Below are positions 1 through 64,000 of a stretch of DNA of 64,000 nucleotides, one piece after another. Within the stretch, counting starts at the first letter, position 1; the number at the start of each line of letters is the position of its first letter. This DNA is from Mycoavidus cysteinexigens (lineage in GTDB: Bacteria; Pseudomonadota; Gammaproteobacteria; Burkholderiales; Burkholderiaceae), in the NCBI GenBank assembly GCA_031963415.1, contig JASSUI010000002.1:29478-93477 (forward strand), in the 5' to 3' direction. The translations under genes and the position numbers were made by a program. Below the pieces are notes generated by a model. The model was not told the origin of the DNA. It saw only the letters and a list, made by a program, of their open reading frames with translations, and did no database searches.

Positions 1-1109
1 TACATGATAAAAATTGGGAAGTCAGGCATGGGGCCATGAACGCGTTAGGTAACCAGCGCATACTACCCGCTGAAGCGGTCTTGACCTTGCTTTCCATCTT
101 GAGGGGTGGGGATGAGGATCTCAGTTCAGGGGCTATGCGTGCCTTAGGTCATCAAAGCGTATTGCCGCCCGAAGCGGTTGTGGCTGTACTCTCAGCACTA
201 AAAGACGAACGGTGGGCGGTCAGATTTGAGGCAGAAGATGCTTTACGCGGTCATCGTGAGCTATCTTCTGATGCGATTTTGGCGCTACTTTCTGCTTTAG
301 AGGATGAGGATAAGAATCTCAGGTTAAATGCCATAAATGCCTTATGCCGTCAAACTACGCTGCCCTCAGAAGCGATTTCGGTTTTGAGTTCTGCTTTGAA
401 AGATAAAGATTGGGAGCTCAGATATGAGGTTGTATCTGCGTTGGGCAACCGGACCAAGTTGCCGTCAGAAGTCGTCTTGGCCCTAAGCTCTGCTTTGGAA
501 AATGAAGAGTGGATAGTCCACAGGTATTCGGTCGTGCGGGCTTTAGGCTGCCAGAGTAAACTGCCTTCCGAAGCGATTTTAGCTTTGCTTGCTGCGTTGA
601 AGGATGAGAGTAAGGATGTCAGGTCTGAGGCCCTGAACGTCTTAGGCAACCAGAGCACGCTACCCTCCGAAGCATTGTTGGCCTTGAGTGTTGCCTTGAA
701 AGATAAAGAGTGGGCAGTCAAGTATGCAGCCGTGAATGCCTTAGGTTATCAGAGCGCGCTACCTCCTGAAGTAATTTTGGCTTTGCTTTCTGCCTTAGAG
801 GATGAGGGCATCAGAGCTGCTGCCTCGAGGGTCTTACACTTAAATCTGAGCCGGCTTTTTACTTTGTTTCCGCGTGTAAAACGAAGTCAAGTAAAAAGGC
901 TCTACACCGAGGTTTTACTCCCGTGTAGTGTCGAGCAGACCACCCCCCTTTATATTCAAAACAATCAACTTCACTTTTATACGGCAATGGGGCCAGGGCA
1001 ACCGATTAAGTTGAATGCTAATCAAAGTAAAGAAATTATTGAGGCTTTCAGATCTGTCCAAGCGAAAGCTGGCATAACTTCAGGGTTAAAGAAGAGAGAA
1101 TTCTGGTAG
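1..1109 (+). CDS. HEAT-repeat protein, 3' part of an NLR-like (NACHT-HEAT family) gene; 5' end off-window
   Basis: The frame is open from nt 3 (DKNWEVRHGAMNALGNQ precedes the first Met at 36). It contains ~31-aa HEAT/E-Z-type repeats (ALLSALEDEDKNLRLNAINALCRQ). The last ~90 aa (LFTLFP..PLYIQNNQLHFYTAMGPGQPI..) match the C-termini of 9324..13856 and 14117..14389. Confidence 0.75.
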   Translation, partial: HDKNWEVRHGAMNALGNQRILPAEAVLTLLSILRGGDEDLSSGAMRALGHQSVLPPEAVVAVLSALKDERWAVRFEAEDALRGHRELSSDAILALLSALEDEDKNLRLNAINALCRQTTLPSEAISVLSSALKDKDWELRYEVVSALGNRTKLPSEVVLALSSALENEEWIVHRYSVVRALGCQSKLPSEAILALLAALKDESKDVRSEALNVLGNQSTLPSEALLALSVALKDKEWAVKYAAVNALGYQSALPPEVILALLSALEDEGIRAAASRVLHLNLSRLFTLFPRVKRSQVKRLYTEVLLPCSVEQTTPLYIQNNQLHFYTAMGPGQPIKLNANQSKEIIEAFRSVQAKAGITSGLKKREFW

Positions 1110-1134
1110 AAGGATTATCACTGGTCGCACAACA

Positions 1135-2075
1135 TTACAGCAGAACCAGGCCATATGAGCAGAGGACATTTTGATGGCTAACAAATAGGGTCCAAAAAAG
1201 CGCCAAGCGCTTGAGGATTTTGCGCAGATTGTGGCCTGCACCAACTAAGAGCGCATTAATCGCATCGCCCACCGCGCCTTTCAAGGAGTTTCTGCCTAAC
1301 CGTCCATCCGATTTCATATGACTGATGACCGGCTTCACCGCATTGCGCCGTTTGAGCTTCTTTTTGATGACCGCGGTTACTCCCCCGTTTGACGCCGGCA
1401 ATCCAGACGGCGATTCCCCTGGCCAAGACCGCCCATCAATGCTTTCCGGCTGTTTCGGGAATTTTCGTCCAGAACCCTTTGTCGATGGGGTTAGTCAAAG
1501 ATTTCACTAATCCGTCACGAAAGCCCTTATCTGGCAAGCATCGTGTGCAAAGCCTTGCTAGATAAGGCTCTTCATGCGGAGACCCTGCGATTCCCTCTAG
1601 TGCGTGCCCCTTGTATCCCTGGATCCACGTATACTTCTTGAGGCCGAGTGCCGTTCGGCATAGTCACTTGCTCTATCGCCTGTTGCAGCATGTATCCGTC
1701 ATACGGACGGCCTGGCAAGGCTTGCATGCCCACCACAAAGTTATCAGCGCTGGTGCTGGCAATACTCACCTTGACACCAAACTCGTACCGTTTGTGGGCT
1801 TTGCCTTTGGCAATGCACTCGGTATCCTTGCGCTGTTGTGCGTGAAGGCGTTTGGCAATGCGCAGTGGTTCTCCAAAGCGTTCAGACCAATGCGGTTGAG
1901 CGGCTATTTTGCGTTCAATATCTCGAATCACACATCCCAAGTACCTACGCAAACGTTTTTGCATGCGTCGTGCACGCTGCATCTGTCTAGCATGCGCATA
2001 GCGACCGCTCATCATGAGGACCTCCTTCCCTAGCCGTTCGTAGCGCTGGCGTAAAGGCAAATTGCACCGTCGAGC
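1135..2075 (-). pseudogene. IS5-family transposase remnant (frame-broken, N-terminal half missing)
   Basis: ORFs 1572..2060 and 1135..1401 are in different frames and carry IS5-type motifs (KGKAHKRYEFGVKVSIA, PYDGYML, C-terminal HNLRKILKRL). The remnant ends where the IS66 terminus begins at 2076. Confidence 0.6.
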
Positions 2076-2092
2076 GTAAGCACACCACGATC

Positions 2093-3637
2093 CTTGTAAT
2101 TACCCACAATTTTTCAATTTTAAAACCTGCTAATGAGGATCAAGTTGAGTTAACGTCGCTGCCTGTACTAGAGGAAGGGGCATAGCGATGTTAAAGGAAG
2201 CCAAAGATAGATCGAGAGTAACAAATAAAGAACAAGTTTGGCCTGAAGAAGAAGTTCAACAGAGCAAATTCCGCGATGAACGATTAGCTAAGCGATTTAA
2301 GCTTATGCTGGAGCGTTTGTGGTACTGCATGGGGCAAAGTATACCCATAGCCTTTCAGGATTGGTGCAGCACGAAAGCAGCCTACCGGTTTCTCAGCAAC
2401 CCTAAGGTAAGCGAACAAGAAATCCTGAGCGGGCACTTCGAAGCCACCCAAAAGCGGTTTAGTGTCTCAAAAGGTCTTGTGTTGATATTGCATGATACAA
2501 CGGAGTTTTCCTATAAACGTGAGCAGCCTGAGTCGATCGGCTTAACGAACAGGATTGCTTGTCGCTTGGACGGAGACAGACGACGCCTGATGTACACGGC
2601 TTGTGGGATTTTGATGCATTCGAGTCTGGTATTGACTACCCAAGGCGTCCCTCTGGGGCTTTCGGCAATCAAATTTTGGACACGTAAAAAATTTAAAGGA
2701 GGCCGAGCACTTAAATACAAAATTAATCCAACGCGCGTTCCGATCGAAGAGAAAGAGAGCTATCGATGACTTGAGAACCTGCGGCAGTCAAGCGCATTGC
2801 TAGGCGAAGCCCAGCGCTGTGTTCATGTAGGAGATCGCGAAAGCGACATTGACGAACTATTTTGCCTGGCACAGGAACAGCAAACAAATTTCTTGGTACG
2901 GGCTTGCGTAGATCGGCTTGCGAAAGATGGAACACGCACCATTGAGCGAGAAATGAATGAGGTTCGAGTTAAAGGTTTACATCGGATCTCGATTCGAGAT
3001 TCCAAAGGCAAGGAAAGTCAGGTTGTACTTGAACTTCGATACCGCCGAATCAAGGTGCTACCTCCACTGGATAAACAACGCCGCTACCCAGCCTTGCACC
3101 TGACAGTGATTCATGCCATTGAGCGAGGTGTGCCTGCAGGTAAAAAACGAATTGAATGGAAATTAATGACCAATTTGCCAGTGACCTCTCGCAAGCAAGC
3201 GATCGAGAAGCTTGAATGGTACGCACTGCGTTGGAAAATCGAGGTATTCCATAAAATCCTGAAGTCGGGTTGTAAGGCAGAGGAATCCAAGCTGCGTACG
3301 GCGGAGCGCTTGGCCAATCTCATTTCTGTATTTTGCATCGTAAGCTGGCGTATCTTTTGGATAACCATGGTGCATCGAGCTGTGCCGCAACTCTCAGCCG
3401 AAATTGCGCTCACGCCATCCGAAATGCAGCGGCTCGATCAACTGGTTAAAGATACGCCCAAAAGCCTAAACGCTGGACCTCTAATGCGCTATACCATCAA
3501 GCTCGCTCAATTGGGTGGCTATATGGCTCGTGCTAATGACCCTCCGCCTGGCAACACGGTTATTTGGAGAGGAGTACGAAGGCTCATCGATATCCAGATC
3601 GGCTTTGAGCTTGCTCAAAATTGTGGGTAATTACAAG
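2093..3637 (+). mobile_element. IS4-family (IS50/Tn5-like) element inserted in the IS66 terminal repeat
   Basis: It has a perfect 21-bp terminal inverted repeat CTTGTAATTACCCACAATTTT (2093..2113 and 3617..3637 rc). It is flanked by a 9-bp direct repeat ACCACGATC (2084..2092 and 3638..3646). Confidence 0.9.
2188..3630 (+). pseudogene. IS4/IS50-like DDE transposase interrupted by one in-frame TGA
   Basis: ORFs 2188..2769 and 2797..3630 share one frame and are separated by TGA at 2767..2769. IS50-like motifs are present (YALRWKIEVFHKILKSGCKAEE, HVGDRESDI). Confidence 0.8.
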
Positions 3638-3783
3638 ACCACGATCCCCAGGGTTGTAGCTTGATTGAGCGGCAGCGATACTTCGCTTCAATTTAACGAT
3701 CAACGGAGTAAGCGTAAAGAGGGAAGTCAGATATTGGCCAGGCCCATGTAGCCATAGCGAGGCTGGCCAAGGATAAATGTGAG

Positions 3784-5454
3784 CTAACGGAGAGAGTGCT
3801 CGAGACTAAAATTCCAAGGTAGGAGCGCTTCGACATCCTCGACGGTTTTTGCGGCTGGCAAGTCACGCAGTACACAACACAACCAAGTGTAAGGTTCTAC
3901 GCCATTGGCCTTGGCGGTTTCGATGAGCGAGTAAATCACGGCACTGGCATGCGCCCCCGCTGTCGTATGGCTGAACAGCCAAGCTTTACGGCCGATGACG
4001 AAGGGACGAATCGCGTTCTCACAGCGGTTGTTGTCGATGGGCAAGTCGCCGCGCTCGGTATAACGCGTGAGCATACTCCAGCGCTCATGCATATATGACA
4101 ACGCTTCTCCCAATACACTTTTGGGTATCACACCAGGTAGGAGATCTTCCATCCAAGTGCGTAGCTTCTCGAGAATCGGAATGCTTTGTTCCTGGCGCGC
4201 TAACCGGCGTGTTTCATTATCGGCGCCTTGGTAAAGACGTTCAACGCGATAGAGCTCGCCAATCATCGCCACAGCCTGGTTGGCATGACCCTGCCGGCCT
4301 TTGGGTTGCACTTTCACTGCCTCAACAAAGCGTCGTCTTACGTGCGCCCAGCAAGCAAGACGTTCGATGCCTTCGGTTTGGGCCAGTTTGTTATAACCCT
4401 CGTAGCCATCGGCCATCAAATAACCTTGATAGTCGTGCAACAGGCGTACAGGCACCGCCGAGCTTCGGCTGGGATCATAGTCGTAAATCACCACGGATTG
4501 ACCTGGTGGTCCACCCGTCTGCACCCACATATAGGAGTTCGACGTCGGTTTTTTGTTCGGGACTTTCAGCACCTGCACCGTAGTTTCATCGATATGCAGT
4601 ACAGGGCTTTCCAGTAACGCATCGCGCATGAGATTGTGTAAAGGCTGCAGCACAGCGCGACAACCGATCACCCAGCGCGCCAGCGTCTGGGTGGGAACGG
4701 GCATGCCATGACGATCCAATACCTTGGCGAAACGGGTCAACGGTAAGCCGTCAACGAATTTAACCGTCAACAGCATCGCAAGAAGGTTGGGACTGGCGTT
4801 ACTCTTAGGCAACGGTTGGGGAGGTAAGGAGGCAGTGACTGGCGCGTGAGTACTACTAGGGCAGCCATAACGTAGACGAACGTTGCGTAGTACGCGTATC
4901 TGCATCGGCACCATGTCGAGTTGCTCACTTACATCCTGGCCAATCACGACCATCGGTGTACCACAGGCACAGGTGCGCTCGGCTTCGGGAACATCGTGTA
5001 CCACTTCAACGCGTTTCAATTCTGCAGGTAAGGGCCCCCGCTTGCCACGCGCAGGTTGAGCTTTGCTTGCTGATTGAGGGGGAAGTGGGGCAATATCTTG
5101 TGCCTCAGTCGTCGCCTGGGCCAAGACTTCAGCCTCATCAAACAAACGACCCTGACCACTGACTTCCGTACTCGGCCCAAACAGGCGCCGCCGGGAGAGC
5201 ACAATTTGTTCGAGCATGCGCTTGAGTTCATTTTGTGCCTCTTTCTGCGCTTCGATCCATTTGCTTTGTACTTCTCTTTGAACTTCTGCCCATTTGTGCT
5301 GGGTTTCTGTCCATAACGCTTCGTACGCTTTCTGTTGCGTGTGCAACAGTGCCGTGAGTCCCTCTACATCAGTAGGCAATGCAGCCGGCAGCTTGACCTC
5401 GGGTAGGTCAAACTCAATCGATAACTTTAGTTCTTTGGCGACATGTTCAAGCAT
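3784..5454 (-). CDS. tnpC: IS66-family transposase TnpC (DDE)
   Basis: The 556-aa protein is identical to the one encoded at 48915..50585. It carries IS66 TnpC motifs (ERTCACGTPMVVIG, HIDETTV, YMWV, DGYEGYN, CWAHVRRRF, NNRCENAIRPF). Confidence 0.9.
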   Translation of the reverse strand: MLEHVAKELKLSIEFDLPEVKLPAALPTDVEGLTALLHTQQKAYEALWTETQHKWAEVQREVQSKWIEAQKEAQNELKRMLEQIVLSRRRLFGPSTEVSGQGRLFDEAEVLAQATTEAQDIAPLPPQSASKAQPARGKRGPLPAELKRVEVVHDVPEAERTCACGTPMVVIGQDVSEQLDMVPMQIRVLRNVRLRYGCPSSTHAPVTASLPPQPLPKSNASPNLLAMLLTVKFVDGLPLTRFAKVLDRHGMPVPTQTLARWVIGCRAVLQPLHNLMRDALLESPVLHIDETTVQVLKVPNKKPTSNSYMWVQTGGPPGQSVVIYDYDPSRSSAVPVRLLHDYQGYLMADGYEGYNKLAQTEGIERLACWAHVRRRFVEAVKVQPKGRQGHANQAVAMIGELYRVERLYQGADNETRRLARQEQSIPILEKLRTWMEDLLPGVIPKSVLGEALSYMHERWSMLTRYTERGDLPIDNNRCENAIRPFVIGRKAWLFSHTTAGAHASAVIYSLIETAKANGVEPYTWLCCVLRDLPAAKTVEDVEALLPWNFSLEHSLR

Positions 5455-5529
5455 GTCAACAGCGATTTAAAATTGATACAGTTTTTCAGTGATCAGCGAT
5501 TTAAAACTGATACACCCCTGTACCTATAC

Positions 5530-7451
<1,922 letters not shown>

Positions 7452-7521
7452 TTTTCAATCGCTGAGGTGTATCAGTTTATATCCGCTGATGACAAAGCAT
7501 GCCGCATTCTATCTATCTCAT

Positions 7522-7920
7522 CTAAGAAATAGTCTTAAAGTAAAGAGTTGGGTGTGGTTTATTTCGCCATAAATCAAATCCTTCCAGCAACCATTCAAAT
7601 TCTTGTAGGCTAATTGTGAGCGTCGCCTCCTTGCCTCCCTTGGGCCAGGCAAACCTTTCCGATTCAAGACGCTTAAGCCACAGGCAAAATCCATTGCGAT
7701 GCCAATACAATACCTTCAGCTTAGTACGTGGCCGATTCACAAAGACGTAGAGCACGTGCTTGAACGGACTGAGCCCCAATTCTTGTTCCACCAGCGCACT
7801 CAACCCGTTGATCGCTTTCCTAAAATCAACAGGCTCCTGGCACAGATATACCTGATCAATCTTGCAGCCCGGATGCATTAACTTCCTCCCTGCGCTGCAC
7901 GATTCATTGCCAGCAGCCAT
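7522..7920 (-). CDS. tnpB: IS66 accessory protein TnpB (Orf2)
   Basis: It carries the IS66 Orf2 signature VDFRKAINGLSALV..LYVFVNRPRTKLKVLYWHRNGFCLWLKRLE. It differs from the copy at 48495..48893 by one residue. Confidence 0.85.
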   Translation of the reverse strand: MAAGNESCSAGRKLMHPGCKIDQVYLCQEPVDFRKAINGLSALVEQELGLSPFKHVLYVFVNRPRTKLKVLYWHRNGFCLWLKRLESERFAWPKGGKEATLTISLQEFEWLLEGFDLWRNKPHPTLYFKTIS

Positions 7921-8237
7921 GCCGGCGATGGTAAACCCGATATCTCCAACCGCAGCCCTGAAGGCAGAATCAAGCTACTGCATACAGGCTTCTCGCCTGC
8001 CATCTCCGTCACACCCAGCGCCACAAACTTATTTTCTCGCTTCGGCTCGACAACTTCTTGCAACAACTTCAGCTTCTTTTTCCAGTTGTACAGCGTCTTA
8101 TGGGAGAGTCCGTAACGCTTCGCATACTGGGTCAAGGGGACGCCTTCTTTTCTTGCCGCCTCTAAATGGGCTGACCAACTCTTGGCATCTAGTCTCATGC
8201 TTGCTCCATCCCGCCATTTCAATTTCGATAGCGGCAA
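7878..8237 (-). CDS. tnpA: IS66 accessory protein TnpA (Orf1, HTH)
   Basis: This small ORF has an HTH-like segment (LTQYAKRYGLSHKTLYNWKKK) and overlaps tnpB. An identical protein is encoded at 48178..48537. Confidence 0.8.
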   Translation of the reverse strand: MPLSKLKWRDGASMRLDAKSWSAHLEAARKEGVPLTQYAKRYGLSHKTLYNWKKKLKLLQEVVEPKRENKFVALGVTEMAGEKPVCSSLILPSGLRLEISGLPSPAWLLAMNRAAQGGS

Positions 8238-8500
8238 GTATGAATAGCGATTCTTTAAGTGGATAGGCTGGGGATCGTGGCGTGCTTACCCTCAATCTCT
8301 TAATCGATTTTATGTAAGGGTACTTAATAGAAAAGAAAACCAAAGACAACGCTCGGCGATTGCTCTCCCTTGTTCAGGGTTGTCTTTTTTGGACATAATT
8401 TTACATAAGGTAATTGATGATTTTAGGAGATAGCAAAAAATAGATGCAATTAGAAATTTTTAGCGAAATTACAATACATTTATTCGATTTTTGCTAATTT

Positions 8501-8767
8501 CTACCGGTAAACCTCACGACGACTCCCTAATTGCACGACAAGAATTCGCAAAATATCGTCCTGAATATCACAAATTATTCGGTAATCTCCTATCCTATAG
8601 CGCCAAAAATTCCCAAATGGGCCAGTCAAAGCTTTGCCCGTGTCGCGAGGATTTTCTCGTTCAGCAATACGTTCATCTAGATAATCTACGATGCGTCGCG
8701 CTGTGGGCTTGTCAAGTTTACGAAGCTGCCTCTTGGCTGTATCAGTGTACTCAATCTTCCAGGCCAA
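8501..8767 (-). CDS. RelE/ParE-family type II toxin
   Basis: The 88-aa protein shows the RelE/StbE pattern (MAWKIEYTDTAKRQLRKLDK...WRYRIGDYRIICDIQD..ILVVQLGSRREVY). It overlaps the upstream antitoxin gene by 17 nt. Confidence 0.85.
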   Translation of the reverse strand: MAWKIEYTDTAKRQLRKLDKPTARRIVDYLDERIAERENPRDTGKALTGPFGNFWRYRIGDYRIICDIQDDILRILVVQLGSRREVYR

Positions 8768-8978
8768 GATCTTTCCTTAGGTCAGCAGCGGAATGAATGG
8801 GTTCTTGCCCCTTACGCACACGCTCAAGAACTGCGGCAGATAAATATCCGTCTTCCATATCTTCAAGGCCACGTTCGATCATTTCGCGTAAGTAATAAGC
8901 TTTAGTACGTCCTGTATGCGACACAAGATATTCAAGTCGTTTTTCGGTTGCTTGGGCTAGGCGGATTGAAGTAGCCAT
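8751..8978 (-). CDS. Ribbon-helix-helix (RelB/CopG-like) antitoxin
   Basis: The 75-aa protein has an N-terminal RHH-like segment (TSIRLAQATEKRLEYLVSHTGRTKAYYLREMIERGL). It lies immediately upstream of the RelE-like toxin gene. Confidence 0.75.
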   Translation of the reverse strand: MATSIRLAQATEKRLEYLVSHTGRTKAYYLREMIERGLEDMEDGYLSAAVLERVRKGQEPIHSAADLRKDLGLED

Positions 8979-8990
8979 AAAATACCCCCT

Positions 8991-9016
8991 TATATTGAAT
9001 ACTTGTATTCAATATA
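8991..9016. promoter_or_regulatory. Candidate operator of the RelBE-like operon
   Basis: A perfect 11-bp inverted repeat TATATTGAATA-cttg-TATTCAATATA begins 13 bp upstream of the antitoxin start codon. Confidence 0.5.
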
Positions 9017-9323
9017 TCACAAGCTAGTGTAGATGAGTAAATAGTGTTTCTAATCCGCCGTAGAAAATCGCTTCAACTATCTAGGGAATTTTCAAATGCC
9101 GCCATTGTTTCAAAAATAAACGCAAGTCTGCTATTAAGGATTATCAGACTTGAACCTATCCTTTTGCGTTTCGAATCACGAAATAAAAAGAGGGCAGAGG
9201 TATTGACCTTAAAAAGAAAAAAACCTTTGCAAGCCTGAGTGCTGCTACCTAAAATCTGAGGCAATTTTTTGCAGCATCTGGTCGTTTTTTGCGAATAAAA
9301 AAACATAGAGGTAGGAGGAGAAG

Positions 9324-12300
9324 TTGTTTAATTTCATAGCCGGAACACGTCCGTTTTCGTCCGCCTCATCTTCACAGCATCAGTCCTTATCTTCACAGCA
9401 TCTGCTAGCCCAGGCACAAGCCTATCAAGCAATGGGCGATCTAGAAGAGGCCCAAAAATGGTATCTCGAAGCAATAAAGAAGGCCAAAGCTGAACATGAA
9501 AAAAATTCTATTGATCTGCAAGCCAAACAAAATTTTGATGCGATACGTAATAAGTACCACGCTTTTTTACACGAACTTTCGTTAAGAGAACATCAAGGGC
9601 AAAGTACGGTAGCTCCTTTTCGGAGACAAAGTCATACCTCATCTTCTCAAAATCCATCGCTTCTTCTCACCGGAAGTGATGTAGAGCCATCTGTGCCCAG
9701 TGTTGCGCAAAGTGAGCAAATCGATCATTTATTTGAAAAGGCGCTCTTCACGTTTGAGCGTTTAGAGGTATTGAATAAAGTTAGCTTGTTCCTAGTCTAT
9801 GCGCACGATAATTCTACTTACGGACAAGCTAAGGCCCATATTGCTAAATATTTAATTAAGAAATTATCTGACGTCCGCGTCAATCTGTATTCTGACCAAA
9901 CGCCAATGGGGCAGCCAGCAGCTTACTCAGAAGGATCGGGAAGCGTTCAGCAATTAGAAGATATTTTAACCAACCAGCTTTGCTTACTGCCCACTCAGTT
10001 AATAGATAAGGTAGCACCCGTCGATAAGGTAGTCGTCTGTTGCTCTGAAGTGTTGGGCAACTATCTAAAATCGCCAGATTATAAAAAATTCCATGAGGAA
10101 CTTCGAGTTGCCTACTTCAAAGATCAAAGAACCTATTGCACGGATGGCGCACAAGCCAATGCGTTGGCTATTCGTGAAGTGGTGAGGAAATTTTCACAAG
10201 AACCTGAATATAAAGCGAATTTCCATCATGTCTTAACGGAAACCGCCTTTTTGCAAATACGGGAAGAGCATCTCAAAGACCGACATGGCATTATCTCAGT
10301 ACAGTTAACGCCTAAAAGCCATGATTCTTGCCTCGCCCACTTTATTTCAGGGACCGCGGTTCGGATAGGCGATATTCTTCGATTTGAGGAGCAAGCAGAA
10401 GCAGGGCAAGAGGTGTATCCGAATCAAGGCGTGCACCTTGTGTTGTTTAAGCTCATCGAGCGGCTATTGGGAGAAAATCGGGAAACAAAACTGTTCTTGG
10501 ACAAGTTTTGGGAAGGATATAACGATTTAATTGTGAAGCTAAAGAATGAGCAGTCAACGTTGGCATGGTCTGAGTTTGTTAAACTGTTAGATCGTATTTT
10601 TGACGAAATATGGATGAGGCAACTCAGAGAGCAAGCGCAACATCTCTCCCAAATGCGCCTGCAACACAAAGAGGTCATACAAAAATTACTCCCGCCCACG
10701 CTCTCCTCAGGCGATTTGCGTGAAGCACTCTATCAACATTACCAGCGCTCGAGTCTTTCTATTCAGCGGGTATCCGGTGAAATAGCATCGCTTGACAATT
10801 GCTATATCAATCTGGCGATTGTGGAGAGTCAGGCGCAACGTGAAAAAGATAAAGAAGAGCTGGAAAAACTAAGAACCGCTTTTGAACGTTTGCCCAGCAG
10901 TGAGCGCATTGAAGCGACGAATCCTAATAAGTTAATACCGCTAGAAAGACTTTTTGAAACGCAAAAGTTACGTGATGGTTCAGAAGATAGACCCAAACGG
11001 ATTTTGATTCACGGAAGGGCAGGGATAGGCAAAACGACACTGTGCAAAAAGTTAGTGCATGAATACTACCGCAACGGCTTATGGCGAGATATTTTTGACA
11101 ATATCCTGTGGGTGCCTTTACGACAACTTAAGACGGTTTCGGTCCGCAGTCTAGAAGACTTACTATGCCAGCGGTATTTTTCGAATCATAGCAATAATAA
11201 AGCCCAAGCTTTAGGGAAAGCTTTTCTTGACTGTCAAGACAAGACTTTATTTATTCTGGACGGTTTGGATGAAGTCACAGAAATGTTCAGTGAAAGTCAT
11301 CCTTTAAATTATTTCTTAAAGCATCTCCTGAGTCAGCCTCATATGTTGATCACATCCCGTCCGGCAGGCGTCAATGCCTCTCAATGCAACAAGCTGGATT
11401 TGGAGTTGGAGACAATCGGATTTAACTCAGAAAATGTACGAACTTATATTCAAAAATTTGTGCCTGCGTCAAATCAGGCAGAGATTCAACAATTCATTGA
11501 TCGTATGCCGATGATTCAAGGGCTGGTCAATATCCCGATTCAACTCGATGCATTATGTTATAGCTGGGACAAATTACCGCGAGGTCAGGCAGTGAGCATA
11601 TCGATGTTGTACGAGGCGATGGTCGACAAACTATGGCGTAAAGACGCCATACGCTCAGAAAAACAAGACAAAGGCAAATCTTTAAATGATAGCGTGATCC
11701 AGAGTGCTTCAAAAGCTAAGCTAGAAAAATTGATGGGGGATGAAATCGATTATCTAGGCTATTTAGCTTTTAAAGGATTAGAGCAAGAGAAAATAGAATT
11801 TGATGTTGAGGCATTAGATCAACGCCAAGCAGAGATAGAAGACCGTTTTCCGGGCAAAGTATTATCTTTCAGCTTCACTCACGATCTGAAAAAGACCTCT
11901 TATTTACATACAGCCGATGCAGAGCGTCCCGAAGGTGAACGATACTATCATTTCCTGCATTTAACGTTTCAGGAGTTTTTTGCGGCAAAATTTTTAGTCA
12001 CACATCTCCAAGGGTCTACAGATGCAGCTAAGTCTACTGCTCAAGCTTACGGGGTGCAAAAGAGTTTAAGCCTTCTACCCAAGAGACAGGAGGTGGAAGC
12101 GTTTATTGCCACGCATAAATACAATCCGCGCTATGAGATTGTCTGGTGGATGGTGGCAGGCCTACTTGAAGGCATTTCACTAGAACATTTCTTTACGCTT
12201 CTGAGACAGCCTCCTCTTGACCTGATTGGTGTTCGCCATCAGCAAGTGTTGATGGGGTGTCTAAGAGAAGCCCGGGATCAATTGCCCCAGAAAACAAGCG

Positions 12301-13856
12301 ATGAGTTAGAAAAAGATCTCTTGACGTGGTTCGATCTTGAGATGAAATGGGAGAATGGCCATAGCCAATTGGGGTGTCAGAGCGCCTTTCCAGAGCATCT
12401 TCTGCTTAAGTTACTCTATCAGCATGATGACAGAAAGGAGTACATTATTAAAACATTAGGTGCTCGCTCTACACTGTCTGAGGATACCCTAAGCGTTTTA
12501 ATGGCCTATTTAAAGGATGAGAACAACAACATCAGAGCTGCAGTCACCGGGGCTTTAGGCCACCGGCACATATTACCAAGCAACGTATTTCAGGCCTTGA
12601 TCACTTCCTTAAAGGATAGAAATGCGAGCGTTAGAGCTGCAGCGACTAATGCTTTAGGTCGTCAGCCTACTCTGACAGATGTCATATCGGAGGCCCTAAT
12701 TGCCTCCTTGAAAGATGAAAACAAGGCAATTAGATTGGCCGCCACCTTGGCTTTAGGTAAGCATCCTGCGCTATCAGATACCGCGATTCTTGCCCTGATC
12801 GCCTCTTTAAAAGATGAAAGTGAGTTGGTTGGAGTTTCAGCAGCTCAGGTGCTGGGCAATCAACCTTTGCTGTTAGACACCATAATCGATGCTTTAATCG
12901 ATACCTTGAAGGATGGAAAAGAAGAAATTAGGATTTCGGCCGCTGTGGCTTTAGGCAGTCAGCCTGCCCTTTCAGTTACTGTACTTCAGGCCTTGACCGA
13001 TGCCTTGAGGAGTGAGGAAGAAGGGGTCAGAGTTTGGGCTGCCAAGACTTTAGGAAGCCAGCCTACCCTCTCAAACACCGCAATCCAGGCTTTGATCGCT
13101 TCTTTGCAAGATGAAAGTAAGAAGGTAAGGGTTTGTGCCGTCAAAGCCTTAGGTAACTGTCCTGCTCTGCCAGACATTGCTCTTCAGATCTTAACCGCTT
13201 TATTGAAAGATAGAGATGAGAGGATTAAGACGGCAGCCGCTACTGCCTTGGCTAACCAGCGTGGGCTATCAGATGCCATTCTTCAGGCCTTGATAATTTC
13301 CTTGAAGGATAAAAACGAAAAGGTTAGGTCTGCTGCAGCCACTGCCTTAGGTCGTCAACCTAAATTATTAGACACCAATCTTCAGGTTTTGATCACTTCT
13401 TTAAAGGATGAAAATGAGGAGGTTAGGGCTGCGGCAGCTACTGCCTTAGGTGCTCATCCAGCCTTACCAACCATGGCTCTCCAGGCTTTGATCATTTCCT
13501 TGACGGATAAAAATGAGAAAGTTAGAGTCGTAACAGCCGATGCTTTAGATTCCCATGTGAATCAGCTTTTTACTTTGCTTCCGTGTTTGGAGCAAAATCA
13601 AATAAAAATACTCTATTTTTTGGTTTTATTCTCGCATAGCTGCAAACAAATTTCGTCGCTTTATATTCAAGACCACCAACTTTACTTCTGTACAGCGGTA
13701 GGTCCTGGTCAATCTATCCCTCTCACTACTGAACAAATTGTGAAGATTGCAGAGGCTTTTAAAGCAGTTCAGCTAGGAACCGATGTTATTGCAGCATTAA
13801 GAATAAAACGTGACTTTCGTGTAGAAGCGTTACTAGCTGAGTTGCTGCACAGATAA
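9324..13856 (+). CDS. NLR-like STAND NTPase: TPR-like leader, SEFIR/TIR-like domain, NACHT, HEAT-repeat array and conserved C-terminal module (1510 aa)
   Basis: It uses a TTG start preceded by the RBS AGGAGGA. Walker A is GRAGIGKTT (11013..11039), Walker B is LFILDGLDEV, followed by LITSRP. About 12 HEAT repeats of 31 aa follow (ALIASLKDENKAIRLAATLALGK). The C-terminus (LFTLLP..SLYIQDHQLYFCTAVGPGQSI) is shared with two other loci. Confidence 0.85.
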   Translation: MFNFIAGTRPFSSASSSQHQSLSSQHLLAQAQAYQAMGDLEEAQKWYLEAIKKAKAEHEKNSIDLQAKQNFDAIRNKYHAFLHELSLREHQGQSTVAPFRRQSHTSSSQNPSLLLTGSDVEPSVPSVAQSEQIDHLFEKALFTFERLEVLNKVSLFLVYAHDNSTYGQAKAHIAKYLIKKLSDVRVNLYSDQTPMGQPAAYSEGSGSVQQLEDILTNQLCLLPTQLIDKVAPVDKVVVCCSEVLGNYLKSPDYKKFHEELRVAYFKDQRTYCTDGAQANALAIREVVRKFSQEPEYKANFHHVLTETAFLQIREEHLKDRHGIISVQLTPKSHDSCLAHFISGTAVRIGDILRFEEQAEAGQEVYPNQGVHLVLFKLIERLLGENRETKLFLDKFWEGYNDLIVKLKNEQSTLAWSEFVKLLDRIFDEIWMRQLREQAQHLSQMRLQHKEVIQKLLPPTLSSGDLREALYQHYQRSSLSIQRVSGEIASLDNCYINLAIVESQAQREKDKEELEKLRTAFERLPSSERIEATNPNKLIPLERLFETQKLRDGSEDRPKRILIHGRAGIGKTTLCKKLVHEYYRNGLWRDIFDNILWVPLRQLKTVSVRSLEDLLCQRYFSNHSNNKAQALGKAFLDCQDKTLFILDGLDEVTEMFSESHPLNYFLKHLLSQPHMLITSRPAGVNASQCNKLDLELETIGFNSENVRTYIQKFVPASNQAEIQQFIDRMPMIQGLVNIPIQLDALCYSWDKLPRGQAVSISMLYEAMVDKLWRKDAIRSEKQDKGKSLNDSVIQSASKAKLEKLMGDEIDYLGYLAFKGLEQEKIEFDVEALDQRQAEIEDRFPGKVLSFSFTHDLKKTSYLHTADAERPEGERYYHFLHLTFQEFFAAKFLVTHLQGSTDAAKSTAQAYGVQKSLSLLPKRQEVEAFIATHKYNPRYEIVWWMVAGLLEGISLEHFFTLLRQPPLDLIGVRHQQVLMGCLREARDQLPQKTSDELEKDLLTWFDLEMKWENGHSQLGCQSAFPEHLLLKLLYQHDDRKEYIIKTLGARSTLSEDTLSVLMAYLKDENNNIRAAVTGALGHRHILPSNVFQALITSLKDRNASVRAAATNALGRQPTLTDVISEALIASLKDENKAIRLAATLALGKHPALSDTAILALIASLKDESELVGVSAAQVLGNQPLLLDTIIDALIDTLKDGKEEIRISAAVALGSQPALSVTVLQALTDALRSEEEGVRVWAAKTLGSQPTLSNTAIQALIASLQDESKKVRVCAVKALGNCPALPDIALQILTALLKDRDERIKTAAATALANQRGLSDAILQALIISLKDKNEKVRSAAATALGRQPKLLDTNLQVLITSLKDENEEVRAAAATALGAHPALPTMALQALIISLTDKNEKVRVVTADALDSHVNQLFTLLPCLEQNQIKILYFLVLFSHSCKQISSLYIQDHQLYFCTAVGPGQSIPLTTEQIVKIAEAFKAVQLGTDVIAALRIKRDFRVEALLAELLHR

Positions 13857-14467
13857 TTTTAATTTTGCTTTTAGCAATACTTTTTTATCCCGCTAATTGG
13901 AAATATTTTCCTAATCTTTTTACTATTTTACATAAGGTAATTTATCGAACTTTTTTTGCAAATGATGGAAGATAGAGATAATTAGGTAATTTTGAATGCA
14001 ATTACACTATATTCATCTGTTGTGTCTTGCGTCATCAGCCTCCATCTAGTCATTTGCTTCAAATAACACCTACAACCAGTAGCAGTGCTCTATTTACCGT
14101 TTTCATCTTCCATTGTCTAAACGGTCAAACGGCTCACTAATGCCGATTTTTCCAGCAGCGAAGTTATTCCAGCTTCTACTTGAACCTCAACAAAAGCATT
14201 CGTAATCTTTTGACTCTGTTCAGGCGTGAGATCAATCGGTTGCCCAGGGCCTGTTGCCGTATAAAAGTGCAATTGACTGTCCTGGATATAGAGAGGGGCA
14301 ATCTGTTGCCGGTCTCGTTGAAGTAAAACGTGAGTATAGACAGCTTGGAGTTGACTCATGTCCAAATTTGCAAGACACGGATAAAGCATATGAGTATGGG
14401 AATTTAAAGTCTGCGCAATTTCAGAGCTGAGAAGCCTACTCCTAATACTATAACTATAGGAAATATT

Positions 14468-15809
14468 GAGCCTGTCAGATATTTTGTGTGTCCGAGGTCA
14501 CGGTTAACTATGACAGCTTCTTATAATGAAGCTGTAAAACGCTCGCCAAATAAAATGGCAAATTGAACTTTTGCAGTGCGCCATGTATTAGGTGGCATTG
14601 TCCAATTTTTAGTGATATTTCGCAAAGCCAAATAAATGAGTTTGATGGCGGCCTGGTCGTTAGGGAAGTGACCTCGATTTTTAATGACCTTCCGTATTTG
14701 CATATGGAGGCTTTCAATGGCATTGGTCGTATAAATAATTTTTCGCACTTCTAACGGGTAAGCAAAGAAAGGAATGACTTCTTGCCAATGGCGCCGCCAA
14801 ATTGAAGCAATCGGCGGATATTTCAGCCCCCATGGACTTTCGGCAAAGACCTCAAGCGCCACAGCGGCCTCGGTTTCGGTGGTGGCGCGATAAATATTTT
14901 TTAGTTCTGCCGCGACAGCCTTACGGTCTTTCCAGCTCACAAAATCCAGGCTATTGCGAATTAAATGCACGATACAGGTCTGGATTTGCGCTTGCGGAAA
15001 GGTCGCTGTAATGGCTTCTGGGAAGCCTTTGAGTCCATCGACGACGGCGATTAATACGTCAGACAGGCCTCGATTTTTAAGCTCTGTCATGACCCTCAGC
15101 CAGAATTTTGCCCCTTCGGTTTGTTCAATCCAAATACCCAGAATTTCCTTGGTACCGTCTGGTCGTACACCCAAAGCAAGATAGACCGCTTTGTTTTTAA
15201 CGCTGCCCTCATCTCGAATTTTGACTCGTAAGGCATCAAAAAACACCAACGGATACATCGGTTCTAGCGGGCGATTCTGCCATTCCTTGACTTCGTCCAT
15301 CACTTCGGCGGTGATCGTTGAGATCAGATCAGGCGAGACCTCTAAGCCATACAACTCGGTTAAATGCGCTTGAATCTCGCGCACCGGTAACCCTCGCGCG
15401 TAAAGCGAGATCACCTTATCGTCAAAGCCCGGTAGTCGCCGCTGATGCTTAGCGATGAATTGCGGCGTGAAACTGCCTTCTCGATCTCGCGGTATATCGA
15501 GTTCCAGCTTGTCTTCTGACGCTAAGACCGATTTCTTGCTGCTACCATTTTTATGATTACGCTTGATCTTGCCTACGCTACGTTCTTGCTCGAGATGATG
15601 CGCTAATTCACCCTGCAATATTCTTTCTGCTAGTGACTTTTTAAGCTGACCAAACAACCCGCTTTCTGTGAATATCGAGTGCGGATTTGACAGGTCTACT
15701 CCCTCTAAAAATTTATCTAATATCGCTTGGTCTATCTTTGTCATATGCTTACTTTTTGATTACCTTCATTATCATATGACTTCTTTCACACAAAATTCCT
15801 GACACCTTC
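14468..15809 (-). mobile_element. IS256-family element
   Basis: The element is 1342 bp long with imperfect terminal IRs (GAGCCTGTCAGATATTTTGTGTG / GAAGGTGTCAGGAATTTTGTGTG). An 8-bp direct repeat GAAATATT lies at 14460..14467 and 15810..15817. Confidence 0.9.
14521..15744 (-). CDS. IS256-family (mutator-type) transposase
   Basis: The 407-aa protein carries IS256 motifs (LYARGLPVREIQ, VFFDALRVKIRD, CIVHLIRNS, YTTNAIESLH). Confidence 0.9.
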   Translation of the reverse strand: MTKIDQAILDKFLEGVDLSNPHSIFTESGLFGQLKKSLAERILQGELAHHLEQERSVGKIKRNHKNGSSKKSVLASEDKLELDIPRDREGSFTPQFIAKHQRRLPGFDDKVISLYARGLPVREIQAHLTELYGLEVSPDLISTITAEVMDEVKEWQNRPLEPMYPLVFFDALRVKIRDEGSVKNKAVYLALGVRPDGTKEILGIWIEQTEGAKFWLRVMTELKNRGLSDVLIAVVDGLKGFPEAITATFPQAQIQTCIVHLIRNSLDFVSWKDRKAVAAELKNIYRATTETEAAVALEVFAESPWGLKYPPIASIWRRHWQEVIPFFAYPLEVRKIIYTTNAIESLHMQIRKVIKNRGHFPNDQAAIKLIYLALRNITKNWTMPPNTWRTAKVQFAILFGERFTASL

Positions 15810-15829
15810 GAAATATTCGCATTTGTATC

Positions 15830-17900
15830 CTTCAGAAGTTCGATCAAAGCCCTAACCCCTTCAGGAGTCAACGCGGACTGCTTGCTTAAGGCGCATGCAG
15901 CCGTAGACCTGACCTCCGCCTCCTCATTCTTATCCATCAAGATATCGGTCAAGGCCCCCAACCCTTTATCAGATAACGCGGACTGCTTGCCTAAGGCCCA
16001 CGCAGCCTCAGTCCTGAGAGAGTGAACCGCATTCGTATCCTTCAAGACTTTGATCAAGGCCCCCACCCCTTCATCAGACCACGTGGACTGATTGCGTAAG
16101 GCTTCCATAGTCGCAGATATGACATCCGCCTCCGCATTCGTATCTTTCAAGATGTCGATCAAGGCCCCTAACCATTCATCAGAACACGTGGACTGATTGC
16201 GTAAGGCCCACACAGCCTCAGACCTGACATCCGCCTCCACATTCGTATCCTTCGAGACGTCGATCAAGGCCCTAACCCCTTCAGGAGGCAACGCGGACTG
16301 ATTGCGTAACGCCCGAACAGCCTCAGTCCTAAGAGAGTGAACCGCATTCGTATCCATCAAGACGTCGATCAAGGCCCTCACCCCTTCAGGAGGCAACATG
16401 GACTGACCGCCTAAGGCTTCCGCAGTCGCAGACCTGACAGCCGCCTCCTCATTCGTATCCCTTAAGACGTCGGTCAAGGCCTTAACCCTTTCAGGAGGCA
16501 AGATGGACCGATTGCGTAACGCCAGCACAGCCTTAGACCTGAGATACGCCCCCTCATTCGTATCCTTCAAGACGTTGATCAAGGCCCCCAACCCTTCATC
16601 AGACAACGCGGACTGTTTGCCTAAGATCCGCGCAGCCTCAGTCCTGACAGACGCTTCCACCTTCCCATCCTTCAAGACATAGATCAAGGCCCCCACCCGT
16701 TCATCAGACAACGTGGACTGATTGCATAAGGCTTCCACAGTCGCAGATCTGACATCCGCATCCTCATTCGTATCCATCAAGACGCCGATCAAGGCCCCCA
16801 CCCGTTCATCAGACAATGTGGACTGATTGCATAAGGCTTCCACAGTCGCAGATCTGACATCCGCCTCCGCATTCGTATCCTTCAAGATGTCGATCAAGGC
16901 CTCCACCCGTTCATCAGACAATGTGGACTGATCGCGTAAGGCCCACACAGCCGCAGTCCTGACATCCGCCTCCGCATTCGTATCCTTCAAGATGTCGATC
17001 AAGGCCCCCACCCGTTCATCAGACAATGTGGACTGATCGCGTAAGGCCCACACAGCCGCAGTCCTGACATCCGCCTCCGCATTCGTATCCTTCAAGACGT
17101 CGATCAAGGCCCCCACCCCATCAGGAGTCAACGTGGACTGATTGCGTAACGCCCGCACAGCCTCAGTCCTGAGAGAGTGAACCGCATTCGTATCCTTCAA
17201 GATGTCGATCAAGGCCCCCAACCGTTCATCAGATAACGTGGAGCGATTACCTAAGGCCCGCACAGCCGCAGACCTGATATCCACCTCCTCATTCGCATCC
17301 TTCAAGACGTCGATCAAGGCTCCCACCCCTTCATCAGACAACGCGGACTGATTGCCTAGGGCTTCCGCAGTCAAAGTCCTGAGAGAGCGAACCGCATTCG
17401 TATCCTTCAAGACGTCGACCAAGGCCCCCACCCATTCATCAGACAATGTAAACTGATCGCGTAAGGCCCACGCAGCCGCAGACCTGACATCCGCCTCCTC
17501 ATTCGTATCCTTCAAGACGTCGATCAACGCGCCCACCCCTTCATCAGACAACGTGGACTGATTGCGTAACGCCCGCGCAGCCGCAGACCTGACATCCGCC
17601 TCCTCATTTGTATCCTTCAAGACGTCGATCAAGGCCCCCACCCCTTCATCAGACAACGCGGACTGCTTGCCTAAGGCTTCCGCAGCCAAAGTCCTGAGAG
17701 AGAGAACCGCATTCATACCATTCAAGACGTCGATCAAGGCCCTCCACCTTTCAGCAGGCAATGCGTAGTGATTGCGTAACGCCAGCGCAACCTTATACAT
17801 GACCTCCACCTTCTCCACACTCGTATCCCTCGTATCCTTCAAGACGTCGATCAAGGCCTTAACCCCATCCTTAGATGACCTAGAACGATCGCACAACGTC
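15830..17900 (-). repeat. In-frame tandem array of 105-bp (35-aa) HEAT-like coding repeats
   Basis: About 20 units follow the pattern ALIDVLKDTN(A/E)EADVRxAAxxALRxQSxLSDExVG. Units 16861..16965 and 16966..17070 differ at a single nucleotide. Confidence 0.9.
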
Positions 17901-20900
17901 CTCAGCAAAGGCCCTTTGCCCTCCATTTCTGCTTGATGTATTCTGTTTAGCAAAAGAGATTCTGGGAAAGCGTGCTGCCTCCCTAAAACACTTTGACCTG
18001 TTTTTTTTATCTCTACATCCAGCCACAGCATGAGCTCCTGTTCCAATTGCACAATGGTCTCTGATTTCAATCGCGCTCTGGCTTCCTGCAAACAATTCAG
18101 GATCAGCTGTTGATGAGGGATGCCAATTAAGTCTCGGGGTGCTTGATTTAATAATTTAAAGAATTGCTCCGCCCCTTCGGGGTTAAGTAAGCCTGCAACC
18201 ATCTGCCAGACAATTTCATAACGAGGGTTATATTTCTGGGTCGCGATAAATGCCTCAAGTTCTTCCAAATTTGGCAATACGCCTAACTCTGTTTGTACAG
18301 AGGGGGTTACCTCGCGCTTTCCTAGCTTAGTAGCATACTTTTGTATTTGCCTAACAAGAAATTTTGCCGCAAAGAATTCTTGGAAAGTCAGATGTAAGAA
18401 ATGCCAGGCACGTTTATATTCTTCGGAGTCGGTATCGGTTGTATGTAAAAAGGCGAGTTGTCCAAGGTTAATTAGTAAGTCTGCTAACAACGGCTTCTTG
18501 CCTTCCTGGTCGCACTGTTGATAGAGTACCGACAATATGTTTTGTAAATAATCATCATCAAATTCAAGCACACCGTCTTGTATCCCTTGGAACGCTAAAT
18601 AACTTAGATACTCCTCTTCTACAGGAGCTAACTGTGCTTTGAATAAATCAGACTTTAAGCGGAAAGCTAATTCATGCCTTACTGGCATCCCTGTTGACGA
18701 TTTTCCTAAGCGCACACTATCGTTGCGCATTAGCTGGCTGATCATCGTCTTATACAGCGACGTCATAGTGAGGGAATGGCCGGCCTTAACCTGAGTTTGT
18801 AGCTTATTCCAGCTAAAACACAGTACATCCAGCTGCACGGGAATATTCACTAACCCTTGGACGACAGGTGTTCGTTTAATAAAGTCCTGTATCGCAACAA
18901 CAGTCTCAGGAGCTACTACCTTCTGCAGATAGGTTTGTACATTCTCTTGGCTAAAACCAATCGTTTCGAGTTCCAGATCGATAGAGGGCAGTATGGAATG
19001 ATCGACACCTGAAGGGCGAGAGGTCAGCATAATATGCGGCTGCTTTAATAACGTCGTGATAAATTGACCCAAAGGACTATCCACATTTGCCGTCTCTGTG
19101 GAAACTTCATCCAAACCATCGAGAATAAAAAGAATCCTGTCGGAATAGGCAGCTAGCGTGCGGGCCAAAGCTTCTTTATCAACGTGCTGCGCGAAATATT
19201 TCTCACGTAGCAGGTCTTCTAGATTACGAGCGGTATAGGTTGATTTAAGCTGGCGCAGCGGAAGCCAGAGCACCGCGTCGAACTGACCTTGCCACAGACC
19301 ATTTTCCTTGTGAAATTCGTAGACTAACTTCTTACAGAGCGTGCTCTTACCACTACCTGGACGGCCTTGAATTAAAATCTCGCTCGGTTTGTCTTTTTTT
19401 CCATTACGCAGTATGCGTTCATTGAATAAATTTTTTAATTCAATCTGGGCTTGTATATTGGTATTTGTGACCTGTTCATAGCTCCCCATACGGTTGAAAA
19501 CCGCTGGTTTTTTCTGTAATTGTTTTTTCTCTTGCTCGCGTTGCTGCAAGCTTTCGACAATCGCCAAATTGATATAACAATCTTCTAGACTAAGCTCCTC
19601 TCCGGAGACACGTTGAATCGAAAGTAGATTGAATTGTCCACGGCGAAGACGCTCATAATAATCTTTCAATGCTGTACGGACTTGACCTAAGCTTACTGAA
19701 GCAGGCGTAGTGTTGATTCTGATATCGGCAAGGCCACGCTGGATTTCATTAAAGTGATCTGGAATCGCCACCACAATATCAGCATGCTGCTTGATATTGT
19801 GTACTTCTTGAAGCAATGCCTTTTTCGGGACAGCTTCCCAAAATGCATGTGGCCCAGGAGGCACATATCCGCCCCGCTCCATTTCTTGAATATCCGGCTC
19901 TTGTATATTGAAGACCGAGATGTCGCTTCTTTGCCAGCGCCCTATACGGTCAAGCGTACCTTTCGCATATTCCTTAATGGCCTCGAGTTTTCCCCAACCA
20001 ATCTTTTCTTCTGACAAGCCTTTGAGCATACTCAGTGCACTGTCTCGAGTGGTTTCAGTCACCCTCGCACATGCAATTCGCTCTAAACGATCACATAAAC
20101 CGCGTAGAAAATTCTCGTCATACGGCTCATTGCTTTCATTGAGCAGATTTTCCAAAAAATCTAATCGCCCTGTCTTTAATCCCACACCCAAATAGACGTC
20201 AACCAGGCGTAGCTGCACATACCACGGTTGAACTCGATCATGGGAAAACTCATGAATTCCTATTCTGAAAGCTCTAAACGCATCGATAAATCGATCTGGC
20301 TCAAAGCCAGCAATGATCACAGCAGTTAATGCGGTACTGGGACTGGCCATACTACCAGCGATGAGTTTTAAAATACCGCCTGTTAAATAAAGGCCCCCTG
20401 CCACAGCAGGGTTAAGATAGCGTGTCAGCTTTTCCCAAAAGGTTTTGTCATTCGGTAAACGGGCCAACGCTTGCCGCGCATACATAACTGGCCAAGCTAA
20501 CTCTAAGTCAGTTTCATATCGATCAAATACCTGCCTCAAGGCTTCTTGTATCTTCTCTCGGTCTATCTTCTCTATTTCCAGATCAACCATTTGATCTAAC
20601 ACAAGCGATACTGCATCCAATAAGGTGCGAGCTTGCAGGCAGTTTTGATTGATTTGAATCTCTTGTAAGGACTGAAGAAGTGCCTTGAGCAATACAACGC
20701 GATCTGCTACCGCATGCGGATCTTGCTCTAGTTTGAGGCGGCTAAGTACCAATCGACAGAGTCCATTTAATACGCTCACATCTAGACATCGATTGTGTTC
20801 TGGCTTTAATACATCCAATAGTGCGTTGATGAGTTTACGGTGAAATTCAGTATGATCAATAGTCCCCAACGCAACCAATTCTTGGATATGCGCGAGGTTT

Positions 20901-21302
20901 TTCACACTTTTGTTGAACTGAACGAGCACCTGCTCAGCTTCTTCAAGTAGCACAGCGGCCTCAGTAGGCACGCTCTCTTTTCCTTGATGTGAGGCAAGGA
21001 TTTGTTTATAGCACCAAGCAAGATGACGGGTTTCCTGTAAATCTTTCGTATGCGTACAAGCGGGATAATTCAACGTAGGAATGGCAGAGCGAGAGAATTG
21101 CCCCTGCAGGGGTGCTTTGAAAAAGGGAGGTCCGGCCGATAAGCCAGCAATATACTGTGCAAAAATATTTGCCTTGCTCTCTGAGCATGGCCCATACATC
21201 GCTACATAATTAGGCTGTGTAGGGAGCGTTGCATGCTGTAGAGGAATAGGATTGCTGCCCAACGCAGAAAGTGCTTCTGTAGACTGACCTAACGCGCTTA
21301 AG

Positions 21303-22936
21303 TAGCTTGAATACTCAAGGACTACTTTCCTAAGAAACTTCCTCGTCTATGCTGCCTTAGGTTGCAATGTATAGCCTAATGATTCAGCCCGATGGGTTAA
21401 GTTAGCTAAAATTCTTTGTCGGTAACGCTCTTCATAGTATGCGGCGCCAGGATCAACATAGTTCATGCCATATCGCAATGCATTGTAGAACAGTACGGCA
21501 ATTTTCCGCGCCGTGGCGGTCACGGCTTTGGCTTTGCCAATACGCGCTGATAAGCGTCGATAGAATGCACCCAGTGCGGTCTCTGTTCGACCTATTGTGG
21601 TTGCCGCTAAACGCAGCGCTGCCGCTGCCTTATTTGAAGAGCGCCGCGTTTTAGAAGAGAGGACTTTGCCCCCTGATATTTTATTTCCTGGTGCTAAGCA
21701 TAGCCACGAGGTGAAATGCTTCACACTTGGCCAGCGCGACATATCGTTACCCCATTCAGCAACAAGCTTAAGAGCCAAAGAGGGGCCTAAACTATGTATC
21801 TGTGTGAGATCAATGCCGAGCACTTGATAGAGTGATGCTCTGACATCAAATGACATCTGATTAGATTGTTTACTTCGACACCGAGCTGTAGGCAAAGGGG
21901 TTGTCGCAGGTGGGTTATTGCGGTGCAACTTTTTTAAGGCAAGCTCAATCTGTTCATCACATTGCGCGATCTGCGTTTGATAAAAGTCGTACAAAGCCAC
22001 GGCTTGCGTCAACTCAAAAACATGCTCCGCTTGATAATGGCCTGTCAAAGCAGCACAAATATCTTCTTGAGATGCTTTACACCGAAAATCTCGATATTGA
22101 GCGAGTACCTCGGCGCAACGTTCACCGGCAATGATGGCGCGAATGATCTTCATGCCGGTGACGCCCGTTATGTCCGAGACCACAAGAGGCAACTGTACAT
22201 TCATTTGTACTAACGCTTTTTGCATATGCTGGATATGCGCTGCCGCATATTCAATTAAGCGCTCGCGCTGACGTAAATAAGCACGTAGCGTTGCCACATC
22301 ATGACGAGGTCGAAAGCTTGCGCTAAGTAATCCGTAAGCATGAAGTTTTTGCAGCCATTGAGCATCATTCACATCGGTCTTACGACCAGGTACCGTCTTG
22401 GCATGCCTGGCATTGACCAACACAACTTCAAAGCCTCGTGCTTCCAATATCTCAAATACAGCAATCCAATAAACGCCAGTAGACTCCATGGCAACCGTCG
22501 TTACACCCTTTTCCTTTAGCCACTGGGATAGGGCGTACAAATCGCCAGTGAAACTACGAAATGACCGAACTGGCTCTTCATCGCATTCAGGATCCACAGC
22601 CACAACGTGGAATGCTGAACCCACATCAATACCCGCAGCATGGGGATGAACGATTGAAATATCGGCGATGCTATGATGAATAGATCGAGGTTTTCTCTGC
22701 TTCATTGCCAAACCCTCCCAAAATGATGAATGATCGAAAGGCAGGATGACGGTGTCAATCACTTTCCTAAACGGGATCACTTCGCAGTGTCACCAATACG
22801 GGGGCCGCATCTATCCTTGGACCACGTTATATATCGGGGTAAACCACCAAAAAATAAACGGTCTCTCCAATCGACACAGATACTATAACTCCATCATAAG
22901 AGTTTCTCTGATTTGGGTAGGGGAGCGCCCCTTAAG
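21303..22936 (-). mobile_element. IS110-family element
   Basis: CTTAAG is present at both junctions (21297..21302 and 22931..22936), and there are no terminal inverted repeats. A 225-nt non-coding end lies upstream of the recombinase gene and 44 nt lie downstream. Precise removal restores the host reading frame. Confidence 0.8.
21347..22705 (-). CDS. IS110-family DEDD transposase/recombinase
   Basis: N-terminal motifs are GIDVGSAFHVVAV and MESTGVYW, and the C-terminal region is typical of IS110. I prefer the ATG at 22705 because the RBS GGGAGGG (22713..22719) lies 7 nt upstream. The ORF track extends the frame to 22780. Confidence 0.85.
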   Translation of the reverse strand: MKQRKPRSIHHSIADISIVHPHAAGIDVGSAFHVVAVDPECDEEPVRSFRSFTGDLYALSQWLKEKGVTTVAMESTGVYWIAVFEILEARGFEVVLVNARHAKTVPGRKTDVNDAQWLQKLHAYGLLSASFRPRHDVATLRAYLRQRERLIEYAAAHIQHMQKALVQMNVQLPLVVSDITGVTGMKIIRAIIAGERCAEVLAQYRDFRCKASQEDICAALTGHYQAEHVFELTQAVALYDFYQTQIAQCDEQIELALKKLHRNNPPATTPLPTARCRSKQSNQMSFDVRASLYQVLGIDLTQIHSLGPSLALKLVAEWGNDMSRWPSVKHFTSWLCLAPGNKISGGKVLSSKTRRSSNKAAAALRLAATTIGRTETALGAFYRRLSARIGKAKAVTATARKIAVLFYNALRYGMNYVDPGAAYYEERYRQRILANLTHRAESLGYTLQPKAA

Positions 22937-23460
22937 AGGTTATGTAGAAAAACCTTTCTTGCTTCATCGCGAGAGTATTGTTCTACATATACTTTCAACT
23001 CATTTATCAGCTGATCATAAGCCGCTTTGGCTTTGTCAGTCTGACCAGCAAGAACATAAGCTCTAGCTTCGGCTCGCCTAACTTCTGGTGGCACGACGAC
23101 TGACGAAGTTTGGACTGATCCGGACGGATGTGCGGGGGTTCCCCATACGCTGCTAAACACTTTCTGCTCCCAATGGTGAAGAGCGTAAGACTAAGCCTTT
23201 AGATTTTGCATAAGCAGATAGTTATTCTATGCCTACAGAATAAAAAAAAGTGGGATTTTTTACTCAACAGCATGAGGAGCAACCCTGATTTTTACCAAAT
23301 CTTTTATTTCCCCTAAGGCACAGCGCATAGTGGAGTTTCGTTAGACGTAGCGTAATTTATCGATTTTTCTTGAAATTTAATGAAATCTGAATTTTGGTTT
23401 GACAATCGTTATCAACCATACATTTTTATGCTGGACATTTTTTCTTAAAAATGGTAATTT

Positions 23461-23475
23461 TGTTCAAAATGAACA
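23461..23475. promoter_or_regulatory. Candidate operator upstream of the Phd/PIN operon
   Basis: A palindrome TGTTCA-aaa-TGAACA lies 16 nt upstream of the ATG and just before the RBS GGAGGA. Confidence 0.4.
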
Positions 23476-23490
23476 TTTCTGGAGGAATGT

Positions 23491-23742
23491 ATGCGCATAG
23501 TAACGGCCACCGAGGCCAAACACCACTTTGCCAGCGTCATCGAAGCCGCATCTCGTGAACCTGTAAAAATTCAAAGCCATAAGCGTGATATAGCTGTTGT
23601 CATATCTATGCAAGAATACGAACGCTTGGCAAATTTCACCAAAACAGAATTTCAGAGGTTTTGCGATCAGGTAGGCACGGCTTCTGAGAAAGCAGGAATG
23701 ACAGAAGAAAAACTGGCGGAGTTATTAGCCAGTGAAGAATGA
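23491..23742 (+). CDS. Phd/YefM-family antitoxin
   Basis: The N-terminus MRIVTATEAKHHFASVIEAASREPVKIQSHKRDIAVVISMQEYERL is typical of Phd/YefM. The gene overlaps the downstream PIN gene. Confidence 0.8.
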   Translation: MRIVTATEAKHHFASVIEAASREPVKIQSHKRDIAVVISMQEYERLANFTKTEFQRFCDQVGTASEKAGMTEEKLAELLASEE

Positions 23743-24145
23743 CCGCAAATTAGTATTAGATACCAACGTACTAATTAGCCGTTTGCTGTTTCCTAGCGGG
23801 GTTGCTGCAAAGGCAGTTGATCATGCATTGGAATGGGGCCTGCCTTTAATGTCAGAAGAAACTTTATCTGAATTAACTGAGGTACTGTCACGTCCCAAAT
23901 TCTCCAAATATATATCCATTCAGGATCGCCAACACTTCATTCGATTATTAGGTGGGGTTGTGCGAATTGTGCCTATTACTCATCGTATCACTGCCTGCCG
24001 CGATCCTAAGGACGATAAATTTTTACACGTTGCACTCAATGGCAATGCGCAAGTCATTGTGACGGGAGATGCAGATTTGTTAGTGCTCCAACCATTTCAC
24101 GGTATTGCTATCGTTAATCCTCAGACATTTTTGAGGATGACCTAA
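23732..24145 (+). CDS. PIN-domain toxin (VapC-like)
   Basis: It carries LVLDTNVLISRLL near the N-terminus and acidic residues further along (..DPKDDKFL.., VTGDADLL). It is translationally coupled to the antitoxin gene. Confidence 0.75.
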   Translation: MKNDRKLVLDTNVLISRLLFPSGVAAKAVDHALEWGLPLMSEETLSELTEVLSRPKFSKYISIQDRQHFIRLLGGVVRIVPITHRITACRDPKDDKFLHVALNGNAQVIVTGDADLLVLQPFHGIAIVNPQTFLRMT

Positions 24146-24151
24146 GGCAAG

Positions 24152-24466
24152 CTAAATAGCGGCGAGTCGATTTACAGTATCCGGATAACGCTCAACCAGT
24201 CGAATTAGCAATGCTGCTTGAGCATTAGGCTTTGCTCTACCTTGTTCCCAATTTTATAACGTGCGAGGGTTGGTTCGTAGGTAACGGGCAAAAACGCCTC
24301 GAGATAAATGTAGGCTCTCACGCAATTGAACAAGCTCTTCAGCGATGATGTGAGGAGCCGGTGCTATTTCGACCACATGCTGACGTAAAGTAATTTTACC
24401 TTCACGATGGGCTGTTAAAGCTTCAAATCCTTTAGACAATTCAGCGAATAAATTTCGTTTCGTCAT
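24152..24466 (-). pseudogene. XRE/HigA-like HTH antitoxin with an in-frame TAA
   Basis: ORF 24254..24466 ends ..RYLRTNPRTL at a TAA. The same frame then continues NWEQGRAKPNAQAALLIRLVERYPDTVNRLAAI to TAG at 24152, which is the canonical continuation of this HTH family. Confidence 0.7.
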
Positions 24467-24597
24467 TTTGACCTCTTCTCAATCTCGTTGCGGAGCATAT
24501 TAGCTAATAATTTTTGCTCTTTCGGCGTTAGGTCAGCCATTTCATCTTTGTCATAAAGTGTAAACAGCCAAAATTGGTGTTCTCTCTTCCACCAATA
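24463..24597 (-). pseudogene. C-terminal remnant of a RelE/HigB-like toxin, truncated by the IS200/IS605 end
   Basis: The frame reads YWWKREHQFWLFTLYDKDEMADLTPKEQKLLANMLRNEIEKRSK and its stop overlaps the antitoxin start (ATGA). The N-terminal part is absent upstream of 24597. Confidence 0.6.
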
Positions 24598-25116
24598 CTA
24601 AACAACCACCGGCTAAAGCCGGTGGGTTTGAATAACGGACTGAAAGTCCGGATACGCGTCGACTTAACGACGCGTCTTAATCTGGCTCCATCTGAAAATT
24701 GTCATTTACGTTAGGTTCAAAATGGTGTTCCAAATACTGTTTAACCATCTCTTCCGTCATTTGACCTACCGTCGCACAAAAATAGCCTCGTGCCCAAAAA
24801 TGCTGGCCCCAATAGCGTTTCTTAATATGCGCAAACTCTTCAAACAATTTACTCGAGGTACGCCCCTTAATCCGCCTCATAATTTCACTTGGTGCCAATT
24901 CAGGGGGACAGCTCACCAGAATATGCACATGGTCTTGGCTAACCACTCCTCGAATTATCTTTATCTCAAACGCTTCACACGTCTGACGCACCAACTTTCT
25001 TACCCTTTCCGCTACTTCCCCTCTCAACACTTTGTAGCGGTACTTCGTCACCCATACAAAATGATATTCAATCTGATAAACCGTATGGCTCCCATATCTA
25101 TATCCCATGTCGCACC
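24598..25116 (-). mobile_element. IS200/IS605-family element, 5' end cut off by IS1 copy A
   Basis: The tnpA gene is followed by three subterminal hairpins at 24605..24676 (CCACCGGC/GCCGGTGG, CGGAC/GTCCG, GACGCGTCG/CGACGCGTC). Only 8 nt separate the tnpA start from the IS1 end. Confidence 0.7.
24677..25108 (-). CDS. tnpA: IS200/IS605 Y1 (HUH) transposase TnpA
   Basis: The 143-aa protein has the HUH motif HVHILVS and a conserved C-terminal Tyr region (MVKQYLEHH). Its N-terminus is YQIEYHFVWVTKYR. Confidence 0.9.
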   Translation of the reverse strand: MGYRYGSHTVYQIEYHFVWVTKYRYKVLRGEVAERVRKLVRQTCEAFEIKIIRGVVSQDHVHILVSCPPELAPSEIMRRIKGRTSSKLFEEFAHIKKRYWGQHFWARGYFCATVGQMTEEMVKQYLEHHFEPNVNDNFQMEPD

Positions 25117-25900
25117 GAGAGTGTTATTTAAAAGATAGATGAGAATTTTTCCCGCCAATTTGCATAATTGTCAGGCGAAGCCAAGAAATGCTGAATGCGC
25201 AAAGATAAATCCACCATGAGCACAGACTTTGAAACGACCTTAGTGCGTCGAGTCATTCTTGCCAGAAAATGCCGTGTATTCGAATTATCTTGCTCAATGG
25301 CTGTCGTATGGGCTTTGCCAATTGTGTGCTGCTGGGCAGGGAGCACTTTTCGATACACATCCCATTCATCGGTGAAATAGTGAGCGCCCAAGTGTTTAAC
25401 TTTGTCATAGAGCCGTCTAAAGGTCTGAGCGTCGCGACGACCGATGACCCAAGCGATGCACTTCCTGGAGGAATGATCTAAGGCTTTCCATATCCACCAT
25501 TTGTTTTTTTTTAGACTGCACAAAATGCCACATTTCATCAAACTCAATCGCTTCTATCTTTTCGGGAAGGGCAGGTTCAGGCAGCTCATTACCCGCTTGT
25601 TTCACCCACATATAGACTGTCCTGCGGCTTGTCTTGAGCAAACGCGCAATCATGCCGTAGCTGCACTTCATCGTCCCATACAGCATTACCGCCAGGGCTT
25701 TCACTTCTTCCGGATAGCCTCGGTTTTGTCTTTTATCTGCCCGAACAAAGTTGTACTCGCAGCTTTTACAGTAGTATCGTTGTTGGTTTCTTACTTTGCC
25801 ATTCTTGACAACAGCACTCCTATCCCCACAGCGTTTGCAATTGATCATCTTCAGTAGAGGAAGTGAATTTTTAGAAATCTATTTATAGAATAACACTCTC
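25117..25900 (-). mobile_element. IS1-family element, copy A (no target-site duplication)
   Basis: The element is 784 bp long with terminal IRs GAGAGTGTTATT. Its internal ORFs are identical to copy B (42538..43321). The flanks (tgtcgcacc / aaaaaaaata) do not match. Confidence 0.85.
25128..25848 (-). CDS. insAB: IS1 InsA/InsB-type transposase in two overlapping frames
   Basis: InsA-like zinc-finger and HTH segments (CKRCGD..YYCKSCEY, RRTVYMWVKQ) are followed by the DDE part. The reading frame changes at a T9/A9 run (25504..25512). Confidence 0.8.
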
Positions 25901-26011
25901 AAAAAAAATACGCTGTCCGAAGTCACCGTGCAGGCTTTGATTGGCGCTTGTCAAGATGAAGAATGGAGTGTTAGGTCTGCGGTAGCCCGCGCGTTAGAGG
26001 GGCAGATTAAG
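25901..26011 (+). pseudogene. 35-aa relic of a HEAT-repeat (NLR-family) gene between IS1 and IS6
   Basis: It translates as TLSEVTVQALIGACQDEEWSVRSAVARALEGQIK, which is the HEAT-repeat pattern of the paralog family. It is cut on both sides by IS ends. Confidence 0.6.
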
Positions 26012-26819
26012 GGTTCTGTCGCAATAAATGCTGAAGTAGAATATATTGTTGCTAAGAATCCAGAGGTTGATATCGTGAATCTCGAGATTGCCAAGGTACT
26101 CAAACTCCTGCACTATCCGCTAGAAGTAATGCTGACCTGCGTACGTTGGTATGTAGCCTATCCGCTGAGCCTGCGTCATCTCGAAGAAATAATGGCCGAA
26201 CGCGGTATCAGCGTTGACCATTCCACGGTGCATCGCTGGGCAATTAAGCTGCTGCCTGCATTGCAAAAAGTTTTTCGCCGATACAAACGTCAGGTAGGCA
26301 AGAGCGGGCTCATGGACGAGACTTACATCAAGGTTTGCGGCCAATGGAAGTATCTGTATCGTGCCGTCGACAAGCATGGCAACACCATTGATTTCCTGCT
26401 GCGTGCCCAACGTAATACCGCTGCGGCACGGCGCTTTTTCGAAAAGGCCATCGATCAAAACGGTCTCCCTGAGAAAGTGACTATTGACGGGAACACTTCT
26501 AATTTAGCCGCCCTGTCCGACATCAATATCGAGCGGGAGGTGTCCATTACCATCCGAAAAACGAAGTATCTCAATAACATTGTCGAGCAAGATCATCGGG
26601 CCATCAAACGCATTGCCAATCCAATGCTCGGCTTCAAGAACTTTCGCTGTGCGGCCATTCTCTTGGGTGGCATCGAACTTGTACATATGATCGCCAAGGA
26701 GCAACTGCGCTGCAACGAAGGTTCATCCATGTCCGCTGTTCAGCAATTCTATTCTATGGCCGCATAACTTATTTCCAAACAGAGCCTTTGCGAGATGTAC
26801 TTCTTACTGCGACAGAACC
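26012..26819 (+). mobile_element. IS6-family (IS26-like) element
   Basis: Terminal IRs are GGTTCTGTCGCA (26012..) and its reverse complement ending at 26819. The element is 808 bp long. No flanking direct repeat is present. Confidence 0.8.
26075..26767 (+). CDS. IS6-family transposase
   Basis: It carries the motifs CVRWYVAYPLSLRHLEEIMAERGISVDHSTVHRW, DETYIKVCGQWKYLYRAVD and NNIVEQDHRAIK. A GTG start at 26075 is inferred. The ORF in the track (from 25928) fuses it to the HEAT relic. Confidence 0.8.
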   Translation: MNLEIAKVLKLLHYPLEVMLTCVRWYVAYPLSLRHLEEIMAERGISVDHSTVHRWAIKLLPALQKVFRRYKRQVGKSGLMDETYIKVCGQWKYLYRAVDKHGNTIDFLLRAQRNTAAARRFFEKAIDQNGLPEKVTIDGNTSNLAALSDINIEREVSITIRKTKYLNNIVEQDHRAIKRIANPMLGFKNFRCAAILLGGIELVHMIAKEQLRCNEGSSMSAVQQFYSMAA

Positions 26820-26944
26820 AATAATGTAGCCAGCTTAAGAGGGCGGCCGGCAAACGCTTTGTTTTCTGGTTCTGATCGTAATTCTCGTTATTTGCACCTT
26901 ACTGCATAATTTGCTACATTTGTAGTAAATTATGGAGGTAGTCT

Positions 26945-27172
26945 ATGAGCATGCCGGTTCGCATTGAGGATACGTTGTACCAGCAGGCAAAAGTTGATGC
27001 TACAGTCGAGCATCGAACAATTGCGGGTCAGATTGAATTTTGGGCGAAAGTTGGCCGCGCCGCGCTAGATAACCCCGATCTGCCAGCAGGGTTTATCGCG
27101 GAATCGCTGATGTCGATGGCAGAGCCGCGCGAACAGGCTATTCCATTTGTCCCAAGGGTAAATCACGCGTGA
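26945..27172 (+). CDS. ParD-like antitoxin
   Basis: The protein reads MSMPVRIEDTLYQQAKVDATVEHRTIAGQIEFWAKVGRAALDNPDLPAGFI. It overlaps the downstream toxin gene by 4 nt. Confidence 0.7.
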   Translation: MSMPVRIEDTLYQQAKVDATVEHRTIAGQIEFWAKVGRAALDNPDLPAGFIAESLMSMAEPREQAIPFVPRVNHA

Positions 27173-27447
27173 CTTATCAGATCAAGCAGACTCGTAGATT
27201 CGCGCGACAGTACAAAAAGCTCCATGACAACGTGGTTCGGGACGTTAATGATGCCATTGGCGTCATTGCCACCAATCCTGCTGTTGGAGAACGCAAAAAA
27301 GGGGACCTTGCCAGCCTTTGGGTTTACAAATTCCGAAGTCAAGGACAGTTGTTCCTGCTCGGCTACACTGTAGACGATGGCTTTCGACTGATCTATCTTG
27401 AAGCAGTTGGGCCCCACGAGAATTTCTATCGTGATATGAAGCGTTGA
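27169..27447 (+). CDS. RelE/ParE-family toxin
   Basis: The 92-aa protein has QTRRFARQYKKL near its N-terminus and later ..WVYKFRSQGQLFLLGYTVDDGFRLIYLEAVGPHENFY. Confidence 0.75.
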   Translation: MTYQIKQTRRFARQYKKLHDNVVRDVNDAIGVIATNPAVGERKKGDLASLWVYKFRSQGQLFLLGYTVDDGFRLIYLEAVGPHENFYRDMKR

Positions 27448-27551
27448 GCTAGCTTAATTTTGAACGGTTCTTTATATCGAAGAGAACGCTAAGTTAGCGG
27501 GATGCGGTACAACGCTAGTTAAAGAGGTATGGGCCACATACCGCAGACAAA

Positions 27552-27962
27552 TTGAAAAGAGAGAACCCCATGACATCGAACTCAGTCCAAAAACTAGTTG
27601 ATGAACTAGAAACGCAGGCAGTATTTGCCAAGCTAGCGCAAGAGCAAGCAGAACTTAATAAAAAGTTATCAGACACTAAAGCGGCTGGAACAGAAGCCCT
27701 AAAAAGATTACTACCCATTGTTCAAGGTAACAGCGGCCAATGTCGATACGTCGCAAGCTTTCTTTTAAGTTTATATAACAGCTACGAATTTTCATTTGCT
27801 TTAAGCGATTTACGCCGCCTAGATGCAAATATCATAGAAGACTGTTTAACGGTTCTCAGAATGAATTGTTATCCAGGAAAAGAAATATATGAATATGTCG
27901 AGAACGGTCAGCAAATTTTTGAAGATTTAGCAAAAATGTGGAATACCAAAGATCACACGTAG
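27552..27962 (+). CDS. Hypothetical protein (resembles conserved plasmid/ICE-borne hypotheticals)
   Basis: The segment GQCRYVASFLLSLYNSYEFSFALSDLRRLDANIIEDCLTVLRMNCYP resembles, from memory, a family carried on conjugative elements. No function can be read from it. Confidence 0.45.
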   Translation: MKRENPMTSNSVQKLVDELETQAVFAKLAQEQAELNKKLSDTKAAGTEALKRLLPIVQGNSGQCRYVASFLLSLYNSYEFSFALSDLRRLDANIIEDCLTVLRMNCYPGKEIYEYVENGQQIFEDLAKMWNTKDHT

Positions 27963-28283
27963 CTAACAAATAGATGCTGTCCGCAAAAGCCGTAAGACGC
28001 CTTATTGGCGAGTCTGAGAATAATGCATAACTTTCTGTCCTTATAGAATCACTTATCCCCTTATTTCATCAGCATCTCAGCTTAAACAAAGTGCATAGAA
28101 GATTAAAAATTTTTCATACGCACCGCGGGCGGGACTACGTTTTGATAGGTTACACACTACTCTTATCCCGCTCCAAAAATAAGGCATTCTTCTTAGAGAC
28201 TTTTCCCAAGAGATCAGGGCAATATTAGGAGTATTCCTAAATCCTGTTGGTCTGACTTCTTATAGAAGAGAGGGGAAAAATAA

Positions 28284-29720
28284 ATGCCTTTATCTGGAAT
28301 GACTGCGACGGCGCCACAAACCGGCGTATTCCTCTCTGCTTATCAAGAAAAAGCACCGCTACAGAAAAGCAGTGTGCCTATAACAAAAAGCTATATTACA
28401 AAAGAAAATCTCCAACATGCAGTATCAGAAGCATTAAAAGAAGTATTTTCTGATTCAGACTCAGAAAAAACGGCTTATATTTATTATGAAAGTGACGTAA
28501 TTCCTGAGACATATCCTAGTGCGCCCAATGGTGAAAGCCTAACCGATTCAACAGAGGACGCAAACGTTAAGGCTAATGTAGTCGGCTTCTTTGATAGCTT
28601 TACAGGGAAAGCTAAAGAACAGTTTAAATCAACTTTTCCTAATGGCTATGAATTTTTAGAAAAAGTTTTTAATAAAAAAACACATACAGAGAAAGAGGCA
28701 TTTGCTATATTTGATGGCCTTCTTTCATGTTTAAAAAGCCGTGAATATGAGAAGCTGCCGGATTTCGCAAAGCTTTGCGCAGAAACGCCGGATTTGGTAA
28801 GCAATTTAGAGAAGATGGAAACCGACCTTGAAAAGATCAAGGAAGATTTCCATGACAAACTAATTTACCGAAAACTAGAAGATGGCGCATCAAGAGAAGA
28901 AACTGACATCTGGTTAGAGAAACGCAGTAACGTAGAAAATGGATTAGCTTCACTAGAGCCAGGAATAAAGAGTCTTGAAGCAGTTATTAATTCTCTTAAA
29001 GAAGGCTTACCCTCTGAAAAGAAATCTTTTAGTATTAGGATGTTTACAGGCCTTTTATCTGGCATTAGATATATTATTGGTTTTTTAGGGGGGGTTGGCG
29101 CTCCTCTATTTTTCAGCTCTCATCTTAGTAATCTCGGCTTTGAAACAAAGCAATATTTTCTAAAGCAGAAAATCAGAGAGTGGGAAAATTTTAAAAAGCC
29201 ATTAGATAAATTAAGTAAAAAGAATCCTCTATTGGAGAAAGAAGTGATTAATGGAGTCCTGTTACAGCAGCATCGCGCCCAGACGCAGCAGATGGCCGCA
29301 GCAGATAAGCAGGCCGATGCGATTAAAGCGCTGACTATAACGCAAACTAATGCGCAGCTAGCTCTTAATCAGCAAGCCCTGGATATTCAACAAGCCAAAG
29401 ATGACGCCGCGGCTGCACGAAAAGCAGCTGAAGACTCTAATAAAGAAATTAAACGATTTATTTCTTCAGCCACGCCTTTTGTTGACCAATTTAAAGAACG
29501 TAGAGATTCAACTCACTCGACCGACTCTGGTTATCTCTCTTCTAGTCCAGAAGATGCGCCGATAAGTCGTAAAGAAGTTGATGCGATGTTAAAGCGGCAG
29601 GCGGAACAGCATGCTCTAGAGAAGGCAGAAATTAAAAGCGAATTGCAAGAAACTAAAGAACTCCTAAAAGGTTTATACACCCTTATACAGAGTGGAAATG
29701 GCAAACTAAATTTAGTGTAA
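28284..29720 (+). CDS. Hypothetical coiled-coil protein with a central hydrophobic hairpin
   Basis: The 478-aa protein has a hydrophobic stretch FTGLLSGIRYIIGFLGGVGAPLFFSS. Long Q/A/K/E-rich helical segments occupy the C-terminal half. A terminator follows the gene. Confidence 0.55.
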   Translation: MPLSGMTATAPQTGVFLSAYQEKAPLQKSSVPITKSYITKENLQHAVSEALKEVFSDSDSEKTAYIYYESDVIPETYPSAPNGESLTDSTEDANVKANVVGFFDSFTGKAKEQFKSTFPNGYEFLEKVFNKKTHTEKEAFAIFDGLLSCLKSREYEKLPDFAKLCAETPDLVSNLEKMETDLEKIKEDFHDKLIYRKLEDGASREETDIWLEKRSNVENGLASLEPGIKSLEAVINSLKEGLPSEKKSFSIRMFTGLLSGIRYIIGFLGGVGAPLFFSSHLSNLGFETKQYFLKQKIREWENFKKPLDKLSKKNPLLEKEVINGVLLQQHRAQTQQMAAADKQADAIKALTITQTNAQLALNQQALDIQQAKDDAAAARKAAEDSNKEIKRFISSATPFVDQFKERRDSTHSTDSGYLSSSPEDAPISRKEVDAMLKRQAEQHALEKAEIKSELQETKELLKGLYTLIQSGNGKLNLV

Positions 29721-29734
29721 AAAATTTATCAAAA

Positions 29735-29768
29735 GGCCCTAGGCAATAAACCTAGGGCCTTCTTTATT
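29735..29768 (+). terminator. Rho-independent terminator
   Basis: The stem GGCCCTAGG-caataaa-CCTAGGGCC is followed by TTCTTTATT and preceded by AAAA. Confidence 0.7.
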
Positions 29769-30059
29769 AGCTAAATTATCTCCAAACCTTAGCGAGGCAG
29801 ATAAGCCTCTGTCCTCGTTTCAAACGAAACAAGGATAAAGCAGTACGTACAAGGGCTCATCTCTTGGTGGGCCACATCGCTTAAGAAGGGTAAGACAGAT
29901 GCCTGCGCTCGCTGGAGTGAGCGTAAGCCGAAACGGTGCAGGAGATTAGCAGTGCCATTTGAACTAAAAATCTGCCCTGAGCTAAGAACAACTCAGCTTT
30001 TTAAAGCTTCATAACACAAAAGGCCCAATTGATGTGCGCCCCGGAAGTTGGACGGTGGA

Positions 30060-30872
30060 TTAAGCGGCCTTTAAGGACTGATTTCTGTACTCTACAGGAC
30101 TCAGTCCTTTTAATTTCATCTTGATTCGTTCATGGTTGTAATAGTGAATATATTCTTTCACTTGTCTTTCCAAATCATCAATTGAAGCGAACTGCTCACC
30201 ATGAAAGCACTCTGACTTCAATAGACCAAAAAAGCTTTCCATTGCCGCATTATCCAAGCAATTTCCTTTGCGGGACATGCTTTGAATTAATCCATGTTTT
30301 TCAAGCTGCTGCTGATAGTAGCTCATTTGATATTGCCACCCCTGATCTGAATGAATGATGGGCTTCTCATTTGTTTTGAGGTTTTTCAGTGCATCTTTGA
30401 GCATATCTTTGACTAGACCGAACATTGGCTTACGCTGTGTTTGGAATGCAATAATCTCTCCATTAAACAAATCCATAACGGGTGATAGATAAAGTTTTTC
30501 ACCGCGCACATTAAACTCCGTGACGTCAGTTACCCATTTCTGATTAGGCCGATCTGCCTCGAATTGGCGTTGCAGGACATTATTGGCAACTTTGCCGATC
30601 TCGCCCTTATACGAGCGATATTTGACGGTTCTCATGCGTGATTTAAGTCCTAATATCTGCATAAGACGCCGAACACATTTATGGTTCACGGTTATCCCTG
30701 AACACTGTAGAGCAAGTGTAATTCTCCGATAGCCATACCGACCTTTATGCTCGTGGTAAATGGCCTGGATCTGTTGTTTTAGTCCACTGTATTTATCACC
30801 AGCTTTAGCAAGCTTCTCATGATAAAAGTAGGTGCTACGAGCCATTTGTGATGCACGTAATAAAAGCTTCAA
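30060..30872 (-). CDS. IS3 OrfB (DDE integrase domain), normally made as an OrfAB fusion
   Basis: It carries the motifs WVTDVTEF, HSDQGWQY and NCLDNAAMESFF. The frame is open upstream back to the slippery site. Confidence 0.9.
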   Translation of the reverse strand: MKLLLRASQMARSTYFYHEKLAKAGDKYSGLKQQIQAIYHEHKGRYGYRRITLALQCSGITVNHKCVRRLMQILGLKSRMRTVKYRSYKGEIGKVANNVLQRQFEADRPNQKWVTDVTEFNVRGEKLYLSPVMDLFNGEIIAFQTQRKPMFGLVKDMLKDALKNLKTNEKPIIHSDQGWQYQMSYYQQQLEKHGLIQSMSRKGNCLDNAAMESFFGLLKSECFHGEQFASIDDLERQVKEYIHYYNHERIKMKLKGLSPVEYRNQSLKAA

Positions 30873-30898
30873 AGGGTAATGTTGCCTTAATTCAGATA

Positions 30899-31441
30899 TC
30901 AGTCTTGCCGTCGCTGCTGCTCGGCTTGTTCCTGCTCTCTTTGTTTCTGAATCAAGGCTCTCCGCTTTTTTAGGAAGGCCACCTCAGCGCGTAAATACTC
31001 TAATTCCTCAAGCAGTTCATCTCGGGTTTTACTACGGTCTGATTCCGATAACTGTGTTTTGGGTATCTTAGGCTTAGGCATACTCTTGGGGCGTCCACGA
31101 GGTCTAGGTTTTAAACCATCTATACCGTGTTTACGATATTGATTCAACCATGTGCAAACCATACCCGCTTCACGTAACTTAAAGCGGTATAAAGCCTCTG
31201 TGATAGATAGCCCCTGTTCAATTATGGATAAAACAACTTCTTTCTTAAATTCAAATGTATATGTCTGTTTGGGTTTAGGTTTCAAACCTTCTTCACCAAA
31301 AATAGCGTCAATATCCATCCATTTGCCCACAACACTTCCATGCAGGCTAAATTGAGCAGCTGTACGCTTTCGTCCACAGTGATGATCTAAGCCGTATTGA
31401 ATGACTTTAAGTTTAAACTCTTGCGAATATTTAGCCATCAA
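30899..31441 (-). CDS. IS3 OrfA (HTH, leucine zipper)
   Basis: The N-terminus is MAKYSQEFKLKVIQ. A C-terminal coiled coil reads LEELEYLRAEVAFLKK. Confidence 0.9.
   Translation of the reverse strand: MMAKYSQEFKLKVIQYGLDHHCGRKRTAAQFSLHGSVVGKWMDIDAIFGEEGLKPKPKQTYTFEFKKEVVLSIIEQGLSITEALYRFKLREAGMVCTWLNQYRKHGIDGLKPRPRGRPKSMPKPKIPKTQLSESDRSKTRDELLEELEYLRAEVAFLKKRRALIQKQREQEQAEQQRRQD
30965..30971 (-). other. Programmed -1 frameshift heptamer A_AAA_AAG of the IS3 element
   Basis: The OrfA frame reads CTA AAA AAG. The -1 frame continues ..ISELRQHYPLKLLLRASQMARSTYFY into OrfB. Confidence 0.8.
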
Positions 31442-31611
31442 AAAAACCCCTTCAAATTAGACTGAACGTCTAACTTTCGGGGCGCACATCAAATGGACCT
31501 TTTGTGTTTCAAACAGTAGGGTCAACGAAAAATTACTGATGAAACATCCAGCAAACTAACTAAAGCATTTAAAATGCTGACGACGCCCCCCGTTGAATAA
31601 ATAAGCGTTTT

Positions 31612-34600
31612 TTATGAAAAAAGGTTATAGCGCTTAAATAAATTGTAAGAACCTCCTTCCTTTAATTTAGGCTTAGGCACATTTATTCCACCACGCTGTT
31701 TGAGTAAACGCGCATTTCTCTCGCCTTTCTCTCCGATTAACCCTTGCACTTTCTCGCAATTCACGTCATCGAGTACGAGTGATGACACACCAATACTCCA
31801 GACAAGGCGGGCTTCTTCCCCTTTTTGTATTTTAGGGAGGTGCCATAAATTTATAGCATTAGTATCCTCATATGTCACCAGCGCATACCCTTCGCCATAT
31901 GCCGGTTGTTGCCAGACCACTGATCCAATCTTATGCCCCCCTCCTTTAATCACCATCAAGCGAGCACCGCTGTGGACATCCCACACTTGCACAGTTTGAT
32001 CATGACTTGCTGAGGCAATAAATTTTTCATCAGGGGAGAAGCGTACATCATTAATTGGCAAACCATGCCCCTTTAATATCCTTGGCTCCGTTATTGTGCT
32101 TATGTCCCATATACGTATTTTTCCATCACTTCCTCCTGAGACAACACGCCTACCATCGCTAGAAAAATCCACACCAAAAATCTCATAGTCTTCATCTTGC
32201 CTGGCTGAGATTGATATGGGCATACCTTTCTCCAGATCCCATATATATAGTTTCCTATTTTTGCCTACCGAGACAATACGTTTTCCATTTGCAGAAAATT
32301 TTGCACGATAGATATCATTGCCTTTTTCTTGTTTTGGTGAAATCCATATAAGCTTTTCTTTCACTCGATCCCATACACGTATCCTGCCATCTTCGCTTCC
32401 AGAAATAATGTGTCTGCTATCAGCGGAGAATTCTACGTCCCATATTGATACAGAGTTATGTTCATCATTTCTCCATTGCCACAGACGCTCACCGGTTAAG
32501 GTATTCCAGAGCATCAGCGTACCACCTGTATCTGCTGAAACCATGTGCTCCCCATCAGGAGAAAGACACATGCTAAGTACCAATGTATCGGGCAATAACT
32601 CATGTTTTGCAGTACGTTGAAGCTGTGCTGTCTTCGCATCCCAGATACATAACTTGCCATCCTCGTCAGCTGACACGACAATAGACGATCTAAAGGCGGC
32701 CCCTACAGTAAAAGGAACATAGCTATGCTTTTCAATAAGCCTTTGTGAAGGCCGACTTGTATCAACCTCCCAAAGTCTCACTTTATGGTCGGCTATCGAG
32801 GCAGCAAGCTGAGCATCCTGAGACAGAGCGGTAAAATTCATGTCAGCATAGTTTCTGAGTATGCTATCTAATAGATAACCGTTATGCGCATCCCATACCT
32901 TGGCTATCCCTAATTTATCGATAGAAACAATCAGATCATCATTGTCAATAAAGCTTATCCCATGAATAGGGTAAGTATGATCTTTCAAGATATGAATAGG
33001 CTTATCTTCATTAGTACTCAGTATCCACACTGTACCGTCGTAGTCCCCTGAAACAATGCGTTCTCCATCAGCAGAGATATCTAAACATTCCACTCCGTTG
33101 TTCGCGCCTTTCTTGGTAGAAAGTAGCTTGCCAGAATAAGCCTCCCAGATACACACAGTATTATCAAAACTTCCAGAAACAATATATTTTCCATCCGCCG
33201 AGAATTTTGCGCTGGTAGTATCGTCGGTATGGTTAACGAGTGTATGTATAAGCCTGTTCTCAGCAATATCCCAAACGCGCACGGTACAATCTTCACTACC
33301 AGAAACAATATATTTCTCATCCGGGGAAAAATTGATGCTGATAACTCTACCCTGATGTCCCTCGAACGTATCAGTTAATATCCCTTTTTCCAGATCCCAT
33401 ATACATACTTTTTTATCGCTTCCCCCCGAAATAAGACGCTTTTTATCGTAAGAGAAAGCAAAGGCTAAACTTCTCTCTACTTTGTCTTTCAACGTCAGAA
33501 TCTTTCGTCCAGTCGCAACCTGATAGATATCAATTGGCCCTTCTAATAATCCTGCCGCTAACAGAGTACTATCGTGAGAGTATTTTACTGCGCGCACTGC
33601 TTTCTCTTCTCCGATATTAGGCATTTCTCCAAAGTTGATATCAAGTAAATTAGCCTGGCTTAGATCGGCATTACGCAGCCAAACTTGACGGGCTATTACT
33701 CCCTCCAGATCCGCCTCTTTTAAAATGGCATGATCAAATTTTCCAGAACTAATATCTGCGCCAGGAATCTTTATCTTCGCTAAGTCTTCGCCATTAAAAT
33801 CTTTTCCGCTTTGTACAAGTATTGTCATCGTATTAGCGGCAGCTTGCTTTAATTCATTCGTTGCATCTGAGGCTTTAGACGCTTCAATCCACTCACGCAG
33901 ATATTTTGCAAAATTGTCATCTCTTTGCGTATATTCAATTAAGAACGCAAGAATAGCTGGCTCGTTAGTCAAAACAAATTGACTCAGCAAAGCTTGGCCC
34001 TGCTCTATCTGCTTCTTGAGCGGCAGGCTTTTAGACTGCGACCAAATAGCCCGTGCCACAAGATATTCTTGAAGTGATTTATGGACAAAGCGGTACTGTT
34101 GGCCTTGACGTATCAATGGGGCATTTAAAAATAATAAGCGCTTATGGGCATCGCCTTTAAGATAAGGCTCCCACTCTGCAGGCGTGACTAAACCCTCTTC
34201 ATGATGAACAGCTTGGGTTGTACGTGCTTTAGTCAATGACACGGCCATTTCTTGAATAGCGCGAAGAATTCCCGCTTCGAGATTTTTTCCTAATTTATTT
34301 AGCGCTTCCTTCTCTTCAGAGGACAAATTAATATGCTGTAAACGCTCTTGCGCACGCTCCAACCAACATTCGATAAATTTATCGAAAAGTGTGGTTTGTT
34401 TAATATCGGTAATGCCTTCTTGCCCTTTTAAACTTGGTAACACTTCTAAAGCCATCCGCAATAAAAAGGGGCGGCGTATCACTTCTTTTAATGAGGGGAA
34501 CTTGTCTAACGTTGTCAGATAGCGCGTAGTATTCCAGCCTTGGGCTGCACTGTTAGTAGACTCAACATATTTTTCTATATAGTTTTTAATCCAGTTATCA

Positions 34601-37059
34601 GAAATGGGCGCAAGCCAATACTCTTGCACTGTATTTTTTTGATCTCTTGCTTGAAATTGACTGTGATACCTAGGCCCCAAGTACTCTCTACGTGAGCTGA
34701 TAATCAATTTTGATTTTTTCCACAAGGGCAGTTGATTCTTTGTGCTAAACGCTTGGTTACGATCTTCGATTTCGTCAAAACCATCTAAGATAAAAATAAA
34801 TTTCTGGTTTTTACGCAATACCTCAATATCTGTCTCACTGAAACCATGCTTTTGCAAATATTGAGCAATCAAATCTCCATCAAAAGAGGGGCATTCTGCT
34901 AAGCGGATAAACAGCGGAATAGGTTTAGATTTATCTCGACCATAAGCTTTCCACGAAGCGATGGCGAGATGGCGCATAAATGTGGATTTGCCTGAGCCTG
35001 CTTCGCCTAGCAGCAGCAAAACTTTTTTATCAGATTGAAAGAATTCACGCACTTTAGCCAGTAAATCAAAACGCTCTGTTGTGAAGGCACTAGCTTGCGC
35101 TTCTGGGGCAACGTAATGCTTTAACGCATCTTTAATTCCATCTATTTTTAAGCTATCGCGATAATCATTGCGTAATGCTTGAATACCTTCACGGATGGAG
35201 CCAAGCGATTGCTCGTTTGTTTTAACTGCTTTGGTGTTAAGTTGATTAATTTTCTCGCTTAATCTCGCCACTTCTGCTTCAAGCCCTTGCAACTGTACAT
35301 TGCCCTGTTTCACTCTCCGAGTAGTTTGTGCAAAACTCGACTGAATAGATTGTGCTAATTTGGCCTGGGTTAATTTAATGTCTTCCATTTGCGCAGGAAG
35401 CGCTTCAATATTGTTATGCCTTTCCTTTTTCTTCAAAGCAGCAGTCAATAATGTTCTAGCAGGAGCAGTTAGCCAATATGCATGCCAAGCTGGGGGCGCT
35501 TCATCGCTAGGCATCGACTCGGGATTGAAGTTTTGCCATTTTTCAATACGATTAAGCACAGTTTGCGCGTACGCTTTGACTTTTTCGTGATTACCCCAAG
35601 TTGGTTTACCTTTTTGCAAAGCATCAAGGAAACTAATTGCATTCTCCTGGGCGGGTAGCTTGTCGGTCGCATAGGCTATACGCTCAAGGCGATCACATAA
35701 GCCGCGTAGGAAATATTTGTGATACGGCTCTTTACCTTGCTTAGGCGTATTATCAATGATAAATTTCTCGATTAAATCCAGGCGACCCGTGGCTAATGCC
35801 ACGCCTATTACGCCATCTAGTTCACGCAATTGGATGTACCACGATTGTGTTCTACCAGCTGAAGCAATCTGCTTATATTCTTGCCAAAAAGACTGTAACG
35901 CATTCAAAAACAGATCCGGCTTAAAGCCTGCGCTCATGATGGCTAACGGGGTGCTTCCAGGGTGAGTGATGCCTGCCGCAACAAATTTTAAGATCCCGCC
36001 CGCTAAATACAATCCTCCTGCAACAGTCGGGCTCATATGGCGCGTGACTTTATCAAAAAAGGATTCATCGTTAGGGATATGGGCGAGCGCCTGCCTCGCA
36101 TATTTGATAGGCCAGGCAAATTCAGGATGATTTTCAAATCGTTCGAATACTTGTAAAAACCTTTCTTGAATCTGAATTCGTGCTAATCCCTTAACGCCAG
36201 TCGTCACCATTTGATCGAGCAGTAGATTTAGCGTGCGTAGCAAAGCTTGTACTTGCAACGAATTTTGGTCATCAATATGAATGGTTTCTAAAAGTTCAAG
36301 CAATGTCTGAAGCACTCGCACATGATCTCCAGCACGCTGCTCATCTTTGGTTAAATGTGGACGACTAAGCAACAATACCGATAATGCCTCCAATAATTTG
36401 ACATCCAATAAGCTGCTTTTATCGAGCTTCAACGCCTCGAGCATGGCATTCGTGAGAGTACGATGTAATGCCAGATCATCGATCTCTCTTAGTGCTAAAT
36501 ACTCATGAATAACGGAAAGCCCCTTTGAGGATTTGCTAAATTGTTCATTTATTTGCTCTATTTTTTTGAGTAATGCCTGTAGTACCTGATCAGTTAACGC
36601 TGATGAGCAGTTTTCTTGTTTGAAATGCCAGGCAAGATGACGTGTTTCCAGTAGATCTTCAGGTTTTGTTACGGTGGCGTAATTCAGCTGAGGATTAACG
36701 GATATCTGTTCAGAGGTAAAAAAAGAAGGGGTAAAGGATGGCGATTGGCTGAATTGAGCGCGCAAAGTAATCAGTTGATTGGCCTGTTCCATAAAGCCAA
36801 GCGCTTTTGATTCTTCATTGGTTTGGAATAAAACATTGGCGTATCCAAGATAGGCATCAATAAGTGCCTCTTCTATACATTGAGCTTGCGCTATTTTTAT
36901 ACATTGTTGGTATTTATCCGCCGCTTCCCAAAATTTTTGGTTTTTCTCATCTTTTCGGGCCGCTTCTAAAAGATCTTGCGCAGACTTGGCTGCTAGCAAG
37001 GGTTGATGCACGCGACTATCTGACGAATTCGTAGCGCTAACTCTCACTAAGCTAGACAT
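31612..37059 (-). CDS. NLR-like STAND NTPase: helical N-domain, coiled coil, NACHT, pentapeptide repeats and a WD40 array
   Basis: I prefer the ATG at 37059 because the RBS AGGAGGA (37064..37070) precedes it. Walker A is GEAGSGKST (34981..35007), Walker B is FIFILDGFDEI, followed by IISSRREY. Pentapeptide repeats follow (ADISSGKFDHAILKEADLEGVIARQVWLRNADLSQANL). More than 14 WD40 blades follow (VCIWDLEKG, VRVWDIAENR, IRIWDIST). Confidence 0.85.
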   Translation of the reverse strand: MSSLVRVSATNSSDSRVHQPLLAAKSAQDLLEAARKDEKNQKFWEAADKYQQCIKIAQAQCIEEALIDAYLGYANVLFQTNEESKALGFMEQANQLITLRAQFSQSPSFTPSFFTSEQISVNPQLNYATVTKPEDLLETRHLAWHFKQENCSSALTDQVLQALLKKIEQINEQFSKSSKGLSVIHEYLALREIDDLALHRTLTNAMLEALKLDKSSLLDVKLLEALSVLLLSRPHLTKDEQRAGDHVRVLQTLLELLETIHIDDQNSLQVQALLRTLNLLLDQMVTTGVKGLARIQIQERFLQVFERFENHPEFAWPIKYARQALAHIPNDESFFDKVTRHMSPTVAGGLYLAGGILKFVAAGITHPGSTPLAIMSAGFKPDLFLNALQSFWQEYKQIASAGRTQSWYIQLRELDGVIGVALATGRLDLIEKFIIDNTPKQGKEPYHKYFLRGLCDRLERIAYATDKLPAQENAISFLDALQKGKPTWGNHEKVKAYAQTVLNRIEKWQNFNPESMPSDEAPPAWHAYWLTAPARTLLTAALKKKERHNNIEALPAQMEDIKLTQAKLAQSIQSSFAQTTRRVKQGNVQLQGLEAEVARLSEKINQLNTKAVKTNEQSLGSIREGIQALRNDYRDSLKIDGIKDALKHYVAPEAQASAFTTERFDLLAKVREFFQSDKKVLLLLGEAGSGKSTFMRHLAIASWKAYGRDKSKPIPLFIRLAECPSFDGDLIAQYLQKHGFSETDIEVLRKNQKFIFILDGFDEIEDRNQAFSTKNQLPLWKKSKLIISSRREYLGPRYHSQFQARDQKNTVQEYWLAPISDNWIKNYIEKYVESTNSAAQGWNTTRYLTTLDKFPSLKEVIRRPFLLRMALEVLPSLKGQEGITDIKQTTLFDKFIECWLERAQERLQHINLSSEEKEALNKLGKNLEAGILRAIQEMAVSLTKARTTQAVHHEEGLVTPAEWEPYLKGDAHKRLLFLNAPLIRQGQQYRFVHKSLQEYLVARAIWSQSKSLPLKKQIEQGQALLSQFVLTNEPAILAFLIEYTQRDDNFAKYLREWIEASKASDATNELKQAAANTMTILVQSGKDFNGEDLAKIKIPGADISSGKFDHAILKEADLEGVIARQVWLRNADLSQANLLDINFGEMPNIGEEKAVRAVKYSHDSTLLAAGLLEGPIDIYQVATGRKILTLKDKVERSLAFAFSYDKKRLISGGSDKKVCIWDLEKGILTDTFEGHQGRVISINFSPDEKYIVSGSEDCTVRVWDIAENRLIHTLVNHTDDTTSAKFSADGKYIVSGSFDNTVCIWEAYSGKLLSTKKGANNGVECLDISADGERIVSGDYDGTVWILSTNEDKPIHILKDHTYPIHGISFIDNDDLIVSIDKLGIAKVWDAHNGYLLDSILRNYADMNFTALSQDAQLAASIADHKVRLWEVDTSRPSQRLIEKHSYVPFTVGAAFRSSIVVSADEDGKLCIWDAKTAQLQRTAKHELLPDTLVLSMCLSPDGEHMVSADTGGTLMLWNTLTGERLWQWRNDEHNSVSIWDVEFSADSRHIISGSEDGRIRVWDRVKEKLIWISPKQEKGNDIYRAKFSANGKRIVSVGKNRKLYIWDLEKGMPISISARQDEDYEIFGVDFSSDGRRVVSGGSDGKIRIWDISTITEPRILKGHGLPINDVRFSPDEKFIASASHDQTVQVWDVHSGARLMVIKGGGHKIGSVVWQQPAYGEGYALVTYEDTNAINLWHLPKIQKGEEARLVWSIGVSSLVLDDVNCEKVQGLIGEKGERNARLLKQRGGINVPKPKLKEGGSYNLFKRYNLFS

Positions 37060-38312
37060 TTTTCCTCCTATTTGTCTCATTTTTTATAGTGCAGCAGATG
37101 ATTGCTTGCAAAAGATTTCTCTGAATCTTGAAAGGATAGAAGTTTAGCTTGGCTTGTATGGTTTTACTCAGATTTTTACAAGTGAGCTTGAGAGAATCAG
37201 TTTGCTTTACTTAAAAGGATAGGCTTCAGAAGCCAAAAGGAGAGTTTGCCGTTACACAACAAAATAGAGGGAGAGGCCGGCTGGCTAGGTGACACCTATC
37301 TCGCTAGACTTGTCAATATAAAAAATTACTTAATAAATTAAGACAACTAATACATTACACCAAACCAGTTATTTAATTTTATTTATTTAAATAAAAATAT
37401 TTATTTTTTAACCAATTAAAATCAACTATCGCGCCATCCTTTTTGCTGTATTTTTTATTTTAACTTTACTCTGGCCTGCCACTTTCATTTTTCGATAATC
37501 CATATCATTTAAATTAATTACCTCATTTGCTTTAAATGGAATAGGCATTGGTTTTTTTATTTTATTGTTTATTTCATTTTTTCTAATAGCGCAAAACAAT
37601 TTACAAAAATTTTCTACCAATGCAACATCTATCATATCTGATATACGCATAACCTTCCTCCCCTACAACATTAAAACTGCTTGCCACCAGCATAAGCGGA
37701 CATCTATTTTTTGTTGTTATGGATAAGAAAAATTGTTTTGCAAAACGATATTTCCATAGATATGAATTAATTTATTCATCAACTCCAAATAAATTCTCAT
37801 TTTAATTAAGAATTTTAAGTGGTGATTCAAGATAGCGATATTTTTCAACCTATACTTCCTCTTAGAATTTCATAAGAAGCAAAAACGTTTCAAATGTTCG
37901 GCATATATAAACACTGCTCATGCAACGTAACAAAACGCTTTTCGATCGCCACCCTAATGATTTTAATTAATCAAATAAACGCTTCTTTAATAAATTCACA
38001 TATTTTATTTAAATATTTAACTTTTAAAAAAATATTAAAAATTTAGAAACAAAATTAATTTATAGAGCATGCAACATATAATTGAATGATAAATTTTACA
38101 GAGATAAATACATCGAAAATAAGATTTCTTTAATTTCAACCCAAAACAAACTTGACTAATAATTTATGAAATCGCCAAAAAATAAACAATCAACAAACAT
38201 TTTGTTTTTTAAATTGCCGCACTTCTTTTAATAACGGAGGAATTCGCTATCAGTGTGCTTACTGATAGCGGACTTAGATAAGCTGTAGGTAAAAAATCTG
38301 GAATCGACCGCT

Positions 38313-40193
38313 ATGCCTCATGAAAACGATGACCACTCCAACTTTAGCTGGCCACCTCTTCGTTCTGACAAAGATACTGCCTCTATTTCGCCAGTTACCA
38401 GTCACAGCCGCCTGACACAATTCCATGGATGTTTGTCCCACTTAGGAAGTAGCCCAGAGATTAATTCAGTATTAGCCAAAAACAACACTCAGTCACAAGA
38501 GGTTGAAAGGCTAACTAAAGCAGATTCGAGCAAGATAGAAGATACAACTCCATCTCCACATCAGAAGGATGGCTATGACGATCTAATAAAATTATCTATA
38601 AGTTGCTTTGAACACACGCAGTCTCTTCGTCACAAGGCTGATGAGCAAAAACAAGTTAATTCTTCATCAACTCGGCAGAGCACTCAATCTGTCATGTACG
38701 TACTAAGAAAGCGCGTTTTTGCAGAAGCTCACAAAGCTGGATACGGGAAGAAGGATAAAGACAACATTGTTAGATTAATGTTGCTGAAAGACGGCTCTCT
38801 CACAAAAGAAATCGATAAGCATCTTAAAGCTGAAATTTATCGAAACCACTTGAGTGCTGTAAAACATTTGCTAAACAGAGTACAGGCGCAGGAAGATTCA
38901 ATTCGAGATAAGGACAAGCGTCAAGAATACAGCAGATTGCTCAAGGAGCATAAAGCAAAGCTTGATGAGTACCGAGAAGCGTATGCTCAATATCGTACGG
39001 AAATTAGGCAACAAAGCCTAAAGCGGAAATATTACCCTCTAATTGGTGAGGGATTTAAATGTGGATTTGAACCAGAGCAGTTAATCAGCATTTTATTCCT
39101 CAAGCATCGAGATAGCATTCAATATGTCACTGCTGCCGAGATTGTTTCTACTTTTCCCAAAAACAAAATAGTAGAATTTCAACAAGAAGCCCCCGCATTC
39201 CAGGAAAAACGATTGGAATATGAAAAGCTAATTAAAGAAAATAAAAAAGAGCTTGATGAATGCCAGAGAGCATATCGTCAATATAAAAAAGAATCTGTTC
39301 AAAAGAGTATAGAGGGGAGATATTACTCTTTTGTCGAGGAATTATTTAAATGTGGTTTCGAGAGCGAGAAAGTAATCGACCTTTTATTTTTGAGGTACAA
39401 AATTAGCATTCAATATGTAACTGCTGCTACCGTGGTTTTAAATTTTCCAAAAGACAAAATAGCCGTACTTCAGCAGCAAGCACCAGCATTCCAAGAAAAT
39501 CGAATAGTGTATGAAAGATTAATTAAAGAAAATGAAAAAGAGCTTGATGAATGCCGACGAACATATCTTCGGCATAAGAAGGAAACTATCCAAAGGAGCC
39601 GAGAATCTAAATATTATCCTCTTGTCGAAGAAGGATTTAGATGCGGTCTCAAGGCAGCGCAAATAATTAGCATTTTATTTCTTAAGTATAAAGAGAGTAT
39701 TAAATATTCCACCGCAGTTAGCACCGTTCGCACTTTTCCCAAAGACAAAATAGCTGCATTTCAGCAGCAAGCACCAGCATTTCGAGAAAAGCAATTAGAA
39801 TATGAAAAGCTAATTGAAGAAAATAAGCAAGAACTTGAAAGGTGTCGACGAGCGTTTTCCCAAGATCAATTGAAAATTAAGAAACGAGGCCGAGAGCAAA
39901 AGCATTATCCTTTGATTGAAGAAGGATTTAAATGCGGACTCGACTCAAAGCAAATAATCGATATTCTATGTCTTAAAAATAAACTGAAATATTCAGGCGC
40001 TATCGGAATAGTTTCTTCTTTTCCAAAAAGTAAGATAGATGTACTTCAGAAAGAAGCCCCTGCACTCCAAGAAAAGCGAGCAGAATATGAAAAATTAATT
40101 AAAGAAAATAAAGAAGAACTCGATAATATGAAACAAGCCTATAAAAAAATGAGGCAAACGCACTATAAAAACAGCATGGATAGGCTAAAATAA
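38313..40193 (+). CDS. Hypothetical protein with 4.4 tandem 97-aa repeats
   Basis: The 626-aa protein is K/E/Q-rich and AT-rich at the nucleotide level. See the repeat feature below. Confidence 0.7.
   Translation: MPHENDDHSNFSWPPLRSDKDTASISPVTSHSRLTQFHGCLSHLGSSPEINSVLAKNNTQSQEVERLTKADSSKIEDTTPSPHQKDGYDDLIKLSISCFEHTQSLRHKADEQKQVNSSSTRQSTQSVMYVLRKRVFAEAHKAGYGKKDKDNIVRLMLLKDGSLTKEIDKHLKAEIYRNHLSAVKHLLNRVQAQEDSIRDKDKRQEYSRLLKEHKAKLDEYREAYAQYRTEIRQQSLKRKYYPLIGEGFKCGFEPEQLISILFLKHRDSIQYVTAAEIVSTFPKNKIVEFQQEAPAFQEKRLEYEKLIKENKKELDECQRAYRQYKKESVQKSIEGRYYSFVEELFKCGFESEKVIDLLFLRYKISIQYVTAATVVLNFPKDKIAVLQQQAPAFQENRIVYERLIKENEKELDECRRTYLRHKKETIQRSRESKYYPLVEEGFRCGLKAAQIISILFLKYKESIKYSTAVSTVRTFPKDKIAAFQQQAPAFREKQLEYEKLIEENKQELERCRRAFSQDQLKIKKRGREQKHYPLIEEGFKCGLDSKQIIDILCLKNKLKYSGAIGIVSSFPKSKIDVLQKEAPALQEKRAEYEKLIKENKEELDNMKQAYKKMRQTHYKNSMDRLK
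38922..40193 (+). repeat. Tandem 291-bp (97-aa) coding repeats
   Basis: The unit is LEYEKLIKENKKELDECQRAYRQYKKE...YYPLVEEGFKCG(F/L)..EQIISILFLKYK.SI.Y.TA..V..FPKDKI...QQQAPAFQEKR. It occurs four times, followed by a truncated fifth copy. Confidence 0.85.
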
Positions 40194-40228
40194 AATGTGT
40201 GGTAGGATTGAAGACTGGCGCGCGCAGA

Positions 40229-48914: not shown

Positions 48915-50585
48915 ATGCTTGAACATGTCGCCAAAGAACTAAAGTTATCGATTGAGTTTGACCTACCCGAGGTCAAGCTGCCGGCTGCATTGCCTACTGA
49001 TGTAGAGGGACTCACGGCACTGTTGCACACGCAACAGAAAGCGTACGAAGCGTTATGGACAGAAACCCAGCACAAATGGGCAGAAGTTCAAAGAGAAGTA
49101 CAAAGCAAATGGATCGAAGCGCAGAAAGAGGCACAAAATGAACTCAAGCGCATGCTCGAACAAATTGTGCTCTCCCGGCGGCGCCTGTTTGGGCCGAGTA
49201 CGGAAGTCAGTGGTCAGGGTCGTTTGTTTGATGAGGCTGAAGTCTTGGCCCAGGCGACGACTGAGGCACAAGATATTGCCCCACTTCCCCCTCAATCAGC
49301 AAGCAAAGCTCAACCTGCGCGTGGCAAGCGGGGGCCCTTACCTGCAGAATTGAAACGCGTTGAAGTGGTACACGATGTTCCCGAAGCCGAGCGCACCTGT
49401 GCCTGTGGTACACCGATGGTCGTGATTGGCCAGGATGTAAGTGAGCAACTCGACATGGTGCCGATGCAGATACGCGTACTACGCAACGTTCGTCTACGTT
49501 ATGGCTGCCCTAGTAGTACTCACGCGCCAGTCACTGCCTCCTTACCTCCCCAACCGTTGCCTAAGAGTAACGCCAGTCCCAACCTTCTTGCGATGCTGTT
49601 GACGGTTAAATTCGTTGACGGCTTACCGTTGACCCGTTTCGCCAAGGTATTGGATCGTCATGGCATGCCCGTTCCCACCCAGACGCTGGCGCGCTGGGTG
49701 ATCGGTTGTCGCGCTGTGCTGCAGCCTTTACACAATCTCATGCGCGATGCGTTACTGGAAAGCCCTGTCCTGCATATCGATGAAACTACGGTGCAGGTGC
49801 TGAAAGTCCCGAACAAAAAACCGACGTCGAACTCCTATATGTGGGTGCAGACGGGTGGACCACCAGGTCAATCCGTGGTGATTTACGACTATGATCCCAG
49901 CCGAAGCTCGGCGGTGCCTGTACGCCTGTTGCACGACTATCAAGGTTATTTGATGGCCGATGGCTACGAGGGTTATAACAAACTGGCCCAAACCGAAGGC
50001 ATCGAACGTCTTGCTTGCTGGGCGCACGTAAGACGACGCTTTGTTGAGGCAGTGAAAGTGCAACCCAAAGGCCGGCAGGGTCATGCCAACCAGGCTGTGG
50101 CGATGATTGGCGAGCTCTATCGCGTTGAACGTCTTTACCAAGGCGCCGATAATGAAACACGCCGGTTAGCGCGCCAGGAACAAAGCATTCCGATTCTCGA
50201 GAAGCTACGCACTTGGATGGAAGATCTCCTACCTGGTGTGATACCCAAAAGTGTGTTGGGAGAAGCGTTGTCATATATGCATGAGCGCTGGAGTATGCTC
50301 ACGCGTTATACCGAGCGCGGCGACTTGCCCATCGACAACAACCGCTGTGAGAACGCGATTCGTCCCTTCGTCATTGGCCGTAAAGCTTGGCTGTTCAGCC
50401 ATACGACAGCGGGGGCGCATGCTAGTGCCGTGATTTACTCGCTCATCGAAACCGCCAAGGCCAATGGCGTAGAACCTTACACTTGGTTGTGTTGTGTACT
50501 GCGTGACTTGCCAGCCGCAAAAACCGTCGAGGATGTCGAAGCGCTCCTACCTTGGAATTTTAGTCTCGAGCACTCTCTCCGTTAG
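48915..50585 (+). CDS. tnpC: IS66 TnpC transposase
   Basis: The 556-aa protein is identical to the one encoded at 3784..5454. Confidence 0.9.
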   Translation: MLEHVAKELKLSIEFDLPEVKLPAALPTDVEGLTALLHTQQKAYEALWTETQHKWAEVQREVQSKWIEAQKEAQNELKRMLEQIVLSRRRLFGPSTEVSGQGRLFDEAEVLAQATTEAQDIAPLPPQSASKAQPARGKRGPLPAELKRVEVVHDVPEAERTCACGTPMVVIGQDVSEQLDMVPMQIRVLRNVRLRYGCPSSTHAPVTASLPPQPLPKSNASPNLLAMLLTVKFVDGLPLTRFAKVLDRHGMPVPTQTLARWVIGCRAVLQPLHNLMRDALLESPVLHIDETTVQVLKVPNKKPTSNSYMWVQTGGPPGQSVVIYDYDPSRSSAVPVRLLHDYQGYLMADGYEGYNKLAQTEGIERLACWAHVRRRFVEAVKVQPKGRQGHANQAVAMIGELYRVERLYQGADNETRRLARQEQSIPILEKLRTWMEDLLPGVIPKSVLGEALSYMHERWSMLTRYTERGDLPIDNNRCENAIRPFVIGRKAWLFSHTTAGAHASAVIYSLIETAKANGVEPYTWLCCVLRDLPAAKTVEDVEALLPWNFSLEHSLR

Positions 50586-50880
50586 CTCGCCTTTATCCTT
50601 GGCCAGCCTCGCTATGGCTACATGGGCCTGGCCAATATCTGACTTCCCTCTTTACGCTTACTCCGTTGATCGTTAAATTGAAGCGAAGTATCGCTGCCGC
50701 TCAATCAAGCTACAACCCTGGGGATCGTGGTGTGCTTACGCATCAACAACGTCTCTTTATCGCCTGATCGAGAAGAAGCCACTGACTTATGGTAATCAAT
50801 TACCAACTAGAAAAGCAAAAGAAGCGCAAGTTATCTCCGGCTTTTACCGATTATCTGACCCGCAAAAAGGCTCAGATGAT

Positions 50881-51432
50881 ATGGCGGACGATCAGCCCAA
50901 ATTTACCACTTCACACCATGCTTCACAGTTTTCAGTATCAAGCGCTTCTTTTTGTTGTGAATCATACTGGACTGTTAAGAAGATCGAATATTTACGAGAC
51001 TCTGTAGTCGCTCTCAAAGAACTGCTAAAAGAAGAAGAATGGTATGTTTTTTTTCCTTTTTATCAAAATGAAAAAAAACAATTCCTGGATCAATTACAAA
51101 AATCTATTGCTGCCTATGATGCATTTGTTCCGATTCTTGATCGTATTCTCAATAGCATTACCTCTCACGAGGTTTCGTCGCTTGTTAAGCAGCATTCTAT
51201 TCTTGGCTATTTGAAGCAGTTAACTTTAACGATTAGTAGATTAGAGAATATAGACAGTAAATGGCGCGAGTTATTTTTTACCTTGTGTAAGTCACAAGGA
51301 TTAGAAAATGTCACTAACTTAATCGACCAACCAGCATTAAATAATGATTTCCTTCTTTGCAGTATTAAAAAACTAAAAGCTCATCTATTTGCTGCGCTTA
51401 TCGTTCATATTGATAATCAGTTTTACCAGTAA
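50881..51432 (+). CDS. Hypothetical protein
   Basis: This is a 183-aa AT-rich ORF with no recognisable motif. Confidence 0.35.
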   Translation: MADDQPKFTTSHHASQFSVSSASFCCESYWTVKKIEYLRDSVVALKELLKEEEWYVFFPFYQNEKKQFLDQLQKSIAAYDAFVPILDRILNSITSHEVSSLVKQHSILGYLKQLTLTISRLENIDSKWRELFFTLCKSQGLENVTNLIDQPALNNDFLLCSIKKLKAHLFAALIVHIDNQFYQ

Positions 51433-52137
51433 GAGGTAGCCTAATGTTTTTAATCATAAAAGGTGGGATCTGGGTAAAAAGGTTTTCGTGACTTGTGCAC
51501 AGTCAACCTACCATTTATTTCCCTCATAGAAAAAAATACAATCAACTTATACTAGCGAACAACCAGAAAACTACACCACGTGCTATCGTGGAAAACCGAA
51601 GTTACTCGGCTCTCGTTAGCTGATCAGCAATGCTTTAGACAGGTGGCGTTGTCGCCTCCCAAACTGATACCGTTTTGGGAGCGCGCCTTCGCTTGCTATA
51701 ACAAACTTTTGCGCACTGAATTTGAATGAGTGGTGCTTACCGTTCTAAATCGCAATGCTCGACACCCCGCCTATCTGACTGCGTCGGCCGTTAGTCTAGG
51801 TTAATTGATCAAGAATCCGATGAAAAGAGTCAGGGCGGCGCGCGTTGATTGATGCGCTTGGTCGTGCCAATCGCTTGGATATAGGCTGACGGTGGATGCC
51901 AAAGTTTCTACTAGCACACGATCTTATTGCTTTGTCCAACTCGCATACCTTGTTTTTGCCACTAGCACGAGCACATGCAAGCTTTTAGTGCGCTAATTTC
52001 CTCCTATTTGTGGCAGATCTTTTCTTGGATAGAAATCAAGAAAAAAATTAAAAGATAAAAATCTTTTGCTCAGTAAAATTGCCGGTGGTCATCTTTTGTA
52101 GAATGTTTAAGATCCCTGCCTTATTGAAAATCACCTT

Positions 52138-52428
52138 ATGCACGATGGAAAATTTATGAAAACATTACTTGCCACAGCTATAACGATTGCCGCTTTTCTT
52201 GGTTTTGTAGGTAATGTGCATGCCGCAGGTAGTTTAAAAGGTGGCTTTTGCTACACCGAGAACCCTTTGCCTAATACTTATGGCGCTTCTATTGATTGCG
52301 AGCATGTAGGAACCGTAAAAAGCGTTCAGGAAATTTACGAAAAAGGCTTTAGGGTAGTGGATAGCGGATCCGCATCTAATGCCAATGGGGTGCAATCATT
52401 TTATTTAATCATCGAGCAAAGAAAATAA
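52138..52428 (+). CDS. Small secreted hypothetical protein
   Basis: A signal-peptide-like segment MKTLLATAITIAAFLGFVGNVHA starts at the second Met (52156). The mature part contains two Cys residues. Confidence 0.5.
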   Translation: MHDGKFMKTLLATAITIAAFLGFVGNVHAAGSLKGGFCYTENPLPNTYGASIDCEHVGTVKSVQEIYEKGFRVVDSGSASNANGVQSFYLIIEQRK

Positions 52429-52430
52429 TC

Positions 52431-52763
52431 GTGCGCTATTTAAGAAAGCTACTCTTCCCAATAGGCTTACCGTTAATTCTCGCTTTTGTACTATGTGATA
52501 AAACATTACCGAATTTTTTCGGTATGTTGATCGGTAGCAGCTTTATTTGGATTCCTTGCTTGTTAGCCTGGTGGCTCAGCGATGGATTTACAAATATATT
52601 TGAAGGGCGAAATGCTAGTCCTTTTGATAATCGAGTCTTACCCGATCTTCAAAAGGTATCAACTGGCATTGACCCATATACCGGAAGAGTATGTATGACG
52701 CTTGAAAATATAGGGGGGAAAATACATATTCCTCTTAATACCTCTCCTCCGGTAGACCGTTAA
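52431..52763 (+). CDS. Small membrane hypothetical protein
   Basis: It uses a GTG start 3 nt after the upstream stop. It has two hydrophobic helices (LLFPIGLPLILAFVL and LIGSSFIWIPCLLAWWL). Confidence 0.45.
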   Translation: MRYLRKLLFPIGLPLILAFVLCDKTLPNFFGMLIGSSFIWIPCLLAWWLSDGFTNIFEGRNASPFDNRVLPDLQKVSTGIDPYTGRVCMTLENIGGKIHIPLNTSPPVDR

Positions 52764-52785
52764 GCATAGAGTGCTATTTTTGACC

Positions 52786-55700
52786 CTATTTTTTCCTCTC
52801 AACCTTTGTATTGATCGACAAAGAGGCGCTTTCTTTACGCTTCATATTGGCGGTCAATTTTTCTCCATCAGCAGTTCCCTCTCCTCCCATAGCGGCATTG
52901 AGCAATTTATTTGTAGAGTCTGCAATATCATGGCCTTCTGTTTCTTCTACGGTATTCATCATATTAATTCGCCCTCTTCCTATAGGCTTATCTGGACTAG
53001 CCCAGGCATGCACATTTTCATCTAGCTTGCTTGCACGGGAAGGGATGCTGTTTTCCGATTTAGGGTCTAGCTGGCTAGAAACAGTAACTCTCGCGTTATT
53101 AACTATTTCTGGAGTACGAATATCTACTTCAAGCGGCGCAACAGATTTAAAACCAGTTTTAGCGATTTTTTCTTGATGTAATTCGGCAATATTATTAGGT
53201 ATCTGTGCACGTTGCGATGCGGATAACGCATTCAATTGATCTACCGTGATAGGTAGATTTTCCTGCTCTGGCATACGTTTGGCTTGCTGTACGATGCTCT
53301 TTTCTTCTAAATAATCTCTAAACATATCCATTTGGCTATCTTCAGATTGATTAAAGAATCGCATTGGCGTCATACCATTGTGTGTTGCCACCCGTTCAAA
53401 TAAAGATGGGTCAGACATCAAATCACGATGTACTGCGAATACATCGCTTTCGCTACGGTTTGCACGAATACCTCCGCCATGCTCGTTTCGGTTAGCTTGA
53501 TCCCAAAGTTGAGTTCTTTCATCAGCTGTCGATAGTGACGCATCTTTCCCCTCACGATTCGTTTGACTGGAATGTTCGCTTGCACTTTGTTGTACAGAAC
53601 GTGATGCAAGCTCAGAATAATTGGCCTCTTCACGGGCCTGCTCGTCTTTGGAATGTGAATTAGTATAGTTACGATCCCGTCCGTGCGATGCGGAGTAAGT
53701 TTTGTGTGAGTTCAGTCCAAAGCCAAAGCCGAATCTAGCCCCAGCTTGCAACGATTTTCCTTGGCCAGATGCTGGGCTTAATGGCTGTTTTTTATTAGAT
53801 GGAGAATCGGCTAAGGTTTTAGCTCGGCTTTCTCGATAGTTTGATACCGCTTTATCAATCTCTTCTTCGGATGCGCCCCCCTGCCTCATCGCATTTTCAA
53901 TGCGTCTTTCTTCCCGTGGATTAGACGGACGGGCAGGATTATTTATCGGCGTATCTTGCTTCCCTTCTGCAGGCGATATACCACCTCTTCCTTCTATACT
54001 GCCACCCAAACCGAGATTCATACCGATTGCATCATTAGCGCCAGCCTCCAAATGAAAGTTAGACGTTTCCCTTGCTTCATTATGGAGAGATTGTCCCGCA
54101 CTATATGAACCGCCATAGCTACCTTGCTCAATATTGTCAGTCGCTATTCTTTGATCTTGATTTTCGCTATGCACCGCATCGTGCGCTTTCACGTCTGTCA
54201 ATAATGAGGTTTGGCCGTGACGAGATTGAAGCTGATCACCTTGTGAAGCAATGTTTGTCCGATGAGCTTCTTGATTGAATGAAGATTCAAACCGCCTATC
54301 TAACCCCATCGAGTAATTCAAGCGGTTTTGCATTTGCTGTAAAGCAACCGTGCCATTTGCAGCCATTGTGACCATACCCCCATCACTTCGGCTAAATGTG
54401 GCTCCCCCACTCGATAGACCTATATTGCTATCGTATTTGTTCATGGACGTGGAATTGATAGCAGCGGTATCAAGCGCCGTGTGTCCTAGGTGAACATTAC
54501 CGCTTGCCGCATGGCCTGCTACACTTGCGCCCGCTGATGAGACACTTCCCATCATACGATCTGCCATACCGGTAAACCCTTCTTGTCCGAGCTTAATGAT
54601 GATGCCTGCTATGAATGGCACAAGCATCACCGCATAGCCAATCATCGCTTGCTCATCGACAAGCGTCGCATCAAATGCGTCAGAGAGTTGAAAAGGAACC
54701 CCTGAAGCTAATTCAAGTGCTTTCGCTTTTCGCTGCAAAAGAGTGAGAGACAAATGATTAACCATCGCAAACAGCAACGGCCATAATCCAATCCATGCAA
54801 GCGACATAAAATAACCCGCTAGCATTTTCTTTGCACCCTCTGCGGATACCATGACCGATAATATGACTACCACAGGAAAAAGCGCATAAATGATGGCTTC
54901 AATCCAATTACGTACATGCGGCAGTGTTTCTTGAGCCAGCAGGCTTAATGTGCTGTTTGTACTATTGGCTTGCAGTGCAGCTTGCGCTGAACCTATTGAA
55001 GCGTTGACCTCTGCCACCCGTGCAGGATCATTGAGTAAAGCAGGTAATTCAGTACCGGCTTCTCGCCAGATATTATTGAACATTGCTTGCTTCATGGCTT
55101 CTGAAGCATTCTGGGAATTGTTTAGAACCCAATCATAAGACGTGCCAATCGCTGACACAAAAAGACCCGTAGCTAATCCATCATTGGCAGCACGGTTAAA
55201 AACTTGTTTACCGTAGTAGCGTTGTCCCGCTAAGACTGCTTCATTCACACGTGGCTTTAGAATTGTGCTGACTGCGGTACAGGTATCTGTTACCGGCTTA
55301 CTGGTAAGCGTGTTATAGGTCACAAACCGAGCCGGATTCGTATTTGCAAAAATCGTATCCCAAGCATCCGTTTTACCCACAATCTGATTCGCTTTAATCT
55401 CTCCATCTCGCACGTCATAGATCGTGCATTCTTTAATAAATTGCATCAGATCCGCACGCAACTCAGGATCTCGAATCGTTGCGCGGTTCACTTGTTTAAG
55501 AATGCGGTGCGCAAAGCCTACATCGCCTTTTTGTAAGCCCAAATCATCAGGTACATTAAAGACGGTTTCATATGTTTGCGTCAGCCACCCAAAAACTAAA
55601 CTCGTTCCCTGCGCAATAAACGCTAACGTAAACGGAACGTGCTCTACAACACGCGGCGGCTCAAGACCTGTACGATCCGTGAGCACCACACGAGAAATTG

Positions 55701-55923
55701 GCAAATTTAGGGCAGCAGTCAAGAAAAGTGCTTGCAAAAACCATCGAGCTATCTCGAACTGTTTATTGAACGCATGCGCAAAAAGAAATACCCCAAAGGC
55801 CGATAAAAAAACAAACCGCAACACCCCCTGAAAGCCACTACTTTGCATAACCGCAGACACCGCATTAAATACGGTGTACAGCGTTTCAACATTCCAGTAG
55901 GTTTGTATCTCGACGGTATTCAC
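52786..55923 (-). CDS. traG: F-type T4SS mating-pair stabilisation protein TraG
   Basis: The 1045-aa protein has a polytopic N-terminal half (TraG_N-like) and a long hydrophilic C-terminal half. It is the last gene after traH, as in F. Confidence 0.75.
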   Translation of the reverse strand: MNTVEIQTYWNVETLYTVFNAVSAVMQSSGFQGVLRFVFLSAFGVFLFAHAFNKQFEIARWFLQALFLTAALNLPISRVVLTDRTGLEPPRVVEHVPFTLAFIAQGTSLVFGWLTQTYETVFNVPDDLGLQKGDVGFAHRILKQVNRATIRDPELRADLMQFIKECTIYDVRDGEIKANQIVGKTDAWDTIFANTNPARFVTYNTLTSKPVTDTCTAVSTILKPRVNEAVLAGQRYYGKQVFNRAANDGLATGLFVSAIGTSYDWVLNNSQNASEAMKQAMFNNIWREAGTELPALLNDPARVAEVNASIGSAQAALQANSTNSTLSLLAQETLPHVRNWIEAIIYALFPVVVILSVMVSAEGAKKMLAGYFMSLAWIGLWPLLFAMVNHLSLTLLQRKAKALELASGVPFQLSDAFDATLVDEQAMIGYAVMLVPFIAGIIIKLGQEGFTGMADRMMGSVSSAGASVAGHAASGNVHLGHTALDTAAINSTSMNKYDSNIGLSSGGATFSRSDGGMVTMAANGTVALQQMQNRLNYSMGLDRRFESSFNQEAHRTNIASQGDQLQSRHGQTSLLTDVKAHDAVHSENQDQRIATDNIEQGSYGGSYSAGQSLHNEARETSNFHLEAGANDAIGMNLGLGGSIEGRGGISPAEGKQDTPINNPARPSNPREERRIENAMRQGGASEEEIDKAVSNYRESRAKTLADSPSNKKQPLSPASGQGKSLQAGARFGFGFGLNSHKTYSASHGRDRNYTNSHSKDEQAREEANYSELASRSVQQSASEHSSQTNREGKDASLSTADERTQLWDQANRNEHGGGIRANRSESDVFAVHRDLMSDPSLFERVATHNGMTPMRFFNQSEDSQMDMFRDYLEEKSIVQQAKRMPEQENLPITVDQLNALSASQRAQIPNNIAELHQEKIAKTGFKSVAPLEVDIRTPEIVNNARVTVSSQLDPKSENSIPSRASKLDENVHAWASPDKPIGRGRINMMNTVEETEGHDIADSTNKLLNAAMGGEGTADGEKLTANMKRKESASLSINTKVERKK

Positions 55924-55932
55924 AGATCGGGC

Positions 55933-57345
55933 CTAATGCAGACTTTTACCAAAAGCCAGGGAATTACGCAGAGTTTGAGATAGATTAGCGTTTAATGCAC
56001 GCTCCATATATTGCACTTCTTGCGCAATGTCATAAGTACTAATGGTTTGCGAGTACGCTATTGATAGAACTTTTTTAGCTGATTGAGAGATTCCTTCTAA
56101 TTGAGGCTTAAGTTTGTTAAGGGTTGCAGCTTGTGTCGTGTCTGTGACATTTAAAAATTTATTGATAGACGCTCGTAGATCCGCTACCGCACGTTGGATA
56201 TATACCTCCGCATATTTAGCGGCGATCAAATCTTGATAGCGCCCAATCAATGCTTCGGCCATCCCCGTATTGTTTAAGCTTGTGGTAACGGCCAACATCT
56301 TATAAATTGGTAAATCAGTTACATTTAGAAAACCTAATACCGAGTCTAAATCCTCATAATCAGATCGGTCAGCGATTTTGTTTGAGATTGCTGCCATCTT
56401 CTCACTCACCATGGTTTTGAAGCTTTTGGTCGTTATTTCCTCTTCTGTAGGGTGTAAACAACCATCGGCTTCCGTCGTATCGCATCGCCAAATAGGGACG
56501 GTAATATTCTCTGATGTGCTGCGCGTCCCTACTAAAGTTTCAACAGTAATTTCTTTTCGAGCCAATGAAATAGGATTTTTTGCTTTCCCATCTGTCGGAA
56601 AAATGGTGCTCCCAATCATCGACATCAGCACCATTCGATGCTCATCGGTAATGCCTTCCATCTTCTTAAGGGCTTTCCAGACCACATTACCTATTGGCAA
56701 TTGGTCTTTCACTTCTGGTTTAGCATTTCCCGCATCCTTCATCGTTTCATCGGCTTTCTTCGCATCGTGCATGACTTTTGTCCATGCATCTGTGATGTTT
56801 TCAAATATATTGCTATCAACGCCGAAATTCTTAGCTGCTTCTTGCCTTCCACGTGTCCAAGTATCGGAAGCAGCCGCATTCACTATGCCCTTAGCGGCTT
56901 CACAGGAATCTATATTGAGCCGGTTAACCTGCTGTGCCGTGGCCTGCAAAGCCTGCATGACGTTATCGCAGGTCGGGCATAGATTCTGAATGGCGAGCTT
57001 AAAACCATAGCCCAAAGCGTTAGAGCCAATATTGCGTAGCATCCCAACAAACTGTTCTTTATTGATAAAGCTAAAGCCTCCCATAAACAAATCGATTCCA
57101 CCGCATCCTGCATTCCAACTAGGCGGCGTACCACTTGCTATGTTGTAGGTACGCTTAGGCATTCGCATAAAAAGACTACCGCCGGTATACAGATTCATCG
57201 TCTGCCCTTGTAAAATCGCTGGATTAGTCACATTTCCTTGCGCATTCACGGAATCAAACAGCTCTTGCATGGACATAGCGTAAACACTCCCCGTAAAAAA
57301 GAGACTTGCTATTCCTAGTAGCAAAATTCGCTTTAGGCATTTCAT
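55933..57345 (-). CDS. traH: F-type T4SS protein TraH
   Basis: It has a signal peptide. The motif CGGIDLFMGGFSFINKEQFVGMLRNIGSNALGYGFKLAIQNLCPTCDNVMQ is the conserved TraH core. Confidence 0.85.
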   Translation of the reverse strand: MKCLKRILLLGIASLFFTGSVYAMSMQELFDSVNAQGNVTNPAILQGQTMNLYTGGSLFMRMPKRTYNIASGTPPSWNAGCGGIDLFMGGFSFINKEQFVGMLRNIGSNALGYGFKLAIQNLCPTCDNVMQALQATAQQVNRLNIDSCEAAKGIVNAAASDTWTRGRQEAAKNFGVDSNIFENITDAWTKVMHDAKKADETMKDAGNAKPEVKDQLPIGNVVWKALKKMEGITDEHRMVLMSMIGSTIFPTDGKAKNPISLARKEITVETLVGTRSTSENITVPIWRCDTTEADGCLHPTEEEITTKSFKTMVSEKMAAISNKIADRSDYEDLDSVLGFLNVTDLPIYKMLAVTTSLNNTGMAEALIGRYQDLIAAKYAEVYIQRAVADLRASINKFLNVTDTTQAATLNKLKPQLEGISQSAKKVLSIAYSQTISTYDIAQEVQYMERALNANLSQTLRNSLAFGKSLH

Positions 57346-58131
57346 TTAGAAGTTCTCCCCAGGCTGCGTCCCCGTTAACACAAAAATTCGATTTACAATC
57401 TCACTTAAGGACATAACGCCAAACCCGATGGGCGCGTGCTCTCCGGTTTTTTTAGAACCAATGAACAAAGCAGGAACACGTTCTATTCCCCATGTATTAG
57501 CCTGCACGCGACCGTCACGCGGATGTGGAAATTCAGCGATTCCTTTGCCATCTACTGACACACCCAATACATCCACACCATATTTATCCGCTAGGATCTT
57601 CAACGTTGGGGCCATGGCATGGCAGTACGGGCAATCCGAGCGGAAAAAGAAAATCAGCCCATGTTCTTTAGCTAAAGCACGCAACTGTTTTTCTTCATTT
57701 TGTATGCGCTGTGCGTCATACGTTTTGATCGCTGTATTGTTAGCAGGCCGCTTGATGGAATAATCAAGATCAGGGTTTTGCCACACTACTCTGCGCCAGG
57801 TATCCGCAAAGACGGCACCCTTTTGCTGTGTGAATTGCCATAGCGTTAAATAGTCTTTGATATTCGATTCACTCGGCTCCATGACGGCCACATCCTCGCG
57901 GCGCTTAAGTTCTTCACGCAGTTGCTTAGCGGTACGTATTTGGTCTAGTTCGATACGCTGAGTCGTGGCGATGGGTCTAGATGGAGTTTCTGCGACTTCC
58001 TCCTGTACCTGTTCATCGCAATACCAATTCACTTTAGGCTGATTGCTGCACTCCCAAACCGAGCGATAACTAAGGCTTTGCGCATGCGCCATACTGGCTA
58101 ATAACATCATCGCCCACCCTATTTTTCTCAT
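57346..58131 (-). CDS. traF: F-type T4SS thioredoxin-fold protein TraF/TrbB family (CPYC active site)
   Basis: It carries FFFRSDCPYCHAMAPTLKILADKYGVDVLGVSVDG and has a signal peptide. It sits between traN and traH. Confidence 0.8.
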   Translation of the reverse strand: MRKIGWAMMLLASMAHAQSLSYRSVWECSNQPKVNWYCDEQVQEEVAETPSRPIATTQRIELDQIRTAKQLREELKRREDVAVMEPSESNIKDYLTLWQFTQQKGAVFADTWRRVVWQNPDLDYSIKRPANNTAIKTYDAQRIQNEEKQLRALAKEHGLIFFFRSDCPYCHAMAPTLKILADKYGVDVLGVSVDGKGIAEFPHPRDGRVQANTWGIERVPALFIGSKKTGEHAPIGFGVMSLSEIVNRIFVLTGTQPGENF

Positions 58132-58146
58132 CGTGCACCAAACCTA

Positions 58147-58503
58147 TTAATCCAATAGAACAGGGGGGGTGCCGTCCTGGCAATAATTCAACCTCGTTTT
58201 TAAAACGGCTTCGGTTTGTCCTTGCGGGGTATCTACGTTTTGCTTTGTAAATGTCGTCTCTAATTGCGCACAGCCTTCCTGTTTAAAGCGTTTGATGACC
58301 TTGCTACTCACCAACAACCGACCAGCGCTTTTTAATTCTCTAGTGAAGTGTTCGGCCACTTCTCCTTGCATCTCTCCTTGTGCTTTCCCCTTTTGAATAG
58401 CCTCGACAAAGACATCATGCGGCTTTAGATAAACATTTGGCGCAGCCTGCACAGAGACTGTCATGAGTACAAAAAGAAGAGGTAAAAAGGTTTTCATCGT
58501 CAT
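58147..58503 (-). CDS. Periplasmic hypothetical protein within the tra operon
   Basis: It has a signal peptide MTMKTFLPLLFVLMTVSVQA. It overlaps the traN stop and occupies the trbE-like position of F. Confidence 0.5.
   Translation of the reverse strand: MTMKTFLPLLFVLMTVSVQAAPNVYLKPHDVFVEAIQKGKAQGEMQGEVAEHFTRELKSAGRLLVSSKVIKRFKQEGCAQLETTFTKQNVDTPQGQTEAVLKTRLNYCQDGTPPVLLD

Positions 58504-64000: not shown

Follow-up and report, generated by a model that had tools for sequence, protein, structure and literature searches.

NLR-like NACHT STAND genes of the endohyphal bacterium Mycoavidus cysteinexigens form a paralog cluster with exchanged N-terminal domains

What role do NLR-like genes have inside an endohyphal bacterium? 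NLR-type receptors are central to the immunity of animals, plants and fungi, and their bacterial origin, possibly via intracellular symbionts, is actively debated. The stretch of 64,000 nucleotides analyzed here (the window), from Mycoavidus cysteinexigens, a Burkholderia-related endosymbiont of Mortierellaceae fungi, shows in compact and readable form the bacterial side of the NLR sharing documented between bacteria and fungi. An initial annotation had placed five loci of one family in the window, and each of them was found where it had been described (Table 1). Three are full-length NACHT genes, called b, c and e in the following, of which c is split by insertion sequences (IS) and e carries WD40 repeats; gene a is a 3′ fragment at the window edge and the fifth locus is a short HEAT relic. 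By analogy with known systems, we consider it slightly favored (probability about 55%) that the cluster encodes single-chain NLR-type NACHT STAND receptors with sensor, switch and output layers that serve non-self recognition.

Table 1. Positions of the NACHT family genes, their modules and the inserted mobile elements, counted from the first nucleotide of the window.
Feature	Position	Strand	Description
Gene a	1..1109	+	3′ part of NACHT-HEAT family gene, 5′ end off window; Pfam HEAT_2 E 9.6e-29
Gene b	9324..13856	+	Intact, 1510 aa, TTG start; Pfam NACHT E 5.7e-22, HEAT_2 E 8.6e-38
Gene b N-cap	9324-9608	+	
Gene b alpha/beta 'TIR-like' N-domain	9699-10763	+	With helical tail
Gene b linker		+	SIQRVSGE..CYINLAIVES; between N-domain and NACHT
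Gene b NACHT	10998-11465	+	
Gene b helical domains	about 11604-12503	+	
Gene b HEAT array	about 12489-13538	+	
Gene b C-module	13539-13853	+	
Gene c, overall	14117-23160	-	IS-split
Gene c 3′ piece	14117..14467	-	Remnant of last HEAT unit and C-module; from translation and C-module alignment
IS256-type insertion in gene c	14468..15809	-	Transposase_mut (Mutator family) E 2e-124; inverted repeats
Gene c body	15818..21289	-	ARM_5, linker, NACHT, helical domains, HEAT-like array
Gene c HEAT-like array	about 15818-17900	-	20 repeats of 35 aa
Gene c NACHT	18914-19378	-	Pfam NACHT E 6e-24
Gene c ARM_5 helical N-domain	20027-21037	-	Pfam ARM_5 E 4.2e-38
IS110-type insertion, N-cap/body junction of gene c	21290..22926	-	DEDD_Tnp_IS110 E 1.6e-22, Transposase_20 E 8e-12
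Gene c N-cap	22927..23160	-	Ser/Pro-rich N-terminus and TPR-like hairpin
HEAT relic	25901..26011	+	One family-type HEAT unit, 35-37 aa; Pfam HEAT E 2.3e-4
Gene e	31612..37080	-	Intact, 1822 aa; 1815 aa from second Met (37059)
Gene e TPR-like N-terminus		-	N-terminal of ARM_5
Gene e ARM_5	35530-36657	-	Pfam E 2.4e-40; 139 bits, cut-off 27
Gene e NACHT	34561-35022	-	Pfam E 1.6e-13
Gene e helical domains		-	Between NACHT and pentapeptide repeats
Gene e pentapeptide repeats	33625-33798	-	Pfam Pentapeptide E 8e-5
Gene e two WD40 propellers	about 31801-33621	-	Pfam WD40 E 2.1e-80

Genes b, c and e belong to the NACHT clade of STAND NTPases by profile as well as by motif. Pfam NACHT (PF05729) scored 78.7, 85.2 and 51.2 bits in b, c and e, respectively, at a cut-off of 26.7. 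The signature of this clade was defined as GxxxxGK[ST] for Walker A and hhhhD[GAS]hDE for Walker B (Kibby et al., preprint), and the translations read GRAGIGKTT and LFILDGLDEV in b, GRPGSGKST and LFILDGLDEV in c, and GEAGSGKST and IFILDGFDEI in e, followed in each case by a TSR or SSR segment. The NACHT pattern of P-loop, Walker B and (T/S)SR noted before is thereby intact in all three proteins. The order of Pfam domains, with an N-terminal non-NTPase domain, a central NOD and C-terminal repeats in a single polypeptide, bears out the NLR architecture proposed for them.

Pairwise alignment of the paralogs revealed similarity outside the NTPase core and the way in which modules are distributed. 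Over 999 aa comprising linker, NACHT, helical domains and HEAT repeats, b and c have 44% identity, in agreement with the linker and HEAT array that had been claimed, along with the C-module, as common to the two HEAT genes. For c and e, identity is 34% over 705 aa and 44–45% in the ARM_5 core by itself, and the match of b to e is confined to NACHT (24% identity, E 5e-5). The HEAT and C-module regions of b and c match fragment a with identities of 34% and 37.5%, respectively; the HEAT repeats of the fragment are 33 aa long and its C-module, which was also matched by tblastn, lies at about 843–1103. For the N-cap, the first approximately 85 aa already described as common to b and c, a Smith-Waterman score of 60 was obtained, compared with 26.4 ± 4.7 for shuffled sequences, none of which (0/2000) reached 60. 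Residues 150–550 of c are 42–58% identical to e versus 10–26% to b in a forced alignment, where b has a different domain, and residues 600–1200 of c are 40–64% identical to b versus 10–30% to e. Gene c is thus a clean chimera, in which the N-cap and the region from linker to HEAT are b-like and the helical N-domain is e-like. This helical domain of about 450 aa, correctly recognized as shared by c and e and absent from b, is Pfam ARM_5 (PF23948; E 4e-38 and 2e-40 for c and e). The C-module, with 30 invariant columns in the alignment of a, b and c, has no Pfam match and was found in Mycoavidus only; with a pLDDT of 57, its AF2 model is too poor for Foldseek matches to carry meaning.

The same pattern extends beyond the window. 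All of the 40 related loci found in the genome contigs searched lie in Mycoavidus assemblies and together contain 67 NACHT genes, with up to 22 per assembly and two or more in 21 of the 40 loci. Two N-domains, alpha/beta or ARM_5, occur on two chassis, NACHT+HEAT+C-module or NACHT+pentapeptide+WD40, and all four combinations exist, whereas cross-combinations between NACHT and sensor types number zero. Mixing affects only what lies N-terminal of the pre-NACHT linker, and NACHT and sensor type stay joined. The proposal that modules are recombined between paralogs thus holds for the N-terminal parts, but not for an independent shuffling of sensors and C-modules, which are fixed to the NACHT type. 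One route of diversification is accordingly the exchange of N-domains at this linker, with the two chassis of NACHT and sensor remaining fixed.

The module combination had been considered not assignable to any described subtype, yet its pieces are described in PMC9815663, PMC11291939 and the preprint of Kibby et al. The window genes belong to an NLR family already reported as common to Mycoavidus and Mortierella fungi and are not a new type of system. NACHT-PPR-WD40 NOD-like receptors are common to Mortierellomycota and Mycoavidus (PMC11291939), and gene e, in which Pfam matched both the pentapeptide and the WD40 repeats annotated initially, has exactly the series ARM_5, NACHT, pentapeptide and WD40, with homologous members in both groups. 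Gene c instead puts the helical N-domain on the NACHT+HEAT+C-module chassis. In an exhaustive HMMER search, the architecture of gene e was present in 78 of the 150 best cluster representatives; its best relatives are 39–77% identical and lie on contigs of between 192 kb and 2.4–2.8 Mb, one of them named M. cysteinexigens. Among the named relatives are M. cysteinexigens BBE08980.1 and BBE09212.1 as well as Mortierellaceae records. The 'NLR_Helical' N-domain was described in NLRs of Pezizomycotina and Mortierellomycetes, with bacterial homologs 'mainly in Mycoavidus cysteinexigens' and with HEAT partners in Ascomycota, not in Mucoromycota (PMC9815663); from the common description and taxa, we infer that it corresponds to Pfam ARM_5. 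Relatives filed under Mortierellaceae fungi are a Modicella protein (35% identical), a Mortierella alpina protein with ARM_5 and NACHT (31%) and a Linnemannia gamsii record (46%) on a 4-kb contig of putative fungal origin. Fungal contamination of the window itself was rejected, as the genes are intronless and lie amid bacterial IS, a Phd/PIN toxin-antitoxin pair and F-type tra genes. A plasmid database, searched with the DNA of the tra region and by tblastn with gene b, returned no close relative; the matches were remote NACHT or HEAT proteins, from cyanobacteria among others. Not found in the searchable literature were the strict 2×2 rule, near-identical hypervariable repeat arrays in a bacterium, a lineage-restricted C-module and the conserved Ser-rich N-terminus described below.

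The N-domain of gene b had been called SEFIR/TIR-like, an identity for which Pfam, hhalign, Foldseek and a PDB profile search provided no support. TIR or SEFIR was not matched by Pfam at E ≤ 10 in 17 members, nor was either returned by the PDB profile search. Foldseek on PDB gave Rossmann-like enzymes with a best E of 0.2 and nothing at E < 0.05, and on BFVD weak N-deoxyribosyltransferase matches alone (E 0.5–3). In hhalign comparisons with the TIR domains of MyD88, SARM1, TLR2 and RPS4, four sequences verified beforehand, the probability was 0.4%, equal to that of the CheY control. The AF2 model (pLDDT 79) predicts a beta-alpha-beta parallel sheet as the core, in the order E37–41, H54–65, E70–73, H89–104, E118–123 ... 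E206–210, which is compatible with a flavodoxin-like bA-aA-bB-aB-bC arrangement. A polar constellation (YAHDN, SDQ, SQLC and HHxLTE) is conserved, and the Glu of HHxLTE, a candidate match to the TIR catalytic Glu, is present in every homolog sequence covering the motif. For the 'TIR-like' (partly SEFIR-like) N-termini of Pezizomycotina NLRs, homologous sequences were reported from Rhizophagus and Mycoavidus (PMC9815663). Sequences homologous to the N-domain of gene b come from these same taxa, namely Mycoavidus NACHT proteins and one Rhizophagus diaphanus protein, but the TIR/SEFIR assignment was not reproduced for gene b. Considering that HHpred and AlphaFold indicated a resemblance to TIR, and partly SEFIR, for the homologous fungal cluster (PMC9815663), a remote relationship may nevertheless exist. 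The R. diaphanus homolog is a stand-alone, intronless protein of 411 aa encoded on an AT-rich contig with eukaryotic neighbors. Thirteen homologs have their start codon (TTG, GTG or ATG) at the same position as gene b, and in many of them a stop lies three codons upstream.

The layout of effector, STAND NTPase and repeats resembles that of characterized antiphage STAND families (Avs1–5 or the tested bNACHT clades), and the window proteins might sense phage proteins likewise, as the Avs-type affinity suggested initially would imply. HEAT and beta-propeller sensors are catalogued among bacterial NACHT proteins, for which antiphage activity depending on the Walker A lysine was demonstrated experimentally (Kibby et al., preprint). 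The single-chain layout and the NACHT motifs are common to both, but the N-domains are not known defense effectors, and no Avs or antiphage model of PADLOC was matched beyond repeat or P-loop fragments. In the PADLOC scan of the three large proteins, the repeats gave HEAT-ARM_XIII as a best match and the other best matches were confined to the P-loop; in the NTPase region the best one, PDC-S60 (E 3.9e-8), covered 163 of 1027 profile positions. The NCBIfam scan of the same proteins gave nothing specific, with 'DS8_antiphage' at 18–20 bits far below its cut-off of 790. Furthermore, homologs from bacterial endosymbionts of fungi were assigned to the HetD/E-like NACHT clade 18, apart from the tested antiphage clades (Kibby et al., preprint), and the window genes may belong to this clade. 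Membership in a characterized antiphage family is already disfavored and appears highly improbable.

An alternative that takes the fungal relatives as its starting point is that the NLR-like proteins are exported into the fungal cytoplasm, e.g. via type III secretion, where they would mimic, titrate or trigger the Mortierella NLR network and thereby control the acceptance of the symbiont. The nearest relatives outside Mycoavidus are indeed fungal NLRs of the host lineage, and the first 25–30 residues are conserved among paralogs (MFNFIAGVRPSSPAPSS..HL.ISSQHLL), with 24–32% Ser and 0–1 acidic residues; 176 ORF N-termini taken as a crude background have 9.4% Ser and a mean of 2.2 acidic residues. 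T3SS signals typically have such a Ser-rich composition with few acidic residues. Components of a T3SS were reported in Mycoavidus (PMC5877345), but neither a chaperone nor a T3SS gene was found near the cluster, and the Ser bias ranks no higher than the top 2–7% of a small and crude background. The size of the proteins (1500–2000 aa) and their stable propeller and solenoid folds also argue against export, and receptors account better than mimics for the swapped N-domains, the hypervariable sensors and the expansion of the family. We regard a host-directed function as unlikely, although less remote than an antiphage family membership. A further-reaching version, in which Mycoavidus and Mortierella would share an inter-kingdom pool of NLR modules, with bacterial copies that are more than antiphage genes and are delivered into, or act on, the fungal cytoplasm by virtue of the Ser-rich N-terminus as export signal, engaging the host NLR network and setting symbiont compatibility, and with the C-module and the 2×2 swapping as adaptations, is quite improbable.

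The state of the genes raises the question whether the cluster has any function today. Genes acquired from the fungal host or left from an old expansion could be decaying in a shrinking, IS-ridden endosymbiont genome, and of the copies found here, one is interrupted by two IS, another is reduced to a relic of 37 aa and a third extends past the edge of the window. Transposase genes of nine types (IS256, IS110, IS1, IS6, IS3, IS66, IS21, IS200 and Tn5) are present in the region, and many database homologs are short fragments. The relic, 65% identical to a HEAT unit of another locus (L003), is flanked by an IS6-type transposase ORF and an IS1 copy (25117–25901) that is 100% identical to 42537–43321. 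With two relics and one IS-broken copy among the five, some members of the family are evidently decaying. In gene c, the breakage by IS was confirmed, with a repaired product of about 2021 aa here instead of the 2019 aa given initially. The IS256-type element has imperfect inverted repeats of 28 nt and an 8-bp duplication (GAAATATT) at 14460–14467 and 15810–15817, and in silico excision of the element with one copy of the duplication restored the reading frame. Since the frame is restored exactly and the clean duplication is still visible, this break is recent. The frames flanking the IS110-type element read ..FLHNLLRG and ..GQSTEAL, compared with FLHELSLREHQGQST in gene b; as no second IS110 or IS256 copy was found in the window or in the fetched loci, the IS110 ends are merely bracketed, to about 10 bp. 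In contrast to a cluster of mere debris, the ORFs of b (4.5 kb, 1510 aa) and e (5.5 kb, 1822 aa) are uninterrupted despite the IS-saturated surroundings and retain all catalytic motifs, which argues that both genes are maintained. Dozens of full-length copies in at least seven Mycoavidus assemblies and the purifying selection on a WD40 framework presented below likewise speak against decay as the general state of the family, and a cluster without present function is rather improbable.

To our knowledge, no comparable expansion exists among described defense genes. The Mycoavidus family comprises 20 or more copies in genomes of 2.6–2.8 Mb, the size of the two sequenced strains (PMC5877345). If the genes encode NLR-type receptors, as we favor, the C-terminal repeats, either a HEAT array ending in the C-module, which is lineage-specific and about 90 aa long, or pentapeptide repeats with two WD40 propellers, would be the ligand sensor. 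The NACHT NTPase would serve as a switch that exchanges or hydrolyzes nucleotide and oligomerizes once the sensor is engaged, and the N-domain, alpha/beta Rossmann-like or helical, would produce the output by induced proximity. The role may be the recognition of non-self, be it a phage, a mobile element, a competing symbiont or a host factor, with arrested growth or death of the cell as the result; bacterial NACHT antiphage proteins and fungal HET-E/NWD NLRs serve as the analogy. In favor of this reading, prophage sequences were reported in Mycoavidus genomes (PMC5877345); against it, encounters with phages may be rare for a bacterium living inside hyphae.

A second route of diversification would be a fast turnover of the repeat arrays with amino-acid variation at few positions per repeat. 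The array of gene c has a period of 105 bp in TRF, with 18.7 copies and 79% matches. Its 18 in-register HEAT repeats gave a dN/dS of 1.37 overall and of 2.3 at the six most variable columns (16, 17, 21, 24, 27 and 28), which were picked by entropy so that dN is inflated, and repeats of one array are not independent samples. As gene c is a pseudogene, the overall ratio near 1 could reflect relaxed constraint. In fungi, the HNWD NLRs have arrays of nearly identical repeats with few hypervariable positions. Compared with these Podospora HET-E/HET-D/NWD proteins, the combination of NACHT and WD40 is common to both, whereas the window genes are bacterially encoded and lack a HET domain, and the WD40 repeats of gene e are diverged, not near-identical. 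Near-identical repeats with few hypervariable positions do occur in the WD40 array of locus L019, where 12 units share 85% DNA identity and variation is confined to positions 6, 7, 9, 25, 27, 40 and 41. The dN/dS is 2.0 at these variable positions and 0.42 elsewhere, and the framework of this array is under purifying selection.

Five loci of the NACHT family, here called a to e, lie where the initial annotation had placed them, as the ORF map and the translations agree, and their reading as NACHT/STAND proteins of NLR type is borne out by Pfam NACHT scores of 78.7, 85.2 and 51.2 bits for genes b, c and e (cut-off 26.7) and by the P-loops and hhhhDG(L/F)DE Walker B boxes in the translations. 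These boxes agree with the NACHT signature D[GAS]hDE of the Kibby et al. preprint. HEAT families were matched by Pfam in a, b, c and d, and WD40 and pentapeptide repeats in e, while the helical N-domain of about 450 aa corresponds to ARM_5 (PF23948; E 4e-38 in c, 2e-40 in e). At least one more cluster member lies beyond the window, because another part of the same contig codes for P0012, a 397-aa fragment that has an alpha/beta N-domain and shares 53% identity with gene b.

Features of the window (the five NACHT-family loci from ORF map and translation)
Feature	Position	Strand	Description
Gene a	1-1109	+	HEAT array and C-terminal module; 5' end cut off by window edge
IS66-type element	3638-8289		TnpB_IS66 ORF 7522-7920; 556-aa transposase 3784-5454; split by IS21-type element (IstA 6321-7451, IstB 5530-6324)
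Gene b	9324-13856	+	Intact, 1510 aa
Gene c	14117-23160	-	Gene in three pieces
Mutator/IS256-type element	14468-15809		Inside gene c
Compositional shift	16001-18000		GC up to 54.5%, GC skew down to -0.25; background ~44% GC
IS110-type element	within ~21290-22926		Separates N-cap from body of gene c
Type II toxin-antitoxin pair	23491-24145		Phd/YefM antitoxin gene, then PIN-domain toxin gene; just upstream of start of broken NLR gene
IS1-like element	25117-25901 and 42537-43321		Two 785-bp copies, inverted, 100% identical; one directly abuts HEAT relic
Locus d	25901-26011	+	HEAT relic, one repeat
DUF7673 protein	27552-27962		E 8e-29
478-aa ORF	28284-29720		No Pfam or NCBIfam match
Gene e	31612-37080	-	Intact, 1822 aa
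626-aa protein	38313-40193		About 3-4 tandem 97-aa units (291-bp period, 71% matches); singleton in protein collection; no Pfam or NCBIfam match
743-aa ORF	40229-42460		No Pfam or NCBIfam match
432-aa WD40 protein	43390-44688		Stand-alone, no NACHT; weakly similar to gene e propellers
328-aa ORF	45276-46262		Weak match to Rpn-family recombination-promoting nucleases (E 2.5e-4, below cut-off)
IS66-type element	48126-50731		Uninterrupted copy, inverted, 99.2-99.7% identical
F-type conjugative transfer genes	52786-63560		Block of genes

Modular exchange between the paralogs, proposed in the initial annotation, was supported by sequence comparison. In BLASTP, the alignment of b and c spans 999 aa at 44% identity, running from the SIQRVSGE linker across the NACHT and helical domains and into the HEAT array; that of c and e spans 705 aa at 34%. 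Between b and e only the NACHT domains align (24%, E 5e-5), and the HEAT and C-module parts of b and c have 34-37% identity with a. A 50-aa sliding profile along gene c is like b at aa 1-100, like e at aa 150-550 (42-58% identity) and like b again at aa 600-1200 (40-64%), marking gene c as a chimera of b-like and e-like parts. The N-cap, the TPR-like piece of about 85 aa at the N-terminus, is weakly but genuinely alike in b and c by alignment (Smith-Waterman score 60; shuffles gave 26.4 +/- 4.7, and 0 of 2000 attained it), and the C-module has 30 invariant columns across a, b and c. Between relic d and a HEAT unit from a related locus, identity is 65%. In their DNA, the paralogs have only short patches in common (65-79% identity), and the copies are therefore old and not recent duplicates.

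Mycoavidus cysteinexigens comprises Burkholderia-related endosymbionts of Mortierellaceae. When one genome from each bacterial and archaeal species was scanned, 40 related loci came up, 36-61% identical to b, all 40 in assemblies labelled with this species name; the window proteins themselves are singletons in the protein collection. To judge by these relatives, the window probably comes from a bacterium of the Mycoavidus lineage. Mapping of the module set onto these loci identified 67 NACHT genes, with two or three in 21 of the 40 loci and up to 22 in one assembly. The alpha/beta N-domain was joined to the NACHT type of gene b with HEAT repeats and C-module in 31 cases, to the same NACHT type with the C-module not detected in 15 more (several of which reach a contig end), and to the NACHT type of gene e with WD40 repeats in 10. 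ARM_5 preceded the b-type NACHT, HEAT and C-module in four cases and the e-type NACHT with WD40 in three, so that all four combinations of N-domain and chassis are present. Across the 40 loci, there was no case of a b-type NACHT with WD40 repeats or of an e-type NACHT with HEAT repeats or C-module. Since NACHT type and sensor type are never parted, shuffling is limited to the single junction between N-domain and pre-NACHT linker, a refinement of the 'mix-and-match' scheme initially described. When the stretch of e from ARM_5 to the helical part was used in an exhaustive phmmer search, 3078 cluster representatives passed E <= 1e-3 and 507 passed E <= 1e-30, and the architecture of gene e was found in 78 of the best 150 representatives. 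Among the named members were M. cysteinexigens proteins and a HEAT protein of 'Glomeribacter sp. 1016415'; others are filed under Linnemannia gamsii, Modicella reniformis and Mortierella alpina.

Imperfect inverted repeats of 28 nt and a clean duplication of 8 bp, GAAATATT, mark the IS256-type element in gene c. With the element and one copy of the duplication deleted, the gene reads in frame again, and the break therefore looks recent. Because neither the window nor the related loci compared contain another copy, the ends of the IS110-type element are placed only approximately. The repaired product of gene c has about 2021 aa. A reading of the cluster as decaying remnants fits c, d and numerous fragments, but it is at odds with the two long intact ORFs, with the dozens of complete copies that other genomes carry and with purifying selection on framework positions.

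Gene c contains 20 HEAT-like units of 35 aa each (105-bp period, 18.7 copies, 79% matches in TRF), and the shift in GC content and skew is due to the composition of this unit, not to foreign DNA. In the Mycoavidus locus L019, positions 4275-5778 encode about 12 WD40 units in an array (126 bp each, 85% DNA identity), which vary only at positions 6, 7, 9 (after GH), 25, 27 (GSxDx), 40 and 41. The dN/dS ratio was 1.37 among 18 in-register HEAT units of gene c and 2.3 at their most variable columns (16, 17, 21, 24, 27, 28), and in the L019 array 2.0 at the seven variable positions and 0.42 elsewhere, values that come from columns chosen for variability, from repeats that are not independent within an array and, for gene c, from a pseudogene. 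Near-identical repeats with a few hypervariable positions are the hallmark of fungal HNWD-type NLRs, and the L019 array has the same pattern in a bacterial genome. The C-module (about 90 aa, motif LYIQDxQLHFYTAxGPGQPI) comes after the HEAT repeats in a, b and c, as it does in the majority of b-type genes of the Mycoavidus loci, and a word-indexed homolog search found it only in Mycoavidus. It had no Pfam match and, with a poor model (pLDDT 57), no meaningful fold match.

For the alpha/beta N-domain of gene b only 17 homologs were detectable. Besides proteins of Mycoavidus, they comprise a record filed under Linnemannia gamsii, from a short contig, and a protein of Rhizophagus diaphanus that stands alone and is 40% identical (L042, 8001-9236, QKKE01000512.1). 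As this gene is intronless and lies on a contig of 26.7% GC beside eukaryotic genes with ANAPC3/TPR and protein-kinase domains, it is truly fungal, and a fungal copy of the module exists. In the AlphaFold model of the domain (pLDDT 79, pTM 0.75) a beta-alpha-beta core leads into a long helical tail, and an enzyme is suggested by the near-invariant polar residues Y42, H44, N46, S73, D74, Q101, C103, K118, S124 and H185, together with the Glu of HHxLTE. The SEFIR/TIR-like label initially given to this domain is unproven: no member had a TIR or SEFIR match in Pfam at E <= 10, the family profile had none against PDB, Foldseek returned Rossmann-like enzymes from PDB (best E 0.2) and only weak N-deoxyribosyltransferase matches from BFVD, and hhalign against four TIR domains, whose sequences were checked against PDB, gave a probability of 0.4%, the same as for the CheY control. 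We regard the identity as unconfirmed but not refuted because the strand order of the model would be compatible with a TIR-like fold and an HHpred resemblance was reported for the TIR-like fungal N-domain (PMC9815663).

The observed anatomy, intact motifs and diversification are best explained by a single-chain NLR-type receptor, in which the repeat sensor would be gated by a ligand, the NACHT domain would switch and oligomerise in a nucleotide-dependent manner, and the N-domain would be activated by proximity. Here, oligomerisation, output activity and trigger are inferred by analogy with bNACHT proteins and fungal NLRs. Membership in a characterised antiphage family, such as the Avs type of the initial annotation, is not supported, as neither PADLOC nor NCBIfam gave support. 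A lead rather than evidence points to proteins exported to act on the host: the N-terminus MFNFIAGVRPSSPAPSS..HL.ISSQHLL is conserved in gene b and in loci L002, L003, L004, L017, L022 and L037, with a conserved TTG/GTG/ATG start that in many copies lies just 3 codons past an in-frame stop. With 24-32% Ser (crude background 9.4%) and almost no acidic residues, it would resemble a type III secretion signal, and T3SS components exist in Mycoavidus.

The receptor family and its inter-kingdom distribution are already known, so the initial statement that the combination could not be assigned to a described subtype does not hold. Two clusters of fungal NLR N-termini were described (PMC9815663). The first, from Pezizomycotina and Mortierellomycetes, is a helical domain longer than 500 aa whose bacterial homologs are 'mainly in Mycoavidus cysteinexigens'; the second is a 'TIR-like' domain, in part SEFIR-like, which Rhizophagus and Mycoavidus also have as separate proteins. 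NACHT-PPR-WD40 NOD-like receptors with 45-50% identity are common to Mortierellomycota and Mycoavidus, with their role in symbiosis left open (PMC11291939). The HetD/E-like NACHT clade of the Kibby preprint takes in homologs from bacterial endosymbionts of fungi, and other bacterial NACHT proteins were shown there to be antiphage. In the searchable literature we found no paper dissecting the bacterial family itself, and the window cluster adds some new descriptive detail to this bacterium-fungus NLR family.

Among the neighbouring genes, the 478-aa protein forms a one-member cluster in an exact-sequence look-up and the 743-aa protein is absent from the collection; both could be lineage-specific symbiosis proteins. 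In the transfer block, TraG_N and TraN were confirmed by Pfam, and TraH, TraF, TraU, TraW, TrbC and a signal-peptidase-like gene were named by sequence reading and distant Acinetobacter plasmid matches. The window may be part of a plasmid or of an integrative conjugative element.
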